NCBI GenBank assembly: GCA_963746605.1
Contig: CAVVCH010000054.1
Span: forward strand, 21,366 to 85,365
Origin: an uncultured delta proteobacterium
Lineage (GTDB): Bacteria > Desulfobacterota > RBG-13-43-22
Length of the DNA: 64,000 bases
Direction: 5' to 3'
Part shown: positions 1 to 64,000 of the stretch, in pieces
How positions within the stretch are numbered: the stretch's first letter is position 1
How the letters are laid out: every line of letters starts with the position of its first letter
Position numbers and translations under genes: made by a program
Notes under the pieces: model-generated
Told to the model about the DNA's origin: nothing
Seen by the model: the letters and a program-made list of their open reading frames with translations, nothing else
Databases searched by the model: none

Positions 1-213
1 ATGTTCCCGGTTTTCCTGGACGTAGCGCCGAATCTCCTCGCCGGCTCCGGTCTCGGCCATAAATCGTTCGTACCCGTCTATGGAAATGGCAAATCCGGGG
101 GGAACGCGCAGGCCCAGTCGGGTCATCTCCCCCAGGTTGGCGCATTTCTTTCCTACCCGGTCATTGTCCCCGGTCCCCAGTTCCTCAAACCAAAAGATCC
201 ATTGTTCGCTCAT
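1..213 (-). CDS. PEP/pyruvate-binding domain protein (PPDK_N-like); first 71 codons only, gene runs off the window start
   Basis: Minus-strand ATG at 213-211; translation MSEQWIFWFEELGTGDNDRVGKKCANLGEMTRLGLRVPPGFAISIDGYERF fits the N-terminal motif of PEP synthase / pyruvate phosphate dikinase. Confidence 0.55.
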   Translation of the reverse strand, partial: MSEQWIFWFEELGTGDNDRVGKKCANLGEMTRLGLRVPPGFAISIDGYERFMAETGAGEEIRRYVQENREH

Positions 214-231
214 GAAACCTGCTCCTGGATG

Positions 232-264
232 ACCCTTCCCTCCCCGCGGCGGGGAGGGAAGGGT
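232..264. repeat. Perfect 16-bp-arm palindrome ACCCTTCCCTCCCCGC-G-GCGGGGAGGGAAGGGT between two co-oriented genes
   Basis: Arms 232-247 and 249-264 are exact reverse complements; lies between the stop of the upstream gene (277) and the start of the downstream gene (213). Confidence 0.6.
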
Positions 265-276
265 CCCAAAGGTTTG

Positions 277-1959
277 TTACTTGTCCAGAATAAACACCAC
301 ACCCATATTGGCATCTACTTTAATTCTCTGGCCGGACTTGATCTTGGTCGTGCCCTCAAAGACATTCATGACCACTGGGATGCCGTATTCCCGACCCACA
401 ATAGCGGCATGGGAAAGGCTGGCCCCGCGGTCAACCACCACGCCCTTGATCATGGAAAATACCGGAGTCCAACTGGGCGAAGTGCTGGCCGCTACCAGGA
501 TATCCCCTTCGGCGACCAGGTGAAGTTCGTCTTCGTTCAGGATCACCCGGGCCGGGCCTTCGGCCACTCCGGGGGAACCGCAGGTCCCGTAGAGGTCGGC
601 TTTGAGCTCCGGACGCACCTGGGGCATGGAACCGACCACGACCTTAAGGGCGATGGGATCCATGGATTGAACCAGGACCCCCATGGCCATATCCAGATCA
701 AAACCCTCCTTTAAGAAGGCCGGCGGATTGGGGGTCTTTTGCCATTCCTGCCATTCCGCTTTTCGACGGTCCACAATGTAGCGCAAATCAAACTGGTCGG
801 GATTGAGCCCGGCGCGGCGAACTTCATCGGGGATGATGAAGAAGATATCTTCGGCCTGGTCGAGGGCCCCTTTCTGGGCGAAACGCCGTCCCAGCCCCAG
901 GGCGCTTCGACGCATCATGGCATGGGTATAGAGATCCAGATAATGATCGTGTTCTTCGCTGAAGACCCCGCTCTTTTGGGCCAGAAGCATCAAGCGGCCG
1001 AACCAGCCTCGCTGCTCCTGGGGAACCTTGGCCAAAACCTCTTTTTCCGCCGCTTTCCGCTGTTCGGTGATTTTGCTCCTCTCGGCATCGAGGTTAAATC
1101 CCCCGCCCTTCTGGAGAAACTGTTTCACATTGACCAGGGCCGGGGTGGGGTCTTCCACCCAGGTAGGCAGGTTCATCTCGGACATTCGTTGCATGCGCCA
1201 GCCGTCTTCGTTCATGAAAGCCATGAACGCCTTCATGAATTCTTTTCCCTTGGCCGTTTCCTGGAGACGACCCAGGATTTCAGCGGGCTTGCTTTCCAGG
1301 ATGAGGTCAGCCAATCCGTCCTCCCGGGCTCTCTTGGAAAACTCCCACAGGAGGCGGTCCACCTGGAAGACCTTATTGTCAAAACCCGATACTAGATTAT
1401 GAAAGAGCGGCGAGGTATCGTCGATTCCGGCCAGTTCCCGGCACATATTTTCAAATAGGATATAGGCCGTATAGGTGCCGTACATCATGTACATGTGGAT
1501 TTCCCACATACGGCGGCAGGTGTTGATCGTCTCTTCAAAATTATCCAAGAGTTCAATGTTGGAAGCCTGATCGAGATCCAGGGCCTTCAGCTTTTCATAA
1601 CGCCCTAAAATCTCCTTGACGAACCCTCCCCAGAGCCCGTCATAGTCTTCAATAAAAGGGAGGATGGCCTTGCGAAATTCCGTCTCTCTTCTTTGCTTTT
1701 CTTCCTCGCTGTGGACCAGCAACAACGTCAGGTACCCACCCCCCCTATGGAAACGCCAATCCCAGCCCTTAACCGTCGGCAGGCTCAGCTTTTCCGCCCC
1801 GTACTGCATACCGTGGCGGCAGAAGTTGATCCAAAACCAACCAAACATGGGGGTCCAGGGCGGGACGGAATGGGTGCCGTCCAAAAACCAGGCGGGTGAT
1901 TGGGCAAAATCTCTTTCTGGCTCAAATTCCAAACCGGGGACGACATCATACACTTTCAT
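277..1959 (-). CDS. PEP-utilising enzyme mobile (phosphohistidine) domain protein
   Basis: 560-aa ORF; C-terminal GDILVAASTSPSWTPVF...GGASLSHAAIVGREYGIPVV matches the PEP-utilizer mobile domain; RBS AAAGGAGGAGG upstream of ATG at 1959. Confidence 0.8.
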   Translation of the reverse strand: MKVYDVVPGLEFEPERDFAQSPAWFLDGTHSVPPWTPMFGWFWINFCRHGMQYGAEKLSLPTVKGWDWRFHRGGGYLTLLLVHSEEEKQRRETEFRKAILPFIEDYDGLWGGFVKEILGRYEKLKALDLDQASNIELLDNFEETINTCRRMWEIHMYMMYGTYTAYILFENMCRELAGIDDTSPLFHNLVSGFDNKVFQVDRLLWEFSKRAREDGLADLILESKPAEILGRLQETAKGKEFMKAFMAFMNEDGWRMQRMSEMNLPTWVEDPTPALVNVKQFLQKGGGFNLDAERSKITEQRKAAEKEVLAKVPQEQRGWFGRLMLLAQKSGVFSEEHDHYLDLYTHAMMRRSALGLGRRFAQKGALDQAEDIFFIIPDEVRRAGLNPDQFDLRYIVDRRKAEWQEWQKTPNPPAFLKEGFDLDMAMGVLVQSMDPIALKVVVGSMPQVRPELKADLYGTCGSPGVAEGPARVILNEDELHLVAEGDILVAASTSPSWTPVFSMIKGVVVDRGASLSHAAIVGREYGIPVVMNVFEGTTKIKSGQRIKVDANMGVVFILDK

Positions 1960-1990
1960 GGTTCCTCCTCCTTTTGGGGTTATTAATTAA

Positions 1991-2010
1991 GGTCTCTCGG
2001 GAAAGAGACC
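1991..2010 (-). promoter_or_regulatory. 7-bp stem-loop GGTCTCT-cgggaa-AGAGACC in the 5' leader of the PEP-utiliser gene
   Basis: Perfect inverted repeat 1991-1997 / 2004-2010, followed on the transcribed strand by an A/U-rich stretch and the RBS; possible attenuator or terminator of the upstream SDR transcript. Confidence 0.3.
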
Positions 2011-2141
2011 CGGATTCTGCCCGATCACTAATTTCTTACCTCTGACTAACAATATTTGAATTTTTGGCTCAAATTCGACACCCGAAACAAATTCAAATGA
2101 CCAAAATTCAAAACACTGGGCAAGTCAATATGTTTCGGTCA

Positions 2142-2191
2142 TTCGAATTTCTGATATTGCTTTTTGTTTCGAATTTCGTGCTTCGAATTTC
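2142..2191 (+). promoter_or_regulatory. Three direct copies of TTCGAATTTC within 50 bp (candidate regulator binding sites)
   Basis: TTCGAATTTC at 2142, 2168 and 2182; reverse-oriented copy GAAATTCGAA at 3021-3030 near the sigma-54 promoter. Confidence 0.3.
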
Positions 2192-2202
2192 GGATTTGGT
2201 TT

Positions 2203-2955
2203 TTAATGCATGGCCCGTCCGCCATCGATCAGCAGCGTCTGCCCGGTAATAAAATCACTTTCCGGGGAAGCCAGGAAAAGGGCGGCCCCTACCAGATCTT
2301 CCGGCTTTTCCAGCCGCTTCAGGGGCGTCTTAGAAACATCGTATTTCGAGACATCGGCCAGTCCCCGGCTCGCTTCGGTATCGGTAAAACCGGGGGCAAT
2401 ACAGTTGATGCAGATATTGTGCGGTCCCAGTTCCACCGCCAGGGCACGGGTCAGACCGATAATACCCCCTTTGGAGGCCACGTAATGGGCAAAACCATTG
2501 GATCCCGTAAAAAAGACCTCCGAGGCCAGATTAATGATCTTTCCATATCCCTGTTCTTTCATGAAAGGAAAGACGGCCCGGGTGGATAAAAAAGCCCCTT
2601 TGACGTTCACGTTCATCACCAGATCCCATTCCGCCAGATCGATCTCAAAAAAGGGCTTCCTCTTGATCCCGTCGTAAATAGCCGCATTGTTGAGCAGGAT
2701 ATCGAGGCGGCCAAATTTTTTGAGCGTTTCCTGGGCCATGGCCTGGGTATCTCCCTCCACGGCCACATCGGCTTGAAACATTTCGGCTTCCCCGCCCAGG
2801 GAACGGATCATCCGGACGGTTTGCTCCAGGTTGTCCAGATCCTTGCGCGTCACGGCCATGATTCGGGCCCCTTCCTGGGCCAAACCCAGACAGAAAGCCC
2901 GTCCCAGGCCCTTGGCGGCGCCGGTGACGATGGCTACTTTGTCTTTTAATCGCAT
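2203..2955 (-). CDS. SDR family oxidoreductase (3-oxoacyl-ACP reductase-like)
   Basis: 250 aa; TGAAKGLG Rossmann motif near the N-terminus, catalytic YVASK, NNAA motif. Confidence 0.9.
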   Translation of the reverse strand: MRLKDKVAIVTGAAKGLGRAFCLGLAQEGARIMAVTRKDLDNLEQTVRMIRSLGGEAEMFQADVAVEGDTQAMAQETLKKFGRLDILLNNAAIYDGIKRKPFFEIDLAEWDLVMNVNVKGAFLSTRAVFPFMKEQGYGKIINLASEVFFTGSNGFAHYVASKGGIIGLTRALAVELGPHNICINCIAPGFTDTEASRGLADVSKYDVSKTPLKRLEKPEDLVGAALFLASPESDFITGQTLLIDGGRAMH

Positions 2956-3049
2956 GGGTACACCTTTCCGCTTCCAGAGTGGAGGGACTATCTTCTTTCC
3001 TTAAATTTAATCCAAAATCAGAAATTCGAATCTCTGTTTTCCTTGAAGA

Positions 3050-3065
3050 AGCAAGTTCAATGCCA
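3050..3065 (-). promoter_or_regulatory. Candidate sigma-54 (-24/-12) promoter TGGCAT-N5-TTGCT upstream of the SDR gene
   Basis: Minus-strand reading of 3065-3050 is TGGCATtgaacTTGCT against consensus TGGCAC-N5-TTGCW; about 95 bp upstream of the SDR start; a sigma-54 activator gene lies immediately upstream. Confidence 0.5.
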
Positions 3066-3184
3066 AAACCTGCAAAAAGAAACCCGAACGAATTCAGAGC
3101 GTTATTCTGAGAGGTGCCTATTCGACGGATGGTCGCCCTGGAAAATCCTTTGCCAGGACCGGAAAGATCTTTGCCGGTTTGCCC

Positions 3185-4528
3185 TTAAAGGGAAAGCCGG
3201 TACTTTTGAATTTTAGTCCTCAAGGTCGGCCGGGAAATTTTTAATAATTTGGCCGCCTGGGTCAGATTCCCTTGCGTTGTTTTTAAAGCCCTTTTCAGGA
3301 TCTCTTCTTCGGCTTCGCCCAGGGAGGAAACATTCGGGCGATCATAAGGAAGGCGTTGGCTGCGGTTCAGAATCTCTTTGACCGTCTCCTCCAGAATAAC
3401 CTCCTCCTTGCCCAGAATGCAGGCCAGGGTCAGCAGGTTTTCCATCTCCCGTACATTTCCCGGCCAGTCATATTCGCTCAGCAATTGCACCGCCCGGTCT
3501 TCGATCTTTAATACCCTGGTATGGTGCTCGCGATTGATCTTATGCAAAAAATGCTGGATCAATAAAGGAATGTCTTCCCGGCGTTCCCGCAGGGGGGGGA
3601 TATAGATGGTCAGGACTTTGAGTCGGTAGTAGAGGTCTTTTCGAAATTTTCCCTGGGCGATGGCCTGATAGAGGTCCCGGTTGGTGGCGACCACGATTCG
3701 GGCATTGGATTTTTTCTGGGAAGTGCCCCCGATACGCTGGTATTCTTTGTCCTGCAAAAAACGCAGGAGCTTGCCCTGCATGGAAAGAGGGAGATCCGCG
3801 ATCTCGTCGAGAAAAATGGTCCCCTCCGCCGCCATTTCGAATAAGCCCCGGTGGCTCTCAACAGCCCCGGTAAAAGAGCCTTTTTCGTGGCCGTAGAGGG
3901 TGCTCTCCGACAGGGTTTCGACAATCGTGGTGCAGTCCACGGTGACAAAGGGGCCTTCCCGGTTGGGGCTGTTTTGATGGATGACCTGCGCCATCAACTT
4001 CTTCCCCGTTCCCGTTTCGCCTCGAATTCCGACCAGGGCCGTGGTATTGGAGATCAGTCCGATAAATTTATAAATATCCCGCATGGCCTTGCTCTGACCG
4101 ATCAAAGTAAATCCGTTAGCGGAAAGGGACGGCGGTTCCTGGAGAGGAGCAATCTGGGTATTTAAGGTTAAGATACGAATGGCCTTTTGTATTTTATGGT
4201 CCAATTCCTGGAGATCGATATCTTCCAGGACATAATCATAGGCCCCTAATTTTATGGCCTGAATGGTCGTATCCATATCCTGGAAGGCGGAAAAAAGGAT
4301 GGTCTTGGTTTGGGGGAATTCCTGCTGAATCCGCTGGAGTATCTCCAGGCTGTTCGTATCCGGCAGCGGGGCGCCTAAAAGGACCATGGCGGGTTTGCAG
4401 GTCATGAGCAGGGGCAGGGCCTCTTTCCCGGAGAGGGAAACCTTCATCTCATAGCGATCCTGGAAATGATGCCGGACCTTATCCTGAAAGGCTGGCCGGC
4501 CTCCAATGATCAACAATTTGCGTTGCAT
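3185..4528 (-). CDS. Sigma-54-dependent Fis-family transcriptional activator (NtrC-like, atypical receiver domain)
   Basis: 447 aa; AAA+ sigma-54 interaction domain (GETGTGK Walker A, GSFTGA), C-terminal Fis-type HTH QGNLTQAAKLLKISRPTL. Confidence 0.9.
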   Translation of the reverse strand: MQRKLLIIGGRPAFQDKVRHHFQDRYEMKVSLSGKEALPLLMTCKPAMVLLGAPLPDTNSLEILQRIQQEFPQTKTILFSAFQDMDTTIQAIKLGAYDYVLEDIDLQELDHKIQKAIRILTLNTQIAPLQEPPSLSANGFTLIGQSKAMRDIYKFIGLISNTTALVGIRGETGTGKKLMAQVIHQNSPNREGPFVTVDCTTIVETLSESTLYGHEKGSFTGAVESHRGLFEMAAEGTIFLDEIADLPLSMQGKLLRFLQDKEYQRIGGTSQKKSNARIVVATNRDLYQAIAQGKFRKDLYYRLKVLTIYIPPLRERREDIPLLIQHFLHKINREHHTRVLKIEDRAVQLLSEYDWPGNVREMENLLTLACILGKEEVILEETVKEILNRSQRLPYDRPNVSSLGEAEEEILKRALKTTQGNLTQAAKLLKISRPTLRTKIQKYRLSL

Positions 4529-4638
4529 TTTTTTTAAAGCCTACGATTTAGAGGAGCACGCTAAAGGGTTTCGCTGTTATAAATCCTGAAAGTACCCACA
4601 ATAAGAGGTGTTCGCAAAAAGTCCGGCAGAAAGTGCCT

Positions 4639-4747
4639 GTCATTCTGAGCGAAGCGAAGAATCTCGTTTTTTAAACAGGTTGTAAAATCCTTCGCGGAGT
4701 TTACCCTGAGCCAAAGTCGAGATCCTTCGCTTCGCTCAGGATGACAG
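4639..4747. repeat. Family A palindromic element (GTCATTCTGAGCGAAGCGAAGAATCTCG ... CGAGATCCTTCGCTTCGCTCAGGATGAC)
   Basis: 28-bp inverted arms at 4639-4666 and 4719-4747; related copies at 13550, 27262, 56245 and 63744. Confidence 0.65.
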
Positions 4748-4898
4748 ACGAAGGGATCAAAGTAACACTCTAATACTTTCTGCGAGGTTAAACATATAGA
4801 AACCAAGACTATTTTAGAGAATATCGATGGGATAAACAAGCCTAACTTTTTAGACCTTTCCCTTGTTTTAATTTTCCCCCTATAGTATTTTTCCCTTC

Positions 4899-5488
4899 AT
4901 GGATTGGAATGAATTTACCCGGGGGCTTTTTCGGCTGGCCGAACCTTATTTAAAGATAAGAGGCGATCTCCCTCACGCCCAAGTTTCTCACCGCTATGCG
5001 TTGCGCTTGCTGGAAGAAGAGGGGGGCGAATCGCGCATTGTGGAGCCGGCCGTCATTTTACATGATGTGGGCTGGTCGGAACTGGAACCCGAACAAATCA
5101 AGATCGCTTTCGGGGTGCGGGCCGGGGGGAGGAGGCCGAACGGCTCAACCGGATACACGAACAGGCCGGAGCGGCTATTGCCCGCCGGGTGCTGCAATCC
5201 CTGAACTACCATCCTCACTGGATCGAGAGGATTGTTTTTCTAATTGAACGCCATGACTCAGGAGACCGGGCCGAGTCCCTGGAAGAACAGATAGTGAAGG
5301 ATGCCGACAAGCTCTGGCGGTTTTCTCCCCTGGGCTTCTGGAAAGAGATTGAACGGCAAGGCCTGGGGCGGGAAGAACTGTATCGGTATCTATCGGCCCG
5401 GTACCGCCGCTGGTTTTTTACGCCAACCGCGGTGAAATTGGCCGGGGAAGAATTGAGGGACCGGGGGGAGGAAATCGCCGGGAATTAA
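4899..5488 (+). CDS. HD-domain phosphohydrolase, interrupted by a frameshift in a G-run near 5120-5135
   Basis: ORFs 4899..5204 (HAQVSHRYALRLL...ILHDVGW) and 5189..5488 (IERHDSGDR...VKDADKL) are the two halves of one HD domain in different frames. Confidence 0.6.
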
Positions 5489-5534
5489 TCCCCCGGGATC
5501 CTCGAACCCTCTAAACTTCAATGGGCGGAGATTA

Positions 5535-6752
5535 ATGATGGATAATCTTTTGAGTATACTCGATTCCTTCAAACCGGGCTGGAAAGAGAAGAAGGAAGTT
5601 AAAGATTTTCTGGCTATCCTGGAGGAACTGATCATTCCCAGCTATCCGAACCTGGAGACTACGATAGAAGATCATAAAGCTGTTTTCCCCCCGGAATGGG
5701 ATCAGATCACTTCCGGGTTTAAAGAGGCCCGGATCTTTGAACGGTTCGTCCCCCCGAAATACGGCGGTCAAAAAATCTCGGAGTCGGATATCTATTGTCT
5801 CATGGAACTCCTGGGCTATGCCTCTCCGGCTATCGGCATTATCTTTGTGTCCCATGGGCGGGCCATCGATATTGTCTGCCGGGGCAGTCAGCAGCAGAAG
5901 GAAGCCTATCTTCCCCGAATGGCCGCCGGACATTTCGGGGCGATTGCCATGACCGAGGAAAAAGCCGGGTCGGACGCCAGTGCCATCGGCTTTTCAGCCA
6001 AATCGATTGACGGGCAGTACGCGTTGAACGGTGAAAAGATTTTCATCTCCAATAGCGGACTGGCTGAGATTTATGCCATCCTGGTCAATACCAAGGGGAC
6101 GAAAGGCCCCCGGTCCCTCAGCCTGTTTATTGTGGAGGACGGGACCCAGGGTTTCTCCATCGAAGGCTTGCCGGAAAAAGACGGCTTGAAGGCCTTACCC
6201 ACGGGCCGTCTCATCTTCCGGGAGGTCCTGGTGCCCGAAACCAATATGATCGGCGAAGAGGGGAAAGGTCTGTTATTAACCCTGGATGTTATCGACCGGG
6301 GAAGGATCCATATTGCCGGCATCTGTTGCGGATTGGCCTACCGGATTTTTCGGGAAATCTATCATTATGCCCTTCGAAGAAGGCAATTTGACCATCCGCT
6401 GACCAGCAGTCAGGATATCAGCTTCCAGATCGCCGACATGTATTCTAAAATGAATGCGGCCCGGGGACTGTGTTTCCATGCCTTGGAGCAGGTGGGCGGA
6501 CCTTATTACCGTCTGAGCTCTTCCCTGGCCAAACTGTTCGCCACCCAAATGGTCATGGATGTAGCCGCCCGGGCCCAGATTCTAATGGGCGGGAGGGGCT
6601 ATCTTCGAAACGATCTGATTAATCAACTGGCCTCCGATGCCCGGGGCATGGAATATCTGGAAGGGACCTCCAACATTCAAAAAATGATCATTACTCGGGA
6701 ACTGTTCAAGGTGTATTATGAAAAAGCCGATCCGGCCAGTACCAGCAGATAG
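5535..6752 (+). CDS. Acyl-CoA dehydrogenase family protein
   Basis: 405 aa; central GEKIFISNSGLAEIYAILVNT and C-terminal layout typical of acyl-CoA dehydrogenases. Confidence 0.8.
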   Translation: MMDNLLSILDSFKPGWKEKKEVKDFLAILEELIIPSYPNLETTIEDHKAVFPPEWDQITSGFKEARIFERFVPPKYGGQKISESDIYCLMELLGYASPAIGIIFVSHGRAIDIVCRGSQQQKEAYLPRMAAGHFGAIAMTEEKAGSDASAIGFSAKSIDGQYALNGEKIFISNSGLAEIYAILVNTKGTKGPRSLSLFIVEDGTQGFSIEGLPEKDGLKALPTGRLIFREVLVPETNMIGEEGKGLLLTLDVIDRGRIHIAGICCGLAYRIFREIYHYALRRRQFDHPLTSSQDISFQIADMYSKMNAARGLCFHALEQVGGPYYRLSSSLAKLFATQMVMDVAARAQILMGGRGYLRNDLINQLASDARGMEYLEGTSNIQKMIITRELFKVYYEKADPASTSR

Positions 6753-6762
6753 ATTCTACCGT

Positions 6763-7161
6763 TCACCAAACACTTTTAACATGGTGATAATTTAAAATTC
6801 TTTGGTCCTTGGTGAGGACCGTGGCTTTCTCTTCTCGCGCCGTAGCCACGATGATCTGATCGGCCGGATCGTCATGGAATGGTCTGGGTAGTACCGTTGA
6901 GCGGTAGGCTATCCGGGATGTAAGCTGGACTATTCTGAGTTTTGGCATTTCCAAAGCGCCGTCGATCCATTCCTCAGGGTTATAGGATATGCCGACCTTC
7001 CCTTTTTCCAAAAGCTTACAAAATTCCCAGGGAGAAATGGCCGATAAGAGAAGCTCATCGTATTCATCTTCATGCTCAATCAGTTTAGTGACTTTCCGCG
7101 ACAGATTTTGGGGGCGCATATTCCACCAAACCCAGGTATGGGTATCGAGCAGGTATTTCAT
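6763..7161 (-). CDS. vapC: Type II toxin, PIN domain (VapC family)
   Basis: MKYLLDTHTWVWW...DPADQIIVATA PIN motifs; start ATG overlaps the antitoxin stop by 4 bp (ATGA). Confidence 0.8.
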   Translation of the reverse strand: MKYLLDTHTWVWWNMRPQNLSRKVTKLIEHEDEYDELLLSAISPWEFCKLLEKGKVGISYNPEEWIDGALEMPKLRIVQLTSRIAYRSTVLPRPFHDDPADQIIVATAREEKATVLTKDQRILNYHHVKSVW

Positions 7162-7391
7162 TGAGATGCTTCCCACAGTCCTTCACCAAGGGGGGTAACG
7201 ATATCCATTTCGAAGACAAAGGCATCGGCGAGTTTGCCTGGCATAGGTTTCATTTCCGATTTTCGAAAACCAATTACTTGAGCCATGGGTTTGCCCCTCT
7301 TCGTTATAACGATGGGTTCGTTGGATTTGGCAACCTCGTTTAGTACCTTTAACGCCTGGGCCTTAAATTTACTTATGGCCATGGTCTTCAT
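7158..7391 (-). CDS. Type II antitoxin, Phd/YefM family
   Basis: 77 aa; ISKFKAQALKVLNEVAKSNEPIVITKRGKPMAQVI matches the Phd/YefM pattern; immediately upstream of the PIN toxin. Confidence 0.7.
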   Translation of the reverse strand: MKTMAISKFKAQALKVLNEVAKSNEPIVITKRGKPMAQVIGFRKSEMKPMPGKLADAFVFEMDIVTPLGEGLWEASQ

Positions 7392-7584
7392 CTGACCACC
7401 TCCTTCTTTTTAGAAAGTAGTCAAATAAAGTGGTCAAGTCAAGAAAAAATGACGCCGGACTGCTTGTCCTTCAATTTCCCGCAAAATAGATAACCGCCTT
7501 CGGGGCTAAGATAAAAACGGTTCCGATTGACAGGGGAAAACAAACCGGATAGAATACATGTGTATTCGCTGGACAGGAGGTTTT

Positions 7585-7833
7585 ATGCAAACTCAGAAAA
7601 AAGTGAAAACAGTCCGTTTTGATGAATCCGAATTGTCTCGTATAAAAATGGCCGCCGTGCGACTTGACCTTCCCGAGGCGGAGGTTATACGCCGGGCCGT
7701 CACTATTGGAATAATGGATTTGCTTAATGGGGAGGATGAAGATGTGGTTCTCAGACGCCGCCTGGCGGATAAGTCCCCGGATGTAGACGGAAAAACTTTT
7801 CTCCTATCCTTAAGAAAGGAATTTTCTCTCTAA
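7585..7833 (+). CDS. Type II antitoxin (RelB/ParD-like)
   Basis: Small ORF with AGGAGG RBS 5 nt upstream; stop overlaps the start of the RelE/ParE toxin gene by 1 nt. Confidence 0.55.
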   Translation: MQTQKKVKTVRFDESELSRIKMAAVRLDLPEAEVIRRAVTIGIMDLLNGEDEDVVLRRRLADKSPDVDGKTFLLSLRKEFSL

Positions 7834-8123
7834 TGCCCTTCCAGCTCAAGCTGAAACAGGCAGCCGCTAAAGACCTCTATAAATTAGTCAAGAAGAATAA
7901 ATCCCTGGGCCGAGTGATTATCAACCAGGTGCTCCCTGAAATTATCGATAAACCTTTTCAGGGAAAATTGAAGCAAGGTGACCTCAGTCGATTTCGTTCC
8001 TGGGATTTCAATTTTAAGGGCGCCGCCTATCGGGTTCTTTATGAGCTCGAAGGCGACATTGTCCGAATTTTCGCCATCGGCATTCACGATGTATCCTACC
8101 GAAAAGCAAAATCCCGCACCTGA
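7833..8123 (+). CDS. relE: Type II toxin, RelE/ParE family
   Basis: 96 aa; ...GDLSRFRSWDFNFKGAAYRVLYELEGDIVRIFAIGIH resembles RelE/ParE toxins. Confidence 0.7.
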   Translation: MPFQLKLKQAAAKDLYKLVKKNKSLGRVIINQVLPEIIDKPFQGKLKQGDLSRFRSWDFNFKGAAYRVLYELEGDIVRIFAIGIHDVSYRKAKSRT

Positions 8124-8170
8124 CCCTTTAAAAGATAATTTTAGAAAACGCTTCGGAGAAAGGCCCCTTC

Positions 8171-10266
8171 ATGAAATTTTTTTTTGAACCCCGGGGAGTG
8201 GCTGTCATCGGCGCCACGCCCAAGCCCAACACCGGCGGCTTAAGTCTGATCACCAACCTGACCCTGGGCTACGACGGCCCGATTTACCCGGTCAACCCCC
8301 GTTACTCGGAAATCGTCGGCCTCCCCTGTTACCCGCGCATATCCGAAGTCCCCGATCCCATCGAATTGGCCCTGATCTTCGTTCCGGCCCCCGGCGTACC
8401 CTCCGTGCTGGAGGAATGCCTGGCCCGCGGCTTGAAAGGGGCCATCATCGAATCCGGCGGCTTTGCCGAAGTGGGTCCCGAGGGAAAGGCCCTTCAGGAC
8501 CGCTGCCTGGAAATCGCCCGCCGGGGCGGAATGCGGCTCTGGGGTCCCAACTGCATGGGACTGATCGATATCCGGAAACGATATGTTTTTTCCTTTCTCA
8601 CCCCGGATGCCTGGCAGGATGTGTTAAACCCCGGGGGCGTCTCGCTGATCGTTCAGAGCGGCCTGCTGGCCGGCGGTTTTATGACCACCCTCATGAGCCA
8701 TAAGACCCTCGCCCTGGCCAAGGCCTGCTCCATCGGCAATAAAAGCGACGTGGATGAAACCGATCTGCTGGAATATTTCTTGGAAGATGCCGACACCCGG
8801 GTCATCGCTCTCTACGTCGAGTCGTTCCCCCGGGGGCGGCGTTTTTTCGATCTGGCCTCCCAGGGGAAAAAACCCATCGTGGTGCTCAAGGGGGGTAAAA
8901 GCGCCTCCGGCGCCCGGGCAGCCGCTTCCCACACGGCTTCACTGGCCGGGAACTTTGAACTGGTCCGGGGCGCGCTGGACCAGGCCGGGGTTTATCAGGC
9001 CGATGATTTTTTTGAGCTGGTGGACCTGGCCCGGACCCTGGAAATGGATTTCGTTCGGGACCGGCCCGACGAAGGGAAAACCCCGGGTGGGTGTCTTTAC
9101 CTTCAGCGGGGCCGCCGGGATCGTGACCAGCGATCACCTGGAGGCCGAGGGCCTGACGCTGGCCACCCTTTCTCCGGAAACCCGGCAGCGGTTGGAACAA
9201 TATTCTCCCTCTTGGATGCCGGTGAACAATCCGGTGGATTTCTGGCCGGCCATGGAAAAACATGGTCCGGAGATCACCTACCGGGAAGGGCTGGCCGCCC
9301 TGGTGAACGATCCCGGGGTGGACGGGATCATCGTTCATCTTTTTGCCGGGTTCGGGGTCTGGTTCCTGGATATGGAAAAAATTCTGTCCGGCCTCCCACG
9401 ACCCTGCAAGCCCATCCTTTTCTGGGTCATGGGCCATGAGAAAGGTTTTCAGGCCACCCGGCTGGCCATCGAAAAACAGGGCTTCCCGGTCTTCAACGAA
9501 ATCCAACGGGTGGTCCGGGTGCTGGCCGGAATTCTGGAAGGCCGGGAAACAGGAGCCGTTGCCCCCGAAAAACACACTCTCCCGGATTGAACCGCTGCTC
9601 CGACAGATAAAACAAGCGATCGAAGTCCGCCCGGAAAAGGTTCTGGATGAGTGGGAGTCCAAAAAGATACTCCGGGAATTGGGCTTGGCCACCGTGCCGG
9701 AAATCCTCGTCGAGGACCTGCCGGGCGCCCTGGAAGCAGCCCATTCCTTCGGCTACCCGGTGGTGCTTAAAGGCCGGTCACCGGGTCTGGTCCATAAGAC
9801 CGAGGCCGGCCTGGTTCGACTCGACCTCCACACCCCGGAACAGCTGCAATCCGCATTCCGGGAAATGACCGCCCGCCCAAATCCTCCCGCCTCTTTTATG
9901 GTTCAACCGCAGCTCAAAGGCGACCTGGAATTAATCGTCGGGGTGGTCAGGGACCCTCAATTCGGGCCGGCGGTGATGCTGGGCCTGGGGGGGATCCGGG
10001 CCGAAATTTACCGGGATGTGGTCTTTCGCCTGGCTCCGGTAACTGAGGAAACCGTCCGACGCATGGCGGAAGGGTTGAAAGGTCAGGTACTTTTCCAGGG
10101 CTATCGGGGGGCCGCCCCGGTGAAGATGGATTTATTAGCAGAATGGTTGATTCGTTTGGGAGAATTGGCCTGCCAGGTGGAGGCCATCCAGGAAATCGAC
10201 GTGAATCCCCTGTTGGTGGTGCAGGGAGAGCCGATCGCCGTGGATGCCTCCATTATTCTAAGATGA
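8171..10266 (+). pseudogene. Acetate--CoA ligase (ADP-forming) / CoA-binding family protein split into three ORFs by two frameshifts
   Basis: ORFs 8171..9439, 8754..9590 and 9343..10266 carry, in order, the CoA-binding domain (VAVIGATPKPNTGG), the central domain and the ATP-grasp domain; frame changes near 9080 and 9575 coincide with homopolymer runs. Confidence 0.7.
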
Positions 10267-10701
10267 TCGGCTGAAAGGATCCCTTACGTCAAGAAAAGAA
10301 AATTTGAGAAAGTCTCGATCGTGAGTAAAAAGTGTTTTAACGCCATGTTGTCGGAGCAGCGCGGCCAAATGGGAATCCGGCACCAAGTTCCCCCGAGTGG
10401 GAACCTCGGCTGTGACTTCACGGTAGATTTCCCAAAAACCTTCCTCCTCAGATAGAAGGCGGGCATGGGGGAGGTTAAGGAGAGACTCCATATTGGCCAT
10501 GGCTTCTTCGGGTGATAGCGGGTGTTCGAATACCGCCGCGTGCGTGGCTATGCGTAAGTAACCCATAACCGTAGGCCAGCCCAGATAAAATAGGTCCCTC
10601 TTCGTAATACAATCCCCGATAAAGGTCCTGGCCTCATTGAAGAAAGGACTGTTCGTGTCCGAGGCGTAAAGGAGAATGTTGACGTCCAGGGCAAAACTCA
10701 T
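10258..10701 (-). CDS. vapC: Type II toxin, PIN domain (VapC family)
   Basis: 147 aa; LDVNILLYA ... LVPDSHLAALLRQHGVKTLFTHDRDF; 4-bp overlap with the upstream antitoxin. Confidence 0.75.
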   Translation of the reverse strand: MSFALDVNILLYASDTNSPFFNEARTFIGDCITKRDLFYLGWPTVMGYLRIATHAAVFEHPLSPEEAMANMESLLNLPHARLLSEEEGFWEIYREVTAEVPTRGNLVPDSHLAALLRQHGVKTLFTHDRDFLKFSFLDVRDPFSRSS

Positions 10702-10961
10702 GTTTTTTTCGAACTTCGGACAGAGGAAGTTCCTTGTTCCATCGCCCGGTACACGGCCTCACGATCCGCCAAATCAACGCGAACACCCATCGGTTTTGAA
10801 ATCCATCGTGTCGTCTGGATCGGACGCTTAACCGATTGACGCTCCCCTAGCGCCTGGGCCAGCAGATTGGAGATCAACCGTCCCAGGGATTGCTTATCCT
10901 GCTTTTGAATCTTCTTCAAGTCCATTAGAATTCGATCGTCAATATTTACCGTGGTTCTCAT
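10698..10961 (-). CDS. vapB: Type II antitoxin (VapB-like, ribbon-helix-helix)
   Basis: 87 aa; MRTTVNIDDRILMDLKKIQKQDKQSLGRLISNLL; gene order and overlap with the PIN toxin. Confidence 0.65.
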   Translation of the reverse strand: MRTTVNIDDRILMDLKKIQKQDKQSLGRLISNLLAQALGERQSVKRPIQTTRWISKPMGVRVDLADREAVYRAMEQGTSSVRSSKKT

Positions 10962-11390
10962 GATGTTTTGATGATTAAATAGAACGCATCAGATGTCAAG
11001 CCTATTTTTGATCAAAAGATAAATGGCCGTATTTCGCCCAATAACGAATGGGAGGCTTAGCCAACGCACGTTTGAATTTTAATGAGCAGCGCCCCCAAAA
11101 AAAGCTTGACAATGAATTGGCAATGAAATATCACGTTTCTTAAATGGAAACTTTGGTTTAATAAAAAACTTTATATATAATAATTAGTTGATTTATATTA
11201 TATTAATCGTGCTTGACCGTATACAAAACCCTTATGCTTTTGAATCTGATTTAGGATATACTTAATCGGCATCCCGTTCCTCCTCTGGTGATGGTTTGTT
11301 TTCGCACAACTTCCATCTTGCCAGATTTGAGAGCGGGGTGCTCTTCCATTTTAAACTAACTTTTATACTCGATTGGTGACCTTTATTACC

Positions 11391-11543
11391 CACTCTATTC
11401 TTCTTGTAGAGCAGAATATGTTTGTGGCTCTGCGTCAAGCCCAGAGGATCTATGTCATGTCCAAAGGGAAGATCGTCTTCGAAGGAACCAGCCAAGCTCT
11501 TCAGGAAGCAGAAGCTATTCGTAAAAAATACCTGGAGGTTTAA
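11391..11543 (+). pseudogene. 3' remnant of a LivF-like branched-chain amino acid ABC transporter ATPase gene
   Basis: Frame reads HSILLVEQNMFVALRQAQRIYVMSKGKIVFEGTSQALQEAEAIRKKYLEV*, matching the conserved LivF C-terminus; no upstream continuation, AT-rich sequence instead. Confidence 0.5.
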
Positions 11544-11596
11544 TAGGCCGCCGTGCCTGGGCCTTTATTTCTTGATCATTCAAGGAGCGTATCTTC

Positions 11597-13472
11597 ATGA
11601 AAGAGAATTATCTAATTCAAAACCTCGATGACATCGCAGCGCTGGAAGAGGTTCCCCTCCTGGAGCGCATCAAGGAAAGAAATACCTATGAGCTGCTGGA
11701 GAAAGGGGCCGCCATCAATCCTCAGGCCAAGGCCTTGACCTTCCTGCGGAGTGGAGAGGCCTACCTGGATCCGGTTCAATACACCTATCAAGAGCTCATG
11801 GGCAAGATCCGTCAAACAGCCAATCTGTTTCACGACCTGGGAATCGGACCCCGGGATGTGGTCACGTATCTCTTACCCAACCTTCCCCAGACCCACTTTG
11901 TTCTTTGGGGGGGTGAGATCGCCGGCATTTCCAATCCTATCAATCCCATGCTCGAGGCGAATACTATCCGGGACATCTGTCAGGCGGCCGGGACCAAGGT
12001 CCTGGTCGCTTTGGGAGAGACCCCCGGTTCGGATGTCTGGAGCAAAGTTGAGGCCATCCGCAAAGAGATCCCTTCCCTAAAATATGTAGTCCGGGTCCTA
12101 GGCCCCGGTGATGAGGCCGAAGGGATTATCGGTTACGAAGAACGGATGGCCGCCTATCCGGAAGAGAGGTTGACTTTCCAACGGGTCTTCGATCCCGAAG
12201 ATATCGCCTCTCTTTACCATACCGGTGGAACAACCGGTCGGCCCAAATTGGCCCGGCGCAGTCATTTTAACGAAACCGTCCTGGCCTGGGATTTAAGGAT
12301 CAGTATTGGCTTGCAGCCTGGTGAAGCGGTCATGTGCGGGCTGCCCCTCTTTCATTGCAACGGGACTTGTGTGACCGGCTTGTCGCCTTTTTCCATTGGA
12401 GGAGAGGTGGTCCTCCTTTCCCCGGCCGGCTACCGCGATCCGGCCGTCATCAAAAACTTTTATAAGATCGTGGAGCGTTACCGCCCGGTCATGTTTTCTT
12501 GTGTGCCCACGGTCCTGTCCATGCTTCTGGATACGCCGGTGGGAGGTGCGGATATCTCGTCGCTCCGTTATTTGATCTGTGGGGCCGCCCCTTTGAGCGT
12601 GGAACTCTTCCGCCGCTTTGAACAGCACTCGGGGATGAAGATTCTGGAAGGATACGGTTTGACCGAATCAACTTGTGCTTCCGCCGTAAATCCCAAGGAT
12701 GGGGAGCGCAAGGTAGGCAGCATTGGATTGAAATTGCCTTATCAGCAGATCAAGATCGCTATTCTGGATGAGCAGGGTCAATATCTCCGGGATGCCCAGA
12801 CTGGGGAGATCGGGGCGGTCTGCATCAAGGGGCCCACCATCTTTAAAGGGTATGTGGAGGAAATCCACAACCGGGGCATCTGGATCGGGGACGGCTGGTT
12901 CAATACCGGCGATCTGGGCCGGCAGGATGAGGACGGTTACCTCTGGCTGACCGGGAGGAAGAAGGAATTGATTATTCGAGGGCGGTCATAATATCGATCC
13001 GGCCGCTATTGAGGAACCGCTTTATAAGATGGAAGGCATCAAGATGGCCGCCGCCGTGGGACGTCCGGACCCGCATGCCGGCGAGGTCCCGGTCGCCTAT
13101 GTAGAGGTCCATGAGGGAGCCGCGGTGAACCCCGACTCTATCATGGAATGGGCCCGACAGCATGTGGGGGAAAAGGCCGCCATTCCTAAGGAGGTCGTCA
13201 TCCTCGACCGAATTCCCCTGACCGCGATCGGTAAGATCTTCAAGCCGGCCTTACGTTGGGATGCCATCCGTAGGACCTACGAGCAGGAACTGAAGAACCT
13301 CGGCGACTTGGCCCAGACCCTGGAGGTTACCGTAGGGGAGGATAAGGTCCACGGAACCCAGGCGACCATCCGGGTCAAGCCGGCGCCTGAGACCGATCGC
13401 TCCACCCTGGTCAACCGAATTTCCGAACTGCTGGCCCGGTATACCGTTCATTACGAAGTGATTCTGGAATAG
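11597..13472 (+). CDS. AMP-dependent synthetase/ligase (acyl-CoA synthetase), one frameshift near 12975
   Basis: ORF 11597..12991 has the AMP-binding motifs (YHTGGTTGRPK, TGDLG); ORF 13029..13472 is the C-terminal domain; the junction sits in a G-run. Confidence 0.75.
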
Positions 13473-13549
13473 GCTGCCTGGTAAAGATGTCCGTGGTTAG
13501 AACCAGTCAAGAAATAAGCTGTACAATACCGCTAATATCTCCGTTCATG

Positions 13550-13598
13550 CTGAGCCTGTCGAAGCATTGCCGTATCGTTCACCCTTCGACAAGCTCAG
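13550..13598. repeat. Family A-like palindrome (CTGAGCCTGTCGAAG ... CTTCGACAAGCTCAG)
   Basis: Near-perfect inverted repeat in a convergent intergenic region. Confidence 0.45.
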
Positions 13599-13707
13599 GG
13601 CGAACGGTTGTAGGGCCGTTTGTCAAGGTTATTTGTTTACAGATCCTTACCAGGTGGTTGTCGGCGATAGGTTGTTTGAGTTAGCCCAAAGGCCCTGACC
13701 TGGTGGA

Positions 13708-15394
13708 CTACTCCGCCGCGGGAGGGAAGTAGAGAACAAAGCTGGCGCCCGAGCCGACAGTGCTTTCCACCTGGATCCACCCCTTGTGATCCTCCAGGAC
13801 TTTCTTGGCCATGGAAAGACCCAGTCCGATCCTTTTATCGGAGACCCTGGTCGTGAAAAAGGGTTCAAAAATCCGGTTCAGATCTTCTTCCTTAATCCCT
13901 TCGCCGGTGTCGCTTACCTTGACCGTCGCATAGGCCGACCCGTTGACCGTCGCTGTACCCGTGGCCACAGATAGCCGGCCTCCGTGCGGCATAGCGTCGA
14001 TGGCATTGAAAATAAGATTCTCGACCGCCACCAGGAACAACTCCCTTTCCCCCTCGATGGGCGGCACGTCTCCCAAGGACCGCTCTATGGATATGGAGCG
14101 CTCTTTACACAGCTCCTCGAAAATCCCCAGGGCTTCCCGGACAATGTCTTTCAGGTCGCACCTCTCCGGGCGGGCGGCTTGGCCCCAGGATAAAGAAAGG
14201 ACGTTTCGCAATATGATTTCCAGGCGGCCGACCTCGGCCAGAATAAATTTCGTATACTCCTTCTCTTTAGACCCTTCGGGAATCTTTTTGTCGAGTCTCC
14301 TGACGAATCCGCCGACGGCGGTCAGGGGGTTTCTGATTTTGTCGGCCACACTGGCGGTTATTCTGCCCGAGGGCCGCTCTTTTCTCCGCCTCGGCCAATT
14401 CCTCCTTAAGCCGGCTTTTCTCCATTTCGGCTTGCTGACGCATCATCACGGCGGCCAGGGTATCGGCCACGGCCGCCAGGAACCTCTCTTCCTCCAAGGT
14501 TTTTTCGTGGCTTTCTTCGATGGAGATGATGATCAGTCCCAGCGTCTGTCCGGCTGAGGCAATGGGCAGGCAATAATAGCCGTGCGGAAATTGAACGGGC
14601 CGTTGGATTCCCTGTTTTCCGTCCAAACATTCCGTACGGGCCGTCGTACAGGTTGAGATGTCTTTCCCGCACAGGCATTGGCCGAAGGAGATCCTGGCGC
14701 AGGGAGGGGGCATTTCGGGAAGGGTGCGCCAGGCTTTTAAAACCAGGACTTCCGGTTCGTTTTCGACTGTATAGATGCTTCCCTGGCCTTGGGAGGAAAG
14801 GCCGGGGATCATCAAAATCAGGTCCAGTACTCTGTTCAACTGCTCTTCCAGGGAAATCGGCTCCAAGGAAATCTTGAGCACGGAGCTGATGGCCGTCTGG
14901 ATCCGGTAATTCCGCTCAATCTGCAATTCCGCCTGCTTGCGTTCCGTGACGTCTCTAATCGAGGCAATGACCAGCAATTCCCCGTTCGTCTCGATCGGAC
15001 TCAGACTGATGTCAGCCGGGAATTCGGTCCCGTCTTTTCTGAGTCCGTAGATATTAAGGGCGGCTCCCATGTTTCGAACACGGGGATGCGAAAAGTAGTC
15101 GGCCACATTCTTTCTATGGTTGAGGCCATATCTTTCCGGAATCAGGAGGTGAAGGTCCTTACCAATCAAATCTTCATCGGAGTATCCGAATAATTTCTCC
15201 GCCTGGGCATTGGCGAGAACAATCCGGGCCTCTCGATTGACGAAGAACATGGCGTCCGGGGTCGATTCCACGAGTTTATCGTATTTGCCCTGGATGGCCT
15301 GCTTTTCCCAACCGCACCTATCGAGTAACTGAAGTTGCCGGCGCATTTTTTCCAGTTCCTGCGATAGTTGCTCTCTGGTCATGCGTTTTTTCAT
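13708..15394 (-). CDS. PAS/GAF-containing sensor histidine kinase, one frameshift near 14350
   Basis: ORF 14267..15514 carries the PAS and GAF regions, ORF 13708..14349 the HisKA/HATPase_c part (IRNPLTAVGGF, DTGEGI); likely start MKKRMT at 15394. Confidence 0.75.
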
Positions 15395-15734
15395 AATATC
15401 TCCATTGGATTTGCGGATGCGAATTATTATAATGATATTTTTCCATTTATCTCCAAAAAAAGAATGAGGGCCCGACGTGGTCTTTCGCCTCGATCCCGAT
15501 CGGGCGCGAAGCAATTAAGGCTATGATTTCCAAGCAAAAGGGGCAGACCCAGCCGGAAGGCTTTTGCGGGATGGCCCCCGTCAATCTGGACCTCCTGGCA
15601 GACCGTCCTCACTGGTTTAGGTGAATCGGGGATGGCCGCGGGCGGCCTCCTGGGAACCGGTCTTTTATGAATGGATCCAACCAACCGAGGCCCTCGTTTC
15701 ACCCCATACGGTTTTCCCGTTTGAACAACGGGTT

Positions 15735-15950
15735 ACCCCATTACTCCCTCCCTCCTTACTCCTTACGGTATTCAGCCCTGCGATCCGCCCTCGCGACTGA
15801 CAGCTTGCGTTCTCTTTCGGCTCACTGCCTTCCGCTTTCAATCCTCTTTCTCCCAATCTATGATTTCTCTCTTCTGTCCTCTCTCTTCTCCCTTCTTCCT
15901 CTCCCCTCTTCCATCTTGTCTTTTTCCCTTGACTTCCTACAAAACCTTTT
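15735..15950 (+). repeat. Polypyrimidine (C/T-rich) low-complexity tract
   Basis: About 200 bp that is almost entirely C and T on the plus strand, e.g. ctctttctcccaatctatgatttctctcttctgtcctctctcttctcccttcttcctctcccctcttccatcttg. Confidence 0.6.
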
Positions 15951-16052
15951 TATATACGTATACTTACACCATAATGTAGTGGACGCCAATAAAGCGATCA
16001 CCGGCGGTCGCCATTAGAGGTGAGCGTCGCCGGATAGGTTGAGATTTCCGAG

Positions 16053-16337
16053 ATGAGGGCCTTTAAACGCGTTCCGAAGTGAAGAGCTGCTACCCGAGGA
16101 ATTATTGGGTTTATTCAGAACAATGGCTGGTTTTACTCATTGGCCCGCCGGAAGCTGAGACAACTTGAGATTGCCGGTAGGATAGATGATCTGAGAGTGC
16201 CGCCCGGAAATCGTCTTGAAACACTCAAAGGTGATCGTTACGGCCAGTACAGTATTCGTATCAACGATCAATGGCGTGTCTGTTTTAATTGGAATGAAGA
16301 AGTTGCAGAAAATGTTGAAATCGTGGATTACCATTAA
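16053..16337 (+). pseudogene. higB: HigB-family toxin, degraded (N-terminal part out of frame)
   Basis: C-terminal 65 codons read RKLRQLEIAGRIDDLRVPPGNRLETLKGDRYGQYSIRINDQWRVCFNWNEEVAENVEIVDYH, a typical HigB C-terminus; the only ATG (16053) gives MRAFKRVPK then a stop. Confidence 0.55.
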
Positions 16338-16349
16338 GGAGACCCAATC

Positions 16350-16602
16350 ATGAATAAACTCAAACCCATTACTCCCGGTGAAATCCTGCTGGAAGAATTT
16401 CTTAAACCGATGGGGTGAACCAGTTCGCTTAGCCAAAGACATAGGAGTCCCACCCCAGCGCATCAGCGATATTGTTGCCGGTAAGCGAGCCATACGGCGG
16501 ACACCGATGGCACTACGGCTGTCCAGATCCTCTGGTCTGACGAACGGCTACTTGGCTGCGCGCTCAGGCTGCCCATGCATCACTGAAATCGCGGAGCGTT
16601 GA
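16350..16602 (+). pseudogene. higA: HigA-family HTH antitoxin, frameshifted
   Basis: MNKLKPITPGEILLEEFLKPMG then a frame change; second frame ...LAKDIGVPPQRISDIVAGKRAI... is the Xre-type HTH. Confidence 0.55.
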
Positions 16603-16609
16603 ACTGATC

Positions 16610-17500
16610 GGTTCTGGCAAAAATCAGCCCCTCCCCACACCACCTAGCATGCGGGTCCGCACTAGGCGGTTCCCAGAGGCTACCGAGCCGTAGCCGGGTA
16701 ATGGATGTTTACCCACTGATCTTTGACAGACAGCAAACCTTGATCCTTGAGTCACGCCAAGGCGTGATCATGCCTGTCTGGGTGGCCAGCGTGCGTGAGA
16801 GTCGCCAGGGGCCTTTCCGGCTCATCCCGACCGAGATAGCGGTCCGCAGGTGTTCATTGGGATTGGGCTTATCGGCAACGCGCCGGCCACTCGCTCCCCC
16901 GGACGGGTTTATGGCGATGGTCGAGCTTACCGGGCCTTTTCCCTGCTCTGGGTTCGGTCCTTCGTTCGTTGATGGCGAACTACTATGACCTCGGCTGACT
17001 CCTGCCCGGTCAATCGACATGTTTCCAGGCCGGATGCTGTCCAATGTTAACTGGACCGCCTGCCGAACAGGTCTCCCCGGACTCAGTTCAGTACTCCCTC
17101 AGGGGTTAAGACGTGATCTGTCGTTACACAACCGCGGCATTTACCGCGTCTCCTAAACCCGGGGCTTTGTCATGTCGTGCTGACTTACCCGGAGACTTGG
17201 CCTTGTATGCCATTTCTGTACCCCGGATCAGGTCCGGGGCAGGCTTGGCTCATAGCTTTGCGCTCCAGCTTCCTTCGGACGATCCCTCGCGAGCATCGCC
17301 CTTGCTTTCGGCTAGTATTTATGTTCCTGTCTTACGACAGTACGGGTTTACATCAGGGGACTTTCACCCCATAAGATCACGCCCATGCCGGGCGTACACT
17401 AGAATCGTTCGCACCGGATCGGCACCGCTACCCCGGGACAAAACGCGGACATGAAGCTGGTCTCGTGACAAAATGGTCGAGGCTACCGATGGAAAGGATT
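16610..17500. other. ORF-free GC-rich segment of about 0.9 kb; candidate structured RNA or decayed element
   Basis: Six-frame ORFs here give only Pro/Arg/Ser/Gly-rich non-protein-like translations; many local hairpins, e.g. CCCCGGA-ucagg-UCCGGGG at 17221-17239. Confidence 0.2.
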
Positions 17501-18363
17501 ATGGAGGAATACGGACAAGAGGAACCGTGGATGTATAATTCAAAACAAAGTCCTTCGTAATGGTGCAACAAAGATCGATGAAGCAGTTGTATCCTGCTAA
17601 AGAACTTGCCTCCATTAGCTGTAGGTCGCAGGGAATGTTTTCCGGCATGCGGGACGTCATTATGTTTGATCGAAGCAGGTGTCTTGGCGCATATCTGTTT
17701 TTTGATATGCCAGGCGAGGCGAGCTACCTAACGGCAGGACATCTTGCGCAGGTCTTAGGAGGGAAGGCAAGTTTTAAGCGTGAATTGTCGCGCATTTGAT
17801 CAGAAATCCAATGCAAGTCAATCCTCTGGACCTCTATGGGGTCTTTCGTTTCTTTGCGATCCAAGAATTCTTGATGAACTGCTCTGGCATTTCCATAAGA
17901 AAGGAGGTTGGCCATTTCTTTCAGGCCCAGAGATTCGCCCTTTCGGCTCCGGTGGCCAGTTTCTGGATGTCCACGATTTCATGAACGCATGGGCAACGTT
18001 GGGAATCGGCGAACTCACTTTTGCCTTGGGCCAAACGATTGACTCAACTGCGGACATTCTTGCGGTCAATGCAATGCGTGCGGCGGGAATGAGCAACGTA
18101 CTGAATTTGGAGGCGGGCGAATTTTCAGAAGGCCTCTATCATTCTGAAATGGCAATACTTGTCATGCATATCGATCTGGGTACGGATTAGAAAACTCAGG
18201 CCAAGGTGAAGCCGCGAGAGGCTATAAAAGCAAGAAAATGCCCGAACAACCGCGTCAACACCGACCGGCGCCACACGGGTTTCCCAGAGCTCGTTCGCCG
18301 AGCAAAAATGGGGTCAAATCTTTATTATTGACATCTTCTGTTCTAATTTGATACAGGGATTCC

Positions 18364-18906
18364 ATGAGCCGACCTTTGCGCATCCGATATCCCGGGGCGG
18401 TATATCACGTCACCTGTCGGGGCAATGACCGTCAGGACATCTTCCGGGACGATACGGACCGGACGGAGTTCCTGGAAATCCTGGCGGGGTCCCAAACCAT
18501 CTATAACGTGAAGATGTACGCCGCGGTTTTGATGGGGAACCATTTTCATTTGCTGCTGGAGACCCCTCTGGGCAATCTGAACGAATTCATGCGGCGGTTT
18601 AACATCACGTATACCGGCTATTTCAACCGCCGGCACCGGCGGGTGGGCCACTTGTACCAGGGCCGATATAAAAGCATTCTGGTAGAAAAAGAGAGCTATC
18701 TGTCCGAGCTGTCCCGTTATATCCACTTGAACCCGGTCCGGACCCGAGAGCTGGAATCGGAGAACGCCAAAGTCCGGTGGCACTATCTGCTGGACTATCC
18801 CTGGAGCACCTTCCCGGGATATTTGAATGCCAAAGACCGATGGCCGGGGGTGGATTACGGGTTGGTCTTAGGTGAATTCGGCGTGGACAACCCGAATAAA
18901 AGATAA
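18364..18906 (+). CDS. Y1 HuH transposase-like protein (IS200-like fold), truncated paralog
   Basis: 180 aa nearly identical to the first 170 aa of ORF 20843..21823 (HVTCRGN, HFHLLL, YQGRYKS); diverges after ...EFG and ends early. Confidence 0.7.
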   Translation: MSRPLRIRYPGAVYHVTCRGNDRQDIFRDDTDRTEFLEILAGSQTIYNVKMYAAVLMGNHFHLLLETPLGNLNEFMRRFNITYTGYFNRRHRRVGHLYQGRYKSILVEKESYLSELSRYIHLNPVRTRELESENAKVRWHYLLDYPWSTFPGYLNAKDRWPGVDYGLVLGEFGVDNPNKR

Positions 18907-19262
18907 AGTAATGGAACACGTGTTCTCCGGACGTCTTAGTCACGCGGGCATCGATACAGCGAAGCGAAAATCGTCGGCGGTCAATGTTCATGGTACCGGG
19001 TCGGGGAATACCCAACAGGATGCCGGGATACACCATCTAATGCAACGTGCTTCGATCGATGATGTCATTTCGACATGAAGCCTTGACTTGGGGTATGGGA
19101 TCCCAACGGGGCAGGCCCGGTTTGGCTAACAGCATAGAAGCCGATCGAGTGGGCGGAGTTAGATCTGCCAGACGGGGGACCGGGTTTGCCGCCTTGGCTG
19201 GATATTGGCGTTAGCCCGGAGACAAGATTGACAAAAGGCACACATTGTCGTAATCATATTAT

Positions 19263-19541
19263 ATGAATGTCTTTCGATGGGATAATGAAAAAAACGAGAT
19301 GCTCAGGAAGAACAGAGGTGTTTGTTTTGAACAGGTTGTCATACTGATGGAAAGAGGAGATGTTCTCGATACAATAGAACATCCAAACCAGGATAGATAT
19401 CCAGGACAAAAGATCGCCATAGTCAGGATTGATGACTACGCATATCTCGTTCCTTATGTTGAAAAAAGTGAGGAGCTGTTTCTCAAAACCATTATCCCCA
19501 GTAGAAAGGCTACAAACAAGTATGTGAGGACAAAGAAATGA
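19263..19541 (+). CDS. brnT: BrnT-family toxin
   Basis: 92 aa; FRWDNEKNEMLRKNRGVCFEQVV fits the BrnT N-terminal pattern; TTGACA box at 19228-19233. Confidence 0.7.
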   Translation: MNVFRWDNEKNEMLRKNRGVCFEQVVILMERGDVLDTIEHPNQDRYPGQKIAIVRIDDYAYLVPYVEKSEELFLKTIIPSRKATNKYVRTKK

Positions 19542-19831
19542 AAAAGATAGTTTTGGATGCCGAGGAAAAGGATATCCTTGAATCATATGAGCGTGGAGAA
19601 TGGGTGCCGGTCAAGAATCCGAAGAAGGAAATAGCGAAGCTTCGGAGGTACGCAAGGAATACGCTGCAAAAAGACAAGAGAATCAACATTCGAATGTCGT
19701 CGAAGGACTTAGACCAGGTGCAGGTCATCGCCGCACAAGAAGGCATCCCTTATCAGACTCTGGTATCCAGTATCATTCATAAGTATGTTTCCGGATATCT
19801 TATCGAGAAAGAAAGAAGGCTTAACGATTAG
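19538..19831 (+). CDS. brnA: BrnA-family antitoxin
   Basis: 97 aa; KRINIRMSSKDLDQVQVIAAQEGIPYQTLVSSIIHKYV is the BrnA C-terminal motif; 4-bp ATGA overlap with brnT. Confidence 0.7.
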   Translation: MKKIVLDAEEKDILESYERGEWVPVKNPKKEIAKLRRYARNTLQKDKRINIRMSSKDLDQVQVIAAQEGIPYQTLVSSIIHKYVSGYLIEKERRLND

Positions 19832-19895
19832 CTGCACCGGACGAGGCAAAACTAGCACGCCGGTGAGCACCATGTTAGCCTCAGGAGGATAGAGG

Positions 19896-20354
19896 ATGGA
19901 AGAGAAGAATAAAATAACCGAGGCGCTTCGTTTGATATTCGAAGGAATAGACCGCCTGAAGAGGGCATTCCCGAAGAAGGAGTTCACGATTGATGGACGT
20001 CTCGTCGGGGACATAGGCGAGATTATCGCTGCACTTGAATATGATGTTGAACTCTTTGATGTCCTGTGCGAAGGGTATCACGGCAAGACGTCGGATGGTC
20101 GTCTGGTACAAGTTAGGGCGACATTTAAAGACTCTCTTACGTTCCCCTCTGTCCCTGACTATTATTTAGGTCTTAAGCTACACCGAGACGGGACCCACGA
20201 AGAAATCTACAACGGTCCCGGAAAACTGATTTACGAGAAATACAAGCATAGAAGTGGCATAGGAAAGAAATTGCTATCGTTCCCTAATATTGATCTACGA
20301 GAGCTATCTGCCAGGGTACTAAGAAATGATCGTATTCCAAAGCGCAAGGGCTAA
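19896..20354 (+). CDS. Hypothetical protein (152 aa) in the cargo segment
   Basis: Uninterrupted ORF with no family recognised by eye; appears AT-richer than flanking chromosome. Confidence 0.5.
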   Translation: MEEKNKITEALRLIFEGIDRLKRAFPKKEFTIDGRLVGDIGEIIAALEYDVELFDVLCEGYHGKTSDGRLVQVRATFKDSLTFPSVPDYYLGLKLHRDGTHEEIYNGPGKLIYEKYKHRSGIGKKLLSFPNIDLRELSARVLRNDRIPKRKG

Positions 20355-20367
20355 CAAGTGCGTCCAC

Positions 20368-20449
20368 CCGATCGCCGAAAAAACCGGCTCCGGGTGATGT
20401 CATCGTTGATCGTCAAGGTGGAACCGGTCGCGGTGGACGCCTCCTTCGT
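20368..20449. repeat. Cassette-associated repeat, copy A (part 1 and part 2)
   Basis: Part 1 CGATCGCCGAAAAAACCGGCTCCGGGTGATG recurs at 23429-23459; part 2 GTTGATCGTCAAGGTGGAACCGGTCGCGGTGGACGCCTCCTTCGTA recurs at 25938-25982. Confidence 0.5.
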
Positions 20450-20594
20450 AAATGGGTAGATGAGGAGTCATGACGTTCTTTGGATGCTTGTGCAGGTCAG
20501 AGACCGGATCAGCTCCAGCGAAACCTTTCCCTGCTGTCCTTTCCGGTGCCCCTCATGGGATTAGTCAGGGACAAATACCGGGCGAGGTTGTTGC

Positions 20595-20810
20595 ATGAAT
20601 TCTACCGTATCTACTTTTCCAGAACGCGTGGCCTGGATCCTGTTGGGATTGGGCCTCCTCTTCGCCCTCCTTTTCCACCTGGTGCCAGGACTACTGGCGG
20701 GCCTTCTGGTTTACAGTCTCATACATCGCCTGGACCTGCAACTTCACCGCAGGCGCTGGACCAGCAAGAAAAATGCGCGCCTGGCGGCCCTGGGGTCATC
20801 TTATTGTTGA
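20595..20810 (+). pseudogene. Possible N-terminal fragment of a membrane protein (AI-2E/PerM-like) cut at the edge of the duplicated Y1 segment
   Basis: VAWILLGLGLLFALLFHLVPGLLAGLLVYSLIHRLDLQLHRRRW resembles AI-2E transporter N-termini; ORF ends where the duplicated sequence begins (20806). Confidence 0.25.
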
Positions 20811-20842
20811 CATCTTCTGTTCCAATTTGATACAGGGATTCC

Positions 20843-21823
20843 ATGAGCCGACCTTTGCGCATCCGATATCCCGGGGCGGTATATCACGTCACCTGTCGGG
20901 GCAATGACCGTCAGGACATCTTCCGGGACAATACGGACCGGACGGAGTTCCTGGAAATCCTGGCGGGGTCCCAAACCATCTATAACGTGAAGATGTATGC
21001 CGGGGTTTTGATGGGGAACCATTTTCATTTGCTGCTGGAGACCCCTCTGGGCAATCTGAACGAATTCATGCGGCGGTTTAACATCACTTATACCGGCTAT
21101 TTCAACCGCCGGCACCGGCGGGTGGGCCACTTGTACCAAGGCCGATATAAAAGCATTCTGGTAGAAAAAGAGAGCTATCTGTCCGAGCTGTCCCGTTATA
21201 TCCACTTGAACCCGGTCCGGACCCGAGAGCTGGAATCGGAGGACGCCAAAGTCCGGTGGCACTATCTGCTGGACTATCCCTGGAGCACCCTACCGGGATA
21301 TTTGAATGTCAAAGACCGATGGCCGGGAGTGGATTACGGGTTGGTTTTAGGTGAATTCGGCGGGGACAACCCGAAGGGACGGCGTGGTTATGGAAAACGG
21401 ATCCGAGAGGACCTCGTCGGGGGCATCGAACTGAAAGGAAAAATAGTCGGCGGGTGTGTTCTGGGCCGGGCGGGTTATATCCAATGGGTCCGGGAAAAAC
21501 ACATTAAGGAACTGCCGGTCGGGGATTACACCGGATATAAAGCCTTGAAACGCTATCGATCCAAGGAGCAGGTCCTGGATTTGCTGGCAGTAGAAACCGG
21601 CCTGAGTTTGGAAGAGGTTAAATCTTCCAAGGGGGACCGGCGCCGGTTGGCCATGGAATTGCTGTACCGGGTGGGCGGATTGACCGGAGACGAGATCGGA
21701 AGCCTTTTCGGGATAGGCGCCAGCGCAGTCAGTCAGGAAAGGAAAAGGCTGGTGTCCCGAATGGCGGAAGATGAGGCCGTGAAAAAGCTGTTTGAGGAAC
21801 TGTTTTCGAAATGTTCGGTATAG
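20843..21823 (+). CDS. Y1 HuH transposase-like protein with C-terminal DnaA-like HTH domain, full-length paralog
   Basis: 326 aa; HuH motif HFHLLL, tyrosine region YQGRYKS, C-terminal ...GLTGDEIGSLFGIGASAVSQERKRL. Confidence 0.75.
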   Translation: MSRPLRIRYPGAVYHVTCRGNDRQDIFRDNTDRTEFLEILAGSQTIYNVKMYAGVLMGNHFHLLLETPLGNLNEFMRRFNITYTGYFNRRHRRVGHLYQGRYKSILVEKESYLSELSRYIHLNPVRTRELESEDAKVRWHYLLDYPWSTLPGYLNVKDRWPGVDYGLVLGEFGGDNPKGRRGYGKRIREDLVGGIELKGKIVGGCVLGRAGYIQWVREKHIKELPVGDYTGYKALKRYRSKEQVLDLLAVETGLSLEEVKSSKGDRRRLAMELLYRVGGLTGDEIGSLFGIGASAVSQERKRLVSRMAEDEAVKKLFEELFSKCSV

Positions 21824-21998
21824 ATCCCGGGCCAAGTCGTGAGGCCTGGCCCTGGCATGATTTGAAGGGTTATGGAAAAGAAGGAATATAATAAATAAAG
21901 AATTGACCCCTTTTCTCCTTTTTACGCTTTTCTGACCGAAATTTGGGTGAAAAGGATTTTGGCAGAGGAACCATAAACAGTTATTCTTACAAAGGAGG

Positions 21999-22880
21999 AT
22001 GTCAGTGAACGTTAAAGATTTGTATCAAAACAAAAAACCGGCTGTTTCCATGGAATTTTCTCCCCCCAGAGACCAAAAAGCGGCTGAATCCTTTTCGGAC
22101 ACTGTGGATAGCCTATCACGGCTGAAGCCGGATTACCTGTCCGTTACATTCGGCGCCGGTGGTTCCACCCGTGAAGGGTCCTACCAGACGGTCAAGCAGT
22201 TGATAGCCGACAAACACTTGCCTACGGTGGCTTACATAGCGGGATACGGTCTGGGGCCTGATCAGATTGTCAGCGTTCTGGACGATTATAAAGCGCTGGG
22301 CGTCCAAACCATTTATGTAATCAGAGGCGATCAACCCAAAGAAAAGGATTTTACCGCCCATCCGGATAGTTTTGCCCATGCTTCGGATATAATCGCTTTT
22401 ATAAAAAAGCGCTATGATTTTATACTTGGATGTGCCGGATACCCCGAAGGGCATGTCGAAGCTGAAAGTCTGGAAAAAGACATCGAATATCTGAAGCAAA
22501 AAGTGGACAACGGCGTGAACTATGTTGTGACTCAGTATTTCTACGACAACGACTATTTTTTGCGCTTCGTTGACAAGTGCCACACGATTGGCATCAATGT
22601 GCCGATTATTCCGGGCATTATGCCGGTGTATACAGTAAAAATGACCCAAATGTTGTCCAAGATATGTGGCTCCAAAATTGTACCTCAATTGCAGCGTCGT
22701 TTGGATGGCGTGGATCAGGCCGACAGTCAGGCGGTACTCCAGGTAGGCATCGATTTTGCCACCGAGCAATGCCAAGGTTTGCTCAAAGAGGACGTGGCCG
22801 GACTTCATTTTTACACGATGAACCGAAGCTATTCGACCACAGAAATCATCAATCGATTGAAACAAGACCATCTGTTGTAG
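21999..22880 (+). CDS. metF: 5,10-methylenetetrahydrofolate reductase
   Basis: 293 aa with MetF-like layout (SVTFGAGGSTR, YVVTQYFYD); appears AT-richer than neighbouring genes; GTG at 22005 is an alternative start. Confidence 0.85.
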   Translation: MSVNVKDLYQNKKPAVSMEFSPPRDQKAAESFSDTVDSLSRLKPDYLSVTFGAGGSTREGSYQTVKQLIADKHLPTVAYIAGYGLGPDQIVSVLDDYKALGVQTIYVIRGDQPKEKDFTAHPDSFAHASDIIAFIKKRYDFILGCAGYPEGHVEAESLEKDIEYLKQKVDNGVNYVVTQYFYDNDYFLRFVDKCHTIGINVPIIPGIMPVYTVKMTQMLSKICGSKIVPQLQRRLDGVDQADSQAVLQVGIDFATEQCQGLLKEDVAGLHFYTMNRSYSTTEIINRLKQDHLL

Positions 22881-23015
22881 ACAAATATATCAGTCTAAGC
22901 AAAGGAGGACGGAGCCGAGCGTTTCCGGTTCTGGTCAAGAGCACAAAAAGGGGCAATCTGAACGGCGCGAGAGGGAAAAGTTGACTGCCTTATTTTTTGT
23001 GGATACAATAATTCA

Positions 23016-23342
23016 ATGAGAATCGGCTTTGATCCCGCCAAGGGAAAACGATTACCATTGACTGACGAAGACGGCGAGGTCCCCGAACTCACCGCCGATG
23101 ACTTCAAGCACTTCAAACCCGCTTCCGAGGTGCTGCCCCCAGGGCTGTTGGCGGTGCTCCCCAGGCGCGGCCGGCCTACGGTGAAATCTCCAAAGAAGGC
23201 GGTGAACATTCGTCCGGCACCTGACATACTCTCTGCTTTCAAGTCCACGGGTAAAGGCTATACGCATCGGCTATACTCACTCCACTTTGGGTTCAGGTTA
23301 TACGCTAGAGTCGGAACTTATGAAGGGCCTGAAGGGTGTTAG
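23016..23342 (+). CDS. BrnA-like (DUF4415-type) small protein, C-terminus possibly frameshifted
   Basis: ...PELTADDFKHFKPASEVLPP...KKAVNIRPAPDILSAFKSTGKGY fits the BrnA/DUF4415 pattern; no adjacent BrnT. Confidence 0.4.
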   Translation: MRIGFDPAKGKRLPLTDEDGEVPELTADDFKHFKPASEVLPPGLLAVLPRRGRPTVKSPKKAVNIRPAPDILSAFKSTGKGYTHRLYSLHFGFRLYARVGTYEGPEGC

Positions 23343-23428
23343 CGTAGGATGTCACGAGATTTGCAATAGTTGCCAAGATCTGCCTCGTTAGACTTGGAAA
23401 GAAATCCATAGGCCGATGCCATGCAGCG

Positions 23429-23459
23429 GATCGCCAATAAAGCCGGCTCCCGCTGATGG
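23429..23459. repeat. Cassette-associated repeat, copy B (part 1 only)
   Basis: GATCGCCAATAAAGCCGGCTCCCGCTGATGG, about 80% identical to 20368-20398. Confidence 0.45.
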
Positions 23460-23537
23460 CCGTGATTCACCAGGGAGGTCACTTTGAGATACGCGGTCTA
23501 TGGTCCCCAGCTTGTCCGGGCTTTAGGAGGGACCAAG

Positions 23538-25682
23538 ATGGCCAAGGAAACAGTGACCAGCATCTGCGGCATATGCCCCGGCGGATGCGGCGTGAATGTG
23601 GTACTGGTCGACGGGAAGGTTGAGAAGATTTCGCCCATCAAGGGCCATCCTATCGGTGTCGTCTGTATCCGAGGGCTTCATTCAAAGGAAATCATCTATT
23701 CCAGAGACCGGTTGAAGTACCCTTTGCTCCGGGTGGGGGAAAAGGGTGAAGGACACTTCGAACGGATCACCTGGGATGAGGCCATGGACCGCATTGTCCA
23801 TGGGTTTCAGAAAACCAAGGATGAATACGGCGCACAAGCCGTCATGGCCTACTTTGGCCGCGGCAGTTTCGAATCAAACGTTGTGGATGTCTTCGGAGCC
23901 CCGGATCCCACCAGTAAAGGCGTCACCGGTTTTTTGTACCCTTTCGGCTCACCCAACGGCACGGGCGTTTCTTCGGTTTGTTCTGTGTCGTATAACCTCC
24001 TCGCCGCAATACCGACCCTCGGAACTTCCATGCATGCCCTGTACCCGGATTTTGAGAATACGGATATGGTTATCATCTGGGGAACAAATCCGCCCACGGA
24101 TTCGCCTCCGAACAAGGTGAAGAAGATCCTGGCGGCGAAAAAGCGGGGCGCCAGGGTGGTCGTGATCGATCAAATGCGATCCGACATGGCAAAACTTGCG
24201 AACCAATGGATCGGCATCCGCTCCGGCACGGATGGGGCATTGGCTTTGAGCCTCATGCATGTCATTGTGAACGAAGGACTCTTTGACGAGGCGTTTGTGC
24301 GGGACTGGACTACGGGTTTTGAGGACCTTCGAGACTACGTACAACAATTCCCCCCGAAAAAGGCTGAAAAGATTACCCGCGTACCCAGGGAGACCATCTT
24401 CGAGCTGGCTCGATCCATCGCCGGCGCCAAAGGCGCCTCGCTGCACATGTACACGGGACTGGAGTACAGCAACAGCGGCGTTCAGAGCATCCGAGCCGCG
24501 TTGTGCCTTTGGGCCATAACAGGCAACATGGATGTGCCGGGTGGGCTGATGTTCAGACCCCCTAGTCCGGTAAAGTTCCCGCGTATCAAACTGGACCCGC
24601 CCCAAGGGGTGAAACCCATCGGCGCAGACAAGTATCCCTATTTTTGCGACCTGCTCAAATCGGCGCAGTTTTTAGAAGCTCCCCGGGCGATTTTGCGGGG
24701 TGATCCCTATCCAGTCAAGACCCTATTGATTTTCGGGGCCTCGCTCTTGACCAGCTTGCCTGATCCCGAGATGTGGAAGAAATGCTTCAAACAGCTAGAT
24801 TTCATGGTGGTCTACGATAGATTTATGACGGCTGACGCCGCGTACGCGGACATCGTACTCCCGGCCACCACGAATTACGAGAATCTGGGGTATCAGAGAT
24901 ACCCCGGAGGATACTGTCAGTTGCGGCAGAGGGTGATCGATCCGCTGGGAGAGGCGAAATCCGGCTACACGTTCTTGGCGGCACTGGCCAAGGGGCTGGG
25001 TTATGGGGATCTCTTCCCGACAACGGATGAAGATCGCCTCAAATTTGCCTTCGAGACCGGCCCCGTATCCTTGGAAGAATTGAAGGCGCATCCGGAAGGC
25101 GTCAAATTTGATGCCGGCAGACAGGAATACCGGAAATACGCCAAGGGTCTTCTGCGCAAAGGGGGTGAACCGGGATTTGATACGCCTTCGGGGAAGGTAG
25201 AGCTCGCATCGAGCCTGTTGGAGAAGTACGGCTATGATGGCCTGCCTGTATACCTGGAGCCCACTGAAGGTCCCCTGGGCAGCCCAGAACTTTATAGGAA
25301 ATACCCCTTGGTGTTCAACAGCGGGGCTAGGCTTCAGTCGGCGTTTCGATCACAGCATTTGAACATCCCGGGGCTGTTGAAGCTACAACCAAAACCGCAA
25401 GTTCTTATTCACCCCCTGGATGCGAAGGCGAGGGAAATTGAAAACGGGGACCAGGTCTGGGTGGAGTCCCCCAGGGGTCGAGTGAGCTTTTGGGCCAAGG
25501 TGACGGACGACGTGATGACGGGCCAAGTGGAGGTGAATGTGGGCGGAGGGAGCCCCATCCATGCGGAGGGGTGGCGGGAAGCGAACGCAAACTACCTGAC
25601 CGACTATGAAAATCGCGATCCGATTTCGGGTTTCCCGGTATATAAGGCGTTGCTATGCGAGGTGAAAAAACGGGAGGACTGA
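23538..25682 (+). CDS. Molybdopterin-dependent oxidoreductase (DMSO reductase / formate dehydrogenase superfamily)
   Basis: N-terminal Cys cluster SICGICPGGCGV, MopB-like length (about 715 aa), strong RBS AGGAGG before ATG 23538. Confidence 0.85.
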   Translation: MAKETVTSICGICPGGCGVNVVLVDGKVEKISPIKGHPIGVVCIRGLHSKEIIYSRDRLKYPLLRVGEKGEGHFERITWDEAMDRIVHGFQKTKDEYGAQAVMAYFGRGSFESNVVDVFGAPDPTSKGVTGFLYPFGSPNGTGVSSVCSVSYNLLAAIPTLGTSMHALYPDFENTDMVIIWGTNPPTDSPPNKVKKILAAKKRGARVVVIDQMRSDMAKLANQWIGIRSGTDGALALSLMHVIVNEGLFDEAFVRDWTTGFEDLRDYVQQFPPKKAEKITRVPRETIFELARSIAGAKGASLHMYTGLEYSNSGVQSIRAALCLWAITGNMDVPGGLMFRPPSPVKFPRIKLDPPQGVKPIGADKYPYFCDLLKSAQFLEAPRAILRGDPYPVKTLLIFGASLLTSLPDPEMWKKCFKQLDFMVVYDRFMTADAAYADIVLPATTNYENLGYQRYPGGYCQLRQRVIDPLGEAKSGYTFLAALAKGLGYGDLFPTTDEDRLKFAFETGPVSLEELKAHPEGVKFDAGRQEYRKYAKGLLRKGGEPGFDTPSGKVELASSLLEKYGYDGLPVYLEPTEGPLGSPELYRKYPLVFNSGARLQSAFRSQHLNIPGLLKLQPKPQVLIHPLDAKAREIENGDQVWVESPRGRVSFWAKVTDDVMTGQVEVNVGGGSPIHAEGWREANANYLTDYENRDPISGFPVYKALLCEVKKRED

Positions 25683-25690
25683 GGTACATT

Positions 25691-25895
25691 ATGAAGAACT
25701 CAAAGGCGCTTGGGAACAACGTCTCGGTTGAGGTTACGCATATCTCCAAAACAGGAGTCTGGCTGCTTGCCCGAGAAAGAACCGTATGTCGACCATTTCT
25801 ATTGGCCTGATCTTGACGTAGACCTGACTTCCGAGATCATTGACTATCCCGAAAGATTTCCCTTGAAAGTAAAAGAGTGCTCAATAAGACGATGA
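25691..25895 (+). pseudogene. DUF2442-like small protein, frameshifted
   Basis: Frame 1 MKNSKALGNNVSVEVTHISKTGVWLLAR, frame 2 ...PYVDHFYWPDLDVDLTSEIIDYPERF; the motif W-P-x-LD resembles DUF2442. Confidence 0.3.
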
Positions 25896-25937
25896 ACCCG
25901 ATCATGTCCCTGGCGGGCCACTCCGGGTTAGCTCGGT

Positions 25938-25982
25938 GTTGATCGTCAAGGTGGAACCGGTCGCGTGGACGCATCCTTCGTA
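25938..25982. repeat. Cassette-associated repeat, copy C (part 2 only)
   Basis: GTTGATCGTCAAGGTGGAACCGGTCGCGTGGACGCATCCTTCGTA, near-identical to 20404-20449. Confidence 0.5.
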
Positions 25983-26050
25983 CTTAAGTCTCCTGCCCCG
26001 CAGGGCACCCGCGAATCATGAAAATAAAGGGGAAGACATAAGCCTAACTG

Positions 26051-26100
26051 CTTGACATTAATAATTAATAATCAATTGTTAATTATTATTAACTATTAAT
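26051..26100. repeat. AT-rich imperfect palindrome in a convergent intergenic region
   Basis: TTGACATTAATAATTAATAATCAATTGTTAATTATTATTAACTATTAATAA centred on CAATTG. Confidence 0.4.
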
Positions 26101-26151
26101 AAAAGCCTTGCGGTGCCGAGTTCTATTTACATACTAAGGGGTACCAGGGGA

Positions 26152-27243
26152 TCATAAACGGCCGCCATGGCCGGAATGGCCGGTTGGCCGGGAATCCGGG
26201 TTTTGAGATACCCGCTTCTTGTTTTTCCAGATTTCCTCCAGATGAAAGACCTGGACGCGGTGATTCCGCTGGTCGGTGACCAGGATGCTCTTATAAAGAG
26301 GACTGTAATGGATGCCGCCCGGAGAGTTGAACTGACCCGGACGAATCCCTATACCCCCGCCGAAAGAATGCACCGGCCGGCCATCGGGCGTGAAGACCTC
26401 GATCTTGCCCCCGGTTTCATCCACCGCGTACAAATACCCCAGGTCGTCAAACGTCAACCCTTTCACTTCGTTGGCGAACATCCCCGGCCCGAAGCCCTGT
26501 TTCCCCAAAGTCCCGAGGTGCTCTCCCTCGGCGCTGAAGCGGTGGATGCGGGAATGCTTTTCATCCGCCACGAAGATTTCCTCCCCGGGCGGGGGCCCGA
26601 CGGCCACCGATTCGATCCTTTCCATCCGTCCTCCCTCGGGGTTTAACGTCCCAAACTTCCGGACAAAGGTGAAGTTTTTGTCAAAAACCTGAACATCGTC
26701 CCGAGTCCCGTCACCCACATAGAGGTTTCCCCGGGAGTCCAGGGCCAATCCCATGGGCTCCAGAAACTCGCCGTCGCCGGTTCCCTTCCGCCCAAAAGCG
26801 GATAGAAATTTTCCTTCCAGATCAAAAACCTGGATGCGGAAATTGCCCTGGTCGGAGACGATGATCCGCTGCTGCCCGTCCACCACGATGCCCGTGCACT
26901 GATTGAACTGGCCGGGGCCCGCACCCGGTTCTCCGAAAGAGGTCATGAACCGACCGCCCCCGGTGAAGAAGCTGACCCGGTTGTTTCCCTTGTCGGTAAC
27001 CAGTATCCTTCCCCGGGGATCCACCCAGACACCGTCGGTAGTCTCAAAGGCGCCGGGACCGTTTCCAGCCTTTCCAAAGACCAGTGCGGTAGTGACGTCC
27101 AACGCCTTCGGCCGCGCCGGTTCTTTCTGCGTCACTTTCGCTGTCTTCGCCGCGTCTTTTTTCTGTATAGCCGCCGCCGGATCGATGGTGAGGCCGATCG
27201 CGACCAGGATCAACCAGATCGTCGTTCCCCATTTGATTCTCAT
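26152..27243 (-). CDS. NHL-repeat beta-propeller protein, secreted
   Basis: Repeated ...GNLYVGD/...RVQVF blades; signal peptide after MRIKWGTTIWLILVAIGL; the ORF track's N-terminal extension is translation of a family A repeat, so the start is set at 27243. Confidence 0.8.
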   Translation of the reverse strand: MRIKWGTTIWLILVAIGLTIDPAAAIQKKDAAKTAKVTQKEPARPKALDVTTALVFGKAGNGPGAFETTDGVWVDPRGRILVTDKGNNRVSFFTGGGRFMTSFGEPGAGPGQFNQCTGIVVDGQQRIIVSDQGNFRIQVFDLEGKFLSAFGRKGTGDGEFLEPMGLALDSRGNLYVGDGTRDDVQVFDKNFTFVRKFGTLNPEGGRMERIESVAVGPPPGEEIFVADEKHSRIHRFSAEGEHLGTLGKQGFGPGMFANEVKGLTFDDLGYLYAVDETGGKIEVFTPDGRPVHSFGGGIGIRPGQFNSPGGIHYSPLYKSILVTDQRNHRVQVFHLEEIWKNKKRVSQNPDSRPTGHSGHGGRL

Positions 27244-27261
27244 GTTTGGTGCTCCTTCCTT

Positions 27262-27325
27262 CGCAGAGTTTACCCTGAGCCGAAAACCGAGATCCTTCGC
27301 TTCGCTCAGGATGACAGCAGGCGAA
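27262..27325. repeat. Family A repeat unit
   Basis: CAGAGTTTACCCTGAGCCGAAAACCGAGATCCTTCGCTTCGCTCAGGATGACAG. Confidence 0.6.
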
Positions 27326-27395
27326 GGGCTCAGAATCACGGTTCGGGACTTTTTGCGAACATAATCCAAAATGGCGCTCGTGACCGGGAAAAAAG

Positions 27396-29127
27396 CTACC
27401 GCACCGTCAGGTGCCGGTACTTCGGGAGATAGCGCACCGGTTTTTTTAACGCGTCCCGGCGAAAGGGTTCGGCCAGGACCTTTTCACCGCCTTCGATCAC
27501 CGCGTTGATCACGCAGGGCCGGTTGGACTTGACGGCCTCGCGCACCACCTCCGGCACATCCCGGTAATCCTCTACCCGAAAGCCTTTGGCCCCCATATCC
27601 TCAGCCAAACGCGCGATAATCCGGATTGTCCGGCAGGTTGGAGCCCACAAAACGGTTATCGTAATAATCGATCTGATTTTTCTTTTCCGCGCCCCACTCA
27701 AAGTTATTGGCTACTACGGCAATCACCGGAATATTCTCCCGCACCGCCGTCATGACTTCGGCCAGGCCGCTGATCCCGTAGGCCCCGTCCCCCTGGAAGG
27801 CAAAAACCGGCGTTTTCATCCGGCCGATCTTGGCCCCCAGGGCAGCCCCGTAGGCAAAGCCGCAGTTTCCCCAGCTCAAGGCGGCCAGGTGCTGCCGGAC
27901 GTCGGTGAATTTCAGATAGGCATTGCACAGGGAGGAATTATTGCCGATGTCCGTGCTGACGATGGAACCCGCCGGGATGGCCCGGGACAGCTCCCATAGA
28001 AATCGCCGAGGATGCATCAGCCGGGAGGTGGAGAAAGATTTCTTCCTTAATTCCTCGGACCAGTCCCCCTTCTCCTTTTCCAACTCCCGCAGCCGTTTTC
28101 GAACCACTTTTTTCTCCGGTTTGCGGTTTTTGAGCAGCAGGATCATTTCCCGGGCGAAAGCCTTCACCTCCGCCGGGCTGGCCACGTCCACCCGCCGGCT
28201 GAGTCCCAGGACCCGGGCATTCACGTCCACCTGGATGAGTTTGGCCTGTTTGGGCCAGTAATCCAATCCGTACTGGGGCAGGGTGCCGAAGGGTCCCAGA
28301 CGGGTGCCCAAAGCCAGCACCACATCCGCTTGGGCCAAGGTCCGCATGGCCGCCTTGGAGCCGCAATAGCCGATGGGTCCCACGGCCAGCGGGTGGTCCC
28401 CAGGGAAAGAATCGTTGTGCAGGTAGGTGTTGGCCACCGGGGCGGTGAGGTATTCGGCCAGGGCCATCACTTCCTCCAGGGCGTCCCCCTGGGAGACCCC
28501 GCCGCCGGCCAGGATGACCGGGTTTTTGGCCTTGAGCAGCATTCGGGCGGCCGCTTCCAGGGCCTCCCTCGGACCACTGCCCCGAGAGACGGTCAAGGAA
28601 GGGTAGATCTCGTCCTCGCACAGGCCGTAGAAATAATCCCGGGGGATATTTAATTGGGTGGGGCCGTTTTCCAGCTTGGCCAGGTAGAAGGCCCGGCGGG
28701 CCAACTCGGCCATCCGCTCCGGCCGATTGACGCGCACCTGGTACACGGTCTGTTCCTTGAACCAGGCCATCTGGTCCAGTTCCTGGAACCCGCCGGTCCC
28801 GATCCCCAGGGACCCCGTTTCCGGGGTGATGGCCACTACCGGCGAGTGGGCCCAGAAGGCGGCGGTGACGGCGGAAACGAAATTGGCCGCCCCCGGCCCG
28901 TTCTGGGCGATGCAGACCTGGGGCCGGCCGGTCACCCGGGCCAGGCCGTCGGCCGCATGGGCCGCCGCCTGCTCGTGGGCCACGGAAACAAAGCGGATGC
29001 CCGCCGCCGGAAACAGATCCAGGGCGTCCATAAAGGCCGAGCCCACAATTCCAAAAACCGTCTTTACTCCTTCGGCCACCAGGGTCTCGACCAGCGCTTC
29101 GCTGGGGGTCATTTGTTGCTTGGGCAT
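27396..29127 (-). CDS. Thiamine-pyrophosphate enzyme (acetolactate synthase / sulfoacetaldehyde acetyltransferase-like), frameshift near 27600-27700
   Basis: ORF 27601..29127 has the TPP N-terminal and central domains (IAQNGPGAANF, GYCGSKAAM); ORF 27396..27701 is the C-terminal tail. Confidence 0.75.
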
Positions 29128-29154
29128 GATTTTAACCTCCTAAACGTTCAATTT

Positions 29155-30626
29155 CTAATCGATCCAATCAAAAGTGCGGGTGACGGCCTTCTGCCAACCG
29201 CGATACAGCCGGTCGCGCCGTTCCTCCTCCATGTGGGGCTGCCAGGTTTTGTCGGCCTGCCAGTTTCGGCGCAGTTCCTCCAGATTGGACCAGAAGCCGA
29301 CCGCCAGGCCGGCTGCGTAAGCCGCCCCGAGAGCGGTGGTTTCGGAGATCCGGGGACGGATGACCGGGACATCGAGGATGTCCGCCTGGAACTGCATCAG
29401 CAGCTCGTTTTGGACCATCCCGCCGTCCACTCGCAGGGAGCGCAACCGAACGCCGCTGTCTTTGTTCATCGCCTCCAGCACTTCGCGGGTCTGATAGGCC
29501 GTGGCTTCCAGGGCGGCCCGGGCGATGTGCCCCTTGTTCACGTAGCGGGTCATCCCGACGATGGCCCCCCGGGCGCTGTCCTTCCAGTAAGGCGCGTATA
29601 ACCCGCTGAAGGCCGGCACGAAGTAGATGCCGCCGTTGTCGTCCACGGAGCCGGCCAGTTCCTCCACTTCGGCGGCCTGCCCGATCAGACCGAGGTTGTC
29701 CCGCAGCCATTGCACCAGCGCGCCGGCTACGGCGATCGAGCCTTCCAGGGCGTAGATCGGTTTTTGCTTCCCCAACCGGTACCCCGGAGTGGTCAGCAGG
29801 CCGTTTTTCGAAGGCACCGCGGTTTCTCCGGTGTTGATCAGCATGAAGCAGCCGGTACCGTAGGTGTTCTTGGCCTCACCGGGGGAGAAGCAGGTCTGCC
29901 CGAACAGGGCGGCCTGTTGGTCGCCGAGAATCCCCGATACCGGCACGCCCTGGCGCGTATGGCCGTAAACCTCACTCGAGGAAACGATCCGGGGCAGCAG
30001 GGCTCGGCGGCACCCCCAGTTCGCGGAGAAGGTCTTCATCCCAATCCAGGGTCTCCAGGTTCATCAGCAGGGTCCGACCGGCATTGGTCACATCGGTCAC
30101 GTGAGCGCCGGTCAGGTTCCAGACCAGCCAGGCGTCGATGGTCCCGAACAATAATTCGCCGTTTTCGGCCCGCTTTCGGGCGCCGGGCACCTGGTCCAGG
30201 AGCCAGAGGATTTTCGGGGCCGAGAAATAGGTGGCCAGCGGCAGGCCGGTCTTTGGCCGGAATCGATCCTGCCCCCCCTGCGCGGCCAGTTCGGCACAGA
30301 GGCCGGCCGTGCGCGTATCCTGCCAGACCAGGGCGTTGTAGATCGGGCTGCCCGGTGGACTTTTCCCAGATCACCGTTGTCTCCCGCTGGTTGGTAACGC
30401 CGATGGCGGCCAGGTCGCCCGGTTCGCCCCGGACCAATCCCAGGGCCTCGGCGAACACCCCCAGAGTCCGGGCCCAAATCTCGGTCGGGTCATGCTCCAC
30501 CCAACCCGGTCGCGGATATATCTGCCGGTGCTCCTGCTGGGCAGCGGCCTTCGGCTGCCCCGCCTGGTCAAAAAGAATACATCGGGTACTGGTGGTCCCC
30601 TGATCGATGGCAGCGACGTATTTCAT
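29155..30626 (-). pseudogene. glpK: Glycerol kinase split into three or more ORFs
   Basis: ORFs 30036..30626 ([15 protein letters not shown]), 29972..30190 and 29155..30039 (...[11 protein letters not shown]...[11 protein letters not shown]...) together give a complete GlpK. Confidence 0.75.
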
Positions 30627-30725
30627 GGGGAGGCTCCTTTTTTTTGAAAAAAGTATCTTTTTTGCTTTTTTTTTAAAAGACTAAAATGGTATTCTTGCCT
30701 AATTTATTTCTTAAGGAGGAGCCTC

Positions 30726-30824
30726 ATGGCCAAATCAATGGACGCCAAGAAGGACGCAAAAAAGAAGCCGGCCAAAACCGCCAAAGAGAAAAAGAAGGCC
30801 AAACAGGAAAAAAAGAAGAAATAG
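30726..30824 (+). CDS. Small lysine-rich protein (32 aa)
   Basis: MAKSMDAKKDAKKKPAKTAKEKKKAKQEKKKK*; RBS AAGGAGGAG 6 nt upstream of ATG; not in the ORF track because of length. Confidence 0.4.
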   Translation: MAKSMDAKKDAKKKPAKTAKEKKKAKQEKKKK

Positions 30825-30956
30825 GGGGGCTGACCCGGCTCTGAAAAATTGCCCTTCCGCTCCCTGCCTGGGTGAGGGCCGGGAGCGGGGGGCCGCCCCG
30901 CTTCGGCCTGACTTTCCCTCCCTCATCATGATCCCGCGAAGATACTGACTGAAAAG

Positions 30957-31043
30957 ATGAACGTCGAACATCGAACTTCCAACATCGAATGTTGAATGAA
31001 TGGAGTCTTGTTTTTCATTCGACATTGGGCGTTCGATGTTCAT
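30957..31043. repeat. Family D palindromic element (GAACATCGAAC ... GTTCGATGTTC)
   Basis: ATGAACGTCGAACATCGAACTTCCAACATCGAATGTT...CGTTCGATGTTCAT; second copy at 41518-41657. Confidence 0.65.
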
Positions 31044-31066
31044 TTTAATACGATCGGATAGGCGGA

Positions 31067-32365
31067 CTAAGCCTTTTCCACGGACAATGCCACCTTTTCC
31101 ACCTTGGCCAAATCCTTTTCGTAGAAGAAGGACCCGATAAAAAACAGCAGACCGGCCCAAAGGGCCGCCAGCGGCAGGAGGCTCATGGCCGTCTGGATCC
31201 CGTAGCGATCCGAAAGCATCCCCACCGCCAGCGGGCCCAGGGCGCTGCCCAACAGGTGCATGATGATTACGCACAGGCTGTAGGACGTGGCCCGTAGACC
31301 GGGATGGACTACATCCTGGGTGACGGCAATGGCCGAGGAAGCAAAGGCGATGGCTGTGGTTCCACCCGCCAGAAAAAGGTAAAACTGGGCCGGTCCCTGG
31401 AGCAAATAAAAACCAACAATAAAGATGATGCCGGTCACAGTGGAAGAGAGGGCGCTGAACAGCAACCGGGCATTGGCCTTTTTTTTCAACCACCGGTCGG
31501 CCAGATACCCGCCCAGGGGAGACCCGAAGATGGCCATGAGCATGATTAGACTGCTTTTCAAGGAAGCCTTATCCATGGGCAGGCCCTGGACCCGGTTGAA
31601 ATAGGAAGGCAGCCAGCTCATCAGGGCCGTGGTTAAAAACGTATTCCCGGAAAAGGCAAAAAAAGTCAGGTACAGGGAAGGGGTTTGGGTAAATTCCCGG
31701 ACGATCTCCGGCGCCGTCATTCTTTGGGGTGGTCTCGCTTGATCCGGGCGTTTATCCGACTTGACCAGCTCGACCGTACGATAGTCTTTCACGAAGAAGA
31801 AAAGCAGGGCGATCAGCAGTCCGGGCAGGGCCACGATACCAAAGGCGTGACGCCAGCCGTAGCGCGTGGCGATAAACCCGCCCAGGGCGATCCCCAGGGC
31901 GCTGCCCAGGGGAATGGAGGCATTCCAGATCCCAACGATCATGGAGCGTTTTTTTTCCGGAAACAAGGCCGCGATCATGGCCGTCCCGCCCGGGGCATAC
32001 CCGGCCTCTCCGATGCCGATGGCCGTCCGGGACAAAAAAAGTTGGGGGAAATTTTTGGCGAAGGCGCAGGCGGCCGTGGCCAGGCTCCATAAAACCGCCA
32101 TGACGCCGATGCATTTCTTGCGACTCCAACGGTCGATGAGCAGGGAAACGGGAAAAGAAAAAACAAGAATGGCCCAGGAAACGGCCGAGACCAAAAGCCC
32201 GCATTGGGTGTCGGTCAGGCCCCAATCCCTTTTCAGGAAGGGAAACAGGGAGACCACCACCAAGCGGTCAATGTAGTCGAACATGTAGAGTAGAAACAGC
32301 AGGGTAAAGACGTAATACGAATAGCCTTTGGATAATAAATAGCCTTCCGATTGGCCGTTGTCCAT
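31067..32365 (-). CDS. MFS transporter
   Basis: 432 aa, 12 predicted hydrophobic segments, MFS signature region ...LIDRWSRKK... Confidence 0.85.
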   Translation of the reverse strand: MDNGQSEGYLLSKGYSYYVFTLLFLLYMFDYIDRLVVVSLFPFLKRDWGLTDTQCGLLVSAVSWAILVFSFPVSLLIDRWSRKKCIGVMAVLWSLATAACAFAKNFPQLFLSRTAIGIGEAGYAPGGTAMIAALFPEKKRSMIVGIWNASIPLGSALGIALGGFIATRYGWRHAFGIVALPGLLIALLFFFVKDYRTVELVKSDKRPDQARPPQRMTAPEIVREFTQTPSLYLTFFAFSGNTFLTTALMSWLPSYFNRVQGLPMDKASLKSSLIMLMAIFGSPLGGYLADRWLKKKANARLLFSALSSTVTGIIFIVGFYLLQGPAQFYLFLAGGTTAIAFASSAIAVTQDVVHPGLRATSYSLCVIIMHLLGSALGPLAVGMLSDRYGIQTAMSLLPLAALWAGLLFFIGSFFYEKDLAKVEKVALSVEKA

Positions 32366-32410
32366 TGATTCTTCTTAATATGAGACTGGAACAGAAATGC
32401 AAGAGGGCCG

Positions 32411-32808
32411 TTACGGCACGACCTCAAACCCTTGCTCTTTAAAATGGGGGTCAAAGGCAAACGCCCTTCGGATCCCGGTTTCCCGCATAACCTCGAAACT
32501 TACACAATCCACGAGACTCAGACGCCTTCTGGATGAAGAAAGCAGGGCTGCCGTTGCCAGACGATGCATTTTAGGGGTAATAAACTCCAAGGAAAGGAGG
32601 GGAAAATATCCTCCTGGAATCTTCGGACCGCTTCCATCCCTAGGCGGCCCTGCACTAAAGCCAAGGTCTCCACCAGGATATAGTTGCTGGTTACCAGTGT
32701 GTAATTTACATCCAGGATTCGATTCCATTCCCGTCCGGCCTTCAAGTGATGTTCATCCGTCCGGTCGAGCAGGGCGTAAAAGGCGGAGGTATCGATAAAA
32801 ACCCTCAT
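32411..32808 (-). CDS. vapC: Type II toxin, PIN domain (VapC family), frameshifted
   Basis: ORF 32518..32808 MRVFIDTSAFYALLDRTDEHH... plus ORF 32411..32728 ...DCVSFEVMRETGIRRAFAFDPHFKEQGF complete the PIN domain. Confidence 0.6.
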
Positions 32809-33068
32809 CGTTTATAAGCCGCTTCGAGATAGGCATCATGCTTCCCGGAAATATCGCTTTTCCCGGAACTGAATTTTCCAACTATTTCCCTAGCTCGTTT
32901 AACCCGTTCTTCCCGGTCGATAGCGGGGCTCGAATGAATGATCCCCTCGACCGCCTGACGTATGATTTCAGCTATGGAAACACCCCGGGCGGTGGCCAAC
33001 TTCTTCACCATCCTGGCCTGATCATCCGTCAATTGAATCTGTGTTCTAGACTCATATATAGCTCCCAT
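32805..33068 (-). CDS. Type II antitoxin (RHH-type)
   Basis: 87 aa; 4-bp overlap with the PIN toxin start. Confidence 0.55.
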   Translation of the reverse strand: MGAIYESRTQIQLTDDQARMVKKLATARGVSIAEIIRQAVEGIIHSSPAIDREERVKRAREIVGKFSSGKSDISGKHDAYLEAAYKR

Positions 33069-33144
33069 TCAACATGCAATTAGTTGACATTATGATTACA
33101 TTTTTCCCGGTCGAGCGCGTCAAGATAGGGAGACCATTCCCCTG

Positions 33145-34839
33145 TCAGGCTTTATACCCCCCCAGGTTGGCCAAAGCAATGCTTCCCGGGCTGATGACCG
33201 TGGGATCGGTCATGACGTTGATGCAGGCCGTCTTCCCCGAGGCAAAGGCCTCCTCCAGGGCCGGCCGGATCCCCGCGGGTTGATCCACAAAGAGCCCCAG
33301 CCCGCCCAGGGCCTCCACCATCTTGTGGTAATCCACCTTCCCGATATAGGTACCCTCCGGGATGGCCCGCCCGATCTTGATTTCCTGGCTGTGGCGGATC
33401 ATACCCCAACCCAGATCGTTGTTGATGACCACCACAATGGGCAATTGTTTACGGATGGCCGTCTCAAACTCCATGAAGTTGAAGCCCACCGATCCGTCGC
33501 CGGTGAGCAGGCAGACCCGTTTATCGGGATTCAGGAGCTGGGCGGCGTTGGCAAAGGGCAGTCCCACGGCCAGGCAGCCGAACAGGCCGTAGTCCAAATA
33601 ATGACCGGGACGACGGACCGTCCGGGTCATCCCCATCCAGGTGGTGGTATCGCCGCCGTCGGCCACGACGAAGTCCTCCTCGCGGTTCATAAAGTCGTCG
33701 ACCTCCCGGGCCAGCCGCAAAGGATGGATGGGGACCTGATCGCCTTCCCAGTTGGGCCGGGTCATGGCCTTGTTGTCGGACTCCGATTTTTTGAGTTCGG
33801 CGATCCAGCCGGCGAATTGATGTTGCAGACCCTCGGCCGCTCCCTGATGATCGATCAGGCGGTTTAGTTGGGTCAGCAATGCCCGGAGATCACTGACTAT
33901 GGCCAAGTCCACCGCCCGGTTGCGCCCCAGCTCCTCCCCCTGGATATCCACCTGGACCAGCTTGGCCTGGGGATTGAAAACCTCACCGAAGATATAAAAG
34001 AGGCTGATGCGGTTGCCTAAGAGAATAACCAGATCGGTATTCATGAAGGCAAAAAAGCCGGCACCGGGTCGAATGGCCAGCGAAGATTCGAAGCACAGAG
34101 GATGGGTATCCGGGACAGTCCCCCGCCCCAGCCCCGCGGTAAAGACCGGCAGGCCGGTTTTCTCGACAAACTCGGTCAGGGCCGCTTCAGCCCCGGCGTA
34201 CCAGGCCCCGCTGCCGGCAATGACCACCGGCTTCCGGGCCTGACGAATCATTTCGATCAGCGCGGCCGCCTGATCCGGGTCGGCCGGGTGGGAATCCACT
34301 TCGGTCCTTCTTTTTTTTGCCTGATAGGGGTCCACGGCGCCGTTTAAAATATCGATCGGCAGCTCCAGGTAGACCGGTCCCGGCCGGCCGCTTCGGGCCG
34401 TGCGGAAGGCCTGATCGATATACTCCGGGATCCGTTCGGTCCGCTGGCAGACCAGGGCCTTTTTGACCATGGGCTCAATCACCGGGAGCTGGCGCATATC
34501 CTGGAGATCCAATTTTTCACAACTGTCGATCCCCACACAGCCGGAGATCAAGACCAGCGGGGTGTTGGCCAGATAGGCGCTGGCCACGGCGGTCAGAGAA
34601 TTCGTAAAACCCGGTCCGGCAGTGACCATGGCCACTCCGGGTTTTCGGGTCAGCCGTCCGTAGGCCTCGGCCATGAAGACCGCCGCCTGTTCATGCCGCG
34701 TGTCGAACAACCGAACCGGTGAATGCTCCAGGTACTGGTAAATAGGGGTGATGTGCCCCCCGCTCAAGGTGAAAACATATTCCACGTCTCTTTCGATCAA
34801 CGCTTCAGCGGCAAGCTGACCGCCGGAAATGGTGGACAT
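33145..34839 (-). CDS. Thiamine-pyrophosphate-binding enzyme (acetolactate synthase family)
   Basis: About 564 aa; TPP N-terminal domain, GDGS...NN TPP-binding motif (LTGDGSVGFNFMEFETAIRKQLPIVVVINNDLGWG); start set at MSTISGG with AAGGAG RBS. Confidence 0.85.
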   Translation of the reverse strand: MSTISGGQLAAEALIERDVEYVFTLSGGHITPIYQYLEHSPVRLFDTRHEQAAVFMAEAYGRLTRKPGVAMVTAGPGFTNSLTAVASAYLANTPLVLISGCVGIDSCEKLDLQDMRQLPVIEPMVKKALVCQRTERIPEYIDQAFRTARSGRPGPVYLELPIDILNGAVDPYQAKKRRTEVDSHPADPDQAAALIEMIRQARKPVVIAGSGAWYAGAEAALTEFVEKTGLPVFTAGLGRGTVPDTHPLCFESSLAIRPGAGFFAFMNTDLVILLGNRISLFYIFGEVFNPQAKLVQVDIQGEELGRNRAVDLAIVSDLRALLTQLNRLIDHQGAAEGLQHQFAGWIAELKKSESDNKAMTRPNWEGDQVPIHPLRLAREVDDFMNREEDFVVADGGDTTTWMGMTRTVRRPGHYLDYGLFGCLAVGLPFANAAQLLNPDKRVCLLTGDGSVGFNFMEFETAIRKQLPIVVVINNDLGWGMIRHSQEIKIGRAIPEGTYIGKVDYHKMVEALGGLGLFVDQPAGIRPALEEAFASGKTACINVMTDPTVISPGSIALANLGGYKA

Positions 34840-34853
34840 GGTAAGCTCCTTTT

Positions 34854-34982
34854 GTTGCTGGTTGCTGGTTGCTGGTTTTATTTCCAATCGGTTTCAACAA
34901 ATTCAATAAACTTATTGATCTTTCTCCCTAATTCATCATTTTCTTGTTTTGAATATTCAACCAGTAACCAGCAACCAGCAAC
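34854..34982. repeat. Family E element: inverted arrays of GTTGCTGGTT-type repeats around an AT-rich spacer
   Basis: GTTGCTGGTTGCTGGTTGCTGGTT (34854-34877) ... AACCAGTAACCAGCAACCAGCAAC (34958-34981). Confidence 0.7.
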
Positions 34983-34987
34983 TGTCT

Positions 34988-35824
34988 TTAAAGTTCCATC
35001 AACTGTCCGCCGGTCACGTTGACGGCCTGGCCGGTCATATAGGAGGACTCTTGGGAGGCCAGAAAAGCAACCAGATTGGCCACCTCCTCCGGCGAACCGA
35101 TACGACGCAGGGGGATGGTCTGGCACATGGCCTGTTCGCGCTCTTCGCTGGTACAGGAATAGAATTGCGCTTCCAGACCGAAGCGCCATTTTTCCAGATC
35201 GGTCATCACCTGGCCGGGACAAATGGCGTTCACCCGGATATTCATTCCGGCCAATTCCTGAGCCATGACCTTGGTGAGCATGATCAAGCCGGCCTTGGCC
35301 ACGGCGTAGGCCCCGTTGAACAAGGGCGGGACCTTTCCGGCCCGGGAAGCGGTGTTGACGATGCTTCCTCCGTTATTCATCATCAAAGGAAGCAGCGCCC
35401 GGGTCACCCGGAAGACGCTGTGCAGATTGACGTCGATGGTCTTCAGCCAATCGGCTTCGTTATAGGTATGAAACAAATTCGGGACGCCGAAGGAGGCCCC
35501 GGCATTATTGGCCAGCACATCAAGGCGACTGAATCGCTCTTTGATTTTTTCCACCATCCTTTGGATGGATTCATTGGCGGTCACATCCACCTCCACCCCC
35601 AGGGCCGCCACCCCATATTCATCCACCACTTTTTGGACGAGCCCTTCCAGTTCTTCCCTGGTTCCGGTCTTGACTGGTCCGTTGTCCGTCCCTTCCCTTC
35701 CCAGGTCGGCCAGGATAACATTCATTCCGGAGGCGGCCAGTTTCCGCCCAATGGCGTAACCGATTCCGGTCTCTTTTCCCGCTCCGGTCACCAGGGCCGT
35801 CTTGCCTTTTAGATCAGCATACAT
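34988..35824 (-). CDS. SDR family oxidoreductase
   Basis: 278 aa; TGAGKETGIG, NNAG, YAVAKAG catalytic motif. Confidence 0.9.
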   Translation of the reverse strand: MYADLKGKTALVTGAGKETGIGYAIGRKLAASGMNVILADLGREGTDNGPVKTGTREELEGLVQKVVDEYGVAALGVEVDVTANESIQRMVEKIKERFSRLDVLANNAGASFGVPNLFHTYNEADWLKTIDVNLHSVFRVTRALLPLMMNNGGSIVNTASRAGKVPPLFNGAYAVAKAGLIMLTKVMAQELAGMNIRVNAICPGQVMTDLEKWRFGLEAQFYSCTSEEREQAMCQTIPLRRIGSPEEVANLVAFLASQESSYMTGQAVNVTGGQLMEL

Positions 35825-35986
35825 GGATTACCCTTTCAACTCTTGACTGACTCCCCTCCTTAAATCAAAAAAGGGCCGGGGTGTCAATGGAAGAAAGGTT
35901 CGGGTTCCAAAAGCTCCTCAGTCCCTTTCGTTGCAATCTTTCCCCTTTGTGCTACACTGCTCCAAATTTACAAGGAGCTTAATCTT

Positions 35987-37711
35987 ATGAACCTGCGCAT
36001 TGCCCTGGCCCAGATCAACGCTATTGTAGGGGACCTTCCGGGAAATCGCCGGAAGATCGAAGTGCAATTGGAACTGGCCCGAAAGCAGGAAGTGGACCTG
36101 GTGGCCTTTCCGGAAATGGCCGTCACCGGATATCCGCCCGAGGACCTGCTCCTGAAACCGGATTTCGTTTATGCCGCCCGGCAGGTCCTCCTGGACCTCC
36201 TTCCCCAAACCAAAGGGTTGGTGGCCGTTATCGGCGGCCTCTGGGTGGAAGACGATCTCTATAACAGCGCCCTGGTCGTGGCCGACGGTCAAATCCAGGC
36301 GGTCTATCATAAACAATTGCTTCCCAATTACGGGGTTTTTGATGAAAACCGCTACTTCAAGGTGGGGCAAGCCAATGCCGTGTTTCGCTTGGGCGAGGTT
36401 TGTTTCGGGGTCAGCGTCTGCGAAGACCTCTGGTACCCGGACGGCCCGGCCCAGGAACAGGCCGGTCCAGGCGGGGCCCAACTGCTGATCAACATCTCCT
36501 CCTCTCCTTTTTACCTGGGCAAGGGAGGCGATCGGGAGCGGATGCTGGCCACCCGGGCGGCGGACAATCGATCCTATCTGGCCTATTGCAACCTGGTAGG
36601 CGGGCAGGATGAACTGGTCTTCGACGGACAGAGCCTGATTTTCGGTCCCCAGGGAGAACTCCTGGCCCGGGCATTCCAATTTGAGGAAGATTTTCTGGTA
36701 GCCGATCTGGACCTGACCGAAGTCTTTCGCTGGCGTCTCTTTGATCCGCGACGGCGGAAGCAGCCCCGAGAGAACAGCGGCCGCCTAAGGGAGATCGTTA
36801 TTCCGCCCTTTCATCCGGTTTCCAAGACGGTCCCCGTCGAACCTAAAAAGCAAGTGCCTCTGAACCGTTCCGCCGAAGGATACCGGGCCCTCGTCTTAGG
36901 CACCGGAGACTACGTGCGCAAGAACGGATTTAAGGAAGTGGTGCTGGGTCTTTCCGGCGGGGTGGATAGTTCCCTGACCGCCGTTCTGGCCGCCGATGCC
37001 CTGGGGCCCGAACGGGTGCACGGCATTGCCCTGCCCACCCGTTTTTCCTCTTCTCACAGTCTGGAAGACGCCGAGCAATTGGCCCAAAATCTTGGCATTC
37101 ATTTTTCCGTCATCCCCATCGACACCCTATTTCAAACCTACCTGGAGGTCCTGAACCCCCATTTTCGAGGGCTGCCGGAGGAACTGACGGAGGAAAACCT
37201 GCAACCCCGAATCCGGGGAACGATCCTGATGGCCCTTTCCAATAAATTCGGCTGGCTGGTGCTGACTACCGGGAACAAGAGCGAGACCGGTGTGGGGTAT
37301 TCCACCCTTTACGGAGATACGGCCGGCGGATTCGCCGTGCTGAAGGATGTGCCCAAGATCCTGGTCTACGAACTGTGCCGTTACCGGAATCAAATCGCCG
37401 GGAAAGAGCTTCTTCCCCGCCGGGTCCTGGAAAAACCCCCTTCCGCGGAGCTTCGTCCTGACCAGAAGGATTCCGATTCCCTCCCCGAATACGACCTGCT
37501 GGATCCCATTCTTCAGGCCTATGTGGAAGAAAGTTGCTCCCTGGAGGAGATAGTCCGGAGGGGTTTTGATCAGGGCTTGGTGGAAAAGGTGATCCGCCTG
37601 GTGGACCGCAACGAATACAAACGCCGCCAAAGCCCGCCGGGCATCAAAATAACCACCCGGGCCTTCGGCAAGGACTGGCGTTTGCCGATTACCAATCGCT
37701 ACCAGCGGTAG
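35987..37711 (+). CDS. nadE: Glutamine-dependent NAD+ synthetase
   Basis: 574 aa; N-terminal CN-hydrolase domain (AFPEMAVTGY, EDLWYP) and C-terminal NAD synthetase domain (GLSGGVDSS). Confidence 0.9.
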   Translation: MNLRIALAQINAIVGDLPGNRRKIEVQLELARKQEVDLVAFPEMAVTGYPPEDLLLKPDFVYAARQVLLDLLPQTKGLVAVIGGLWVEDDLYNSALVVADGQIQAVYHKQLLPNYGVFDENRYFKVGQANAVFRLGEVCFGVSVCEDLWYPDGPAQEQAGPGGAQLLINISSSPFYLGKGGDRERMLATRAADNRSYLAYCNLVGGQDELVFDGQSLIFGPQGELLARAFQFEEDFLVADLDLTEVFRWRLFDPRRRKQPRENSGRLREIVIPPFHPVSKTVPVEPKKQVPLNRSAEGYRALVLGTGDYVRKNGFKEVVLGLSGGVDSSLTAVLAADALGPERVHGIALPTRFSSSHSLEDAEQLAQNLGIHFSVIPIDTLFQTYLEVLNPHFRGLPEELTEENLQPRIRGTILMALSNKFGWLVLTTGNKSETGVGYSTLYGDTAGGFAVLKDVPKILVYELCRYRNQIAGKELLPRRVLEKPPSAELRPDQKDSDSLPEYDLLDPILQAYVEESCSLEEIVRRGFDQGLVEKVIRLVDRNEYKRRQSPPGIKITTRAFGKDWRLPITNRYQR

Positions 37712-37904
37712 TTGCTGGTTACCGGTTGCTGGTTACTCGTTACTGGTTACTGGTGCTGGGTTATGAAGTTCAAATTTCATTCATGAAATCTTCATCGCCA
37801 GTTGAAACGACAGGTTGTATATATCAAGATCTCGGTAGCTTTTCATTTGGCCTCCTTTAGCAATTTGTTCAACCGGCAACCAGGAACGTGCAACCAGCAA
37901 CGAG
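37712..37904. repeat. Family E element
   Basis: GTTGCTGGTTACCGGTTGCTGGTTACTCGTTACTGGTTACTGG ... CAACCGGCAACCAGGAACGTGCAACCAGCAAC. Confidence 0.7.
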
Positions 37905-37907
37905 TTA

Positions 37908-39440
37908 TTAGGCCGCCCTTTTCATTTCTTCCCGCCAAAAACTCAGGTCCTTTTTTTCCGGTTCGGGAACCGGTTTGGATTCGGGAGGCGCCTGAAGGCT
38001 TTCTTCCATGACCTTATGGAGATCCGTGTTGTCGATGAGTTGGATCTCGCCGCGCTCAAAATCATTGACGGTTTTTAAATATTTCTGAAAATGCTCCATG
38101 CCGGCCCCCTGATACCAGACGCCCACCGGCCGGTTGGTGTGTTCTTTGGAATTATACACATGATCGGGAATGACCCCGCGGCCTTTATTCCCAATGCCAC
38201 GGAGATACCCCGTCTCATGGTCGGCGGTAACGATGAGCAGGTTCTTGTCCCAGCCGCCCCGGGGGTTGAGGGGATCTTCGACCCAGGCCAGCACCGCCTG
38301 CACCGCCTCCTGGAAGCCGAGCAACTCCCCGATGGCCACATTCAGGTCGTTTTGATGGTGACCGCGGTCGATGGCCCCTCCCTCGATCATTAAGAAAAAT
38401 CCTTTCCCTTCCTGGGAGAGGACGGCCAGGGCCCCCTGGGACATTTCCTTCAAAGTGGGCAGCCGGGGGTCCGTCTGAGAACCGTCCGCCAATGACGGTT
38501 TAATACCTTTTTGGTTTTGGATCAGCCCAAACACCTTGGTCGGGGGAATGCCCTTCGTTAATTCCAGAAACTGGTCGCGGGTTTCCACCAGGATGTACGG
38601 CCCTCCCCCGCCCGCCGGGCCCTGGGACAGAAAACGAAAATCTTCCGCGGCCAGGTAACGGTACTCCGGTGTCCTCGGACTGCCATATTCGTCAAAGGCC
38701 GGATGCCCGGCCCCCATGATGACCTCCGGCTGTACGATCCGGATCATCTCTTCGGCGATAGCCCCGTAATTTTTTCGGCTCACATTATGAGCCGCGAAAC
38801 CGGCCGGAGTGGCGTGGCTGAATTGGACCGAGGTCACCACGCCGGTCTTTTTCCCTTTCTCCTGAAACTTTTCAATGATATTTTTGCAGGGCCGGTTGAA
38901 ATTATCCGTCCCGATGGCATTCAAATAGGTCTTGACGCCGCAGGCCATGGAGGTGGCCGAGGATCCGGAATCCGTGGCATAGGTTCGGCCACCCCCTTGA
39001 CCCGGTCCTTCCCCCAATTCTCCTTGGGCCGCCCCAGTGAAGCTCAATTCGGGACCCAACCGGGGATAATCCATTTGACCGGGCTTGCCCCCCCGGGTCC
39101 AGGAGGGGTCATAAGAAACCAGAGGCGCAGCCTCATTGGTCGGGGAAGTGCTTAAATTCAAAGGATAGGTGGTCATCCAGCAAAAGCCGGTCAATTTTTC
39201 AAAATGGAGTTTTTCCTTGCCCCCGAACTTATGAAAGTCCGACCCGAACTGATAAGCCCCGGCCGCCCAGACCGACTCCTGGCCCATGCCGTCGCCGATC
39301 ATTAAAATAATGTTTTGCGGGGCTCCGGCGTGAGACAGCGGACAGACAGCCCACAAGCCGGAGAAAAACAGACAGGTAATCAAAACCAATGGAATAATTC
39401 TTCGAGGAAACGATTGGCCCATAAAACGGTAAACCCCCAA
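37908..39440 (-). CDS. Alkaline phosphatase family protein, secreted
   Basis: 510 aa; signal peptide, LMIGDGMG and TADHETG motifs. Confidence 0.85.
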   Translation of the reverse strand: MGVYRFMGQSFPRRIIPLVLITCLFFSGLWAVCPLSHAGAPQNIILMIGDGMGQESVWAAGAYQFGSDFHKFGGKEKLHFEKLTGFCWMTTYPLNLSTSPTNEAAPLVSYDPSWTRGGKPGQMDYPRLGPELSFTGAAQGELGEGPGQGGGRTYATDSGSSATSMACGVKTYLNAIGTDNFNRPCKNIIEKFQEKGKKTGVVTSVQFSHATPAGFAAHNVSRKNYGAIAEEMIRIVQPEVIMGAGHPAFDEYGSPRTPEYRYLAAEDFRFLSQGPAGGGGPYILVETRDQFLELTKGIPPTKVFGLIQNQKGIKPSLADGSQTDPRLPTLKEMSQGALAVLSQEGKGFFLMIEGGAIDRGHHQNDLNVAIGELLGFQEAVQAVLAWVEDPLNPRGGWDKNLLIVTADHETGYLRGIGNKGRGVIPDHVYNSKEHTNRPVGVWYQGAGMEHFQKYLKTVNDFERGEIQLIDNTDLHKVMEESLQAPPESKPVPEPEKKDLSFWREEMKRAA

Positions 39441-39483
39441 TTTCTTAAATGGTTAATGATAGTTAGCTTATCGAATATCCTGC

Positions 39484-39512
39484 TTGACACCTTAAATTTT
39501 TTTAAATATGGT
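39484..39512 (+). promoter_or_regulatory. Candidate sigma-70 promoter (TTGACA-17-TATGGT)
   Basis: TTGACA at 39484-39489, 17-nt spacer, TATGGT at 39507-39512, about 45 bp upstream of ATG 39557. Confidence 0.4.
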
Positions 39513-39556
39513 AGGCAGGCTTACCACGAAAATATGCCTGTTAAAGAGAGGCCCTT

Positions 39557-41509
<1,953 letters not shown>

Positions 41510-41517
41510 AACGAAAA

Positions 41518-41657
41518 ATGAACATCGAACATCGAACTTCCAACATCGAATGTTTAATGAAAAAGATGAAGAAGCAGAAATAGGGATCCCCTGTTCGGCA
41601 ATAGAGGTTTGTTTTTCATTCGAGGTTGGACGTTCGATGTTCGATGTTCGACGTTCA
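41518..41657. repeat. Family D palindromic element
   Basis: ATGAACATCGAACATCGAACTTCCAACATCGAATGTT ... GACGTTCGATGTTCGATGTTCGACGTTCAT. Confidence 0.65.
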
Positions 41658-41686
41658 TTTTGTACAAGAAAAAGAGACCCTGAGCG

Positions 41687-42268
41687 ATGACCGTATCCCC
41701 CACCCATTCATCCGATCTCAAGCCCCGCATTCCCTCCCGGGAGCAATGCCTGGCCCTCATGGCAGACCAGGAGATGCTGCCTAATATACGCGCACACAGC
41801 CTGCAGGTGGCCCGGGTGGCTCAGGTCCTGGCGGTTCATTTGCCCTCCTTAAGCCCTCCCCTGGATCTGGCCCTTCTGGAGGCCGGGGCGCTGCTTCATG
41901 ACATCGCCAAAACCGAGTGCCTCCATACCAAGAAAAAGCATACCGATATCGGAGCCGCTTTTCTGGAGGCCCGGGGGTATCCGGAAGTGGCTGAAATAGT
42001 CGCCCAGCACGTCACCTTAAATCACGACCATTCCCGGTCTGATCGAATCAGCGAAGCGGAACTGGTTCACTATGCCGACAAGCGGGTCCTGCATGAGGAT
42101 ATCGTTGATCTGGCGACCCGTTTCCGGTATCTGCAGGAGCGCTATGGCCGCACCCCTGATGACCAAAAACGAATCGCCGCCCTTCTGGAAAGCTCCTTAA
42201 AGCAGGAAGAAAAAATATTCCGCTTTCTCCCCTTTTCCCCGGCGGATTTGAATCGGATGCTGGATTGA
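41687..42268 (+). CDS. HD-domain protein
   Basis: 193 aa; H...HDIAK motif (LLHDIAKTE); start uncertain (41687 or 41756). Confidence 0.7.
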   Translation: MTVSPTHSSDLKPRIPSREQCLALMADQEMLPNIRAHSLQVARVAQVLAVHLPSLSPPLDLALLEAGALLHDIAKTECLHTKKKHTDIGAAFLEARGYPEVAEIVAQHVTLNHDHSRSDRISEAELVHYADKRVLHEDIVDLATRFRYLQERYGRTPDDQKRIAALLESSLKQEEKIFRFLPFSPADLNRMLD

Positions 42269-42360
42269 GCCGTTCATACGTCAAGGAATCAGTGCCCTTA
42301 ACCCCCAAGAGGCCACTACTTTACTAACCCCGCGGATGCTCTTATCCAGCCATCAGCCTC

Positions 42361-43251
42361 ATGCCGCCGTCGTTACCCCGCAACCCCCACCTCCCTCTCC
42401 TGGCCCTCATGGGGGGCGCCCTGTCCATAGCCTTTGCCCCTATTTTCGTCAGGATCAGCGAGGTCGGCCCCCTGTCCACAGCCTTCTGGCGGCTCTTCTT
42501 GGCCTGGCCCGCCCTCTGGCTTTGGACGGTCATGGAACGGCGCCGGCGGACGGACGGACGGCGGCCTTCCCGGTACACCGATTATCTGTGCCTGGCCGCT
42601 GCCGGGATTTTCTTTGCCGGGGATCTATCCCTCTGGCATTGGTCTCTCCGCTTCACTCCTGTAGCCAACTCCACCCTCTTGGTCAATTACGCCCCCCTCT
42701 GGGTTACCTTCGCCGGCTGGTGGCTGTTTCAAAACCGGATTGAAAAACTTTTCTTAGCGGGTCTGGTCAGCTCCCTGCTGGGAGCCACACTGATTGTCGG
42801 CGCCAGCTTTCAGATTCGGATGGAACAAGTGAAGGGCGATTTTCTGGCCCTGACGGCCTCTTTTTTTTATGCCGGGTACCTCTTGTCCATCACTCGTCTT
42901 CGCCGCGATTTCTCCACGGCGGCCATTATGACTTGGAGCACGATCGGCTGTACGATAATCCTGCTGGCCGTCACCCTGTTCTCCGGGGAAAAGTTTTTCC
43001 CCGAAACCCCCTGGGGCTGGCTGGTGCTTCTGGGGCTGGCCCTGCTCTCACATGTCGCTGGCCAGGGGCTGATCACCTATGCCCTGGCCCATCTGCCCGC
43101 GGCCTTTTCTTCGGTAACCCTGTTGCTGCAGCCGGTCTTTGCCGCCTTCCTGGCTTGGATGCTGCTAGCCGAGGCCCTGGGGGCCGGACAGGCATTCGGA
43201 GGACTGCTGGTCTTGGTGGGTATTTTTCTGGCCCGCAAATCCGCGATCTAG
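42361..43251 (+). CDS. EamA/DMT-family transporter
   Basis: 296 aa, two EamA-like halves with 10 hydrophobic segments. Confidence 0.8.
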   Translation: MPPSLPRNPHLPLLALMGGALSIAFAPIFVRISEVGPLSTAFWRLFLAWPALWLWTVMERRRRTDGRRPSRYTDYLCLAAAGIFFAGDLSLWHWSLRFTPVANSTLLVNYAPLWVTFAGWWLFQNRIEKLFLAGLVSSLLGATLIVGASFQIRMEQVKGDFLALTASFFYAGYLLSITRLRRDFSTAAIMTWSTIGCTIILLAVTLFSGEKFFPETPWGWLVLLGLALLSHVAGQGLITYALAHLPAAFSSVTLLLQPVFAAFLAWMLLAEALGAGQAFGGLLVLVGIFLARKSAI

Positions 43252-43337
43252 CCGGCGGGGGAGGTATTGAGTGTCTCCGGTATCGGGCCTGCTTTTAAAT
43301 CCGGATTTCCGGCTTGATTCGGATAACCCTTCCCGGG

Positions 43338-43799
43338 CTATTTGCCTTTTTGGCCCGGACAGAGAATTTTATACAAATCTTCTTCGCTGGAATTCTTGAC
43401 GATCGGCTGTCTGGTCAGGAACTCCTCTAGACAACAGGCCCGGGACCCGTTCCCGATCTCTCGCTGCTGCTCATCGTAATCGGAGATCGACAGGATCTGA
43501 TAGGTGCGTTCGGCGCATTGAAAGGCCATCCGGACCCGGGTGGATTCGTAGCGCTCCCATACGGATTTGGGGACCTTCGCTCGGGCCATTTCCTGGGTCC
43601 GGTATTTCTTTCCTTCTTTGGTGGCAATCCAGTTGGTCCAGACCTGAACCACTTCCGGTTCCGGACGGAGCACCCGCCCGGGATCATACAGACAAAGATA
43701 GTATTCGTTGGCGCTGTAAAACTGCCAATCCGTGCCCCGGGCCGCGGACGCCGGAATCAACAGCAGGATGGAAAAAATTGTGAGGATCAACGCGTTCAT
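43338..43799 (-). CDS. Hypothetical secreted protein (signal peptide)
   Basis: 153 aa; N-terminal MNALILTIFSILLLIPASAA signal-like segment; no recognised domain. Confidence 0.5.
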   Translation of the reverse strand: MNALILTIFSILLLIPASAARGTDWQFYSANEYYLCLYDPGRVLRPEPEVVQVWTNWIATKEGKKYRTQEMARAKVPKSVWERYESTRVRMAFQCAERTYQILSISDYDEQQREIGNGSRACCLEEFLTRQPIVKNSSEEDLYKILCPGQKGK

Positions 43800-43806
43800 A
43801 ACCGGA

Positions 43807-45789
43807 TCATTCTCCCGCCTGCGCTTCCAGTGCTTCCAACTCTTGGAGGGCTTCCGCCCAACGCTCGGTCAAGATCTCAATTTCCTTCTGAAGCCGTCCA
43901 TACCCTTGCTGGGCTTCCTGGACCCCCTTTCCCTGCCGGTAAAATTCCGGGTCGGCCAGGATTTCCCCCAGCCTTTCTTTCTCGGTTCCGGCTCCGGCTA
44001 ACCGTCCTTCCAGTTCCTCGATTTCCTTTTTGAGGGGGGCTTTTTGTCTAAACAGGGCGTTGCGCCTTTCTGCCTCCTGTCGCTTCTCTTGTGACGATTT
44101 ACGTCCTGGGGCGCCGTTTTTCGAAGTGCTCGCTCTGGATAGGTCTTTGGAATTTCGCTCCTCGGAGGGCTCCTTCGGTTCCACCCGTGCTTTCCAGATC
44201 TGTTCAAAATCCTGGTAATTCCCCGGAAAAATCTCCAGCCGGCCGTCTCGAATATACACCGTCCGGGTGGCCAGGGCATCGATCAGGTGCCGGTCGTGGG
44301 TAATCAGGCAGAGGGTCCCGTTAAAAGCGCGCAGGGCCTCTTCCAGCACGTCGCGGGAAGGGATGTCCAGATGATTGGTGGGTTCGTCGAAGAGCAGGAA
44401 ATTGGCCCCTCCCAGGAGCATCTTCAAAATAACCAGGCGGCTTTTTTCCCCACCGGAAAGGACCGACACCTTTTTTTTGATATCCTCCTCGTCCCGGAAT
44501 AAAAAGGCCGCCAGATGGTTGCGCAAGGCCCCGTAGGTCCGATCGCCGGCCACATCGCCGATCTCCTGCCAGACCGTTCGCTCGCCCCGCAACTGGTCCA
44601 GTTGATGCTGGGCAAAATAGTCCAGGGTGACATGATGCCCCAGCTCCCGTATTCCTTGGTCGGGTGGGATAATCCCGGCCATGATCTTGATCAGCGTGCT
44701 CTTCCCGGCGCCGTTGGGACCCAGAAAGGCCACACAATCCCCCCGGCTGATGGTCAGGTCGATCCCTTGATAGAGGTTCTTTTCGCCGTACGATTTTCCG
44801 ACTCCCCGGAGTTCCAAAACCACCTTGCCGGTCCGAACCGGCTCCTGGAATTGAAAGGAAACCTGGTGTTCCTCGCGAGGATGTTCGAGGCGTTCCATTT
44901 GCTCCAGGACTTTAATCCGGGACTGCACCTGTTTGGCCCGGTCTTTTCGAGACCGGTTTCGGGCAACAAAGTCTTCGATCTGACGAATCTTCTCCATTTG
45001 ATTAAAATAGGCGGCCTCCTGAAGCTGGAGGCGTTTGGCTTTTTCTTCCCGGTACCGGGTGTAATTCCCGGCGTAAGAGGTCAGCACTCCCTTTTCCAGT
45101 TCGAGGACCCGCTGGACCACTTTATCCATAAAGACCCGATCGTGGGAAATCAACAGCAGCGCCGATGAGGTGCCCTTAAGAAAGTTTTCCAACCATAATA
45201 GCGAGTCCAGATCCAGATGGTTGGTCGGCTCATCCAAAAGCAGCAGGTCGGGCTTCATCAACAAAATCCGGGCCAGGGCCGCCCGCATGACCCACCCCCC
45301 GCTTAAGGTTTCCACCGGGGCCTGAAACTGTTCCTCCGGGAAACCCAACCCGGCCAGGATTTGTTTGGCCCGGGCCTCCAGATCGTACCCCCCCAGGCGT
45401 TCCAGTTCCTCCAATAATCGACTTTGCTTGTGGGCCAATATCTCCTGGTCCGCAGGATCAGAGGCGGCATTCAACCGTCGCGAAACCTCCTGGTATTCGA
45501 TTTGGTACTTTTTCAACTCCGGATCCATTTCCATCACCTGGTCCAGGACCCTCTTCCCTTTCACCCGGATCACTTCCTGGGGAAGATGCCCCAGCCGAAC
45601 CCCCTTCTTCAGGTGCACCTGGCCGCTGTCCGGCTCGATTTCGCCCAGAAGGATTCTGAAAAGCGTGGATTTCCCCGTGCCGTTGGCCCCGACCAGGGCC
45701 ATTTTATCCCCGGGATTGATGGAAAAGGAGACCTCTTTCAGCAGGTCGTGCCGGCCGTAAAATTTGGAAACGCGGTCAATGGAAATCAT
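43807..45789 (-). CDS. ABC-F family ATPase (two ABC domains, no transmembrane domain)
   Basis: 660 aa; two Walker A motifs (GANGTGKST, GPNGAGKST), two LSGG signatures, C-terminal coiled-coil. Confidence 0.9.
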   Translation of the reverse strand: MISIDRVSKFYGRHDLLKEVSFSINPGDKMALVGANGTGKSTLFRILLGEIEPDSGQVHLKKGVRLGHLPQEVIRVKGKRVLDQVMEMDPELKKYQIEYQEVSRRLNAASDPADQEILAHKQSRLLEELERLGGYDLEARAKQILAGLGFPEEQFQAPVETLSGGWVMRAALARILLMKPDLLLLDEPTNHLDLDSLLWLENFLKGTSSALLLISHDRVFMDKVVQRVLELEKGVLTSYAGNYTRYREEKAKRLQLQEAAYFNQMEKIRQIEDFVARNRSRKDRAKQVQSRIKVLEQMERLEHPREEHQVSFQFQEPVRTGKVVLELRGVGKSYGEKNLYQGIDLTISRGDCVAFLGPNGAGKSTLIKIMAGIIPPDQGIRELGHHVTLDYFAQHQLDQLRGERTVWQEIGDVAGDRTYGALRNHLAAFLFRDEEDIKKKVSVLSGGEKSRLVILKMLLGGANFLLFDEPTNHLDIPSRDVLEEALRAFNGTLCLITHDRHLIDALATRTVYIRDGRLEIFPGNYQDFEQIWKARVEPKEPSEERNSKDLSRASTSKNGAPGRKSSQEKRQEAERRNALFRQKAPLKKEIEELEGRLAGAGTEKERLGEILADPEFYRQGKGVQEAQQGYGRLQKEIEILTERWAEALQELEALEAQAGE

Positions 45790-45798
45790 AGATGGTTT

Positions 45799-45944
45799 GC
45801 TTGCTGGTTACTGGTTGCTGGTTGCTGGTTGCTGGATAAAAGAAACAAGGGATAAAGAAAACCGGATAGGCGTACAAGACAAGGAAAACCCTAAAGGAAG
45901 CTCCCATGACTTTAACCGGCAACCAGGAACTTGCAACCAGTAAC
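45799..45944. repeat. Family E element
   Basis: GCTTGCTGGTTACTGGTTGCTGGTTGCTGGTTGCTGG ... AACCGGCAACCAGGAACTTGCAACCAGTAAC. Confidence 0.7.
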
Positions 45945-45948
45945 AAAA

Positions 45949-46293
45949 TCAGTCCTTATTCCCCAGATACTCCCCCAGCAGCTCCCGGGAGTGGGTATCT
46001 TCATGGCAATAAATACACAGATTTTCCCAGTTGCTGCCGTCGGGAGGGTTATTTTGATGGTTGCCGTCCCGGTGATGCACCGTGAGTAATTGCCGCTGGG
46101 CCGGTTCGAATTCCCGCCCGCAGCGGGCGCAGATCAGTCCGTGGATGGCCAGAGACCGCTCCCGGTAGCTTTCCCGGACAGGGAGGGACTTCTTTAAATC
46201 CCGAACAAACGCCGCCGGATCTTTTTCCGAGGATGGGGATTTAACCGGGCTGCGGGAAGACCTCCTTCCGGGGCCAAAACTCATGCGTCCCAT
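45949..46293 (-). CDS. HNH endonuclease (YajD-like)
   Basis: C-terminal CARCGREFEPAQRQLLTVHHRDGNHQNNPPDGSNWENLCIYCHEDTHS matches YajD-type HNH; start trimmed to MGRMSF (46293) with AAGGTGG RBS because the longer ORF overlaps the YceI gene. Confidence 0.75.
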   Translation of the reverse strand: MGRMSFGPGRRSSRSPVKSPSSEKDPAAFVRDLKKSLPVRESYRERSLAIHGLICARCGREFEPAQRQLLTVHHRDGNHQNNPPDGSNWENLCIYCHEDTHSRELLGEYLGNKD

Positions 46294-46422
46294 ACGTTCC
46301 ACCTTATAAATGGTATTATTATTTTTTACAACAGGGTCGCGCCGCTGGAGTAGAAACTTTTCTTTAACTATGTTAAACTTTCCCTTATTTATTAGCAAAT
46401 GGATTTTAAAAAGGAGGTACCT

Positions 46423-46953
46423 ATGTCTGAGTGGAAGATAGACCCTGACCATACCGCAGCCGCTTTTACCGTTCGACACTTCATGATCACCCTGGTTCGC
46501 GGCCAGTTCAACAAGATTTCCGGGTCCATTCAGTTCGATCCGGCTACTCCGGCCCTGGGGAATGTGACCATCGAAATCGAGTCCGCCTCCATCCATACCG
46601 GCATTCCCAAGCGGGACGAACATCTGCGCAGTCCCGATTTCCTAGATGTGGATAAATACCCGCTCATTCGGTTTAAAAGCACCCGGGTTGAGCCGGTAGC
46701 CGTCAACGGCTTTATTTTAACCGGCGATTTGACCATTCGGGGCGTCACCCGATCAATCGCCCTGGATGCGGAATACCTCGGTCAGGTCAAAAGCCCTTTT
46801 GATGAGGATATCAGCATCGGCTTTTCGGCCTCGGCCCGGATCAACCGCCAGGATTTCGGGGTAAGCTGGAACTTTGACATGGAAAACGGTGGTCTGGTGG
46901 CCGGGAACCATGTATTCCTGAACCTGGAAGTGGAGGCGGATCTTATTCGGTGA
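46423..46953 (+). CDS. YceI-family protein
   Basis: YceI-like layout (WKIDPDHT..., GDLTIRGVTR); RBS AAAAAGGAGG before ATG 46423. Confidence 0.85.
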   Translation: MSEWKIDPDHTAAAFTVRHFMITLVRGQFNKISGSIQFDPATPALGNVTIEIESASIHTGIPKRDEHLRSPDFLDVDKYPLIRFKSTRVEPVAVNGFILTGDLTIRGVTRSIALDAEYLGQVKSPFDEDISIGFSASARINRQDFGVSWNFDMENGGLVAGNHVFLNLEVEADLIR

Positions 46954-46969
46954 GAGGGCAGGGATCTTC

Positions 46970-48607
46970 ATGATGCTTAAGAAAGGCAAAACCTACGAAG
47001 AAGTCTACCGCTCGTTTAAATGGAAAGTTCCCAAATTCTACAATATCGGGGTGGACTGTTGCGACAAGTGGGCCGATCAGCGCTACCGCCTGGCCTTGAT
47101 CTACGAAGACGAGCAGGGCCGGGTTGAGAAATATACCTTCTGGGAACTCAAGCGGCTCTCCAACCGCCTGGCCAACGCCTTGCAGGCCTGCGGCCTAGAA
47201 CAGGGAGACCGGGTGGGGATCCTGCTGCCGCAATGCCCGGAGACGGCCCTGTCCCATCTGGCTATCTATAAAACCGGGGGGATCGCCCTCCCGCTTTTCA
47301 CCCTCTTCGGTCCGGAGGCCCTGGAATACCGTCTGGCCAACAGCGGCGCCCGGGCGGTGATCACCGACGAAGGCAATCTCCCCAAAATCCTGGAAATAAA
47401 GGATCGCCTGCCCGAGTTGAAAGCCGTCATCGTCACCCGGGGAGAAACTCCGGAGGGGGTGGTCGATTTCTGGAAAATCCTGGAAAAGGGTTCCTCTTCC
47501 TTTACCCCGCTGCGGACCAGAGCCGATGATCCGGCCCTGATTATCTATACCTCCGGCACCACCGGTCCGCCCAAAGGGGCCCTCCATGCCCAGCGGGTGG
47601 TTCTGGGGCATGTTCCCGGAGTGGAATTCTTCCATAATTTCTTTCCCAAAAAAGATGACCTGTACTGGACGCCGGCCGACTGGGCCTGGATCGGCGGGTT
47701 GATTGACGTCTTGCTGCCGAGCTGGCACCACGGGGTCCCGGTGGTCGCCTTCCGGGCCAAAAAATTTGATCCCGAGCAGGCCTTTCATTTTATCGCCAAG
47801 TACGGTATCCGCAACGCCTTCATGCCGCCCACGGCACTGAAGATCATGCGCCAGGTCCAGGACCCGGGGAAGCGGTACGATTTCGCCATGCGAACCATCG
47901 GCTGCGGCGGGGAGACCCTGGGCGAAGAACTCCTGGAATGGGGCCGCAGGGTCATGGGGCTTACGATCAATGAATTCTACGGACAAACGGAAGTGAACCT
48001 GGTCCTGGGCAATTGTTCCGAGATCATGGAGAACCGGCGGGGTTCCATGGGCCGTCCTATCCCCGGCCATCGGGTGGAAGTGGTGGACGGAGCAGGCCGC
48101 GTCCTCCCGCCGGGAGAGGTCGGAGAGGTGGCCATCCAGCGGCCGGACCCGGTCATGTTCCTCGGTTATTGGGGCAATCCCCAAGCCACGGAAGACAAGT
48201 TCATCGACGACTGGAGCCTGACCGGCGACCTGGCCCGCAAGGACGAGGAGGGCTATTTCTGGTTCGTGGGCCGCAAGGACGACCTCATCAGCAGCGCCGG
48301 CTACCGGATAGGGCCGGCCGAGATCGAAGATTGTCTGATCAAGCATCCGGCCGTGGCCATGGCCGGGGTCATCGGCAGCCCCGACGCAGTGCGGGGGGAA
48401 ATCGTCAAGGCCTTTATCGTTCTTAAGCCCGGGGTACCCCCCGAGCCTTCTCTGAAGGAAGAAATCCAGCAGTTTATTAAAACCCGTCTGGCCGCCCATG
48501 AGTACCCCCGAGAAATCGAGTTCCTGGCCGAACTGCCTTTGACGGCTACCGGCAAGATCATGCGCAAGGATCTGCGGCAGATGGACATGGACCGCAAAAA
48601 GGGGTAG
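46970..48607 (+). CDS. AMP-dependent synthetase/ligase (acyl-CoA synthetase)
   Basis: 545 aa; IIYTSGTTGPPKG, GYWGNPQATE, TGDLARKDEEGYFWFVGRKDD. Confidence 0.9.
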   Translation: MMLKKGKTYEEVYRSFKWKVPKFYNIGVDCCDKWADQRYRLALIYEDEQGRVEKYTFWELKRLSNRLANALQACGLEQGDRVGILLPQCPETALSHLAIYKTGGIALPLFTLFGPEALEYRLANSGARAVITDEGNLPKILEIKDRLPELKAVIVTRGETPEGVVDFWKILEKGSSSFTPLRTRADDPALIIYTSGTTGPPKGALHAQRVVLGHVPGVEFFHNFFPKKDDLYWTPADWAWIGGLIDVLLPSWHHGVPVVAFRAKKFDPEQAFHFIAKYGIRNAFMPPTALKIMRQVQDPGKRYDFAMRTIGCGGETLGEELLEWGRRVMGLTINEFYGQTEVNLVLGNCSEIMENRRGSMGRPIPGHRVEVVDGAGRVLPPGEVGEVAIQRPDPVMFLGYWGNPQATEDKFIDDWSLTGDLARKDEEGYFWFVGRKDDLISSAGYRIGPAEIEDCLIKHPAVAMAGVIGSPDAVRGEIVKAFIVLKPGVPPEPSLKEEIQQFIKTRLAAHEYPREIEFLAELPLTATGKIMRKDLRQMDMDRKKG

Positions 48608-48757
48608 AATGGTTGCAAGTTGCTGGTCTGGACTTGATCCTGGATCCAGGCAGCTCGAAGCTTGAAAGGCCTGGATTCCGGCTTCCGCCGGAATGACGAA
48701 CCTTCAATAAGCTAATCAATTTTCATGCTTCGTGGGTGTCCGCCCCGGGCATGGGGG

Positions 48758-48855
48758 TTTAATACGAAAATAACCAAAGACAGGGTTCAAGGGGTCGAGT
48801 GTAGGGGAGGGGTTAATCCCCTCCCGCACCCAGCCGGGCATAAATCATACTCCTG
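48758..48855. repeat. Family B composite element containing palindrome GTAGGGGAGGGGTTAATCCCCTCCC
   Basis: TTAATACGAAAATAACC...GGGTTCAAGGGGTCGAGTGTAGGGGAGGGGTTAATCCCCTCCCGCACCCAGCCGGGC; paralogous copy at 57011-57176, palindrome again at 63861-63885. Confidence 0.65.
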
Positions 48856-48946
48856 GACTCGAAAACCCGTCGGCCATCCCAGATATTAGGGGAGTACCGA
48901 CCCAAAAGGGCGAAACATAAATCACCGAAGAAAGGAGGTGAAGCGG

Positions 48947-49051
48947 GATGAAAAAAAAGATGAACCCGGAGGGTTTGGTTAAAGAGGCAGCTTTTTGGGC
49001 CAAAATGAAGGCAGCCGCAAAGGAAGGTCCCAAGACAGTGTGCCACAAGTG
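48947..49051 (+). CDS. Small ORF (34 aa) with strong RBS upstream of the radical SAM/SPASM gene; candidate precursor or leader peptide
   Basis: AAGGAGGTG 9 nt upstream of ATG; MKKKMNPEGLVKEAAFWAKMKAAAKEGPKTVCHK then TGA-AAA-GGG-TGA-AAA-TCG-TAA; hairpin TTGCTG-GTT-CAGCAA at 49073-49087. Confidence 0.35.
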
Positions 49052-49195
49052 AAAAGGGTGAAAATCGTAAACGTTGCTGGTTCAGCAATGGAATCAAAGG
49101 GCGGATACGGGGGGAGGCGCAAAAGGAGCATTGCCAACCTGCCCTTTATCCGCCCTTCTCCTTATTACCCCTAAACTCAAAAAAAGGCCTGAACG

Positions 49196-50242
49196 ATGCA
49201 GACCGACCACCCCTTTGATTTCTTTTTTCAATGGCATCTGACCGAAAAATGCAATCTTCATTGCCTCCACTGCTATCAGGAAAAAGGGCCATTGGAGGAA
49301 TTCACTTTTTCTGAAATCAAAGAAACCCTGAACGAGATATCGCTCATGCTGGAAGACTGGTCGAAGAGCTATGACCTGGCTTTCCAGACCAGCATCAATG
49401 TTACCGGAGGGGAGCCTTTCTTACGACCCGACCTGTTCCCCATTCTCGAGGAAATGATTCAACACGGGTATGACCTTTATCTCCTGTCCAACGGGACCCT
49501 CCTGGACCGGGATAAGGCCCGCCGTCTAAGCCGCCTGCCGGTTCGGGGAGTCCAGGTCAGCCTGGAAGGGCTGGAAAAGACCCATGAGGCCCTCCGGGGA
49601 AAAGGCAGTTTTGCCGGAGCGGTAAAAGGGATCGAGTACCTGGTGGAAGCCGGGATTCCGGTCACCATCAATACCACCTTATCCGAGATCAACCGGGAAC
49701 AGTTTTTGGAGATGATACCCTTGGCCCAGGCCTTGGGAGCCCAGCGGTTGGGGTTCTCCCGATTGATCCCCGCTGGCCAGGGAGCCCTGCTTTCTTCCCA
49801 ACTGTTAAAACCGGATCAAGTCCGAGGACTTTACCAGGAAATCCATTCCCTCGCTCCCCGCGGATTGGAACTGGTCAGCGGTGATCCGCTTTATCGGCAA
49901 CTGGATTCAGGCAATGATCAGGAAGACCTGGGAAACATCCCTCGCGGTGGGTGCGCGGCCGGGGTGTCCGGTTTGACCTTGATGGCCGACGGAACGGTGA
50001 CTCCCTGCCGCCGGTTACCGGTCCCCCTCGGGAACGTGCGCCAGGACTCCCTGCGTGAACTTTGGAGCAATTCTCCGGTGTTGGAAATGCTGCGGGATAA
50101 AACCAGTTACCAAGGAAAATGCGGCCGCTGCCGCAGATGGGCCGCCTGCCGGGGATGCCGCGCCATGGCCTACGCCTTTTCCCGGGCCGGCGGCCACAAC
50201 CATCTGGTCGACGAAGACCCGCAATGTTTTTTGGAGCCCTAG
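49196..50242 (+). CDS. Radical SAM/SPASM domain protein (AhbD/NirJ/PqqE-like)
   Basis: 348 aa; CNLHCLHC (CxxxCxxC) cluster, C-terminal Cys-rich SPASM region (GGCAAG...CGRCRRWAACRGC...DPQCF). Confidence 0.85.
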   Translation: MQTDHPFDFFFQWHLTEKCNLHCLHCYQEKGPLEEFTFSEIKETLNEISLMLEDWSKSYDLAFQTSINVTGGEPFLRPDLFPILEEMIQHGYDLYLLSNGTLLDRDKARRLSRLPVRGVQVSLEGLEKTHEALRGKGSFAGAVKGIEYLVEAGIPVTINTTLSEINREQFLEMIPLAQALGAQRLGFSRLIPAGQGALLSSQLLKPDQVRGLYQEIHSLAPRGLELVSGDPLYRQLDSGNDQEDLGNIPRGGCAAGVSGLTLMADGTVTPCRRLPVPLGNVRQDSLRELWSNSPVLEMLRDKTSYQGKCGRCRRWAACRGCRAMAYAFSRAGGHNHLVDEDPQCFLEP

Positions 50243-50271
50243 ATGCCCTTTCAATCGGAGGTAACGAGCCG

Positions 50272-52438
50272 ATGAACTCCCCCAGCGATCCATACCCCCC
50301 GGGATGCGCTTTCCCCCTCGGGGCCACTGTCGGCCCGGAGGGCGTCAATTTTAGCGTCTATTCCAAAAACGCAGACAAAGTGGACCTGCTTCTGTTCGAC
50401 CGGGCCGATGACGCTCGACCGGCCCGGATCATTTCCCTGGAACCAAATAAAAACCGGACTTATTTTTACTGGCATGTCTTCGTCCCCGGCCTGTCTTGCG
50501 GACAGATTTACGGCTATCGTGTTTTTGGCCCTTATGAACCGGAAAAAGGGCTGCGTTTTGACGGCCAAAAGGTTCTGCTGGATCCCTACGGAAAGGCCTT
50601 GGCAACGCCGCTTAATTACAGCCGTCTGGCCGCCGGCCTTCCGGGAGACAACACGGCCACGGCCATGAAGAGCGTGGTGGCGGATTTGAGCCTTTACGAT
50701 TGGGAGGGGGACGCGCCGCTTCGACGCCCTTTTTCCAATACCATTATCTATGAACTGCACGTCCGGGGGTTTACCCGTCATCCCAGTTCGGGTGTGCCAG
50801 CCGGATAAGCGGGGCACCTACGCCGGGTTGATCGAGAAAATCCCCTACCTGCAGGATTTGGGAATCACCGCCGTGGAACTGCTACCGGTCTTTCAATTCG
50901 ATGAACAGGATGCGCCCCCCGACTTCAAGAACTACTGGGGCTACAGCCCGGTCAGCTTCTTCGCCCCTCACGGGAGTTACTGCTCCTGCCGAGACCCCCT
51001 CGGTCCGCTGGATGAATTCCGGGATATGGTCAAGGCCTTGCACCGATTTGGGATCGAGGTGATCCTGGACGTGGTCTTTAACCACACGACCGAAGGGCAC
51101 GAATTCGGTCCGACGCTTTGCTACCGCGGTTTTGAAAACCGGGCCTACTACATCCTGGAAGCCGCCACCGGCCGGTACGCCAACTATTCGGGCTGCGGCA
51201 ATACCCTCAATTCCGGCAACTCCATCGTCCGACGGATGATCATCGATAGTTTGCACCACTGGGTCAAGGAGATGCACGTGGACGGCTTCCGTTTTGATCT
51301 GGCCGCCATTCTCTCCCGAGATGAAACCGGCCAACCGCTCGCCAATCCCCCGGTCCTCTGGGATATTGAATCCGACCCGGTCCTGGCCGGCACCAAGCTG
51401 ATTGCCGAGGCCTGGGACGCAGCCGGCCTTTACCAGGTAGGCAGCTTTGTCGGAGAAAGTTGGAAGGAATGGAACGGCAAGTTTCGGGATGATGTGCGGG
51501 GTTTCATCAAAGGCGATAGCGGCGTCGTCCCCTCGGTGGCCTCCCGTCTGTTGGGCAGCCCGGACCTTTATGGCGGGCAGGAACGCGAGCCGGAACAAAG
51601 CATCAATTTCATCACCTGCCACGACGGTTTCACCCTGAATGACCTGGTCTCTTACAACACCAAACACAACGAGGCCAACGGCGAGGAAAACCGCGACGGG
51701 ACCGACGACAACCTGAGTTGGAACTGCGGGGTGGAAGGTCCCACGGATAACCCGGAAATCGAAAAGCTCCGCAACCGCCAGGTAAAAAACTTTATGACCA
51801 TCACCCTTTTGGCCCTCGGGGCCCCCATGCTGCTCATGGGCGATGAGGTCCGGAGGACCCAGCAAGGCAACAACAACGCTTACTGCCAGGACAACGAAAT
51901 CAGTTGGTTTGATTGGGACCTGCTGGCTAAACACGGGGACCTGCACCGTTTCGTCAAGAACCTGATTGCGGCCCGCCTGCACACGGACACTTTCACTCCC
52001 AGCCAGGAGTTAACCTTGAGCCAGATCATCAGGCAGGCCCGTATTCATTGGCACGGGGTCAAACTCAGCCAACCCGATTGGAGTCCGGATTCCCATAGCC
52101 TGGCCTTGACGGTCTGGAGCCGCCGAGGCCGGCTGTTGACCCACATCATGTTGAACGCCTACTGGGGGCCCCTGGCCTTTGAACTACCGCCCGTTCAGAA
52201 CCTGCAGGGCAAGGCCTGGCACCGGTGGATCGACACCGCGCTGGATCCCCCCGAGGACATCGGCACTTGGGCTCACGCCCCTGCCGTTTCCGGATCTACC
52301 TACCCGGTGCAGCCCCGATCCATCGTGGTCCTGATGGAACGGATTGCGAAAGGATGTCGCCTAACAAGGAAAATGGACGATAATACGATATCTTTTGAAC
52401 GGTCCGTGACAGGATCGTCATTCCCGCAGCGCTTCTGA
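50272..52438 (+). CDS. glgX: Glycogen debranching enzyme GlgX, one frameshift near 50790-50810
   Basis: ORF 50119..50808 from MNSPSD holds the N-terminal domain; ORF 50750..52438 holds the GH13 catalytic domain (GFRFDLA, EAWD). Confidence 0.8.
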
Positions 52439-52531
52439 GCGGGAATCCAGGGTTTTCTTAAGGTACATTGGATCCCCGATAAAAACATTCGGGGAAGACG
52501 AGAAATCAACCTCATTAAGAAAGGAAAAATT

Positions 52532-53560
52532 ATGCCGGTTGCCGATTATCAGACTTACCGTAAAATGTTGGACCGGGCCCGGGAGGGGCGGTTTGCCTAC
52601 CCGGCCATCAATGTCACCTCTCTGACCACCGCCAATGCCGTGCTGAAAGGACTGGCCGAAAGCCAAAGCGACGGGATCATCCAGGTATCGACCGGGGGGG
52701 CCGCTTTCGCCTCCGGGTCGTCGGTCAAAGACATGGTTCTGGGGGCGATCTCCATTGCCGAACACGTCCACCGGGTGGCCGATCGCTATGCCATCTATGT
52801 GGCCCTGCACACCGACCACTGCCAGGCGGATAAACTCGACCACTACGTCATTCCGCTGGTGGAGGAAACGGAACGGCGGCGGGCCGCCGGGAGGCCCAAC
52901 CTCTTCAGCAGCCACATGTTTGACGGCAGCGCCCTGCCGCTCAAGGATAACCTGGACCTCTCCGTCAAGCTGCTGGAACGGTTCCAAAAGAATGATTTGA
53001 TCCTGGAAATCGAGGCCGGCGTGGTTGGCGGGGAGGAAGACGGCATCAAGGCCGAGGCCTCGGCCAAGCTTTATACCACCCCCGAAGATACCCTGGAGGT
53101 GGCCCGACGCCTCAATACCTTTAAAGGGGCCCGTTATCTGTTGGCGGCCACCTTCGGAAACGTGCACGGCGTGTACAAACCCGGACAGGTCAAATTGAAA
53201 CCCGCCATCCTCCGCGACTGTCAGGAGGCCGTGGTCAAACAATATGGTGAAGAGGCCCGGTTCTACCTGGTCTTTCATGGCGGATCGGGATCCGATCAGG
53301 CCGACATCCACGAGGCCATCGACTACGGCGTGGTCAAGATGAATGTGGACACCGACACCCAGTATGCCTTCACCCGGCAGGTAGCGCATCATATGTTTCG
53401 CCACTACAACGAAGTACTGAAGGTGGACGGCGAAATGGGCAACAAAAAGGCTTACGACCCCCGCCAGTATCTGTCCGAAGCGGAAACGGCCATGGCCGAG
53501 CGGGTCAAGCGGGCGGTGAGCGACCTGCGGTCGACCGGCACAACCATGTTTAAAGCGTAA
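52532..53560 (+). CDS. fba: Class II fructose-bisphosphate aldolase
   Basis: 342 aa; SSHMFDGS, LEIEAGVVGGEEDG, GNVHGVYKPG, FHGGSGS motifs. Confidence 0.9.
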   Translation: MPVADYQTYRKMLDRAREGRFAYPAINVTSLTTANAVLKGLAESQSDGIIQVSTGGAAFASGSSVKDMVLGAISIAEHVHRVADRYAIYVALHTDHCQADKLDHYVIPLVEETERRRAAGRPNLFSSHMFDGSALPLKDNLDLSVKLLERFQKNDLILEIEAGVVGGEEDGIKAEASAKLYTTPEDTLEVARRLNTFKGARYLLAATFGNVHGVYKPGQVKLKPAILRDCQEAVVKQYGEEARFYLVFHGGSGSDQADIHEAIDYGVVKMNVDTDTQYAFTRQVAHHMFRHYNEVLKVDGEMGNKKAYDPRQYLSEAETAMAERVKRAVSDLRSTGTTMFKA

Positions 53561-53582
53561 GCATGATCGAGAAAGGGACCCT

Positions 53583-54587
53583 ATGATCTTGGCAGGAGAC
53601 ATCGGCGGGACCAACACCCGCCTGGCGGTGGTGAACATGGACCAGGGCCGGCTACGAATCGAGGCCAAGGAAATTTTTCCTAGCCGGGAACAGCCCAGCC
53701 TGGATACGGCCGTTCGCAAATTTATCGCTCACCATCCGGCACCCTTCGCTTCCGTGGTTCTAGGGGTGGCCGGGCCAATCCGGATGGGCCGTTGCGAGGC
53801 CACCAATCTCCCCTGGATCGTAGATGCCCGCTCGCTGGCCCGGGAACTGCACCAGGAACGGGTCGAGCTGATCAACGACCTGGAGGCCTGCGCCCATGGA
53901 TTGGCGGAATTGGGGCCGGACGATCTCGTGGTCCTAAACGAAGGGGAGGCCGCGGCCCGAGGTAATGCCGGTCTGCTGGCGGCCGGTACCGGATTAGGGG
54001 AAGCCGGCCTTTACTGGGATGGGGGGAAATTCCACCCTTTTGCCTCTGAAGGCGGGCACGTGGACTTTGCCGCGCGCAATCATCTGGAGATAGAGCTGTT
54101 GGATTACCTGCTAAGAAGGTATTCCCGGGTCAGCGTGGAACGGGTGGTGTCCGGACCCGGCCTGTATAATATCTACCAATTTCTCCGGGATACCGGCCGG
54201 GGCGAGGAGACACCGGTCCTGGCCGAGGAAATCCGCCGGAGTGACCCGCCGGCGGTAATCACCCGGTGGGCACTGGAAGGAGGCGATCCTCTCTGCGAGG
54301 ATGCCCTGAGCCTCTTTGTCAACTGCTACGGAGCGGAAGCCGGGAACCTGGCCATGAAGTTGCTGGCCACCGGCGGGGTCTATTTGGGTGGAGGGATTGC
54401 GCCCCGGATTATCCCCCGATTGCAGCACCCGGATTTTATGAACGCCTTTACGTCCAAGGGGAGGCTGAACCCGCTGTTGCAGCAGATACCCGTGCGCGTC
54501 ATCCTCAACCCGGACACCGCGCTGCTCGGAGCGGCCCGCTACGCCTTGGACAAGGATCCGGCGGCCACAAACGACCGGATTAGTTGA
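53583..54587 (+). CDS. glk: Glucokinase
   Basis: 334 aa; GDIGGTNTRLA ATP-binding N-terminus, GGHVDFA motif. Confidence 0.9.
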   Translation: MILAGDIGGTNTRLAVVNMDQGRLRIEAKEIFPSREQPSLDTAVRKFIAHHPAPFASVVLGVAGPIRMGRCEATNLPWIVDARSLARELHQERVELINDLEACAHGLAELGPDDLVVLNEGEAAARGNAGLLAAGTGLGEAGLYWDGGKFHPFASEGGHVDFAARNHLEIELLDYLLRRYSRVSVERVVSGPGLYNIYQFLRDTGRGEETPVLAEEIRRSDPPAVITRWALEGGDPLCEDALSLFVNCYGAEAGNLAMKLLATGGVYLGGGIAPRIIPRLQHPDFMNAFTSKGRLNPLLQQIPVRVILNPDTALLGAARYALDKDPAATNDRIS

Positions 54588-56181
54588 TAGCCGCGCTGTC
54601 CTCCAGGAAACAAAAGGGGTCTCGGTCCTGGAATATATTCAGGCCCATTCCGTAGGCCACGGCCAGGCATCCGCCGCAGACCGGACGGAGGGGACAGGCG
54701 CGGCAAGCCGCGGTGCCGGCCCGGTAGCGCCGCGCCGGTTCGGAATCGTACAGTTCCAGCAGGCTGTTTTCCAGGATATTGCCCAGGGGAGAGGGCAACT
54801 TCCGGCAGGCGTGGACTTCGCCGTCGGGCAGGACGGTGATAAAATTGAAGGCCGCGCTGCAGCCGAATCCGGCGCAGCCCCCGAAGAGGGGGATCCCCTG
54901 GCGATGATGGAGGATATTGATCAGGTTGTCCTTGATCCCCATGACCGGGTTTTTTTCCGCCGTCCGCAGGTAGGCAGCCAGAAAAGCGGCATATTCCTGG
55001 CGGTCGGGGACTTGCAGGTTAGCCCCTTCCCCCACCTGGGAGAGGCGATTAAAAAAGAAGCTGTCGGCCTTCCCCTGAAGCCGTTCGGCCAAGGGGATCA
55101 CTTGGTCCATATTATCCCGGGTCAGCGTCAGCATGACCATGGAATAGAGGTTCAATTCCTTAAGGATCCCCAGGAATTCCATTACCCGGTCAAAATGACC
55201 CGGACCACGGATCCAATCGTTGTGTTCCCGCAGCCCTTCCAAACTGACCTGAAAAAAATGGGGTTCCTGGATGGCCCGGATTTCCAGCAGTCGTTCGCGG
55301 GAGGTGGGGTTCCCCAGGATGGCCGTGCCGAACCCCAATCCCGCTGCCGCCCGGTATAGTTCGTTGAATCGAGGATGAAGCAGGGGATTGCCGCCCGTGA
55401 AACTGACCTGACCTTGAACCCGCTTTTCCCGACAGAATCGATCCAGGTCGTTTAGAATTTTCATTTCCTGCTCCCAGTTCAAGGGAGGGCGCGGACTGCG
55501 GTCGTAACAATGTTTGCAGTGGAGGTCGCAGGCTTGGGTGATGTGCCACTGAAGGGTAAACGTCGGGGACTCCAGAAATTCCCGGCCCCGGATGGCACTC
55601 TGGGGATAAGCCGCCGGGTCTCTTCGGATCTTCGACCGGGGGGGAATCAGAAGTCCCTCCCGCGCGGCCTGCTGCAGAACATTCTCAAGGGCCGCCTGCG
55701 GGACCCCGCCGGAGGCGGCGGCGGATTCCAAGGCCACTTCCTCCAGCACAATCTTCAGCGCTAACAGGTCTTCTTCCCGGGCCGCCCGGGACAGGACCTC
55801 TCGCGTCTCCGCATTCCGCCAGACCAGGACCAGCTCCTCACCCGGCTCCGGAGCAATAGGCTTCGCCTTCCCGGCGGCCTGGACCAGGTGAACCAGGTTT
55901 TTATAAGAAAATTGCATCAGCCGCAGAGCGGGGTTGACGATGACCCGGTCGGGGTCCGGATCACTCTCCGCCGACCCCAAACTCGCCTGATAAAGTCCCC
56001 ATTCCAAGCGGGTCAGATCAAAGAGAAAAGGGGGGCAGCCACTCGCCAAGGAAGTCTCCGCCAAAAATCCGGGGAAATCCTCGGGGGATCTCCCGGCCTC
56101 CACTTGGGCTTTAAAGGTTTCCCAGTCGGCGGGCCTTATGTAAGAACGGCTTACCGGATAAATCTTTTCGAGGGTTTCCAT
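54580..56181 (-). CDS. Radical SAM/SPASM domain protein with about 200-aa N-terminal extension (paralog of 49196..50242)
   Basis: 533 aa; CDLHCKHC cluster, SPASM region (GGCAGFGCSAA...CRACPLRPVCGGC...DPFCF); shared blocks with the first gene such as QWH(L/I)T and (F/V)QVSLEGL. Confidence 0.85.
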   Translation of the reverse strand: METLEKIYPVSRSYIRPADWETFKAQVEAGRSPEDFPGFLAETSLASGCPPFLFDLTRLEWGLYQASLGSAESDPDPDRVIVNPALRLMQFSYKNLVHLVQAAGKAKPIAPEPGEELVLVWRNAETREVLSRAAREEDLLALKIVLEEVALESAAASGGVPQAALENVLQQAAREGLLIPPRSKIRRDPAAYPQSAIRGREFLESPTFTLQWHITQACDLHCKHCYDRSPRPPLNWEQEMKILNDLDRFCREKRVQGQVSFTGGNPLLHPRFNELYRAAAGLGFGTAILGNPTSRERLLEIRAIQEPHFFQVSLEGLREHNDWIRGPGHFDRVMEFLGILKELNLYSMVMLTLTRDNMDQVIPLAERLQGKADSFFFNRLSQVGEGANLQVPDRQEYAAFLAAYLRTAEKNPVMGIKDNLINILHHRQGIPLFGGCAGFGCSAAFNFITVLPDGEVHACRKLPSPLGNILENSLLELYDSEPARRYRAGTAACRACPLRPVCGGCLAVAYGMGLNIFQDRDPFCFLEDSAAIN

Positions 56182-56244
56182 ATCATCATTTTAGCACTGT
56201 TTGCGGATCCATTCGTATGAAAATAATAAATTAGGTCCCAGCTT

Positions 56245-56424
56245 GTCATCCTGAGCCTTTCGCCTGCGGTCATCCTGAGCCGAAGCGAAGGATCTGGATT
56301 CTCGGCTCGGAAAGACTCGGAAGGATCTCGGTATTCGGCTCAGGGACTCGCGAAGGATCTCGTCTTTCGAGCCCAAAGCTCGCCAAAGGGATTCTTCAGT
56401 TGCTTCGCTCCTTCAGAATGACAG
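56245..56424. repeat. Cluster of family A repeat units
   Basis: GTCATCCTGAGCC... GTCATCCTGAGCCGAAGCGAAGGATCT ... CTTCAGAATGACAG. Confidence 0.6.
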
Positions 56425-56602
56425 TTGCTGGTTATTTTCGAATCAAATAAAAGAGGCCGGAACAGATACGATCTCGGATCGTATTGGCCCCGGCCCCCGG
56501 AAGGACTGCCGGCGGATAAGCGCCGGCCTGCAATGGTTGGAAACATTTTGGTTAAACGGCTCTCTGATGGATCGGATAGCGCCACCGGCGCTATTTCTTT
56601 CC

Positions 56603-56735
56603 GCTTCAGGAGCTTGGCGCGGCGGGTTTCGTGTCGGTGCTACCTGCATCGGGTTTAGTCCCGCTTCAGGAGCTGCCGGCTTTTTTCTCGGTTTGGGTGC
56701 TACCTGCATCCGGTTTGGACCCGCCTCAAGCGCTC
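56603..56735. repeat. Tandem repeat, 60-bp period, about 2.2 units
   Basis: Unit GCTTCAGGAGC...GGTGCTACCTGCATCGGGTTT at 56603 and 56663, partial third unit at 56723; about 75% identity between units. Confidence 0.6.
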
Positions 56736-56833
56736 TTGCCATTGGCGCACCCGGAAACCCCTAAACTGGAGCCGGCAATCAGGCTGGCAATACTCAACCC
56801 GGCCAACATCTTTTTGAGCTGGTTCATTTCCAT
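56726..56833 (-). CDS. Small ORF (35 aa) with signal-peptide/lipobox-like sequence and strong RBS, upstream of the second radical SAM/SPASM gene
   Basis: GGAAGGAGGTG 7 nt upstream of ATG; MEMNQLKKMLAGLSIASLIAGSSLGVSGCANGKSA then TGA; the same frame continues through the 60-bp repeats with an in-frame TGA in each unit. Confidence 0.35.
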   Translation of the reverse strand: MEMNQLKKMLAGLSIASLIAGSSLGVSGCANGKSA

Positions 56834-57010
56834 GCGTACTCACCTCCTTCCCTGAGTAATTATTGAAACTGATCGTATTTTCAAAATCTATAGAAAAAAG
56901 CTATCAATAATGAATTTGCCTGTCAAGTTTCAATCCATGCTCAATGACAAAATAACCTGCTTATTGGTGAAAAATACAGGGTTTACCCCATAAGGATCAA
57001 CCATGGTAGT

Positions 57011-57176
57011 TTAGTACGAAAATAACCGAATAGGGTACGAGGGAACCAGGGTTCAAGGGTTCGAATGTAGGGGAGGGGTTCATCCCCTCCCGGACCCAGC
57101 CGGGCCTATATCATGCCCTGGGAAAAATCTGAATCCTTAATTCCCAAGCTCGGGAGGGGGTTAACCCTCCCCTACT
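57011..57176. repeat. Family B composite element (paralog of 48758-48855) with two GGGAGGGG-TTAA-CCCCTCCC palindromes
   Basis: TTAGTACGAAAATAACC...GGGTTCAAGGGTTCGAATGTAGGGGAGGGGTTCATCCCCTCCCGGACCCAGCCGGGC...CGGGAGGGGGTTAACCCTCCCCTAC. Confidence 0.65.
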
Positions 57177-57302
57177 GGAAACTGATAATGGCCTCCGGGG
57201 ATGAGGAGGAAATGCCTCTAAATTCAATTTGGCTGGCGTTATTGTTTAAGGCGGGTGGATAACTGGGGAGAATGTTGAAAGGGATTGATTACTTGGACCC
57301 CG

Positions 57303-57698
57303 CTAAAGTTTTGAGCCTCTTGAAGATCTTCGGTCAGCAGATACCTGACATTGAGCTGTTTGAGCAGCGGAAACGATCAGGGCATCCCACCACGAAAGTT
57401 TATTCCGATCCTGTAACTCCCAAGCTCCCTTGATCACCTGCTTATCAACGGGAAGGGGATTCCAGGTCAGCAAAGCGTTTACATCTTCACGAGCCGTTGA
57501 AACCCTCAGGCCCGGTTGGAGCTTACCGGTTACGGTCACATAGAATTCCTGCAGAACTTGATAACTTATCCGCCCACATTTTTTATCCCAGAGAAAGGTC
57601 ATCCAAGCCAGGGCCTGCTTCTGTTTAACCGGTTCCGAACTATCTCGGATATAAACCAGTACATTGGTATCCACAAAAAATCTGCTATCTTCGTTCAT
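57303..57698 (-). CDS. vapC: Type II toxin, PIN domain (VapC family)
   Basis: MNEDSRFFVDTNVLVYI ... WWDALIVSAA; start set at internal Met 57698. Confidence 0.7.
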   Translation of the reverse strand: MNEDSRFFVDTNVLVYIRDSSEPVKQKQALAWMTFLWDKKCGRISYQVLQEFYVTVTGKLQPGLRVSTAREDVNALLTWNPLPVDKQVIKGAWELQDRNKLSWWDALIVSAAQTAQCQVSADRRSSRGSKL

Positions 57699-57918
57699 AC
57701 AGGTCCTGGCGTGGTGGATATTTTTCTTTCGCTTTTTTAAGTGCCTGAGGGGGTTGAGCCAGGTATCGATCTCCGGCCTTTTTATAGGTTTGGTCGACCA
57801 GCATTTTTTCTTTGAGCATTTGCCCCACCAGGCGGGAAACGCTGGTTTCCAGTTCCGCCGCCCTAATCCTTGCCCACCGGGCAACCTCTTCATCCATGGT
57901 AATCGTTACATTTTTCAT
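57685..57918 (-). CDS. vapB: Type II antitoxin (RHH-type)
   Basis: 77 aa; MKNVTITMDEEVARWARIRAAELETSVSRLV; overlaps the toxin start. Confidence 0.65.
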   Translation of the reverse strand: MKNVTITMDEEVARWARIRAAELETSVSRLVGQMLKEKMLVDQTYKKAGDRYLAQPPQALKKAKEKYPPRQDLYERR

Positions 57919-58002
57919 GTCGCTATTTTAGTGTTTCACTAATTCGTGTCAATAATAAATTTGCTCATAAATTTTTTCTGCAATCTGCTAAAATAACCGC
58001 TT

Positions 58003-59271
58003 ATGGAACCCTTATTTGAATCCGGTCGGATAAACGGCCTGACCTTAAAAAACCGTTTCGTGCGCTCGGCCACCTGGGAGGGAATGGCGGCCGAGGATGG
58101 GTCGGTCACCCCGCCCTTGATCGATCTGTACCGTACTCTGGCCGACGGGGGGGTGGGTCTGATCATCACCGGCCACAGCTTTGTCCACCCGTCGGGGAAG
58201 CATTCGCCCCGTCAGCTCGGCAGTTACGCGGACGACCTGATACCCGGACTGCAACGATTGACCGAGGCCGTCCATGAGCGGAACGGACGGATCGTCTTGC
58301 AACTGAATTATGGGGGGGCTTATCTCTCCCGGTCCCGAGTGGACCAAATGACCCCGGAGGATTTCCGGGCGGTCGGCGCGGCCTTTGCCCTGGCCGCCCG
58401 CCGGGCGCAGCAGGCCGGGTTCGACGGAGTTCAGATCCTGGCCGCCCACGGCTTCTTTCTGAGCCAGCTCCTCTGTCCGCGTTACAATCCCCGAACCGAT
58501 GAATACGGCGGTTCCATCGAAAACCGGGCCCGGGCTCTGATGGAGGTGGTAGGGGCCGTCCGGGAACAGATTAAACCCGAATACCCCCTCCTGGTGAAAA
58601 TCAACAGCCGGGACATGATTGAGGATGGACTCCAGTTGGAGGAATCCATTGAGGTGGGCCTAAGGCTGGAGGCGGCCGGCGTCGATGCCCTGGAGATCAG
58701 CGGCGGCCTGTTGAACCTGCCCAACCTGCTCCAGGATAGAAACACCGAGGAGGAGGACTTTCCCTTTTTTCAAAACGAAGCCCGGGCCTTCAAGCAGCAG
58801 CTTCGAATCCCGGTGATTCTGGTGGGGGGGATCCGGTCTTTTTCCACAGCAAGGCGCCTCCTGAAAGCAGGGACCGCCGATTTTATCGCCCTCTGCCGGC
58901 CCTTTATCCGGGAGCCGGATTTGATCAACCGCTGGCAAAGGGGCGAACGGCAAAAAACCGCCTGCCTTTCCTGCAACAACTGCGTGGAGCAGTTGAAGCA
59001 GGGGAGGGGTCTGGTCTGCAGCCCCCTGGAACCTGAGGCAAAAGAAACCTTTTTTGCCCAGAAAACGGAATCCCTCCCGGCCGGGCCACCCTTTCCGGCC
59101 AATATTTCCTACCAGGTCTCCTTCGGTCTAGAAGAATGGGATGGAATCTTTCTCCCGGTGATCAAGATTCAGATGGTCCGGGAAGGACAAATCCTCAATG
59201 AGGGCGTATCCTTCCCGGCCGGGATCGACGTTTTTGAAAAAATATGCCGATTGATCAAGAATCTAATTTAG
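58003..59271 (+). CDS. NADH:flavin oxidoreductase (Old Yellow Enzyme family)
   Basis: 422 aa; OYE-like FMN-binding TIM barrel (RSATWEG..., HGFFLSQLL, GGIRS) plus C-terminal extension. Confidence 0.8.
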   Translation: MEPLFESGRINGLTLKNRFVRSATWEGMAAEDGSVTPPLIDLYRTLADGGVGLIITGHSFVHPSGKHSPRQLGSYADDLIPGLQRLTEAVHERNGRIVLQLNYGGAYLSRSRVDQMTPEDFRAVGAAFALAARRAQQAGFDGVQILAAHGFFLSQLLCPRYNPRTDEYGGSIENRARALMEVVGAVREQIKPEYPLLVKINSRDMIEDGLQLEESIEVGLRLEAAGVDALEISGGLLNLPNLLQDRNTEEEDFPFFQNEARAFKQQLRIPVILVGGIRSFSTARRLLKAGTADFIALCRPFIREPDLINRWQRGERQKTACLSCNNCVEQLKQGRGLVCSPLEPEAKETFFAQKTESLPAGPPFPANISYQVSFGLEEWDGIFLPVIKIQMVREGQILNEGVSFPAGIDVFEKICRLIKNLI

Positions 59272-59288
59272 AGGAATTCATCGATTGA

Positions 59289-59428
59289 CAGGCGGGCGGG
59301 GATAAACCCCGCCACGATGAGATCCTCCCAGCTTGGGTAAACACGGTGAATAGGCGGGCGGGGATAAACCCCGCCCTACGGCAACACTCGTCCGAGCAAG
59401 GTAGGGGCGGGGTTTATCCCCGCCCGCA
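59289..59428. repeat. REP-like elements (GGCGGGCGGGGATAAACCCCGCC), two direct and one inverted copy
   Basis: Copies at 59291-59313 and 59353-59375, inverted copy GTAGGGGCGGGGTTTATCCCCGCCCGC at 59401-59427; the same unit recurs at 59926-60008. Confidence 0.7.
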
Positions 59429-59444
59429 GAAGCCCATATAACCA

Positions 59445-59925
59445 TTGAAAAACTTGCAGGAAAGAAAAAGAATTCGACTGTCACGAAGCGCGTATGAGGA
59501 GGGCCAGGCCTTCTCCATTACCATAACCACAGCAGAAAGGTATCCATGGTTTAAAATCCATGGACAACTTGCAGACACGAGCATATCCCTGATCTCTGAC
59601 CCTGTCCCAAGAACGGGAGGCCGTGGTTTTTGCTTGGTGCATTATGCCGGATCATATCCACCTGCTCTTGCAGGACAATAATATCCTTGATCTGGTCCGT
59701 TTGCTCAAAGGAAGGCTTACCCCTGAAGCCCGTGGACTGGAACCTGGACGAGCCTTGTGGCAACGCAGCTTTTATGATCACGCCTTACGAAAAGAGGAAG
59801 CACTAGAGGATGTTGCCCGTTACATTTGGGAGAATCCGGTCCGCGCCGGAATAGTTGGTCGAGCTTCGGCCTATCCCTGGTCTGGTTCTCTGGTTTGGCC
59901 CGATTGGAAGGAATTCGTCGATTGA
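59445..59925 (+). pseudogene. REP-associated tyrosine transposase (RAYT, IS200-like Y1), frameshifted
   Basis: ORF 59445..59681 (...GQAFSITITTAERYPWF) and ORF 59623..59925 (WCIMPDHIHLLL HuH motif; WQRSFYDH catalytic Tyr region); flanked by REP doublets. Confidence 0.7.
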
Positions 59926-60008
59926 AGGCGGGCGGGGATAAACCCCGCCCCTACATTTCTCAAGACCGGGGTTTCCCGTAGGGGCGGGGTTTATCCCCGC
60001 CCGCCCGA
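59926..60008. repeat. REP-like elements, inverted pair
   Basis: GGCGGGCGGGGATAAACCCCGCCCCTAC ... GTAGGGGCGGGGTTTATCCCCGCCCGCCC. Confidence 0.7.
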
Positions 60009-60060
60009 TAAGATACGTATATTCCACCAAAAAAATAGTTCATTGAATCAAAAAAAATGC

Positions 60061-60087
60061 TTGACATCAACGGCCTAACTGTATAAA
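60061..60087 (+). promoter_or_regulatory. Candidate sigma-70 promoter (TTGACA-15-TATAAA) for the porin gene
   Basis: TTGACA 60061-60066, TATAAA 60082-60087; about 130-nt leader before ATG 60220. Confidence 0.35.
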
Positions 60088-60219
60088 TTTCTAACCTAAT
60101 TTGGGTAAATTTCGTTCAGAGGGGGAGGTGGTCATCGGCCAGAGCTGAAAAGATAAGTAATAACAAGGAGTTTGTTTACTTAAGAGAAAAGATTAACCTT
60201 AACAAGGAGAAAAGAGACA

Positions 60220-61446
60220 ATGAAAAAAACTTTACTTTTCGCATTGGTCTTGGGCTTGGCCGTAATGTTTGCCGTTCCGGCGTTCGCCTTCAAGATCGAG
60301 AGCGGCAAAGACACGAGCTTTTATTTTGGTGCCCTGGCCTATACGGACCTCGGTGCTTGGAATCGTAGCAAGGAATTAGCCCCGGGCGGCAAAAGCGACA
60401 GAACCGAGCTCGTGTTAGACGTTCCCCGCCATTCCCGTGTCCGAGGAAACCTGGACGTCGGCAATGTGGGCGCCTATTTTGAAGTCCGTTTGGGTGGCGA
60501 CCAGCAACTAGTCCAACGCCGGTAATGCCGCTTTCTCCAGCTCCGGTTACTATTTTGTTGAAAGCGCTAAACTCTATGGGTATTTCAAGTTTGGGAATTG
60601 CACCTTACTGGCCGGCAAGACCGACGGTCATTTTTATTCCGTGGCCCCTTATCAGAACTTAGGGTTCGATAACAATAACCACATCGCCGGTTTCGGCTGG
60701 GGCAACGTGTACGATCAACGGAACGCCCAGGTTCGTTTCTCCTCGGATCCTTCCAAGGCCTTCGGATACGACATTTCCCTGGTCCAGCCCCAGTACTATC
60801 AGGATAATGGCCTCGGACAAGTAGCTACTGGTGGCCAACCAATCCCTGGGCACCTTCCCCCTTACCGCTCTTAAATTGCGGATGAACTTCGGCATGGTTT
60901 CCCTGATGCCGGCCGGCTACGTCCAATACATCAAATGGAATGATTTACAGCAGCTCCCTAACGGCTCCCAGCCCGATGACAACATGACCTCTTGGGCCGT
61001 GGTGTTGCCGGTCGTGGTTAAGGCCGGGGCCTTTACGGGTACTTTCCAGGGTCTCTACGGAATAAACATCGGTTCCGCTCGTTTCTCCGGTTGGCGGCCC
61101 GTTGGCCTTGCAGAGCACCTTTCATGGGTATCGGAGAGATGTTAACGGGGCCGTTAAAAATACCACAGGCTACAACGGGTTTGCCGACTTGGCCTTCACC
61201 GCCGGGGCGGTTACGCCTCACTTCTATATCGGCTGTGACAGGGCCCAGAACGACGACGTCTATGTGGGCGACAAGTACAATGTCCGCATGATGTACGGTG
61301 CGGCCGTCAACTGGAAGATCGCGGATAGCTTCTACATCGTTCCGGAATTCACCTATTACGATTACGGGAAGAACCCGCTCGCTCCCAACAACCCCGATCT
61401 GGGCAAGGAATGGTTGGGCGGCGTGCAGTTCCAGTTTGTATTCTAA
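60220..61446 (+). pseudogene. Outer-membrane beta-barrel porin split into four ORFs by three frameshifts
   Basis: Signal peptide MKKTLLFALVLGLAVMFAVPAFA; successive ORFs 60220.., 60641.., 60831.., 61102.. end with ...GGVQFQFVF (C-terminal Phe typical of OM barrels). Confidence 0.6.
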
Positions 61447-61533
61447 CCTGACTCTAAACGGAAACCCGGGGGAGGAGAGGCTTTACGGCCCTTCCTCCTC
61501 CCTGAAAACCAAATTTAAAAACTATGAGGTGAT

Positions 61534-61926
61534 ATGATGCACGGAATCAAAAAGCAAACGCTGTTACCGGCTGTATTGTTGGTGGTATTCCTCCTGATTC
61601 CCCTGGTGGTCAATGCCGACACGATCAAGGGAAAGCTGGAGGGTATTACTTGTCTCCTGAAAGGGTACATCTGCCCGTTGGATAAAGCCGATCCGATGAT
61701 CAACCTGGAAAAAGATTTTGTGGTGGTCACGGCCGACGGGAAATACTATTACCTGTCGAATCTCGGCCTCGGCCTCAAAGCCCGGCATGCCCTGGAAGTA
61801 GTCGAGGCAACCGGAAAGATTAACGAGAAATACAAAAGCATGAAGGTTGAAACCCTCAGCGTGGGCGGCAAGGTTGTTTGGAGCCAAAAGGCTCAAGATG
61901 AAATGATGAAGGAGATCCAGCCCTAA
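61534..61926 (+). CDS. Hypothetical secreted protein (130 aa)
   Basis: Signal peptide-like N-terminus ...LLPAVLLVVFLLIPLVVNA; no recognised domain. Confidence 0.55.
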   Translation: MMHGIKKQTLLPAVLLVVFLLIPLVVNADTIKGKLEGITCLLKGYICPLDKADPMINLEKDFVVVTADGKYYYLSNLGLGLKARHALEVVEATGKINEKYKSMKVETLSVGGKVVWSQKAQDEMMKEIQP

Positions 61927-62014
61927 TTGATCCAAAGACCAATTAACCCTCAAAGGCGGCGGCTCACCCCGCCGCCTTTTTTTCTTCTTTTTTCCTTCCT
62001 ATCGGGGAGGTTTC

Positions 62015-63067
62015 ATGAACCGTTTGATAAGCCGACGGACCTTTATCCAGGGCCTGGCTGTCTTTAGCGTCGGTTGGAGCGTCAGGAGCTGGTCGGCGCC
62101 GCTGAACACCACTCCTTTTTCCTCTTCCCTTTTTCAAACCACCGAGACCAGGAATCTGATGGGTACTTTTGTCACTGTTACCCTCCTCCATCCTTCCCGC
62201 GATCAGGCCCAGGACGTCCTCGGCGCCGCCTTTCAGCGCCTGGAGGCCCTGATCCCCTTGTTTGACCGGCATAATCCCGTCTCGGCTTTGAGCGTTTTGA
62301 ACGAGAGGGGCGTCCTGCCCGGACCGCCGCCCGAACTGGTCAATCTGCTGGACCGATCCCGGATCATCCATTCCGGGACTCGAGGTCTCTTCGATGTAAC
62401 CATCAAGCCCGTATTGGACCTTTATGAAGCTGAAAAGGAAAGGAGCCGCCTGCCCTCGGCTTCGTCCATCCGGGAGGCCCTGACCCGGGTAGGGACTTCA
62501 CTCCTGGAGATCAGTCCTCAAAAAATCGCTTTCCCCAGGGAGGGCATGGGGATCACCCTCGATGGGATCGCCAAAGGGACCCTGGTCGACGAAACCATCG
62601 CCTTTATCCGCCAGGCAGGGATTCGACATGCCCTGGTCGATGCCGGCGGGGACCTGAGGGTCATGGGAGGACGGGGCCCCGGTTCACCCTGGCGTATCGC
62701 GGTCCATAACCCTTTAGCCGGGAAAAAATCTCAAGAGACCGTTTTAATCCGGGAGGGGGCGATCGCCACCTCGGGAAATTATATGGTCTATTTTGATCAG
62801 GAAAAGATCCATCATCATATACTATCGCCTGAAAACGGATATTCCCCGGCCGGGGCGGTCAGCGCCACCGTCATATCTCCCGACGCGGAAACGGCCGATG
62901 CCCTGGCCAAGCCGCTCATGCTCTTCAGCCCGGCCGAAGGCCGGTCTTTTATCGAAGGGCGGGGACGCCTGGCAGCCATGCTCCTGACCGGGGAAGGGGA
63001 AAAAATCTATTCCGGCGGATGGCCGCGAAAACACCAAACGAAGGAAGGAAATACCAGCCATGTCTAA
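62015..63067 (+). CDS. apbE: FAD:protein FMN transferase (ApbE family), Tat-type signal
   Basis: 350 aa; SRRTFIQGLA twin-arginine region, ITLDGIAKG and ATSGNY ApbE motifs. Confidence 0.85.
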   Translation: MNRLISRRTFIQGLAVFSVGWSVRSWSAPLNTTPFSSSLFQTTETRNLMGTFVTVTLLHPSRDQAQDVLGAAFQRLEALIPLFDRHNPVSALSVLNERGVLPGPPPELVNLLDRSRIIHSGTRGLFDVTIKPVLDLYEAEKERSRLPSASSIREALTRVGTSLLEISPQKIAFPREGMGITLDGIAKGTLVDETIAFIRQAGIRHALVDAGGDLRVMGGRGPGSPWRIAVHNPLAGKKSQETVLIREGAIATSGNYMVYFDQEKIHHHILSPENGYSPAGAVSATVISPDAETADALAKPLMLFSPAEGRSFIEGRGRLAAMLLTGEGEKIYSGGWPRKHQTKEGNTSHV

Positions 63068-63687
63068 AAAATCCGTTCTAACGCCGGTCCTGTGGGGACT
63101 GGGGATGATTTTGTTTTTATCCGGATGGTCGACCGATCTCCGGGCCCAGGACAAAAAGTGGATCAAGAAGGGGGATGCCTTTCCGGAAGTGGCCCTGAAA
63201 ACCCCGTCCCAGGCCAAGGATAAGGCTTACCTGGGAATTTCCGGCGGCGACAACTTTCACGGTCAAAGACCTGAAGGCCGAAGTCATTTTAGTGGAGATA
63301 TTTGACGTCTATTGCCTGCCCTGCCAGAAACAGGTGCCCCTGTACAAACAATTGTTTGGCATGATTCAGGCGAATCCGGCCGTCCGGGATCAAATCAAAA
63401 TGATCGCTATCGCCACCGGGAACGACGAGGGAGAGATCAAAAAGTTTCAGGATCATTACCAAGTGCCCTATCCCATTATCTCCGATCCCAAATTCGTCCT
63501 CCATGAGGCGGTGGGAGGCCCCCCGGCCCCCTTTTCCATTATTGTGCGAAAAGAGCCCGGAGGAAAAACCGCCCTGGTGGCCGACACGCATTTGGGCTTT
63601 AACAATGATATGCAGGGGCTGTTCAAGCAACTACAATCTCTGGTGCGGTCGGCGCCGCCGTCACCGACCTCTCAGCCCAAGAAGTAG
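63060..63687 (+). CDS. Thioredoxin-like (TlpA/redoxin) protein, frameshift near 63290
   Basis: ORF 63060..63305 gives the signal peptide and N-terminus; ORF 63292..63687 has the CLPC active site (CxxC) and redoxin fold. Confidence 0.65.
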
Positions 63688-63743
63688 ATGCCTTAACTTG
63701 AAGAAGGCAAGGATCTCGTATCCCGTGCCTAAAGACGAGACCC

Positions 63744-64000
63744 TTCGTTTCACTCAGGGTGACAGGCAGCCGAAGGACTCCTTTTCTTGTCATTCTGAAG
63801 GAGCGGAGCGACGGAAGAATCCCCCAAGCCGGCTTGGATGACCCCTCGCAGAGTTTTTCGTAGGGGAGGGGTTAATCCCCTCCCGATCTTGGGAATCTGG
63901 GGTTTAGTGGGTGCGGGAGGGGATTAACCCCTCCCCTTCAGCTGGAGTCACGCCTGGGCGTAACGACTGAAGAGGGTAGGCCCTGAGCCGAAAACCGAGA
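63744..64000. repeat. Composite of family A and family B repeats running to the window end
   Basis: CTCAGGGTGACAG, GTCATTCTGAAGGAGCGGAGCGACGGAAGAATC, GTAGGGGAGGGGTTAATCCCCTCCC, GGGAGGGGATTAACCCCTCCCC, CCCTGAGCCGAAAACCGAGA. Confidence 0.65.

Follow-up and report, generated by a model that had tools for sequence, protein, structure and literature searches.

Frame breaks in about a quarter of the genes in a 64-kb window of a deltaproteobacterial contig are probably consensus indel errors

The window analysed here is a 64-kb stretch of a 188-kb contig from an uncultured delta proteobacterium, and 14 of its genes were verified to carry at least 22 frame changes. These genes form about a quarter of those found in the window (~14 of ~58, ~24%). 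An earlier note had counted about 17 interrupted genes; 13 of the 14 that it named were verified, the exception being a DUF2442-like gene for which no Pfam match was observed, a stitched candidate included. Split genes were recognized from consecutive parts of one domain architecture matched by Pfam in different frames, from sites located by comparing the DNA or proteins with those of intact relatives, and from single-base repairs that give a full-length ORF with a full-length domain match. All three agree that many genes need frame changes to encode a normal protein, as had been claimed, and one-base repairs restored the frame in every testable case, with the full-length ORF and the full-length Pfam match both regained.

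The HD-domain gene (4899..5488, +) has one break at a G6 run (5124-5129), and frame 1 covers no more than positions 54-113 of the HD profile. Adding one G gives a 196-aa ORF which matches HD 11-113 of 116, and the change is likely to be G7 to G6, a polarity assigned with no close relative to compare. This gene falls outside the region of the earlier note, which began at 8171. The ADP-forming acyl/acetyl-CoA synthetase (ACS; 8171..10266, +) has its Pfam domains spread over three frames with two breaks, in agreement with the two shifts reported before. The first (9074-9087) reads GGGAAAACCCCGGG (G3A4C4G3) and the second (9565-9576) C5 A5 CACAC, and both are consistent with +1 changes. Deletion of 9084 and 9573 gives a single 697-aa ORF, and the stitched protein aligns at 90% identity and 100% coverage with two 697-aa orthologs (P0282 and P0283). 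In the FadD-like acyl-CoA synthetase (11597..13472, +), AMP-binding and AMP-binding_C are located in different frames. The shift suspected near 12975 is an extra A at 12979 (TTCG[A]GGGC), a site with no homopolymer, and DNA alignment shows the same single extra base against both L119 (89%) and L120 (78%). Two intact orthologs (P0163 and P0164, 94%) have 624-637 aa, and the repaired ORF has 624 aa.

The PAS-GAF histidine kinase (13708..15394, -) encodes PAS/GAF in one frame and HisKA/HATPase_c in another. The junction, read from both translations, is near 14356-14365, close to the predicted position of about 14350, and is consistent with +1. Read in the coding direction, it is CAGAATAACC with an adjoining GGG; the exact base is ambiguous, no close relative having been found, and deletion of one base gives a 563-aa ORF. 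The higB toxin gene (16053..16337, +) has its C-terminal two thirds in one frame and its N-terminal part out of frame, with at least one break. Positions 28-91 of 91 in the HigB-like_toxin profile were matched at 16140-16334, and reconstruction of the N-terminal part did not lengthen this match. The higA antitoxin gene (16350..16690, +) uses all three frames through ~6 small indels, some of them mutually compensating. Its pieces MNKLKPITPGEILLEEFLKPMG, RLAKDIGVPPQRISDIVAGKRAI, TADTD, LRLSR, GLTNGY, WLRAQAAH, TEIAER and SVLAKI are in different frames and are 97-100% identical to an intact 112-aa HigA (P0402), with 1-2 substitutions against ~6 indels in 330 nt.

A second group of breaks is located at 27-33 kb. 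The TPP enzyme gene, similar to the sulfoacetaldehyde acetyltransferase Xsc (27396..29127, -), matches TPP_enzyme_C positions 1-114 and 113-150 in two frames owing to a +1 at 27615 (GCGC[G]ATAA). This extra base is absent from L036 (98.5%) and L035 (89%), which both encode 576 aa; 22 of the 24 members of the protein cluster have 576-586 aa and the repaired ORF has 576 aa. In glpK (29155..30626, -), where at least two shifts had been expected, we found exactly two, at 30006 (CTC[G]GCGG) and 30348 (CGGG[C]TGCC), each a +1. They split FGGY_N and are private to the window in a three-way alignment with L036 and L035; deletion of both bases gives 489 aa with FGGY_N 1-245 of 245. At 29446, a third position that differs, the frameshift belongs to L036 and not to the window. 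The vapC-like PIN toxin gene (32411..32808, -) carries a G5 to G4 deletion at 32599 which leaves only PIN positions 1-47 in frame. G5 is present in L036, L035 and the JGI contig L121 (98.6% nucleotide identity), an intact 132-aa PIN is encoded by a Logan contig, and the repaired gene matches PIN 1-118 of 120.

Further breaks are found beyond 50 kb. In the glycogen debranching enzyme gene glgX (50272..52438, +), CBM_48 and the catalytic domain are read in different frames, and an extra A is present at 50799 (TGCC[A]GCC). C-terminal comparison also revealed an extra G at 52352, three codons ahead of the true stop, which gives a 25-aa extra tail. The gene is intact in the 98% relative at 696 aa, which is also the length of most cluster members. 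A second PIN toxin gene (57240..57698, -) has an extra C at 57344 with loss of the conserved C-terminal LLTED motif; by blastx it lies in two frames against the 152-aa PIN of the relative, and its repaired product has 152 aa. This gene was missing from the list of the earlier note. In the small IS200/Y1-type (RAYT-like) gene (59445..59925, +), an extra T at 59595 (GATC[T]CTGA) leaves only Y1_Tnp positions 36-120 in frame. The relative has one 159-aa ORF here, and the repaired ORF matches Y1_Tnp 9-119 of 121.

The outer-membrane beta-barrel gene at 60220..61446 (+) is called porin-like from its features, as no Pfam family was matched by its product. A three-frame reading of window and relative placed three +1 insertions, the number claimed before, at 60511 (CTA[G]TCC), 60839 (CAA[C]CAA) and 61081 (CTC[G]TTT), and without these bases the gene reads as one ORF of 407 aa that has a signal peptide and FQFVF at its C terminus. 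The relative is broken at another site, ~30 nt past the first break of the window. Finally, the thioredoxin/AhpC-like lipoprotein (Trx-like) gene (63060..63687, +) is broken at 63250-63258, and in the frame downstream the AhpC-TSA match begins at profile position 16. The L033 paralog reads through this site in a single frame, and after removal of one base the product has 208 aa and matches AhpC-TSA 3-100 and Redoxin 1-103. The 98% relative likewise loses the frame of this gene at this very site, with a different length.

The breaks are clustered, being present at 5-17 kb, 27-33 kb and 50-63 kb and absent from 1-4.6 kb and 32.8-50.7 kb. Housekeeping-rich stretches (nadE, acs, ABC-F, fba and glk) are free of breaks. 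Under a uniform rate, zero breaks in the ~16 kb of coding sequence at 32.8-50.7 kb would have a probability of ~1e-3; errors at one even rate thus do not explain the pattern, and it must be assumed that the rate varies locally. This uneven spread counts against a simple artefact model.

Twelve breaks were placed to the nucleotide by comparison with close relatives, and eleven of these are +1 insertions with a single deletion. The run lengths in the longer allele are 1,1,2,1,5,1,2,2,1,1,2,1, so that a run of at least 3 is observed at only one site, the G5 to G4 change of the PIN gene. Seven of the eleven inserted bases differ from both neighbours. If random bases were inserted at random positions, run lengths of 1, 2 and at least 3 would be expected in 58%, 22% and 20% of cases, and the observed counts are 7, 4 and 0. 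The resolved breaks are thus mostly non-templated +1 insertions, as if randomly placed, and the statement that they fall mostly at homopolymer runs does not hold. Breaks in or beside runs are limited to HD (G6/G7), PIN (G5/G4), the first higA break (G4) and the two ACS breaks, where the higA and ACS placements are ambiguous. The earlier impression is explained by the frequency of runs of at least 4 nt, which occur once per ~46 nt in the window; a junction interval touches one by chance in 53% of cases at 30 nt and in 90% at 100 nt.

The intact state was observed at all 12 sites for which DNA of relatives was available, in one to three independent assemblies (L033, L034 and L036 at 97.5-98.6% nucleotide identity, L035 and L119 at 89%, and L121 at 98.6%). 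All breaks that could be tested are confined to this contig, with intact genes in relatives that are 98%, 89-94% and 98.6% identical. The ACS (422 aa), acyl-CoA synthetase (464 aa) and GlpK (196 aa) fragments form one-member clusters on one contig, and the Xsc and GlgX fragments cluster with mostly full-length members of 576 and 696 aa. Against the 98% relative, the broken genes show 48 synonymous to 16 nonsynonymous changes and the intact genes 110 to 65. On the window's own branch, glpK and xsc have 16 synonymous changes to 1 nonsynonymous despite three frameshifts. The broken genes are otherwise under purifying selection, with a synonymous bias like that of the intact genes and no relaxation seen. 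No truncating deletions or IS insertions were found within them, and the same comparison with the 98% relative gave no new stop codons except in the porin-like gene, which was tallied separately (41 synonymous to 42 nonsynonymous changes and one new stop).

Two sibling assemblies, defined by the same ERZ accession series and the same contig_N naming, have private breaks of their own, housekeeping genes included. Frameshifts private to ERZ25039488 are found in hyp108, glpK, PIN, an AMP-binding gene and the porin-like gene, and ERZ25039477 has fragmented uvrD, miaB, nadE, acs and EamA. Truncated NadE was also observed on several other long contigs. The 98% relative has six private frameshifts, and four of them are in genes that are broken in the window too (glpK, PIN, porin-like and Trx-like; binomial probability ~0.05 by hand calculation). 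This overlap counts against artefacts and could hint at loss-tolerant genes.

Taken from these sequence comparisons, the frame breaks are most probably consensus indel errors, from assembly or polishing, of the single assembly behind this contig, a reading to which we assign a probability of roughly 0.87. It is favoured because the breaks are private, nonsense changes are absent from broken genes other than the porin-like one, selection is kept and siblings are broken elsewhere, and because single-base repair restores the ORFs. Replication slippage duplicates a neighbouring base; the inserted bases are non-templated, and seven of eleven agrees with the 58% expected for random bases. The inverted indel to substitution ratio of higA points the same way. 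The earlier note had also preferred artefacts over true pseudogenes, so its conclusion is probably correct even though the homopolymer pattern was a wrong premise for it.

Long-read (Nanopore or PacBio) consensus indels are known to truncate predicted proteins, and IDEEL-type length-ratio checks were designed to detect this. The window is similar in that many genes are split by 1-nt indels private to one assembly, are intact in short-read and other assemblies, and have siblings hit at different sites. The textbook nanopore error is a homopolymer deletion, whereas the breaks here are not concentrated in homopolymers and are overwhelmingly insertions of non-neighbour bases. This strong insertion bias, unlike the best-known nanopore mode, counts against the artefact reading. 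The cause would be an error in sequencing or in the consensus, and a long-read platform is likely, a judgement that uses only the Flye-style contig names and the error profile. Noisy long reads of modest or uneven depth are the most likely source of this assembly, and the clustered errors fit locally variable consensus quality. Low-coverage metagenome-assembled genomes made with Flye and one Medaka round have been reported to retain Nanopore-associated errors with reduced coding density (PMC12313526).

It is possible, though unlikely, that the set is mixed, with mostly artefacts and a subset of genuine decay in the 15.5-19 kb island (higBA, DUF2442 and a group II intron remnant), the Trx-like gene and perhaps the porin-like gene. 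The island has structural lesions that look real, namely a 5' group II intron fragment without D5/D6 or reverse transcriptase and a transposase copy truncated at 18896, but higA, with few substitutions beside many indels, shows the reverse of what evolutionary decay would leave. Two assemblies have the Trx-like gene out of frame at one and the same site, which counts against artefacts, yet shared error-prone sequence context could produce this coincidence. The substitution pattern and new stop of the porin-like gene suggest decay, but the three deletions restore a complete barrel and the relative is broken elsewhere.

That all breaks are true pseudogenes is very improbable, as it would require very recent, massive and strain-private gene inactivation. 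The breaks do stand in the deposited sequence, some of the genes are dispensable (toxins, porin-like, RAYT-like, glgX and glpK), the housekeeping-rich stretches are spared and the 98% relative shares four broken genes, with other sites in glpK, PIN and the porin-like gene. However, each tested lesion is private, the inserted bases are non-templated, and neither nonsense mutation (the porin-like gene aside) nor relaxed selection is seen. Several hits fall in otherwise 98-100% conserved genes (two in glpK, three in the porin-like gene and ~6 in higA), and joint loss of uvrD, miaB, nadE and acs, as in the sibling, is unlikely in a living cell. Decaying genomes such as those of Mycobacterium leprae, Shigella, host-restricted Salmonella and recent symbionts have a similarly high interrupted fraction. 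Unlike them, the window has only frameshifts apart from the porin-like stop and one truncated IS200/Y1 transposase copy (18364-18906), separate from the broken genes, and its lesions are absent from 98%-identical relatives. Programmed recoding by ribosomal frameshifting or transcriptional slippage, known in prfB, dnaX and IS3-family transposases, shares the need for a frame change and could point to the A/C runs of the ACS sites and nothing further, but it is extremely improbable here given that every tested gene has single-ORF orthologs, no conserved site or common slippery motif is found, break positions differ between 98%-identical assemblies and the affected genes are unrelated in function.

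Under consensus error, the HD, ACS, acyl-CoA synthetase, histidine kinase, higBA, xsc and glpK genes are very probably intact in the underlying genome, and likewise both PIN toxins, glgX and the RAYT-like, porin-like and thioredoxin-like genes. Since the breaks are likely consensus errors, no pseudogene or recoding claim should rest on them, and the caution voiced earlier about such calls in the window is supported by the comparative evidence. The break frequency is ~0.3-0.4 per kb, which corresponds to roughly Q34-35 for indels.

At least 22 frame changes were found to be needed in 14 of the roughly 58 genes of the window, as judged from Pfam domain frames, DNA alignment and one-base repairs, which upholds the earlier note's claim that many genes are frameshifted. 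The window sits within a 188,063-bp contig (NCBI and ENA) and encodes sigma-54 activators, an ADP-forming acyl-CoA synthetase (ACS), a molybdopterin oxidoreductase, radical-SAM/SPASM proteins and numerous toxin-antitoxin pairs, a gene content suggestive of a Thermodesulfobacteriota / Desulfobacterales-like organism. As an example of the breaks, the ACS domains were observed to be split over three frames, with CoA-binding and Succ_CoA_lig in one, Ligase_CoA_2 in another and ATP-grasp_5 in the third. In the Xsc-like TPP enzyme, positions 1-114 and 113-150 of TPP_enzyme_C lie in separate frames; CBM_48 of glgX is out of frame with the catalytic domain, and the PAS-GAF and HisKA-HATPase parts of the histidine kinase are in different frames. 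Pfam matches were also split across frames in the acyl-CoA synthetase, glpK, the PIN toxin, the AhpC/thioredoxin-like (Trx-like) gene, higB and the small Y1 transposase.

A one-base edit per break restored single ORFs of the expected length. The repaired ORFs encode 196 (HD protein), 563 (kinase), 697 (ACS), 624 (acyl-CoA synthetase), 576 (Xsc-like), 489 (GlpK), 132 and 152 (the two PIN toxins), 159 (RAYT-like), 407 (porin-like) and 208 (Trx-like) residues, and domain matches become full-length, for example FGGY_N 1-245/245, PIN 1-118/120 and Y1_Tnp 9-119/121. The list of broken genes in the earlier note was largely correct but omitted another PIN toxin, located at 57.2-57.7 kb. No Pfam match was obtained for the DUF2442-like gene on that list, either with six-frame polyproteins or with one hand-stitched candidate, and the higB profile match was not improved by reconstructing its N-terminus.

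The DNA relatives compared include two contigs of the ENA assembly ERZ25039488, of 136 kb and 13 kb (L036), which are syntenic to window 22.1-33.1 kb and 39.2-63.9 kb at 97.5-98.6% identity and are referred to here as the 98% relative. A 502-kb contig of ERZ25039539 is syntenic to approximately 26-48 kb at about 89% identity. Two JGI contigs cover 1-4.5 kb at about 92%, another JGI contig covers 30.5-32.6 kb at 98.6%, and a Logan contig matches the acyl-CoA synthetase gene at 89%. This Logan contig and a further relative show no synteny with the window past the acyl-CoA synthetase gene, so the HD, histidine kinase, higB and DUF2442-like genes fall outside the DNA-level comparison. Intact protein orthologs were available for ACS (90% identity), the acyl-CoA synthetase (94%) and HigA (80%). 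With glucokinase as the query against genome contigs, the best relatives reached at most 61% identity and were of no use for junction mapping, and the acyl-CoA synthetase matched metagenomes at no more than 74%.

Twelve break sites were located to the base by DNA alignment with these relatives. They are found in the acyl-CoA synthetase (+A at 12979), the TPP enzyme (+1 at 27615), glpK (+1 at 30006 and +1 at 30348), the PIN toxin (-G at 32599, G5 to G4), glgX (+A at 50799 and, three codons 5' of the stop, +G at 52352), the second PIN toxin (+C at 57344), the RAYT-like gene (+T at 59595) and the porin-like gene (+G at 60511, +C at 60839 and +G at 61081). The breaks in HD, ACS (both), the kinase, the Trx-like gene and higA were placed through protein alignments or the two translations. 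For glpK, where at least two breaks had been proposed, alignment with relatives gives exactly two in the window; a third candidate at 29446 was rejected, as that frameshift belongs to L036. The intact state was observed at all 12 sites in one to three other assemblies. Three independent assemblies have G5 at 32599, and the intact 132-aa PIN protein is encoded in a further one, a Logan contig. Furthermore, the truncated products are confined to the window's contig, and the other members of their protein clusters, from numerous assemblies (JGI, Logan, ENA and NCBI), are mostly full-length.

The statement that the breaks lie mostly at homopolymer runs does not hold at base resolution, since a run of three or more was observed at only one of the 12 sites. 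In the longer allele, 11 of them have runs of 1 or 2 bases and the remaining one has a run of 5. Simulated insertion of random bases at random window positions gave run lengths of 1, 2 and at least 3 in 58, 22 and 20% of cases, and the 11 observed insertions are distributed 7, 4 and 0. Breaks in HD (G6), ACS (two) and higA (the first, G4) lie in or beside short runs but are ambiguous in their exact position. Runs of at least four bases recur about every 46 nt in the window and are touched by 53% of 30-nt intervals and 90% of 100-nt intervals; because they are so frequent, a run is nearly always visible at a junction that is localised no more closely than to the overlap between two ORFs. Insertions dominate the spectrum (11, with one deletion), and in seven of them the added base differs from both neighbours. 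In replication slippage, the added base is a copy of its neighbour. An imperfect consensus of noisy reads leaves random extra bases. A search for a common motif around the inserted bases gave none that was convincing, with some insertions making TCGA, CGCG or CTAG and others not.

Similar breaks were observed in sibling assemblies. The 98% relative has private frameshifts in hyp108 (window position 23165), glpK (29446), PIN (32691) and an AMP-binding gene (48425), and its porin-like gene has a private break approximately 30 nt from the first break of the window. The glpK gene of L036 (3005-4462, equivalent to window 29155-30626) is annotated as an intact gene of 485 aa, but the private +1 at window position 29446 puts its last 110 or so residues out of frame. 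The wrong frame is open by chance in the GC-rich DNA, and ORF length alone conceals some errors of this kind. In ERZ25039477 contig_77268 (517-13292), from a related lineage (NadE 95.6% identical), uvrD is in three pieces, miaB is in two, and nadE, acs and EamA are truncated; truncated NadE also occurs on several further long contigs. The breaks in contig_77268 indicate pervasive frameshift errors across assemblies of the same ERZ accession series, and from the adjacent ERZ numbers and contig_N naming we infer a common data source.

Taken at the level of sequence, these comparisons support the reading that the frame breaks are probably assembly or sequencing indel artefacts and not a biological feature. 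The artefact interpretation of the earlier note is thus borne out, by the privacy of the breaks, the otherwise undamaged genes, the excess of indels, the sibling breaks and the indel spectrum, and not by homopolymers. The pattern in the window is that of long-read consensus indel errors that truncate predicted proteins, but here the errors are mostly insertions outside homopolymers. The contig_N names of these assemblies fit Flye. Residual errors have been described in low-coverage MAGs among Nanopore-only MAGs built with Flye and one Medaka round (PMC12313526). The tie of the ERZ accessions to the Microflora Danica long-read project is a guess from the naming style; ERZ numbers are absent from the text of the paper, and searching full texts gave 0 hits.

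Some observations fit this reading less neatly. The breaks are clustered, with none in 1-4.6 kb, none in 32.8-50.7 kb (about 16 kb of coding sequence; P of about 1e-3 at a uniform rate) and about six in higA alone; locally variable depth or polishing could produce such clustering. Four of the six private breaks in the 98% relative are in genes that are also broken in the window (binomial probability of about 0.05, hand calculation). In addition, the window and the 98% relative share a site at which the Trx-like gene (63060-63687) is out of frame, at window 63250-63258 and at about 19571 in the 136-kb contig. The spacing from GGCGGC to ACTTTC is 4 nt in the window and 5 nt in the 98% relative, neither being the multiple of 3 that the frame requires, and the downstream paralog in the 98% relative is in one frame throughout. 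This coincidence suggests either a context-specific miscall in an error-prone context or a truly variable site. We consider it very unlikely that some smaller share of the breaks is genuine and has biological significance. If so, two strains of 98% identity might, for example, have independently inactivated glpK, a PIN toxin and the porin-like and Trx-like genes, and selection on these functions would then have been lost lineage-wide, or the Trx-like site at 63250 might be genuinely hypervariable.

Decay of the genes into true pseudogenes fails these tests. The lesions are not shared with relatives. They also lack the mix of types expected of decay (nonsense mutations, deletions, IS insertions and frameshifts), with no new stops in approximately 30 kb compared except one in the porin-like gene. 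Substitutions were tallied between the window and the 98% relative over this length with the relative's exact gene coordinates. The broken genes other than the porin-like gene have 48 synonymous and 16 nonsynonymous differences with no new stops, and intact genes have 110 and 65. When the 89% relative served as the outgroup, glpK and the TPP enzyme together showed 16 synonymous changes and 1 nonsynonymous change found only in the window, and the branch with this bias also bears three frameshifts; the lineage with the lesions therefore gives no sign of relaxed selection. Although the pieces of higA match an intact HigA of 112 aa at 97-100% identity, they are spread over three frames, with about six indels in 330 nt; such an excess of indels over substitutions is unlike evolutionary decay and like an indel-dominated error process. 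The porin-like gene is the only one with many nonsynonymous differences and a new stop, but repair yields a complete barrel, and its breaks in the window and in the 98% relative are at different places. The sole truncation found is in a separate transposase copy. Programmed frameshifting or recoding also fails, as the orthologs are single ORFs and the sites are neither conserved nor marked by a common motif.

With the breaks read as artefacts, they would be a matter of quality control rather than of biology. About a quarter of the genes in the window are probably mis-predicted, and a 422-aa ACS, a 196-aa GlpK and a 508-aa Xsc fragment are already in public protein collections as though real. 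Until the contig is polished, gene calls, pseudogene counts, the toxin-antitoxin census, recoding claims and metabolic reconstruction of glycerol, glycogen, sulfoacetaldehyde and acyl-CoA metabolism should be withheld. Correction of homopolymers only would mend very few of the breaks because most of the errors are outside them.

Two copies of an IS200/Y1-type transposase are located on the forward strand at 18364-18906 and 20843-21823. The complete copy encodes 326 aa with an HTH at the C-terminus, and the other is 97% identical over about 590 nt before ending abruptly at 18896. Its truncation is structural, so the placement of the RAYT-like frameshift in this copy was rejected; the frameshifted gene is at 59445-59925. 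The 180-aa product of the truncated copy is a separate entry in the protein collection. A group II intron remnant was found on the reverse strand at 16957-17296, with Rfam D1-D4 pieces at 93 and 63 bits. D5/D6 gave no match even when the threshold was permissive, no reverse-transcriptase ORF lies downstream, and the remnant looks like a 5' intron fragment adjoining the garbled higBA pair. Synteny with the 98% relative ends at 21999-22093, within the first 30 or so codons of metF and just downstream of the complete Y1 copy. The 4.6-22 kb region had no counterpart among the relatives retrieved and seems to be an island specific to the strain, with many toxin-antitoxin pairs (ParE, two PIN, HigBA and BrnTA).

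Several families of short intergenic repeats were also observed, at 4713-4747, 27283-27317 and 63731-63765; at 48781-48857 and 57047-57123; at 30953-31041 and 41514-41642; and at 34949, 37868 and 45911. They include a 35-nt element (CGAGATCCTTCGCTTCGCTCAGGATGACAG) and a 77-nt element with the hairpin GGGGAGGGG...CCCCTCCC, and could be REP-like elements partnered with the Y1/RAYT-like genes. Where the window and the 98% relative differ by longer indels, many of these are inside such repeats (56311-56348, 59341-59424 and 63719). At the other end of the window, a 560-aa protein on the reverse strand (280-1959) has a C-terminal PEP-utilizers swivel as its only domain and is followed by a separate PPDK_N-domain gene (1-276, reverse strand). 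This pair is a set of split rifampicin-phosphotransferase/PEP-synthase-like genes, intact, conserved and free of frameshifts, and the order in the JGI relatives matches it, with Rph_4th and PEP-utilizers followed by PPDK_N.

What the first reader, a model, noticed from the sequence alone, without database searches (positions are those of the whole stretch)
16610..17500. About 0.9 kb ORF-free, hairpin-rich segment inside the accessory region
Between the decayed higBA pair and the first Y1 transposase-like gene there is no ORF with protein-like composition in any frame; translations are Pro/Arg/Ser/Gly-rich. The segment contains many perfect local hairpins (for example CCCCGGA-ucagg-UCCGGGG, ACGCCC-atgcc-GGGCGT, GGGG-acuuuca-CCCC, CGCGG-cauuua-CCGCG). 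It could be a large structured RNA, an ORF-less intron or retroelement remnant, or a decayed gene. I could not match it to RNase P, tmRNA, rRNA or a canonical group II domain V.
Basis: seen in the sequence. Interest (0 to 1): 0.5.

Follow-up and report, generated by a model that had tools for sequence, protein, structure and literature searches.

The report
Truncated ORF-less group IIC intron relic
The hairpin-rich, gene-free 0.9 kb is the minus-strand remnant of a bacterial group IIC self-splicing intron that has lost its reverse-transcriptase gene and its 3' end, a common kind of dead mobile element; sister copies elsewhere show the gene-less form has spread to several sites.

Summary
Window 16628-17399 has no real ORF and is strongly structured. 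It is not an unknown RNA. On the minus strand it is a group II intron of class C (IIC). Rfam gives D1-D4 matches of 93 and 63 bits. D5 is 100% identical to that of full-length relatives and has the IIC hallmarks: a CGC triad and a distal stem 2 bp shorter.

Compared with full-length relatives (L012, L062, L127), this copy lacks about 1.09 kb of domain IV, which is IEP residues 10-372, deleted between two ACCTGC repeats. It also stops inside D6 at 16628, where it is fused to the frameshifted higA tail. Branch point and 3' splice site are gone, so this copy cannot splice or move.

The same ORF deletion occurs in three other contigs (L126, L129, L130) with different 3' flanks; the 5' flank is cut off in L129 and related in L130. 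All three have a complete D6. L126 and L130 sit just downstream of a stem-loop. That suggests a small non-autonomous IIC family mobilised in trans, which is inferred, not shown. An unoccupied copy of the L130-type hairpin lies at 20360-20397.

Verdict: an ordinary retroelement relic, a new member of a known kind, of low to moderate interest.

The parts
16628..17399 (-). Whole intron remnant (772 nt): group IIC intron, domains I-V plus an 11-nt stub of D6. The IEP ORF is deleted.
   Evidence: Homology to L062, L012, L126, L127 and L129 runs from 17399-17402 to 16628 and stops there in every comparison. Rfam hits.
17075..17399 (-). Domain I. It starts with the conserved 5' end GUGUACGCCC. It contains the IIC-typical AGGAA motif (17274-17270) and the Rfam RF02001 match (17296-17110).
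   Evidence: Sequence conservation across relatives starts exactly at GTGTACG and the upstream flanks differ. RF02001 scores 93.2 bits. Boundaries are approximate, from the RNAalifold consensus. The AGGAA motif is described in PMC1702495.
16956..17074 (-). Domains II and III with the J2/3 linker (AGUCAGCCGAGGUCAUAGUA). Includes the RF01998 match at 17036-16957.
   Evidence: RF01998 scores 62.7 bits. Consensus fold. Domain limits are approximate.
16671..16955 (-). Domain IV remnant. It holds IEP codons 1-9 (16873-16847) fused to the last ~55 IEP codons (16852-16683), with the relic stop codon TAG at 16682-16680.
   Evidence: tblastn of the intact L012 IEP against the window finds only residues 1-9 and 373-427. 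Alignments to L062, L012 and L127.
16846..16851 (-). Deletion junction. ACCTGC microhomology marks where about 1.09 kb (IEP residues 10-372) was lost.
   Evidence: L127 carries TACCTGC at both breakpoints (GAATACCTGCTGG and CTTACCTGCGGAC). The same junction is present in L126, L129 and L130.
16639..16670 (-). Domain V, 32 nt: ACCGCCUAGU-GCG-GACC-CGC-AU-GCUAGGUGGU. It has a CGC triad and a 3-bp distal stem.
   Evidence: Identical to L062, L012 and L008. The same D5 form gave 120 exact-pattern hits in genomes, and 117/120 keep both variable pairs, with 5 pair types. RF00029 scores 27 bits only because D6 is missing. IIC features are from PMC1702495.
16628..16638 (-). Stub of domain VI: the D5-D6 linker plus the 5' strand (GUGGGGAGGGG). 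The loop, the 3' strand, the bulged A and the 3' splice site (…CUCCCCCUUACCCGAU|U in relatives) are absent.
   Evidence: all relatives continue and the window diverges after 16628. No copy of the missing piece exists elsewhere in the window. The alternative local fold is no better than shuffles (z -0.3).
17227..17248 (-). Optional 22-nt module in domain I. It creates the perfect hairpin CCCCGGA-CCUGA-UCCGGGG (17239-17221).
   Evidence: Present in the window, L126, L127 and L130. Absent in L129, L062 and L012.
17082..17106 (-). Optional ~24-nt module at the 3' base of domain I.
   Evidence: Shared only with L127, the full-length parent-like copy. Absent in L126, L129, L062 and L012. Unique within the window.
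16752..16767 (-). 16-nt palindrome TCACGCCTTGGCGTGA in the IEP 3' relic. It adds 5 nt relative to L062 and L012 and frameshifts the IEP tail.
   Evidence: Present in the window, L126, L127, L129 and L130.
17400..17445 (-). 5' exon flank: a degenerate, loop-deleted copy of a REP-like stem-loop (…CCCGGGGTAGCGG-TGCCGATCCGGTGC…) followed by an 11-nt spacer ending in CUA.
   Evidence: Alignment with the L130 5' exon and with the empty hairpins. The fold itself is weak (z +1.4).
16351..16627 (+). Frameshifted higA remnant. Its C-terminal reading (…WLRAQAAHASLKSRSVELIGSGKNQ) runs up to the truncation point of the intron.
   Evidence: tblastn finds HigA antitoxins (532 plasmid records). Alignment with Marinobacter and Chloroflexota HigA.

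Best explanation
Window 16628-17399 (minus strand) is a dead copy of a bacterial group IIC (class C) intron.

Its ancestor was a ~1.9 kb retroelement: a ribozyme (domains I-VI) with a reverse-transcriptase/maturase gene in domain IV. Such elements insert just downstream of a DNA stem-loop.

Step 1. A 1.09 kb deletion between two ACCTGC repeats removed IEP residues 10-372. The ribozyme stayed intact, giving a non-autonomous ORF-less form. Shown: the same junction occurs in three other contigs (L126, L129, L130).

Step 2. That form came to occupy several sites, most likely by borrowing the IEP of a related full-length intron in trans. This step is inferred.

Step 3. In the window copy a later rearrangement removed the distal half of domain VI, with the branch-point A and the 3' splice site, plus the 3' exon. 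The stub is now fused to the 3' end of a decayed higA gene (shown).

If transcribed, the RNA would still fold into a D1-D5 core. It can neither complete splicing nor retrotranspose. I expect no cellular function.
For: Family.
- Rfam RF02001 scores 93 bits and RF01998 scores 63 bits on the minus strand.
- D5 is identical to that of full-length relatives.
- That D5 form is widespread and covaries: 117/120 hits keep both variable pairs.

Class IIC.
- CGC triad, shortened distal stem of D5 and AGGAA motif, as defined in PMC1702495.
- The IEP of the intact relative L012 matches GsI-IIC RT (6AR1) at E 6e-136 over its full length, and the E. rectale IIC maturase (7UIM) at 9e-104.

ORF deletion.
- L062 and L012 carry 1091-1092 extra nt between window 16846 and 16851.
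- L127 has TACCTGC at both breakpoints.
- Only IEP residues 1-9 and 373-427 remain in the window.

Truncation.
- All eight relatives with readable 3' ends continue …GGGGGAG..CUCCCCCUUACCCGAU|U. The window diverges after 16628.
- The following bases read as the higA C-terminus.

Family of ORF-less copies.
- P0001/L126, P0047/L129 and P0048/L130 share the junction and the 16-nt palindrome. They have different 3' exons and a complete D6.
- Stem-loops lie 2-9 nt upstream of L126, L127, L121 and L065.

Background. Most bacterial group II intron copies are truncated or inactivated and sit among other mobile DNA (PMC4424553).
Against: - The 5' exon hairpin of the window copy is weak (z +1.4).
- I could not find a consistent EBS1-IBS1 pairing across relatives.
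- The window copy has few private substitutions relative to L126 and L127: 13 in all, of which 3 break pairs. It is therefore not heavily decayed, and a residual D1-D5 activity cannot be excluded.
- Mobility of the ORF-less form in trans is not demonstrated. Ectopic gene conversion among full-length copies could also spread one deletion allele.
- No IEP source was found, because only 64 kb of the source genome is available.
- Transcription is untested.
Confidence: 0.9

Rival explanations
1. It is an intact, functional ORF-less IIC intron. Its domain VI has diverged (GGAG-GGGCUGAU…AUCAGUUC-AACG-CUCC, 3' end …GCGAU at about 16588) and it is spliced by an IEP supplied in trans.
For: cmscan aligns RF00029 through 16598 (27 bits, local E 0.007). 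By eye, a stem with a bulged A-rich loop and a GAU 3' end can be drawn in 16585-16638. D1-D5 are well preserved.
Against: The score is below the gathering threshold (27 vs 40), while relatives reach 43-44.5. Homology to every relative stops at 16628. The candidate stem lies in DNA that reads as the HigA C-terminus. Its fold is not better than shuffles (z -0.3).
Confidence: 0.04
2. It is a domesticated D1-D5 ribozyme or structured non-coding RNA. It would be kept for a host function, for example cis-cleavage at the 5' junction or a regulatory antisense RNA to higBA, rather than being a relic.
For: D1-D5 alone can be catalytically competent in IIC introns: the crystallised O. iheyensis form lacks domain VI (PMC4748821 abstract). 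The window copy has few pair-breaking private changes (3 of 13).
Against: The truncated form is seen only here, and all sister copies keep D6. Its neighbours are decayed genes and transposases. There is no conservation test for this form, because no second truncated copy was found. Against L062 and L012, the window lineage shows 5 of 14 pair-breaking changes, versus 1 of 18 on the L012 lineage.
Confidence: 0.03
3. It is mainly a heavily frameshifted protein gene, the reader's "decayed gene" option.
For: About 64 residues of the intron-encoded RT/maturase are still recognisable. Database gene callers have annotated spurious ORFs here (P0001, P0047).
Against: Those ORFs have no Pfam domain. Their conservation follows RNA helices. 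About 500 of the 772 nt are ribozyme domains with covariance-model support. The RT and X domains are absent, not frameshifted.
Confidence: 0.01
4. The shared ORF deletion spread among pre-existing full-length copies by homologous recombination or gene conversion, not by retromobility of the ORF-less RNA. This is a rival only to step 2 of the main explanation.
For: The optional modules are mosaic among copies. The 22-nt module is absent in L129. The 24-nt module is found only in the window and L127. This pattern suggests recombination between copies.
Against: The copies lie in at least three different assemblies or samples. The two with a readable 5' flank (L126, L130) sit in the position typical of IIC insertion, just after a stem-loop. 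Each would need a full-length predecessor at the same site.
Confidence: 0.3

Closest known systems
Bacterial group IIC (class C) introns, e.g. B.h.I1 of Bacillus halodurans, O.i.I1 of Oceanobacillus iheyensis, GsI-IIC
   Same: D5 has a CGC triad and a distal stem 2 bp shorter. The AGGAA motif is present. D1-D3 is compact. Relatives encode an En-less RT/maturase closest to GsI-IIC RT. Sister copies are inserted a few nt downstream of a stem-loop (PMC1702495, PMC4424553).
   Different: The window copy has no IEP and no distal D6 or 3' splice site. Position 5 of the intron is A (GUGUA), not the G of GUGYG, as in all its close relatives. The lineage carries optional 22-nt and 24-nt hairpin modules in domain I.
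ORF-less derivative introns mobilised in trans, e.g. the Thermosynechococcus elongatus family (PMC2882425) and the rare bacterial ORF-less introns reviewed in PMC4424553
   Same: An internal deletion of the IEP leaves an intact ribozyme. The same derivative is found in several contigs. Related IEP-bearing copies exist (L012 with an intact IEP; L062 and L127 with an interrupted one).
   Different: Those families are IIB/CL-type and their trans-mobilisation was shown experimentally. Here the class is IIC, and mobility is only inferred from four copies with a shared junction. The window copy itself is additionally truncated.
Group IIC-attC introns of integrons (S.ma.I2 lineage; PMC3001079)
   Same: A IIC intron lying antisense to neighbouring small accessory genes (toxin-antitoxin pairs), next to an imperfect palindrome. 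Plasmid IIC introns in Klebsiella, Citrobacter and Enterobacter give weak D1 matches.
   Different: I saw no integron integrase and no array of attC sites in this window. Only one further copy of the hairpin is present. The hairpin looks REP-like or terminator-like rather than like a canonical attC. I did not test this systematically.

Membership tests
Group II intron ribozyme (Rfam clan CL00102 plus RF00029) | Domains I-IV match the covariance models | tested here: met
   RF02001 scores 93.2 bits (GA 32) and RF01998 scores 62.7 bits (GA 35) on the minus strand.
Group II intron ribozyme (Rfam clan CL00102 plus RF00029) | Domain V hairpin with a catalytic triad and a 2-nt bulge | tested here: met
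   D5 at 16670-16639 is identical to the D5 of full-length relatives. Covariation in 120 genome hits: 117/120 keep both variable pairs.
Group II intron ribozyme (Rfam clan CL00102 plus RF00029) | Conserved 5' end (GUGYG) | tested here: met
   GUGUACG at 17399 is where conservation with all relatives begins. Position 5 is A instead of G, as in the close relatives including L012, whose IEP is intact.
Group II intron ribozyme (Rfam clan CL00102 plus RF00029) | Domain VI with a bulged branch-point A, and a 3' splice site | tested here: not met
   Only the 11-nt stub remains. Relatives continue …CUCCCCCUUACCCGAU. RF00029 scores 27 bits, below GA 40.
Mobile (autonomous) group II intron | RT/maturase ORF in domain IV | tested here: not met
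   Only IEP residues 1-9 and 373-427 remain. There is no other RT in the 64 kb window.
Group IIC / class C | D5 distal stem 2 bp shorter and CGC instead of AGC (PMC1702495) | tested here: met
   D5 reads ACCGCCUAGU-GCG-GACC-CGC-AU-GCUAGGUGGU. cmscan shows the 4-nt gap at the D5 tip and CGC at the triad position.
Group IIC / class C | Conserved AGGAA in the epsilon-prime region bulge (PMC1702495) | tested here: met
   CCGAAGGAAGC at 17278-17268, in a block that is near-invariant across the relatives aligned. The position within an 11-nt bulge was not modelled in 3D.
Group IIC / class C | Class C IEP lacking an endonuclease domain | tested here: met
   Tested on relatives. The L012 IEP (427 aa) aligns end to end with GsI-IIC RT 6AR1 (E 6e-136) and with the 7UIM IIC maturase. 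The window's C-terminal relic matches the L012 tail.
Group IIC / class C | 5' exon stem-loop in place of IBS2, followed by a 3-4 nt IBS1 | tested here: inconclusive
   Stem-loops are strong upstream of L126 (z -2.6 as RNA, -4.4 as DNA), L127, L121 and L065. The window's own flank is a degenerate copy with a weak fold (z +1.4).
Group IIC / class C | EBS1-IBS1 and EBS3-IBS3 pairings; no EBS2 | tested here: inconclusive
   3' exons of relatives all start with U. I compared candidate D1 loops with eight 5' exons by eye and found no consistent EBS1 register. Absence of EBS2 was not modelled.
Functional ORF-less intron (spliced or mobilised in trans) | Complete D1-D6 ribozyme with both splice sites | tested here: not met
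   Not met for the window copy. Both ends are present in L126. L129 has a complete D6 but its 5' end is cut by the contig end.
Functional ORF-less intron (spliced or mobilised in trans) | A related IEP-encoding intron in the same genome | not testable with these tools
   Only 64 kb of the source genome is available. Exact-protein look-ups did not find the source assembly.
IIC-attC introns | Insertion in an integron attC site, antisense to the cassettes | not tested
   Orientation is antisense to the higBA, brnTA and DUF6998 genes. No systematic attC or intI search was made. Only one further hairpin copy lies in the window.

The most novel reading that the evidence does not exclude
The IEP-deleted form is a living, MITE-like non-autonomous group IIC retroelement. 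It is copied by the reverse transcriptase of a related full-length intron. It homes to a REP-like stem-loop (TCACCSGGAGCCGG-N7-GGCGATCSGGTGG) that is scattered through a group of environmental deltaproteobacteria-like genomes. On this reading the window holds one dead copy (16628-17399) and one still-empty target (20360-20397).

A more remote reading, about 3% likely, is that the D6-less D1-D5 core has been kept as a ribozyme.
Probability: 0.4. Interest if true: 0.45.

Novelty: new member of a known kind. Interest (0 to 1): 0.3.

Why it matters
For annotation, it turns a puzzling 0.9 kb "ORF-free structured segment" into a defined feature: a minus-strand IIC intron relic with mapped domains, a deletion junction and a truncation point. 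It also shows why domain V searches tuned to IIA/IIB introns miss class C.

For mobile-element biology the window copy itself is ordinary. Most bacterial group II intron copies are truncated or inactivated (PMC4424553). The modest added value is at the family level. [quoted passage not shown] Here one IIC deletion derivative is found in four contigs with polymorphic hairpin modules, and two of the copies sit next to a shared REP-like stem-loop. That offers a small natural system to test trans-mobilisation and stem-loop targeting of IIC introns.

Tried and rejected
1. I first took GUGCG at 17414-17410 as the 5' end. I rejected this because conservation with all relatives begins at GUGUACG, 17399.

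2. I first read D5 as degenerate, 4 nt short with no GNRA loop. I rejected this because the same sequence is found in 120 genome hits, next to ltrA genes, and it is the documented IIC form (PMC1702495).

3. cmscan extends D6 to 16598. I rejected this extension.

4. A metagenome scan for the deletion junction returned one hit (L125).

5. Exact-protein look-ups of four window ORFs to identify the source genome found nothing on record.

6. I tested whether the hairpin modules belong to a repeat family in the window. They are unique. There are no bracketing repeats around the relic.

7. The missing D6 3' strand is not elsewhere in the window.

8. Viral contig scans for the junction and for the 22-nt module gave zero hits.

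9. I compared candidate D1 loops with the 5' exons of eight copies by eye to find EBS1. There was no consistent register, so I left it as inconclusive.

10. I considered an integron/attC reading of the hairpin at 20360-20397. Only weak R''/R'-like ends could be picked out by eye, and there is no array. I did not pursue it.

Full report
**Observation**

The segment contains only short ORFs of 113 aa or less, and none has a Pfam domain. Its minus strand folds better than shuffled controls, with z = -3.1.

An Rfam scan of the whole 64 kb window gave exactly two hits above gathering score. Both lie inside the finding and both are on the minus strand:
- RF02001 group-II-D1D4-3, 17296-17110, 93.2 bits, E 1.5e-17.
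- RF01998 group-II-D1D4-1, 17036-16957, 62.7 bits.

A permissive scan added RF00029 (D5/D6) at 16671-16598 with 27 bits, below the gathering score of 40.

**Which kind of intron**

The D5 looked aberrant at first. It has CGC instead of AGC and a distal helix of only 3 bp closed by GACC.

A distant BLAST against plasmids matched this D5 at 91% to a site immediately downstream of an annotated ltrA gene in Polaromonas JS666 plasmid 2. At the two variable helix positions, 117 of 120 keep both pairs, with five different pair combinations.

[quoted passage not shown] The window has CGC, the short distal stem, and AGGAA at 17274-17270.

The closest relative with an intact IEP is L012, a Deltaproteobacteria MAG. 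It encodes a 427-residue protein that aligns end to end with the GsI-IIC reverse transcriptase (6AR1, E 6e-136) and with the Eubacterium rectale IIC maturase (7UIM, E 9e-104). From memory only, as a lead and not a test, the O. iheyensis IIC intron sequence resembles this one closely in D1 and D5. I therefore file the element as group IIC / class C.

**Boundaries and lesions**

BLAST and MAFFT comparisons with relatives drawn from the 120 pattern-scan hits (L062, L012, L065, L121 and others) gave the following.

- 5' end. Conservation begins at GTGTACGCCC, window 17399, and the upstream flanks differ between loci. My first guess of GUGCG at 17414 was wrong.
- ORF deletion. Relative to L062 and L012 the window lacks 1091-1092 nt of domain IV, between 16851 and 16846. 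tblastn with the L012 IEP finds only residues 1-9 (16873-16847) and 373-427 (16852-16683) in the window, and no other RT gene in the 64 kb.
- Origin of the deletion. The closest full-length relative is L127 (JGI sample 3300037608), at 92.5-93.8% identity. Its own IEP is interrupted by an IS21-like element. It carries TACCTGC at both breakpoints, so the deletion is a simple microhomology event.
- 3' truncation. Homology to every relative ends at 16628, eleven bases past D5 (GUGGGGAGGGG). All relatives continue with the D6 loop, the 3' strand, the bulged A and …CCCGAU|U. No copy of the missing piece lies elsewhere in the window.
- What follows the truncation. The DNA that follows in the window reads, on the plus strand, as the C-terminal part of a frameshifted HigA antitoxin. 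The sequence …WLRAQAAHASLKSRSVELIGSGKNQ aligns with Marinobacter HigA …WLRVQTAYDTEIAEDALEDQLKNIRPW. The D6-like stem that cmscan and I could draw there is no more stable than shuffles (z -0.3).

The remnant is therefore 16628-17399 and 772 nt long. It has D1-D5 intact, the IEP deleted and D6 decapitated.

**State of decay**

On an RNAalifold consensus of seven relatives, 108 of 117 D1-D3 pairs are kept in the window copy. That compares with 115 for L062 and 116 for L012.

With L062 and L012 as references, changes private to the window lineage are 11 unpaired, 9 pair-preserving and 5 pair-breaking. On the L012 lineage the counts are 18, 17 and 1. With the much closer L126 and L127 as references, only 13 private substitutions remain, of which 3 break pairs. 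The relic is thus young or slowly decaying. Its inactivation rests on the two large lesions, not on point mutations.

**Three "insertions" that turned out to be lineage features**

Relative to L062 and L012 the window has three extra pieces:
- a 22-nt piece that builds the perfect CCCCGGA/UCCGGGG hairpin (17248-17227);
- a ~24-nt piece (17106-17082);
- a 16-nt palindrome, TCACGCCTTGGCGTGA (16767-16752).

None is repeated elsewhere in the window. All three are present in L127. The palindrome is in all sister copies. The 22-nt module is in L126, L127 and L130 but not in L129. The 24-nt module is only in the window and L127. They are optional modules of this sub-lineage, with a mosaic distribution.

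**A family of ORF-less copies**

Gene callers often annotate spurious ORFs in such RNA. I therefore searched the protein database with the two window ORFs that cross the deletion junction.

- The sense ORF (16709-17044, minus) found P0001: 89% identity, 100% coverage. It lies on contig L126 from JGI sample 3300027902.
- The antisense ORF (16701-16988, plus) found P0047 (97%) on L129 and P0048 (80%) on L130, a 486 kb contig.

All three contigs carry the same junction and the palindrome. All three have a complete D6 and different 3' exons: TAGCCCGCG, TATGCCATGG and TATGCGTTTT. L130 has a further 234-nt internal deletion.

L129's neighbours are a Y1 transposase and a BrnT/CopG pair. They are 95-97% identical to window 18306-21907 and 19224-19874, but the intron sits at a different place. 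So L129 comes from a close relative of the source organism.

P0009/L128 is an independent ORF-deleted IIC derivative with a different junction. A junction-pattern scan of metagenome contigs gave only a chance hit. Viral contigs gave none.

**Target site**

Stem-loops end 2-9 nt upstream of the intron in L121, L065, L126 and L127, with z from -2.1 to -4.4. This is as expected for IIC introns (PMC1702495, PMC4424553).

The 5' exon of L130 is a hairpin, TCACCGGGAGCCGG-ATTTATT-GGCGATCCGGTGG. The same element occurs unoccupied in the window at 20360-20397, five bases after the DUF6998 stop codon, and in L126 at 2443-2480. A loop-deleted, degenerate version precedes the window's intron at 17400-17445.

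I could not derive a consistent EBS1-IBS1 register.

**Mechanism**

Shown:
- class IIC identity;
- the IEP deletion between microhomologies;
- the D6 truncation fused to higA;
- the same deletion allele in four contigs with different 3' flanks.

Inferred:
- the ORF-less form was propagated by an IEP supplied in trans, as documented for ORF-less derivatives in Thermosynechococcus (PMC2882425) and suggested for the rare bacterial ORF-less introns (PMC4424553);
- gene conversion among full-length copies is the main alternative, and the mosaic modules give it some weight.

The window copy lacks the branch point and the 3' splice site, so it can neither splice nor reverse-splice. At most its D1-D5 core could hydrolyse the 5' junction if transcribed. 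IIC cores without D6 can be active (PMC4748821). Nothing suggests selection for this.

**Novelty and verdict**

Truncated and inactivated group II intron copies among other mobile DNA are the rule in bacteria (PMC4424553). The finding is explained and ordinary for the window itself. The small surplus is the evidence for a dispersed ORF-less IIC derivative with a recognisable stem-loop target and an empty site in the same window.

I rate it as a new member of a known kind, interest 0.3, and my confidence in the main identification is about 0.9.

Noticed in passing
window 20360-20397: REP-like hairpin CACCCGATCGCCGAAAAAACCGGCTCCGGGTG, five bases after the DUF6998 stop codon. It is 89% identical to L126 2443-2480 and homologous to the stem-loop just upstream of the sister intron in L130. 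It looks like an unoccupied target site for this intron lineage. It is the only copy matching the pattern searched in the window.
   Followed up: partly
window 18322-18621 and 20801-21100 (genes 18364-18906 and 20843-21823): Two copies of a Y1 (IS200-like, PF01797) transposase gene with 98% identical 5' regions. The first is truncated to 180 aa and the second is 326 aa. L129 carries the same gene next to the same BrnT/CopG pair, in a different arrangement.
   Followed up: partly
window 16140-16337 and 16351-16627: The higBA pair really is decayed. The HigB ORF covers only profile positions 30-91 of PF05015. higA needs at least two frameshifts and has lost its last codons at the junction with the intron stub.
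   Followed up: partly
window 19263-19831 and 19896-20354: An apparently intact BrnT-like toxin / CopG-type antitoxin pair (weak Pfam scores), followed by a DUF6998 gene. All are on the plus strand, antisense to the intron relic.
   Followed up: no
window ~15800-15935: A pyrimidine-rich, low-complexity tract (ctctcttctcccttcttcctctcccctcttcc…) with strong negative GC skew (-0.35), upstream of the higB remnant.
   Followed up: no
window 17780-18190: A 136-aa ORF between the intron's 5' flank and the first Y1 transposase has no Pfam match. No gene could be assigned to 17400-18300.
   Followed up: no
L001 (Polaromonas sp. JS666 plasmid 2) 1740-5420: Two IIC introns with ltrA genes lie in tandem. 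The second intron's GUGCG starts immediately after the …GCCGAU 3' end of the first, as if D6 of the first served as the target stem-loop.
   Followed up: no
L127 1885-3965 and 868-1001: In the full-length parent-like intron, the IEP is split by an IS21-like element (rve transposase plus AAA_22 helper). A fragment of a different group II intron (RF02012) lies on the opposite strand just upstream.
   Followed up: no
L128 14-775: An independent ORF-deleted IIC derivative. It fuses the start of domain IV to the end of the IEP X domain (…RRLRMCFWKQWRY…), so ORF loss has happened more than once in this class.
   Followed up: partly

What the first reader, a model, noticed from the sequence alone, without database searches (positions are those of the whole stretch)
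18329..21823. Two paralogous Y1-HuH transposase-like genes bracket a cargo segment carrying brnTA and a hypothetical gene
The segment 18329-18895 (promoter-like TTGACATCTTCTGTTC...ATG plus the first 170 codons) is duplicated almost exactly at 20806-21372. The first copy is truncated at codon 180; the second is full length (326 aa) with a DnaA-like HTH tail. Between them lie a BrnT/BrnA pair, a 152-aa hypothetical and a probable AI-2E transporter fragment cut at the duplication boundary. The intervening genes look AT-richer than the surrounding chromosome, suggesting a composite mobile unit or a recombination scar built on this little-studied Y1-HTH family.
Basis: partly seen in the sequence, partly recalled or inferred. 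Interest (0 to 1): 0.55.

Follow-up and report, generated by a model that had tools for sequence, protein, structure and literature searches.

The report
TIRtron and relic in cassette array
The two "transposase-like" genes are one intact and one decayed copy of a known but never-tested mobile unit (a TIRYT gene with inverted-repeat ends), and the genes between them are ordinary integron gene cassettes, not cargo of a composite transposon.

Summary
The duplication is real: 18309-18896 matches 20791-21375 at 97.1% over 588 nt.

Each copy begins a "TIRtron". This is a gene of about 1.1 kb for a RAYT-like Y1-HUH nuclease with a DnaA-domain-IV-like C-terminal DNA-binding domain. It is bounded by terminal inverted repeats with the core GGGGTCAAATCTT. 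The family is known only from bioinformatic work (TIRYT, Di Nocera 2013; subclass 2.1, Quentin 2018).

- **Copy B** (20796-21914) is intact and under purifying selection.
- **Copy A** is a chimeric relic. Its first ~0.59 kb is 97% identical to B. Homology then continues at only ~60%, with stops and indels. It has no right end.
- **The "cargo"** is a set of integron-type gene cassettes. brnTA (19211-19874) and DUF6998 (19875-20405) each end in an attC site. The cassette boundaries (G|TT) recur in many unrelated metagenome contexts. A covariance model finds four attC sites, all on the + strand.
- **The "AI-2E fragment"** is the first 67 codons of an unclassified membrane-protein gene, cut at B's left end.

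Three related genomes carry one TIRYT copy in this same hypervariable island. A composite transposon is not supported. Partial gene conversion or recombination between the copies best explains the pattern. The result is ordinary: a new member of a known kind.

The parts
18304..18326 (+). Left terminal inverted repeat of copy A (AAAAATGGGGTCAAATCTTTATT). It matches the family consensus.
   Evidence: It is the reverse complement of the right end at 21888-21914. The same core lies 53-62 nt upstream of the ATG in every related locus.
18304..18896 (+). Head of relic copy A: left repeat, leader and codons 1-177. It is 97.3% identical to copy B.
   Evidence: Ten of the 13 polarised coding differences are A-derived, including changes at two family-invariant residues, L150F and G174V.
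18364..18906 (+). ORF of copy A (180 aa): a Y1-HUH domain only, ending in a stop created inside the diverged tail.
   Evidence: Pfam Y1_Tnp E 2.5e-14. NCBIfam REP_Tyr_transpos 73.6 bits, below the cutoff of 80.
18897..19210 (+). Decayed tail of relic copy A. It shows collinear patches of homology to B's 3' half at about 60% identity, with stops and indels. It has no right repeat and stops at the brnTA cassette boundary.
   Evidence: It is closer to the B clade (0.60) than to L006 (0.51) or L002 (0.47), so it derives from that clade.
19211..19874 (+). brnTA integron gene cassette: brnT-like 19263-19541, brnA-like 19538-19831, attC 19819-19880.
   Evidence: Relatives were found in 333 metagenome loci, and 80 were examined. 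In the closest ones homology starts at G|TTAAGCC and ends at GTT|, with unrelated flanks. attC covariation is shown. The covariance model scores 60.8 bits. GC is 42.8%.
19875..20405 (+). DUF6998 gene cassette: ORF 19896-20354, attC 20349-20411. R'' GGCTAAC overlaps the stop codon; R' is GTTGATC.
   Evidence: Pfam DUF6998, 135 bits. The attC model scores 47.7 bits, E 2e-9. The cassette start TTAGCC is complementary to its own R''.
20406..20795 (+). Start of a third cassette. It holds the first 67 codons (20595-20795) of an unclassified membrane-protein gene, cut by copy B's left end.
   Evidence: P0123 (122 aa) is 98.5% identical over residues 1-67 and then continues differently. The rest of that gene is absent from the window. 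No AI-2E or other family hit was found.
20791..20812 (+). Damaged left repeat of copy B (TGGGGTCA---TCTTATTG). It has a 3-nt deletion and has lost the outer AAAA.
   Evidence: All these changes are B-derived relative to five other copies.
20843..21823 (+). Intact TIRYT gene (326 aa). It has a Y1-HUH nuclease domain (H60-F-H62, Y119), a disordered linker (~198-237) and a DnaA-domain-IV-like HTH domain (~240-326).
   Evidence: Pfam Y1_Tnp. More than 6200 homologues, most of them 326 or 329 aa long. Invariant residues are listed. The AF2 model has pLDDT 76.9. Foldseek finds 4er8 (TM 0.70) and 3pvp (TM 0.76). dN/dS is about 0.2 against L005 and L007.
21888..21914 (-). Right terminal inverted repeat of copy B. 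The reverse complement reads AAAAGGGGTCAATTCTTTATTTATTAT.
   Evidence: Homology to L001 (95.8% over 1116 nt, with different flanks) ends at 21916.
21923..22953 (+). metF (MTHFR) module, which starts 8 nt after copy B's right repeat. It is probably another cassette.
   Evidence: It is 98.9% identical to L007, with dS 0.016 against 0.29-0.44 for three flanking genes (g27601, g29155, g33145). In L007 it is preceded by a weak attC hit at 12908-12964 (17.5 bits, E 0.08).
23412..23470 (+). attC site downstream of a degraded second brnTA-like pair (22972-23342).
   Evidence: The covariance model scores 27.3 bits, E 2e-4. An intact version of the pair is present in L015.
25879..25944 (+). attC site after the 732-aa molybdopterin oxidoreductase gene. 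Its 3' half plus the next ~45 nt repeat 20388-20450.
   Evidence: The covariance model scores 24.3 bits, E 1e-3. The repeat is shown.
16957..17296 (-). ORF-less group II intron fragment, in the opposite orientation to the cassettes. It lies next to an attC-like remnant at about 17418-17450.
   Evidence: Rfam group-II-D1D4-3 (93 bits) and D1D4-1 (63 bits). A homologous fragment in L007 abuts the attC-like hit upstream of metF.

Best explanation
**What is there.** The locus holds one intact 'TIRtron' (copy B, 20796-21914) and one chimeric relic of the same element (copy A, 18304 to about 19210). Both sit inside a hypervariable array of integron-type gene cassettes with no integrase gene in view (CALIN-like).

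**What a TIRtron is.** It is a discrete unit of about 1.1 kb. It comprises a left inverted repeat, a gene for a RAYT-like Y1-HUH nuclease fused to a DnaA-domain-IV-like DNA-binding domain, and a right inverted repeat.

**Inferred, not shown.**
- The C-terminal domain binds the conserved duplex repeat (core GGGGTCAAATCTT).
- The HUH/Tyr domain nicks and rejoins one DNA strand at the ends.
- Together these move or copy the unit.

**The genes between the copies.** brnTA, DUF6998 and the start of a membrane-protein gene are separate cassettes placed by integron-type recombination at G|TT. The Y1 genes did not carry them there.

**Copy B.** It lies where a relative has the attC upstream of metF. 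A deletion next to it removed the rest of the membrane-protein cassette and nibbled B's left repeat.

**Copy A.** It is an older, inactivated copy. Its first ~590 nt were recently overwritten by gene conversion or recombination with a B-like copy. That explains the step from 97% to about 60% identity at 18896/18897. Since then A has drifted without constraint.
For: **Unit and ends**
- B matches L001 at 95.8% over 1116 nt in a different context. The match ends at the inverted repeats.
- Two copies in one MAG (L008 and L009) are 98.6% identical over 1076 nt. Their flanks are unrelated and the match ends at the repeats.
- The repeat core is conserved even in a 39%-identical WOR-3 homologue.

**Protein**
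- Pfam Y1_Tnp.
- HUH and Tyr residues are invariant in 44 homologues.
- Best PDB folds are 4er8 (a RAYT) and 3pvp (the DnaA DNA-binding domain).
- dN/dS is about 0.2.

**Family description.** Quentin 2018 (PMC6006769) and Di Nocera 2013 (PMC3733652) describe TIRYT genes with GGGGWSAS inverted repeats and Bac_DnaA_C/HTH tails.

**Relic**
- Head is 97.3% identical to B; tail is 60.6% identical with 50 gap columns.
- Ten A-derived changes against two B-derived changes in the coding head. Two of the A-derived changes hit invariant residues.

**Cassettes**
- G|TT boundaries recur in 14 or more independent contexts.
- The attC helices are 82% paired, against at most 39% in slid controls. Nine of 11 inner pairs show compensatory changes.
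- The covariance model finds four attC sites, all on the + strand between 19.8 and 25.9 kb. Nothing else in the 64 kb scores below E=1.
- Extra attC sites occur beside brnTA in L014 and L024.

**Synteny.** L005, L007 and L015/L016 each carry a single TIRYT in the same island, with different cassette content.
Against: - Gene conversion is inferred only from the identity step. No pre-conversion state of copy A was found.
- The tail has diverged more than I estimate neutral decay would give since the split from L007 (that estimate is about 20% per site). The relic is therefore older than that split, or the tail came from elsewhere.
- My two candidate attC sites on either side of copy A (18241-18299 and 19124-19216) were not detected by the model. 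The array is therefore demonstrated only from 19.2 kb rightwards.
- No integron integrase was found, and the rest of the genome is unseen.
- TIRYT activity has never been tested experimentally, to my knowledge; two literature searches found nothing.
- The outer two repeats (A-left and B-right) are the best preserved. That is also what a composite unit would show.
Confidence: 0.68

Rival explanations
1. Composite transposon. The two Y1-HTH copies act as flanking insertion sequences, and the 3.6-kb block moves as one unit using A's left repeat and B's right repeat.
For: - The outer repeats are the two best-preserved ends, and the inner ends are degenerate.
- The two copies are in direct orientation.
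Against: - The block was not seen elsewhere. Its parts occur separately: the brnTA cassette in 333 other loci, DUF6998 in L004, and the membrane-protein gene intact in P0123.
- Relatives have a single copy in the same island.
- The internal genes have their own attC sites.
- No target-site duplication is evident at the outer ends.
- From general knowledge of IS200/IS605, single-strand Y1 transposases are not known to form composite elements.
Confidence: 0.06
2. Local segmental (tandem) duplication of a unit of about 2.48 kb, followed by replacement or decay of part of one copy. No gene conversion is involved.
For: Direct repeats 2479 nt apart with high identity.
Against: - A tandem duplication would give 2.48 kb of identity. 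Only 588 nt are shared.
- A's tail is homologous to B's tail but is about 40% diverged, right next to a head that is 2.7% diverged.
- The sequence between the copies consists of separately bounded cassettes.
Confidence: 0.1
3. Copy A is a functional truncated paralogue: a Y1-only nuclease or regulator of 180 aa, kept by selection. The head is conserved for that reason while the untranslated tail decays.
For: - The complete Y1 domain, the HUH and Tyr residues, the leader and a consensus left repeat are all retained.
Against: - If the tail had decayed by about 40% in place, synonymous sites of the head should be heavily diverged too. The head is 97% identical to B, non-coding leader included.
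- A-derived changes are about five times as frequent as B-derived ones, are mostly non-synonymous, and hit two invariant residues.
- The exact 180-aa product is absent from the protein collection.
Confidence: 0.08
4. Assembly artefact: a single gene was assembled twice.
For: - The source is probably a metagenome-assembled genome.
- A neighbouring kinase gene is split by a frameshift.
- An independent short-read contig (L003) breaks 16 nt from B's right repeat.
Against: - The copies differ at 16 substitutions plus a 3-nt indel.
- They have different flanks and entirely different 3' parts.
- They are separated by 1.9 kb of unique, well-formed cassettes.
Confidence: 0.02

Closest known systems
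TIRYT / TIRtron (Di Nocera et al. 2013, PMC3733652), equivalent to subclass 2.1 of the TnpA_REP-like Y1 HUH proteins (Quentin et al. 2018, PMC6006769)
   Same: - A long RAYT-like Y1 protein with a C-terminal HTH of the Bac_DnaA_C/HTH_23 type.
- Flanked by terminal inverted repeats that carry a GGGGWSAS-type motif, not by REP hairpins.
- Few repeat copies per genome.
   Different: - The repeat core here is GGGGTCAA, so the last position departs from the published consensus.
- This copy sits in an integron cassette array next to a chimeric relic. The published descriptions do not report that setting.
RAYT / TnpA_REP with REP or REPIN sequences (E. coli, PDB 4er8)
   Same: - Best structural match for the N-terminal domain (TM 0.70).
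- HUH and Tyr motifs.
- Best NCBIfam hit is REP_Tyr_transpos.
   Different: - The score is below that family's cutoff (69 vs 80 bits).
- The protein is twice as long, with an extra DNA-binding domain.
- The window has no REP hairpin family, only three copies of the inverted repeat.
IS200/IS605 insertion sequences (IS608, ISDra2 TnpA)
   Same: Same Y1-HUH fold and the same Pfam family (Y1_Tnp).
   Different: - From general knowledge, those elements have subterminal hairpins and no inverted-repeat ends, and their TnpA is about 130-150 aa without an HTH domain.
- Here the ends are duplex-type inverted repeats and the protein is 326 aa.
Integron gene cassettes in an array without integrase (CALIN)
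   Same: - The 'cargo' genes each end in an attC site with R''/R' and L''/L' pairing.
- They are bounded at G|TT.
- They are promoter-poor, co-oriented and AT-richer.
- They recur in other arrays.
   Different: - No integrase or attI was seen in the 64 kb.
- Some attC sites are degraded or replaced.
- The array is interrupted by a TIRtron and by a group II intron fragment.
Composite transposons such as Tn10 or Tn5 (IS - cargo - IS)
   Same: Two related transposase-like genes in direct orientation on either side of other genes.
   Different: - One flanking copy is a relic without its outer-facing partner end.
- The internal genes are independently mobile cassettes.
- There is no evidence that the block moves.

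Membership tests
TIRYT / TIRtron | Y1-HUH catalytic domain with an HUH motif and a catalytic tyrosine | tested here: met
   - Pfam Y1_Tnp E 1e-13.
- H60, H62 and Y119 are invariant in 44 homologues.
- Fold matches 4er8, 2a6o and 2xqc.
TIRYT / TIRtron | Gene flanked by terminal inverted repeats carrying a GGGGWSAS-type motif | tested here: met
   - AAAA(T)GGGGTCAAATCTTTATT at 18304-18326, and its reverse complement at 21888-21914.
- The same ends are present in L001, L002, L006 and L008-L010.
- The motif here is GGGGTCAA, with one departure from the consensus at the last position.
TIRYT / TIRtron | C-terminal helix-turn-helix extension (Bac_DnaA_C, HTH_23 or HTH_28) | tested here: met
   - Foldseek 3pvp (DnaA DNA-binding domain): TM 0.76, rmsd 2.2 A.
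- HTH_23 E 0.003 and Sigma70_r4 E 0.011.
- The Pfam Bac_DnaA_C model itself gave no hit.
TIRYT / TIRtron | Nuclease or transposase activity on its own ends | not testable with these tools
   No experimental study was found. Mobility is inferred from near-identical units in different contexts.
RAYT (REP-associated tyrosine transposase) | Meets the curated family score and is associated with a genomic REP or REPIN population | tested here: not met
   NCBIfam REP_Tyr_transpos scores 69.4 bits against a cutoff of 80. No REP family flanks the gene, and the window holds only three copies of the inverted repeat.
IS200/IS605 insertion sequence | Subterminal hairpins without inverted-repeat ends; short TnpA of about 130-150 aa | tested here: not met
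   The ends are 21-27-nt inverted repeats. The protein is 326 aa with an extra domain.
Composite transposon | Two complete flanking elements, and the whole block found or moving as a unit | tested here: not met
   - Copy A lacks a right end and copy B has a damaged left end.
- The block was not found elsewhere.
- Relatives have one copy.
- The internal genes are separate cassettes.
Integron gene cassette (for brnTA and DUF6998) | attC site with R''(RYYYAAC)/R'(GTTRRRY) and L''/L' pairing at the 3' end | tested here: met
   - Covariation in 19 attC sites: 82% of cells paired, and 0 of 500 shuffles reached the observed score.
- The covariance model scores 60.8 and 47.7 bits at 19819-19880 and 20349-20411.
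Integron gene cassette (for brnTA and DUF6998) | The same cassette in different arrays, bounded exactly at G|TT | tested here: met
   - brnTA: 14 close loci diverge exactly at G|TTAAGCC on the left and at GTT| on the right.
- Further attC sites lie nearby in L014 and L024.
- For DUF6998, only the internal consistency (start TTAGCC against R'' GGCTAAC) could be tested.
Complete integron | intI integrase and attI next to the array | tested here: not met
   - No Phage_integrase domain in 10 flanking ORFs.
- No hit to a tyrosine-recombinase probe in any ORF of 80 aa or more.
- Only 64 kb were visible.
BrnT/BrnA toxin-antitoxin | Toxin and antitoxin match the family models and form an overlapping two-gene operon | tested here: inconclusive
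   - BrnT_toxin 26 bits, below the gathering score of 34.5.
- CopG_antitoxin 28.4 bits, against a gathering score of 28.
- NCBIfam BrnA hit is weak.
- The ORFs overlap by 4 nt.
- The PDB search gave only a weak hit to a 94-aa 'toxin'.
AI-2E transporter (for ORF 20595-20810) | Match to the AI-2E_transport family model | tested here: not met
   No Pfam or NCBIfam hit for the 71-aa ORF, for the 122-aa P0123, for the 118-aa P0122, or for a 338-aa protein stitched from a frameshifted relative in L011.

The most novel reading that the evidence does not exclude
TIRYT elements may home to folded attC sites or cassette boundaries of integron arrays. Group IIC-attC introns and IS1111-attC elements do this (my recollection, not checked here). 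That would link a single-strand HUH nuclease to the single-stranded attC hairpin.

**For**
- Copy B's right end lies 8 nt from the metF cassette boundary. L007 has an attC-like site at that position.
- Copy A's left end lies 4 nt from a GTT-type sequence.
- Partial extra copies sit near full copies in four of the loci examined.

**Against**
- No attC sites were detected around TIRtrons in the seven other TIRtron loci searched with filters off (L001, L002, L005, L006, L008-L010).
Probability: 0.08. Interest if true: 0.6.

Novelty: new member of a known kind. Interest (0 to 1): 0.3.

Why it matters
- **Annotation.** This corrects a tempting misreading. Two transposase-like genes around small genes need not form a composite transposon. 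Here the 'cargo' is an integron cassette array, and one 'transposase' is a pseudogene.
- **The family.** The locus gives well-delimited examples of a large family (more than 6200 relatives) that has never been tested experimentally. It defines exact ends, a 13-nt repeat core conserved across phyla, and a DnaA-domain-IV-like domain that probably reads that core. These features make binding and cleavage experiments straightforward to design.
- **The island.** One chromosomal island combines four kinds of mobile DNA: cassettes, a TIRtron, a group II intron and TA modules.
- **Metabolic genes.** metF and a molybdopterin oxidoreductase gene appear to travel as cassettes.

Tried and rejected
1. **Shared right junction.** I first took 'TTGAC|AAAAGG', shared by copy A and L007, to be a truncated right repeat and proof of orthology. 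The 80 brnT loci showed it is the brnTA cassette's own promoter region, so I withdrew that argument.
2. **Candidate attC sites around copy A.** The candidates at 18241-18299 and 19124-19216 came from a hairpin and core-motif scan. The covariance model did not confirm them. A stricter regex scan proved non-specific: shuffled sequence gave 2-12 hits.
3. **L004 boundary.** An apparent cassette boundary at 20558 is a Nextera adapter at the contig end.
4. **Solo repeat after metF.** The 'AAAAAGGGG' at 22944-22953 is at chance level.
5. **AI-2E assignment.** I tested it four ways without support.
6. **Defence-system models.** PADLOC gave nothing for the five proteins.
7. **Exact-protein look-ups.** Look-ups of copy A and BrnT found nothing. 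The metF and DUF6998 look-ups found only short contigs.
8. **PDB sequence-profile search.** It did not find the Y1 domain. Only the fold search did.
9. **Foreign origin of A's tail.** I tested whether the tail belongs to a foreign TIRYT lineage. It is closest to the B clade, and blastx against 120 homologues gave nothing better.

Full report
**1. Observation**

The repeat is real. Self-BLAST gives 18309-18896 vs 20791-21375 at 97.1% over 588 nt. The repeat finder and a base-by-base alignment agree. Nothing else in the 64 kb matches.

Copy A is an ORF of 180 aa (18364-18906). Copy B is an ORF of 326 aa (20843-21823). Both match Pfam Y1_Tnp. Their best NCBIfam hit is REP_Tyr_transpos, below its cutoff.

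Copy A is not a clean truncation. After 18896 the two sequences remain collinear and homologous, but at about 60% identity with stops, frameshifts and 50 gap columns.

**2. What the gene is**

The 326-aa protein has more than 6200 relatives. Most are 326 or 329 aa long. They come from Thermodesulfobacteriota, Nitrospirota and other uncultured lineages, and are annotated 'RayT' or 'putative transposase'.

In 44 homologues the HUH histidines (H60, H62) and the tyrosine of the YIHxNP motif (Y119) are invariant.

An AlphaFold model (pLDDT 76.9) has three parts:
- An N-terminal domain whose best solved match is the E. coli REP-associated tyrosine transposase 4er8 (TM 0.70). IS608 and ISDra2 TnpA follow.
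- A disordered linker.
- A C-terminal domain that superposes on the DnaA DNA-binding domain 3pvp (TM 0.76, rmsd 2.2 A).

The Pfam Bac_DnaA_C model itself does not hit. Only HTH_23 and Sigma70_r4 hit, weakly.

**3. The unit and its ends**

A 96%-identical gene on an unrelated ENA contig (L001) shares 1116 nt with copy B (20801-21916 at 95.8%) and nothing beyond. The shared block is bounded by inverted repeats. On the left is AAAA(T)GGGGTCAAATCTTTATT (18304-18326 for copy A). On the right is its reverse complement (21888-21914 after copy B).

The same core, GGGGTCAAATCTT, lies 53-62 nt upstream of the ATG and 7-90 nt downstream of the stop in six of the eight related loci examined (L001, L002, L006, L008-L010). 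That includes a WOR-3 homologue of only 39% identity. In the other two, L005 and L007, the left repeat is intact and the right repeat is degenerate.

Two copies in one MAG (L008, L009) are 98.6% identical over 1076 nt, with unrelated flanks. The match ends at the repeats. This is therefore a discrete unit that has moved.

The literature already describes it. Di Nocera et al. 2013 named such genes TIRYT and the units TIRtrons, with a GGGGWSAS motif in the repeats. Quentin et al. 2018 place them in subclass 2.1, whose members carry Bac_DnaA_C, HTH_23 or HTH_28 tails. I found no experimental work.

**4. The two copies compared**

With five other copies as outgroups:
- The head of A (left repeat to 18896) is 97.3% identical to B and 94-95% identical to L001, L005 and L007.
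- The tail of A is about 60% identical to that clade, and less to more distant copies (0.51 and 0.47). The tail is therefore a decayed member of the same clade.

In the coding head, 10 differences are A-derived. Six nucleotide changes are non-synonymous, and they include L150F and G174V at family-invariant positions. Only 2 differences are B-derived.

B has dN/dS of about 0.2 against L005 and L007. So B is constrained and A is not.

A step from 2.7% to about 40% divergence at a single point cannot arise by decay in place. I infer recombination or gene conversion that recently renewed A's head from a B-like copy.

The ends also differ:
- A keeps a consensus left repeat.
- B's left repeat has a 3-nt deletion and has lost its outer AAAA.
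- Only B has a right repeat.

**5. The 'cargo'**

A scan for BrnT relatives returned 333 metagenome loci, of which 80 were fetched. In all 80, homology to the window is confined to about 19206/19228-19825/19890.

In the 14 closest loci the sequences diverge exactly at G|TTAAGCC on the left and just after GTT on the right. That is the integron cassette recombination point.

Downstream of brnA, the loci carry varied hairpin elements. These start with GCTTAAC inside the end of brnA and end with GTTRRRY. On 19 of them:
- The R''/R' and L''/L' helices are 82% paired, against at most 39% in slid controls.
- There are 39 double-sided changes, and 0 of 500 shuffles reached the observed score.
- Nine of 11 inner pairs show compensatory changes.

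A covariance model built from them was run over the whole window without filters. It finds four sites, all on the + strand:

| Site | Bits | Note |
|---|---|---|
| 19819-19880 | 60.8 | training member |
| 20349-20411 | 47.7 | E 2e-9 |
| 23412-23470 | 27.3 | |
| 25879-25944 | 24.3 | |

Nothing else scores below E=1. The model also finds further sites beside brnTA in L014 and L024. It finds none around TIRtrons elsewhere.

Hence:
- brnTA is one cassette (19211-19874).
- DUF6998 is another (19875-20405). Its start TTAGCC is complementary to its R'' GGCTAAC.
- A third cassette starts at 20406.
- The 63-nt repeat seen at 20388-20450 and 25921-25982 is the 3' half of an attC plus a shared cassette start.

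No integrase was found in the window.

**6. The supposed AI-2E fragment**

The 71-aa ORF has no Pfam or NCBIfam hit. It matches residues 1-67 of a 122-aa hypothetical membrane protein (P0123) at 98.5%, and then diverges at nt 20795/20796, the edge of B's left repeat. The remainder is nowhere in the window.

A more distant relative is frameshifted in L011. When stitched to 338 aa it also has no family hit.

**7. Relatives at the same locus**

Two MAGs (L005, L007) and two JGI contigs (L015, L016) share the window's flanking genes. Each carries one TIRYT copy in this island, with different content around it.

| Source | Order of elements |
|---|---|
| L007 | R-M genes, TIRYT, brnTA, group II intron fragment, attC-like site, metF |
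| L005 | TIRYT, second brnTA-type pair |
| L015 | 5'-truncated TIRYT, intact second brnTA pair, brnTA cassette |
| Window | higBA, intron fragment, relic A, brnTA, DUF6998, membrane-gene stub, B, metF, degraded second brnTA pair, Mo-oxidoreductase |

B is the positional counterpart of the L005/L015 copy.

Synonymous divergence between these genomes is 0.29-0.44 for three flanking genes (g27601, g29155, g33145). It is 0.10-0.13 for the TIRYT gene and 0.016 for metF. metF has therefore been exchanged recently. It starts 8 nt after B's right repeat, at the position where L007 has a weak attC hit.

**8. Verdict**

The composite-transposon reading does not stand. The family is known from sequence analysis only, and this locus is a new, well-delimited member in an unusual setting.

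- **Shown:** the unit's ends, the protein's folds, the cassette nature of the intervening genes, and the chimeric state of copy A.
- **Inferred:** how the protein acts on its ends, gene conversion as the cause of the identity step, and the deletion next to B.

Noticed in passing
window 16628-17450 (Rfam hits 16957-17296, minus strand): An ORF-less group II intron fragment lies opposite in orientation to the cassettes, next to an attC-like remnant (about 17418-17450). A homologous fragment in L007 abuts the attC-like site upstream of metF. This resembles attC-targeting group IIC introns.
   Followed up: partly
window 21923-22953: The metF (MTHFR) module is 98.9% identical to L007, with dS 0.016 against 0.29-0.44 for three flanking genes (g27601, g29155, g33145). 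Its GC is 46.7%. It is absent from L005 and L015. A central-metabolism gene seems to have been exchanged recently as a cassette-like module.
   Followed up: partly
window 23471-25944: A 732-aa molybdopterin oxidoreductase gene (23484-25682) lies between two attC hits (23412-23470 and 25879-25944). It would be an unusually large cassette of about 2.5 kb. It is absent from L005, L007 and L015.
   Followed up: partly
window 22972-23342: This is a degraded second BrnT/BrnA-type pair. An internal deletion fuses the brnT start to brnA. The pair is intact in L015 (1529-2147).
   Followed up: partly
window 16140-16602: A HigB-like toxin (Pfam 64.7 bits) and an HTH_3 antitoxin pair lie at the left of the island.
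   Followed up: no
window 30970-31037 and 41524-41652: A palindromic repeat (ATCGAAC TTCCAACATCGAATGTT ... CATTCGA..GTTGGA.GTTCGAT) is present at two intergenic sites, with tandem ATCGAAC heptamers at the second. It looks like a REP or MITE. Any relation to the short RAYT-like gene at 59.4-59.9 kb was not tested.
   Followed up: partly
window 59445-59925: A third, distant and shorter RAYT/IS200-like Y1 gene appears split by a frameshift into ORFs 59445-59681 and 59623-59925. Pfam Y1_Tnp hits the second ORF at E 2e-6.
   Followed up: partly
window 13708-15514 (minus strand): The PAS/GAF sensor kinase gene is split into two overlapping ORFs. The L007 orthologue is a single 561-aa ORF. This is either a real frameshift or an assembly error.
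   Followed up: no
L001 5265-5304; L006 11327-11544; L002 17956-18225: Partial TIRtron copies lie 0.5-7 kb downstream of a full copy, in the same orientation. L001 has a solo right repeat, L006 a 219-nt 3' end, and L002 an internally deleted copy. Together with this window, 4 of about 9 loci show leftovers near a full copy.
   Followed up: partly
window 21826-21855: An inverted repeat (CCCGGGCCA ... TGGCCCTGG, 9 bp in L001) lies just after the TIRYT stop codon. It is conserved in the close clade but absent where the right repeat abuts the stop (L008, L009). Its role is unknown.
   Followed up: no
window 15600-16000: A pyrimidine-rich tract with no ORF (GC skew -0.35, AT skew -0.31) lies between the kinase gene and higBA. 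It is partly shared with L005.
   Followed up: no
L004 686-723: This public ENA contig ends in a Nextera adapter sequence (CTGTCTCTTATACACATCT...). Its apparent divergence from the window at that point is an artefact.
   Followed up: yes

What the first reader, a model, noticed from the sequence alone, without database searches (positions are those of the whole stretch)
19896..20354. Uncharacterised 152-aa ORF riding as cargo next to brnTA
A clean 152-codon ORF with no family I can recognise (MEEKNKITEALRLIFEGIDRLKRAFPKKEFTIDGRLVGDIGEIIAALEYDVELFDV...) sits directly after the BrnT/BrnA module inside the Y1-bracketed segment and is followed by a repeat shared with two other small-gene loci. Position and context are typical of defence or addiction cargo.
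Basis: inference. Interest (0 to 1): 0.45.

Follow-up and report, generated by a model that had tools for sequence, protein, structure and literature searches.

The report
Integron cassette encoding BisI-like nuclease relative
The 152-codon gene is real, but it is not an orphan riding on a transposon: it is a self-contained integron gene cassette, and it encodes a member of the uncharacterised DUF6998 family, which has the fold of small restriction enzymes that cut methylated DNA, here with two of its four catalytic residues replaced.

Summary
The ORF 19896-20354 (+) is confirmed and is a real gene. It has more than 1,200 homologues, and dN/dS among its closest relatives is about 0.1-0.3.

"No recognisable family" is wrong. 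It is a full-length member of Pfam DUF6998 (E 2e-39).

The family conserves the BisI-type catalytic set E42-D62-Q72-x-K74 in about 95% of members. The window copy and a small clade carry H62 and R74 instead, and both are invariant under purifying selection.

The vehicle is an integron cassette, not the Y1 genes. Homology to 14 related loci is confined to 19874-20408. It starts at G|TTAGCC and ends at an attC site (20349-20411) whose R'' box contains the stop codon.

brnTA is a separate neighbouring cassette, and no relative keeps that adjacency. No integrase was found in the window, so this looks like a CALIN-type attC cluster.

No partner gene is conserved. Supporting hints for defence are TIR-DUF6998 fusions and a few defence-gene neighbours.

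The most likely role is a solitary DNA-targeting defence protein, probably directed at modified DNA. Whether this copy still cuts DNA is uncertain.

The parts
19875..20405 (+). DUF6998 integron gene cassette (531 bp), from the TT of G|TTAGCC to the G of the next G|TT
   Evidence: blastn homology to 14 related loci is confined to about 19874-20408. In every locus the flanks diverge immediately 5' of GTTAGCC and immediately 3' of the attC GTT.
19883..19889 (+). Shine-Dalgarno AGGAGGA, 6 nt before the ATG, inside the cassette
   Evidence: Read from the sequence. It is conserved in the cassette copies of other loci.
19896..20354 (+). 152-aa ORF. It is a DUF6998 (PF22522) protein with a PvuII/BisI-like PD-(D/E)xK fold. 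The active-site positions are E42, H62, Q72, R74; the family consensus is E, D, Q, K.
20349..20411 (+). attC site of the DUF6998 cassette. R'' is GGCTAAC (20349-20355) and contains the TAA stop. The L box carries a bulged base. R' is GTTGATC (20405-20411).
   Evidence: Covariance model hit of 70.5 bits. The consensus structure has 8 covarying pairs. Single-sequence fold -21.4 kcal/mol.
19211..19874 (+). Neighbouring, independent brnT/brnA-like cassette. brnT-like is 19263-19541 and brnA/CopG-like is 19538-19831. It carries a promoter-like TTGACA-18-AATCAT at 19228-19257.
   Evidence: Pfam. Boundaries are GTTAGCC at 19210-19216 and 19874-19880. Promoter scan. The adjacency to DUF6998 is not conserved.
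19819..19880 (+). attC site of the brnTA cassette. R'' is GCTTAAC and R' is GTTAGCC. Its G|TT is the 5' boundary of the DUF6998 cassette.
   Evidence: Covariance model hit of 52.6 bits, E 4e-10. Fold -22.5 kcal/mol.
19124..19216 (+). Probable long (93-nt) attC preceding the brnTA cassette. GGCTAAC and GTTAGCC are perfectly complementary.
   Evidence: Hairpin of -38.9 kcal/mol closed by the R boxes. It scores only weakly with the short-attC model (E 6.9), so it is rated probable, not shown.
18309..18896 (+). Context only: truncated duplicate of the 5' part of the Y1 gene (ORF 18364-18906, 180 aa)
20791..21823 (+). Context only: full-length Y1_Tnp/RAYT-like gene with a C-terminal HTH (ORF 20843-21823, 326 aa). 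Its first 585 bp repeat 18309-18896.
23420..23458 (+). attC remnant (L box and loop only) after an orphan BrnA-like ORF at 23016-23342
   Evidence: Covariance model hit of 39.3 bits, E 5e-7. Pfam BrnA_antitoxin E 4e-13.
25879..25944 (+). Weak attC-like site after a 61-aa ORF (25710-25895). It is followed by the same 45 nt that follow the DUF6998 attC.
   Evidence: Covariance model hit of 19.3 bits, E 0.027. Repeat evidence.

Best explanation
The ORF is the single gene of a 531-bp integron gene cassette (19875-20405). An integron integrase acting in trans can excise and re-insert the cassette through its own attC hairpin (20349-20411). In this window it sits in a short attC cluster without an integrase (a CALIN) next to an unrelated brnTA cassette. 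It is probably transcribed by read-through from the brnTA promoter.

The protein belongs to DUF6998. This large, patchily distributed family has no partner gene and is a remote sister of the BisI family of modification-dependent restriction endonucleases. It has the PvuII-like homodimer-type PD-(D/E)xK fold and a GDxxE...D...QxK active site.

The most likely job of the family is single-gene defence. A dimer would recognise a short site in foreign DNA, probably modified DNA, and cut within it. The lack of any methyltransferase partner makes cutting of unmodified self DNA unlikely.

The window copy belongs to a derived clade in which the metal-binding Asp is His (H62) and the catalytic Lys is Arg (R74). 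It is still a selected, functional protein. Its chemistry is either shifted (different metal, slower cleavage) or reduced to DNA binding only.

Shown: the ORF, family membership, the fold, the conserved motif and its substitution, purifying selection, the cassette boundaries, the attC structure, and the absence of a conserved partner. Inferred: the dimer, the DNA target, modification dependence, the defence role, and the transcription route.
For: Family and fold:
- Pfam DUF6998 at 135 bits over the full length.
- AlphaFold2 model with pLDDT 90.8.
- Foldseek ranks NhoI and Eco15I first.

Remote homology to the BisI family:
- A profile search against PDB sequences aligns GDxGE...D...QVK with NhoI.
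- hhalign gives 73% probability, E 3e-5.
- NhoI's only Pfam hit is DUF6998: 24.3 bits against a gathering score of 27.
- In Eco15I, alanine substitutions at E49, D69, Q79 or K81 each abolish activity (PMC11347163).

Active-site motif:
- Among 120 close homologues, E42 is present in 120, D62 in 115, Q72 in 120 and K74 in 114.
- Among the aligned members of 150 representatives clustered at 50% identity, the counts are 128/133, 135/139, 133/143 and 135/144.
- H62 plus R74 occurs in the window copy and 14 relatives, and in no sequence outside that clade.
- That clade has dN/dS of 0.07-0.42 at dS up to 0.88, similar to its D/K neighbours.

Cassette:
- Homology breakpoints fall at G|TTAGCC and at the attC GTT in 14 loci.
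- The attC consensus structure has a bulged L box and 8 covarying pairs.
- The covariance model finds dense, same-strand arrays around the relatives, including about 24 sites in 12 kb in Luteimonas.
- In Vibrio and Aliivibrio the gene is followed by a 125-133-nt repeat present 10-14 times per 12 kb.

No partner gene:
- No neighbour cluster occurs in more than 4 of 69 loci; one 6-locus cluster is an antisense shadow ORF overlapping the DUF6998 gene itself.
- No Pfam family occurs in more than 3 of 132 immediate neighbours.

Hints of defence:
- Two TIR_2-DUF6998 fusions keep an intact E-D-QxK.
- Immediate neighbours include GmrSD_N, AAA_5, Methylase_S, nSTAND3 and REase_MTES_1575.

Expression:
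- A promoter-like site precedes brnT only. No terminator-like site lies between brnA and the ORF.
Against: - There are no experimental data for any DUF6998 member, and the name appears in no searchable paper.
- PADLOC and NCBIfam give no hit.
- Similarity to the BisI family is below significance by sequence, and the part of the protein that would read DNA cannot be compared.
- The window copy lacks two residues whose alanine substitutions abolish activity in Eco15I, so nuclease activity may be absent.
- Most genome loci (59 of 67 with the lineage-specific model) show no attC, and many sit among housekeeping genes. Defence-island enrichment is therefore weak.
- tblastn against 50,697 phage genomes found nothing.
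- No integron integrase was found in the window (rough HMM) or in the fragments held from related loci.
- The promoter-like match is not enriched over shuffled sequence.
Confidence: 0.6

Rival explanations
1. The H62/R74 copy is a nuclease-dead derivative. It would keep the dimeric DNA-recognition scaffold and act only by binding. Possible roles are blocking replication or transcription of a foreign DNA, or regulating a gene.
For: Asp62 and Lys74 align with the residues whose alanine substitutions abolish Eco15I activity. Both are replaced, together with four other clade-specific changes: V43I, x59E, K/R84P and x125K. The protein is nevertheless under purifying selection.
Against: His and Arg retain metal-binding and cationic character. 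K74R arose independently in at least 6 other lineages that keep D62, so Arg seems tolerated. E42 and Q72, the remaining metal ligands, are invariant in the clade. No partner effector is encoded next to it.
Confidence: 0.3
2. The ORF is a functional third component, either toxin or effector, of the adjacent brnTA addiction module.
For: It lies 64 nt downstream on the same strand, with no terminator-like site between the two.
Against: An attC recombination site separates the two. None of 14 close relatives has brnTA upstream, and homology ends 22 nt before the ATG. No antitoxin-like family recurs next to 69 genome copies.
Confidence: 0.04
3. The gene is cargo of a Y1 (IS200/IS605- or RAYT-type) element, mobilised between the two Y1 copies.
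For: Two Y1 sequences 97% identical bracket the segment. A Y1 plus DnaA_C-HTH gene also lies 2.4 kb from the cassette in locus L098.
Against: The upstream copy is a truncated duplicate. From established knowledge, Y1 transposases do not form composite transposons. Homology with other loci ends at the attC cores, not at the Y1 copies. IS elements next to attC clusters are common: 38% of CALINs have one (PMC4889954).
Confidence: 0.04
4. It is a free-standing homing-type endonuclease, a selfish gene that spreads by cutting empty alleles.
Against: There is no intron or intein context. Spread is explained by attC/IntI recombination. Insertion sites differ from locus to locus.
Confidence: 0.05
5. 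It is a housekeeping DNA repair or junction-resolving enzyme (Hjc/RecU-like).
Against: The pattern scan found it in only about 80 of 185,579 species genomes. It is cassette-borne. Frameshifted copies occur. Restriction enzymes are the better structural matches.
Confidence: 0.03

Closest known systems
BisI family of modification-dependent restriction endonucleases (NhoI, Eco15I, BisI; PDB 8q5n, 8rpx, 8q5m)
   Different: Sequence similarity is below significance: 15-19% identity, hhalign probability 73%. The C-terminal half cannot be matched by sequence. Specificity is unknown. The window copy has H and R where the BisI enzymes have the essential D and K.
PvuII (Type IIP restriction endonuclease)
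   Different: PvuII uses D58/E68/K70 and has a cognate methyltransferase. DUF6998 has QxK (here QxR) and no conserved methyltransferase neighbour.
Integron gene cassettes in sedentary chromosomal integrons and CALINs
   Same: It is a single promoterless ORF with a short leader. Its attC has R''/L''/L'/R' boxes and a bulged base. The boundaries lie at G|TT. Toxin-antitoxin cassettes are neighbours. Relatives sit in dense same-strand arrays. CALIN is defined as at least two attC sites without a nearby intI (PMC4889954).
   Different: No integrase was found in the 64-kb window. The cluster is short, with 2 strong attC sites, 1 probable and 2 remnants. It is interrupted by Y1 genes and lies among housekeeping genes.
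Phage-defence integron cassettes (reported for mobile integrons, bioRxiv 10.1101/2024.07.02.601719)
   Same: It is a compact single-gene cassette of unknown function with a nuclease fold, found in cassette arrays.
   Different: No phage-resistance test exists for any DUF6998 cassette. The name does not occur in the searchable literature.

Membership tests
Pfam DUF6998 (PF22522) | Score above the curated gathering threshold over the whole domain | tested here: met
   135.1 bits against a gathering score of 27, residues 14-147 on profile positions 3-136 of 136. All 120 listed homologues carry PF22522.
PD-(D/E)xK nuclease superfamily | [quoted passage not shown] | tested here: met
PD-(D/E)xK nuclease superfamily | Catalytic Glu (helix), Asp (strand 2) and (D/E/Q)xK (strand 3) | tested here: not met
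   The family consensus E42-D62-Q72-x-K74 is present in about 95% of members. The window copy has H62 and R74. E42 and Q72 are kept.
BisI family of modification-dependent REases | Significant sequence relationship to BisI, NhoI or Eco15I | tested here: inconclusive
   hmmsearch of the DUF6998 profile against PDB sequences gives NhoI at E 0.48. hhalign gives 73% probability, E 3e-5 over 70 columns. NhoI on the DUF6998 HMM scores 24.3 bits, below the gathering score of 27.
BisI family of modification-dependent REases | PD-QxK (Mrr-like) active site with essential E, D, Q and K | tested here: not met
   This copy has H in place of D and R in place of K. Most other DUF6998 members meet the feature.
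BisI family of modification-dependent REases | Orphan gene without a cognate methyltransferase | tested here: met
   No methyltransferase family recurs among the neighbours of 69 loci. There is none beside the window copy.
BisI family of modification-dependent REases | Homodimer that cleaves within multiply 5mC/5hmC-modified GCNGC | not testable with these tools
   This needs biochemistry. No multimer prediction or DNA docking was available.
Integron gene cassette | attC site with complementary R''(RYYYAAC)/R'(GTTRRRY) cores, an L box with an extrahelical base, and a variable loop | tested here: met
   GGCTAAC...GTT at 20349-20411. The consensus structure of 17 sites has 8 covarying pairs and a bulged column. 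Covariance model score 70.5 bits. The third R of both R' cores deviates from the consensus (GTTAGCC, GTTGATC).
Integron gene cassette | The unit of mobility is ORF plus attC, with junctions at G|TT | tested here: met
   In 14 loci the homology starts at GTTAGCC and ends at the attC GTT, with unrelated flanks on both sides.
Integron gene cassette | Occurrence in arrays of same-strand attC sites | tested here: met
   Arrays are dense in L089-L101, L011 and Luteimonas L005/L006 and in Vibrio/Aliivibrio. The window has three consecutive sites on the + strand.
Complete integron | intI integrase gene adjacent to the array | tested here: not met
   There is no tyrosine-recombinase-like ORF in the window by a rough HMM built from 4 integrases. 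ORFs within 4 kb are a histidine kinase, HigBA, Y1, MTHFR and an oxidoreductase. The sensitivity of the search is limited. The result fits a CALIN (PMC4889954).
Type II toxin-antitoxin module (with brnTA) | Conserved gene adjacency with the toxin/antitoxin pair | tested here: not met
   No relative has brnTA next to it.
IS200/IS605- or RAYT-borne cargo | Cargo co-mobilised with the Y1 gene, with shared element ends | tested here: not met
   Homology with other loci ends at the attC cores, well inside the Y1 bracket. The upstream Y1 copy is truncated.
Known anti-phage defence systems (PADLOC-DB v2) | Match to a catalogued defence protein model | tested here: not met
   No PADLOC hit even at E<=10.

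The most novel reading that the evidence does not exclude
DUF6998 is a large, unrecognised sister family of the BisI modification-dependent restriction enzymes that spreads as integron cassettes. The H62/R74 clade, to which the window gene belongs, is a neofunctionalised form. It would be either a PD-(D/E)xK scaffold working with a His/Arg active site (different metal or chemistry) or a nuclease-dead reader of modified DNA, kept by selection as a stand-alone cassette.

A second strand: the same ORF keeps an identical stop-codon-in-R'' junction while carrying host-specific attC types of 54 to 133 nt, and a recent attC swap has occurred. That would be a natural record of how attC sites are exchanged or homogenised, an open point in cassette genesis.
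Probability: 0.3. Interest if true: 0.6.

Novelty: new variant of a known kind. Interest (0 to 1): 0.45.

Why it matters
It turns an anonymous ORF into a testable candidate. DUF6998 has about 1,350 clusters at 50% identity, spans many phyla, and includes two TIR fusions. It is likely a new family of solitary restriction-type nucleases, related to the only enzymes known to cut inside multiply methylated short sites.

If the family reads modified DNA it could supply new epigenetic tools and add to the emerging picture of integron cassettes as defence-gene banks.

The H62/R74 clade is a natural experiment on whether the canonical Asp/Lys pair of the PD-(D/E)xK site can be replaced.

The finding also corrects the local picture. 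The mobile units here are integron cassettes in an integrase-less attC cluster, not transposon cargo.

Tried and rejected
- NCBIfam and PADLOC scans of the ORF found nothing.
- tblastn against 50,697 phage genomes gave no match, despite the phrog_35225 hit.
- The BFVD fold search returned only weak, unnamed small phage proteins.
- The AFDB fold library was not available.
- A literature search for DUF6998 returned zero papers.
- A search for a conserved partner gene found none. It used all-against-all clustering of 751 neighbour ORFs, then Pfam and PADLOC on 132 immediate neighbours.
- A search for an integron integrase found none, either in the window or in candidate ORFs of related loci. The candidates turned out to be a metallo-beta-lactamase-fold protein, a Y1 gene and a peptide transporter.
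- My generic R''/R' hairpin finder was too unspecific to estimate the cassette-borne fraction. It was positive in 6% of random windows and gave equal counts on both strands. I rely on the covariance model and on repeat families instead.
- Vibrio attC sites are missed by the lineage-specific model and had to be shown as repeat families.
- The site of the attC swap cannot be told apart from homologous exchange in the last 112 nt of the ORF.
- There is no second DUF6998 paralogue in the window that could partner the H/R copy.

Full report
**Observation.** The ORF at 19896-20354 (+) exists exactly as described. It has 152 codons, an ATG start and the quoted translation. An AGGAGGA ribosome-binding site lies 6 nt upstream of the ATG. 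The ORF begins 64 nt after a BrnT-like/CopG-BrnA-like pair at 19263-19541 and 19538-19831. These have weak but consistent Pfam hits. The segment lies between two Y1_Tnp/RAYT-like genes whose first 588 bp form a 97% identical direct repeat, 18309-18896 and 20791-21375. The upstream copy is truncated to 180 aa. The downstream repeat is also real. 20388-20450 matches 25921-25982, and the inner stem recurs at 23420-23458. Each of those sites follows a small ORF.

**Family.** The statement that no family is recognisable is wrong. The protein matches Pfam DUF6998 (PF22522) over its whole length (135 bits against a gathering score of 27) and phrog_35225. It has no hit in NCBIfam or PADLOC. A word-indexed search found 1,273 homologues, nearly all stand-alone proteins of about 152 aa. 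An exhaustive profile search found 1,354 clusters at 50% identity with E<=1e-3 and 674 with E<=1e-10. A pattern scan of one genome per species found about 80 loci. They span Desulfobacterota, Acidobacteriota, several classes of Pseudomonadota, Planctomycetota, Chloroflexota, Verrucomicrobiota, Bacteroidota, Spirochaetota and Firmicutes, at 41-66% identity for the full-length matches. That is a patchy, horizontally spread distribution. The closest genomic relatives are an uncultured deltaproteobacterial MAG (90%) and a Syntrophales MAG (86%).

**Fold and active site.**
- An AlphaFold2 model built on 26 homologues is confident (pLDDT 90.8, pTM 0.84).
- Below them come Hjc resolvases and many Type II restriction enzymes. 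Foldseek ranks NhoI and Eco15I first.
- NhoI and Eco15I are BisI-family enzymes. They are orphan, homodimeric PD-QxK nucleases that cut inside GCNGC carrying several 5-methylcytosines. In Eco15I, alanine substitutions at E49, D69, Q79 and K81 each abolish activity (PMC11347163).
- The relationship is also visible in sequence, just below significance. The DUF6998 profile aligns its GDxGE...D...QVK with NhoI's GDYAE...D...QVK (E 0.48).
- hhalign gives 73% probability, E 3e-5.
- NhoI's only Pfam hit is DUF6998, at 24.3 bits.
- Within DUF6998 the four positions are E42 (120/120 close homologues; 128/133 aligned distant representatives), D62 (115/120; 135/139), Q72 (120/120; 133/143) and K74 (114/120; 135/144).
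- DUF6998 is therefore best described as a sister family of the BisI enzymes within the PvuII-like branch of PD-(D/E)xK nucleases.

**The window copy is a variant.**
- It has H62 and R74. The same pair is found in five protein clusters (P0001, P0002, P0003, P0005, P0036) and in nine further metagenomic or MAG loci, but in no sequence outside this clade.
- The clade has four more diagnostic changes: V43I, x59E, K/R84P and x125K.
- It is not decaying. Pairwise dN/dS within the clade is 0.07-0.42, mostly about 0.15, at dS up to 0.88. That is close to the 0.09-0.19 of neighbouring D/K sequences. H62 and R74 never vary.
- K74R alone has arisen independently in at least six other lineages that keep D62, so Arg is probably tolerated. 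D62H is unique to this clade.
- Whether the protein still cleaves DNA cannot be decided here.

**What moves the gene.**
- blastn of the window against 14 related loci shows homology only between about 19874 and 20408.
- In every locus the upstream sequence diverges immediately before GTTAGCC (19874-19880 in the window).
- In every locus the downstream sequence diverges immediately after a GTT that closes a hairpin beginning with GGCTAAC. That GGCTAAC contains the TAA stop codon.
- These are the R' and R'' cores of an integron attC site.
- Seventeen such sites fold into the canonical structure: a 4-bp R box, unpaired spacers, an L box with one bulged base, and a variable loop. Compensatory changes occur in 8 of 15 pairs.
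- A covariance model built from them scores the DUF6998 site 70.5 bits and the site after brnA 52.6 bits. In the rest of the window it finds a partial site at 23420-23458 (E 5e-7) and a weak one at 25879-25944.
- A 93-nt hairpin closed by perfectly complementary GGCTAAC and GTTAGCC (19124-19216, -38.9 kcal/mol) precedes the brnTA cassette.
- The same model finds dense, strictly same-strand arrays around the relatives. One example is about 24 sites in 12 kb of a complete Luteimonas chromosome, with the DUF6998 gene lying between two of them.
- In Vibrio hepatarius and Aliivibrio finisterrensis the gene is followed by a 125-133-nt repeat present 10-14 times per 12 kb.
- The gene is therefore a 531-bp integron cassette (19875-20405), and brnTA is a separate 664-bp cassette (19211-19874).
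- No tyrosine recombinase was detected in the window (rough HMM). ORFs within 4 kb are a PAS/GAF histidine kinase, HigBA, the Y1 genes, MTHFR and a molybdopterin oxidoreductase. This fits a CALIN, meaning at least two attC sites without a nearby intI. Such clusters are often next to insertion sequences (PMC4889954). The two isolated remnants fit reports that integrases can insert cassettes outside att sites (bioRxiv 10.1101/2022.09.11.507474).
- The Y1 bracket is therefore incidental to the gene's mobility.

**Context and function.**
- No partner gene is conserved. Among 751 ORFs within 4 kb of 69 genome copies, no genuine neighbour cluster occurs in more than 4 loci. The single 6-locus cluster is an antisense shadow ORF overlapping the DUF6998 gene itself.
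- Among 132 immediate neighbours, no Pfam family occurs more than three times.
- There is no recurrent methyltransferase, antitoxin or immunity gene. A solitary, conserved nuclease without a protecting methyltransferase is most simply explained by a target absent from the host, as with the modification-dependent BisI enzymes.
- Several observations hint at defence, though none is decisive. Two independent TIR_2-DUF6998 fusion proteins keep E-D-QxK. Some neighbours carry GmrSD_N, AAA_5, Type I specificity subunit, nSTAND3 or REase_MTES_1575 domains. The gene also occurs on plasmids, including a conjugative Vibrio harveyi plasmid.
- Against a strong defence-island signal, many copies sit among ordinary metabolic genes. 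Only 8 of 67 non-close genome loci gave attC hits with the lineage-specific model, which is a lower bound. Some copies are frameshifted.

**Expression.** A promoter-like TTGACA-18-AATCAT lies just upstream of brnT, inside the brnTA cassette. There is no promoter-like or terminator-like site between brnA and the DUF6998 ORF. Read-through from the toxin-antitoxin promoter is the likely source of transcripts. This is an inference, and the scan is not enriched over shuffles.

**Verdict.**
It is wrong on three points: there is a known family, there is no functional link to brnTA, and Y1 is not the vehicle.
- The best explanation is a cassette-borne, BisI/PvuII-like DNA-targeting protein with a remodelled active site.
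- My sub-confidences are about 0.9 for the integron cassette, about 0.85 for the PD-(D/E)xK fold and BisI relationship, about 0.45 for a defence role against modified DNA, and roughly even odds that this particular copy still cleaves DNA.
- It is a new variant of a known kind. It is of moderate interest as an entry point to an uncharacterised restriction-like family and to a naturally substituted PD-(D/E)xK active site.

Noticed in passing
window 16957-17036 and 17110-17296, minus strand: Two Rfam group II intron domain hits (RF01998 at 62.7 bits, RF02001 at 93.2 bits) with no reverse-transcriptase-sized ORF nearby. Their orientation is opposite to the + strand cassettes, which recalls group IIC-attC introns. 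The intron class and its insertion site were not determined.
   Followed up: partly
window 18309-18896 and 20791-21375; locus L098 851-1870: A 588-bp, 97% identical direct duplication of the 5' part of a Y1_Tnp/RAYT-like gene brackets the three attC sites. A similar Y1 plus DnaA_C-HTH gene lies 2.4 kb from the DUF6998 cassette in an unrelated metagenome contig. HUH/Y1 enzymes act on single-stranded DNA hairpins, so attC arrays might attract them. This is speculation.
   Followed up: partly
window 23016-23458 and 25710-25982: An orphan BrnA-like ORF (Pfam E 4e-13) is followed by an attC remnant lacking R boxes. A 61-aa ORF is followed by a weak attC. The two flank a 732-aa molybdopterin oxidoreductase gene. 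The 45 nt that follow the DUF6998 attC (20406-20450) recur after 25944.
   Followed up: partly
loci L091/L010 versus L101/L089 (3' end of the DUF6998 cassette): ORFs differing at only 10-13 of 456 nt carry unrelated attC sites (89 nt versus 63 nt). Homology ends right after GGCTAAC, and the last ORF difference is at nt 344. This is a recent attC replacement. The mechanism is unresolved: exchange at R'', or homologous exchange within the ORF end.
   Followed up: partly
loci L006 (Luteimonas), L055, L060 (Vibrio), L061 (Aliivibrio), and the window: The DUF6998 stop codon TAA lies inside the R'' core (NNNTAAC) at the same offset in cassettes whose attC sites are of different, host-typical kinds (54, 60, 63 and 125-133 nt). 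The ORF-attC junction appears older than the attC bodies.
   Followed up: partly
proteins P0140 (306 aa) and P0144 (313 aa); also P0149 and P0249: These are domain fusions: TIR_2-DUF6998 twice, with an intact E-D-QxK, plus HicB-like-DUF6998 and DUF6508-DUF6998. The gene models were not checked on DNA.
   Followed up: partly
window 16140-16337 and 16378-16602: A HigB-like toxin (Pfam E 1e-17) matches only profile positions 30-91, so it may be N-terminally truncated. An HTH_3 antitoxin-like ORF sits next to it, just upstream of the intron fragment. It is one more toxin-antitoxin remnant in this patch.
   Followed up: no
loci L080, L081, L087, L088: tblastn hits are split across reading frames. 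These are frameshifted DUF6998 copies, showing that the gene is dispensable in some hosts.
   Followed up: no
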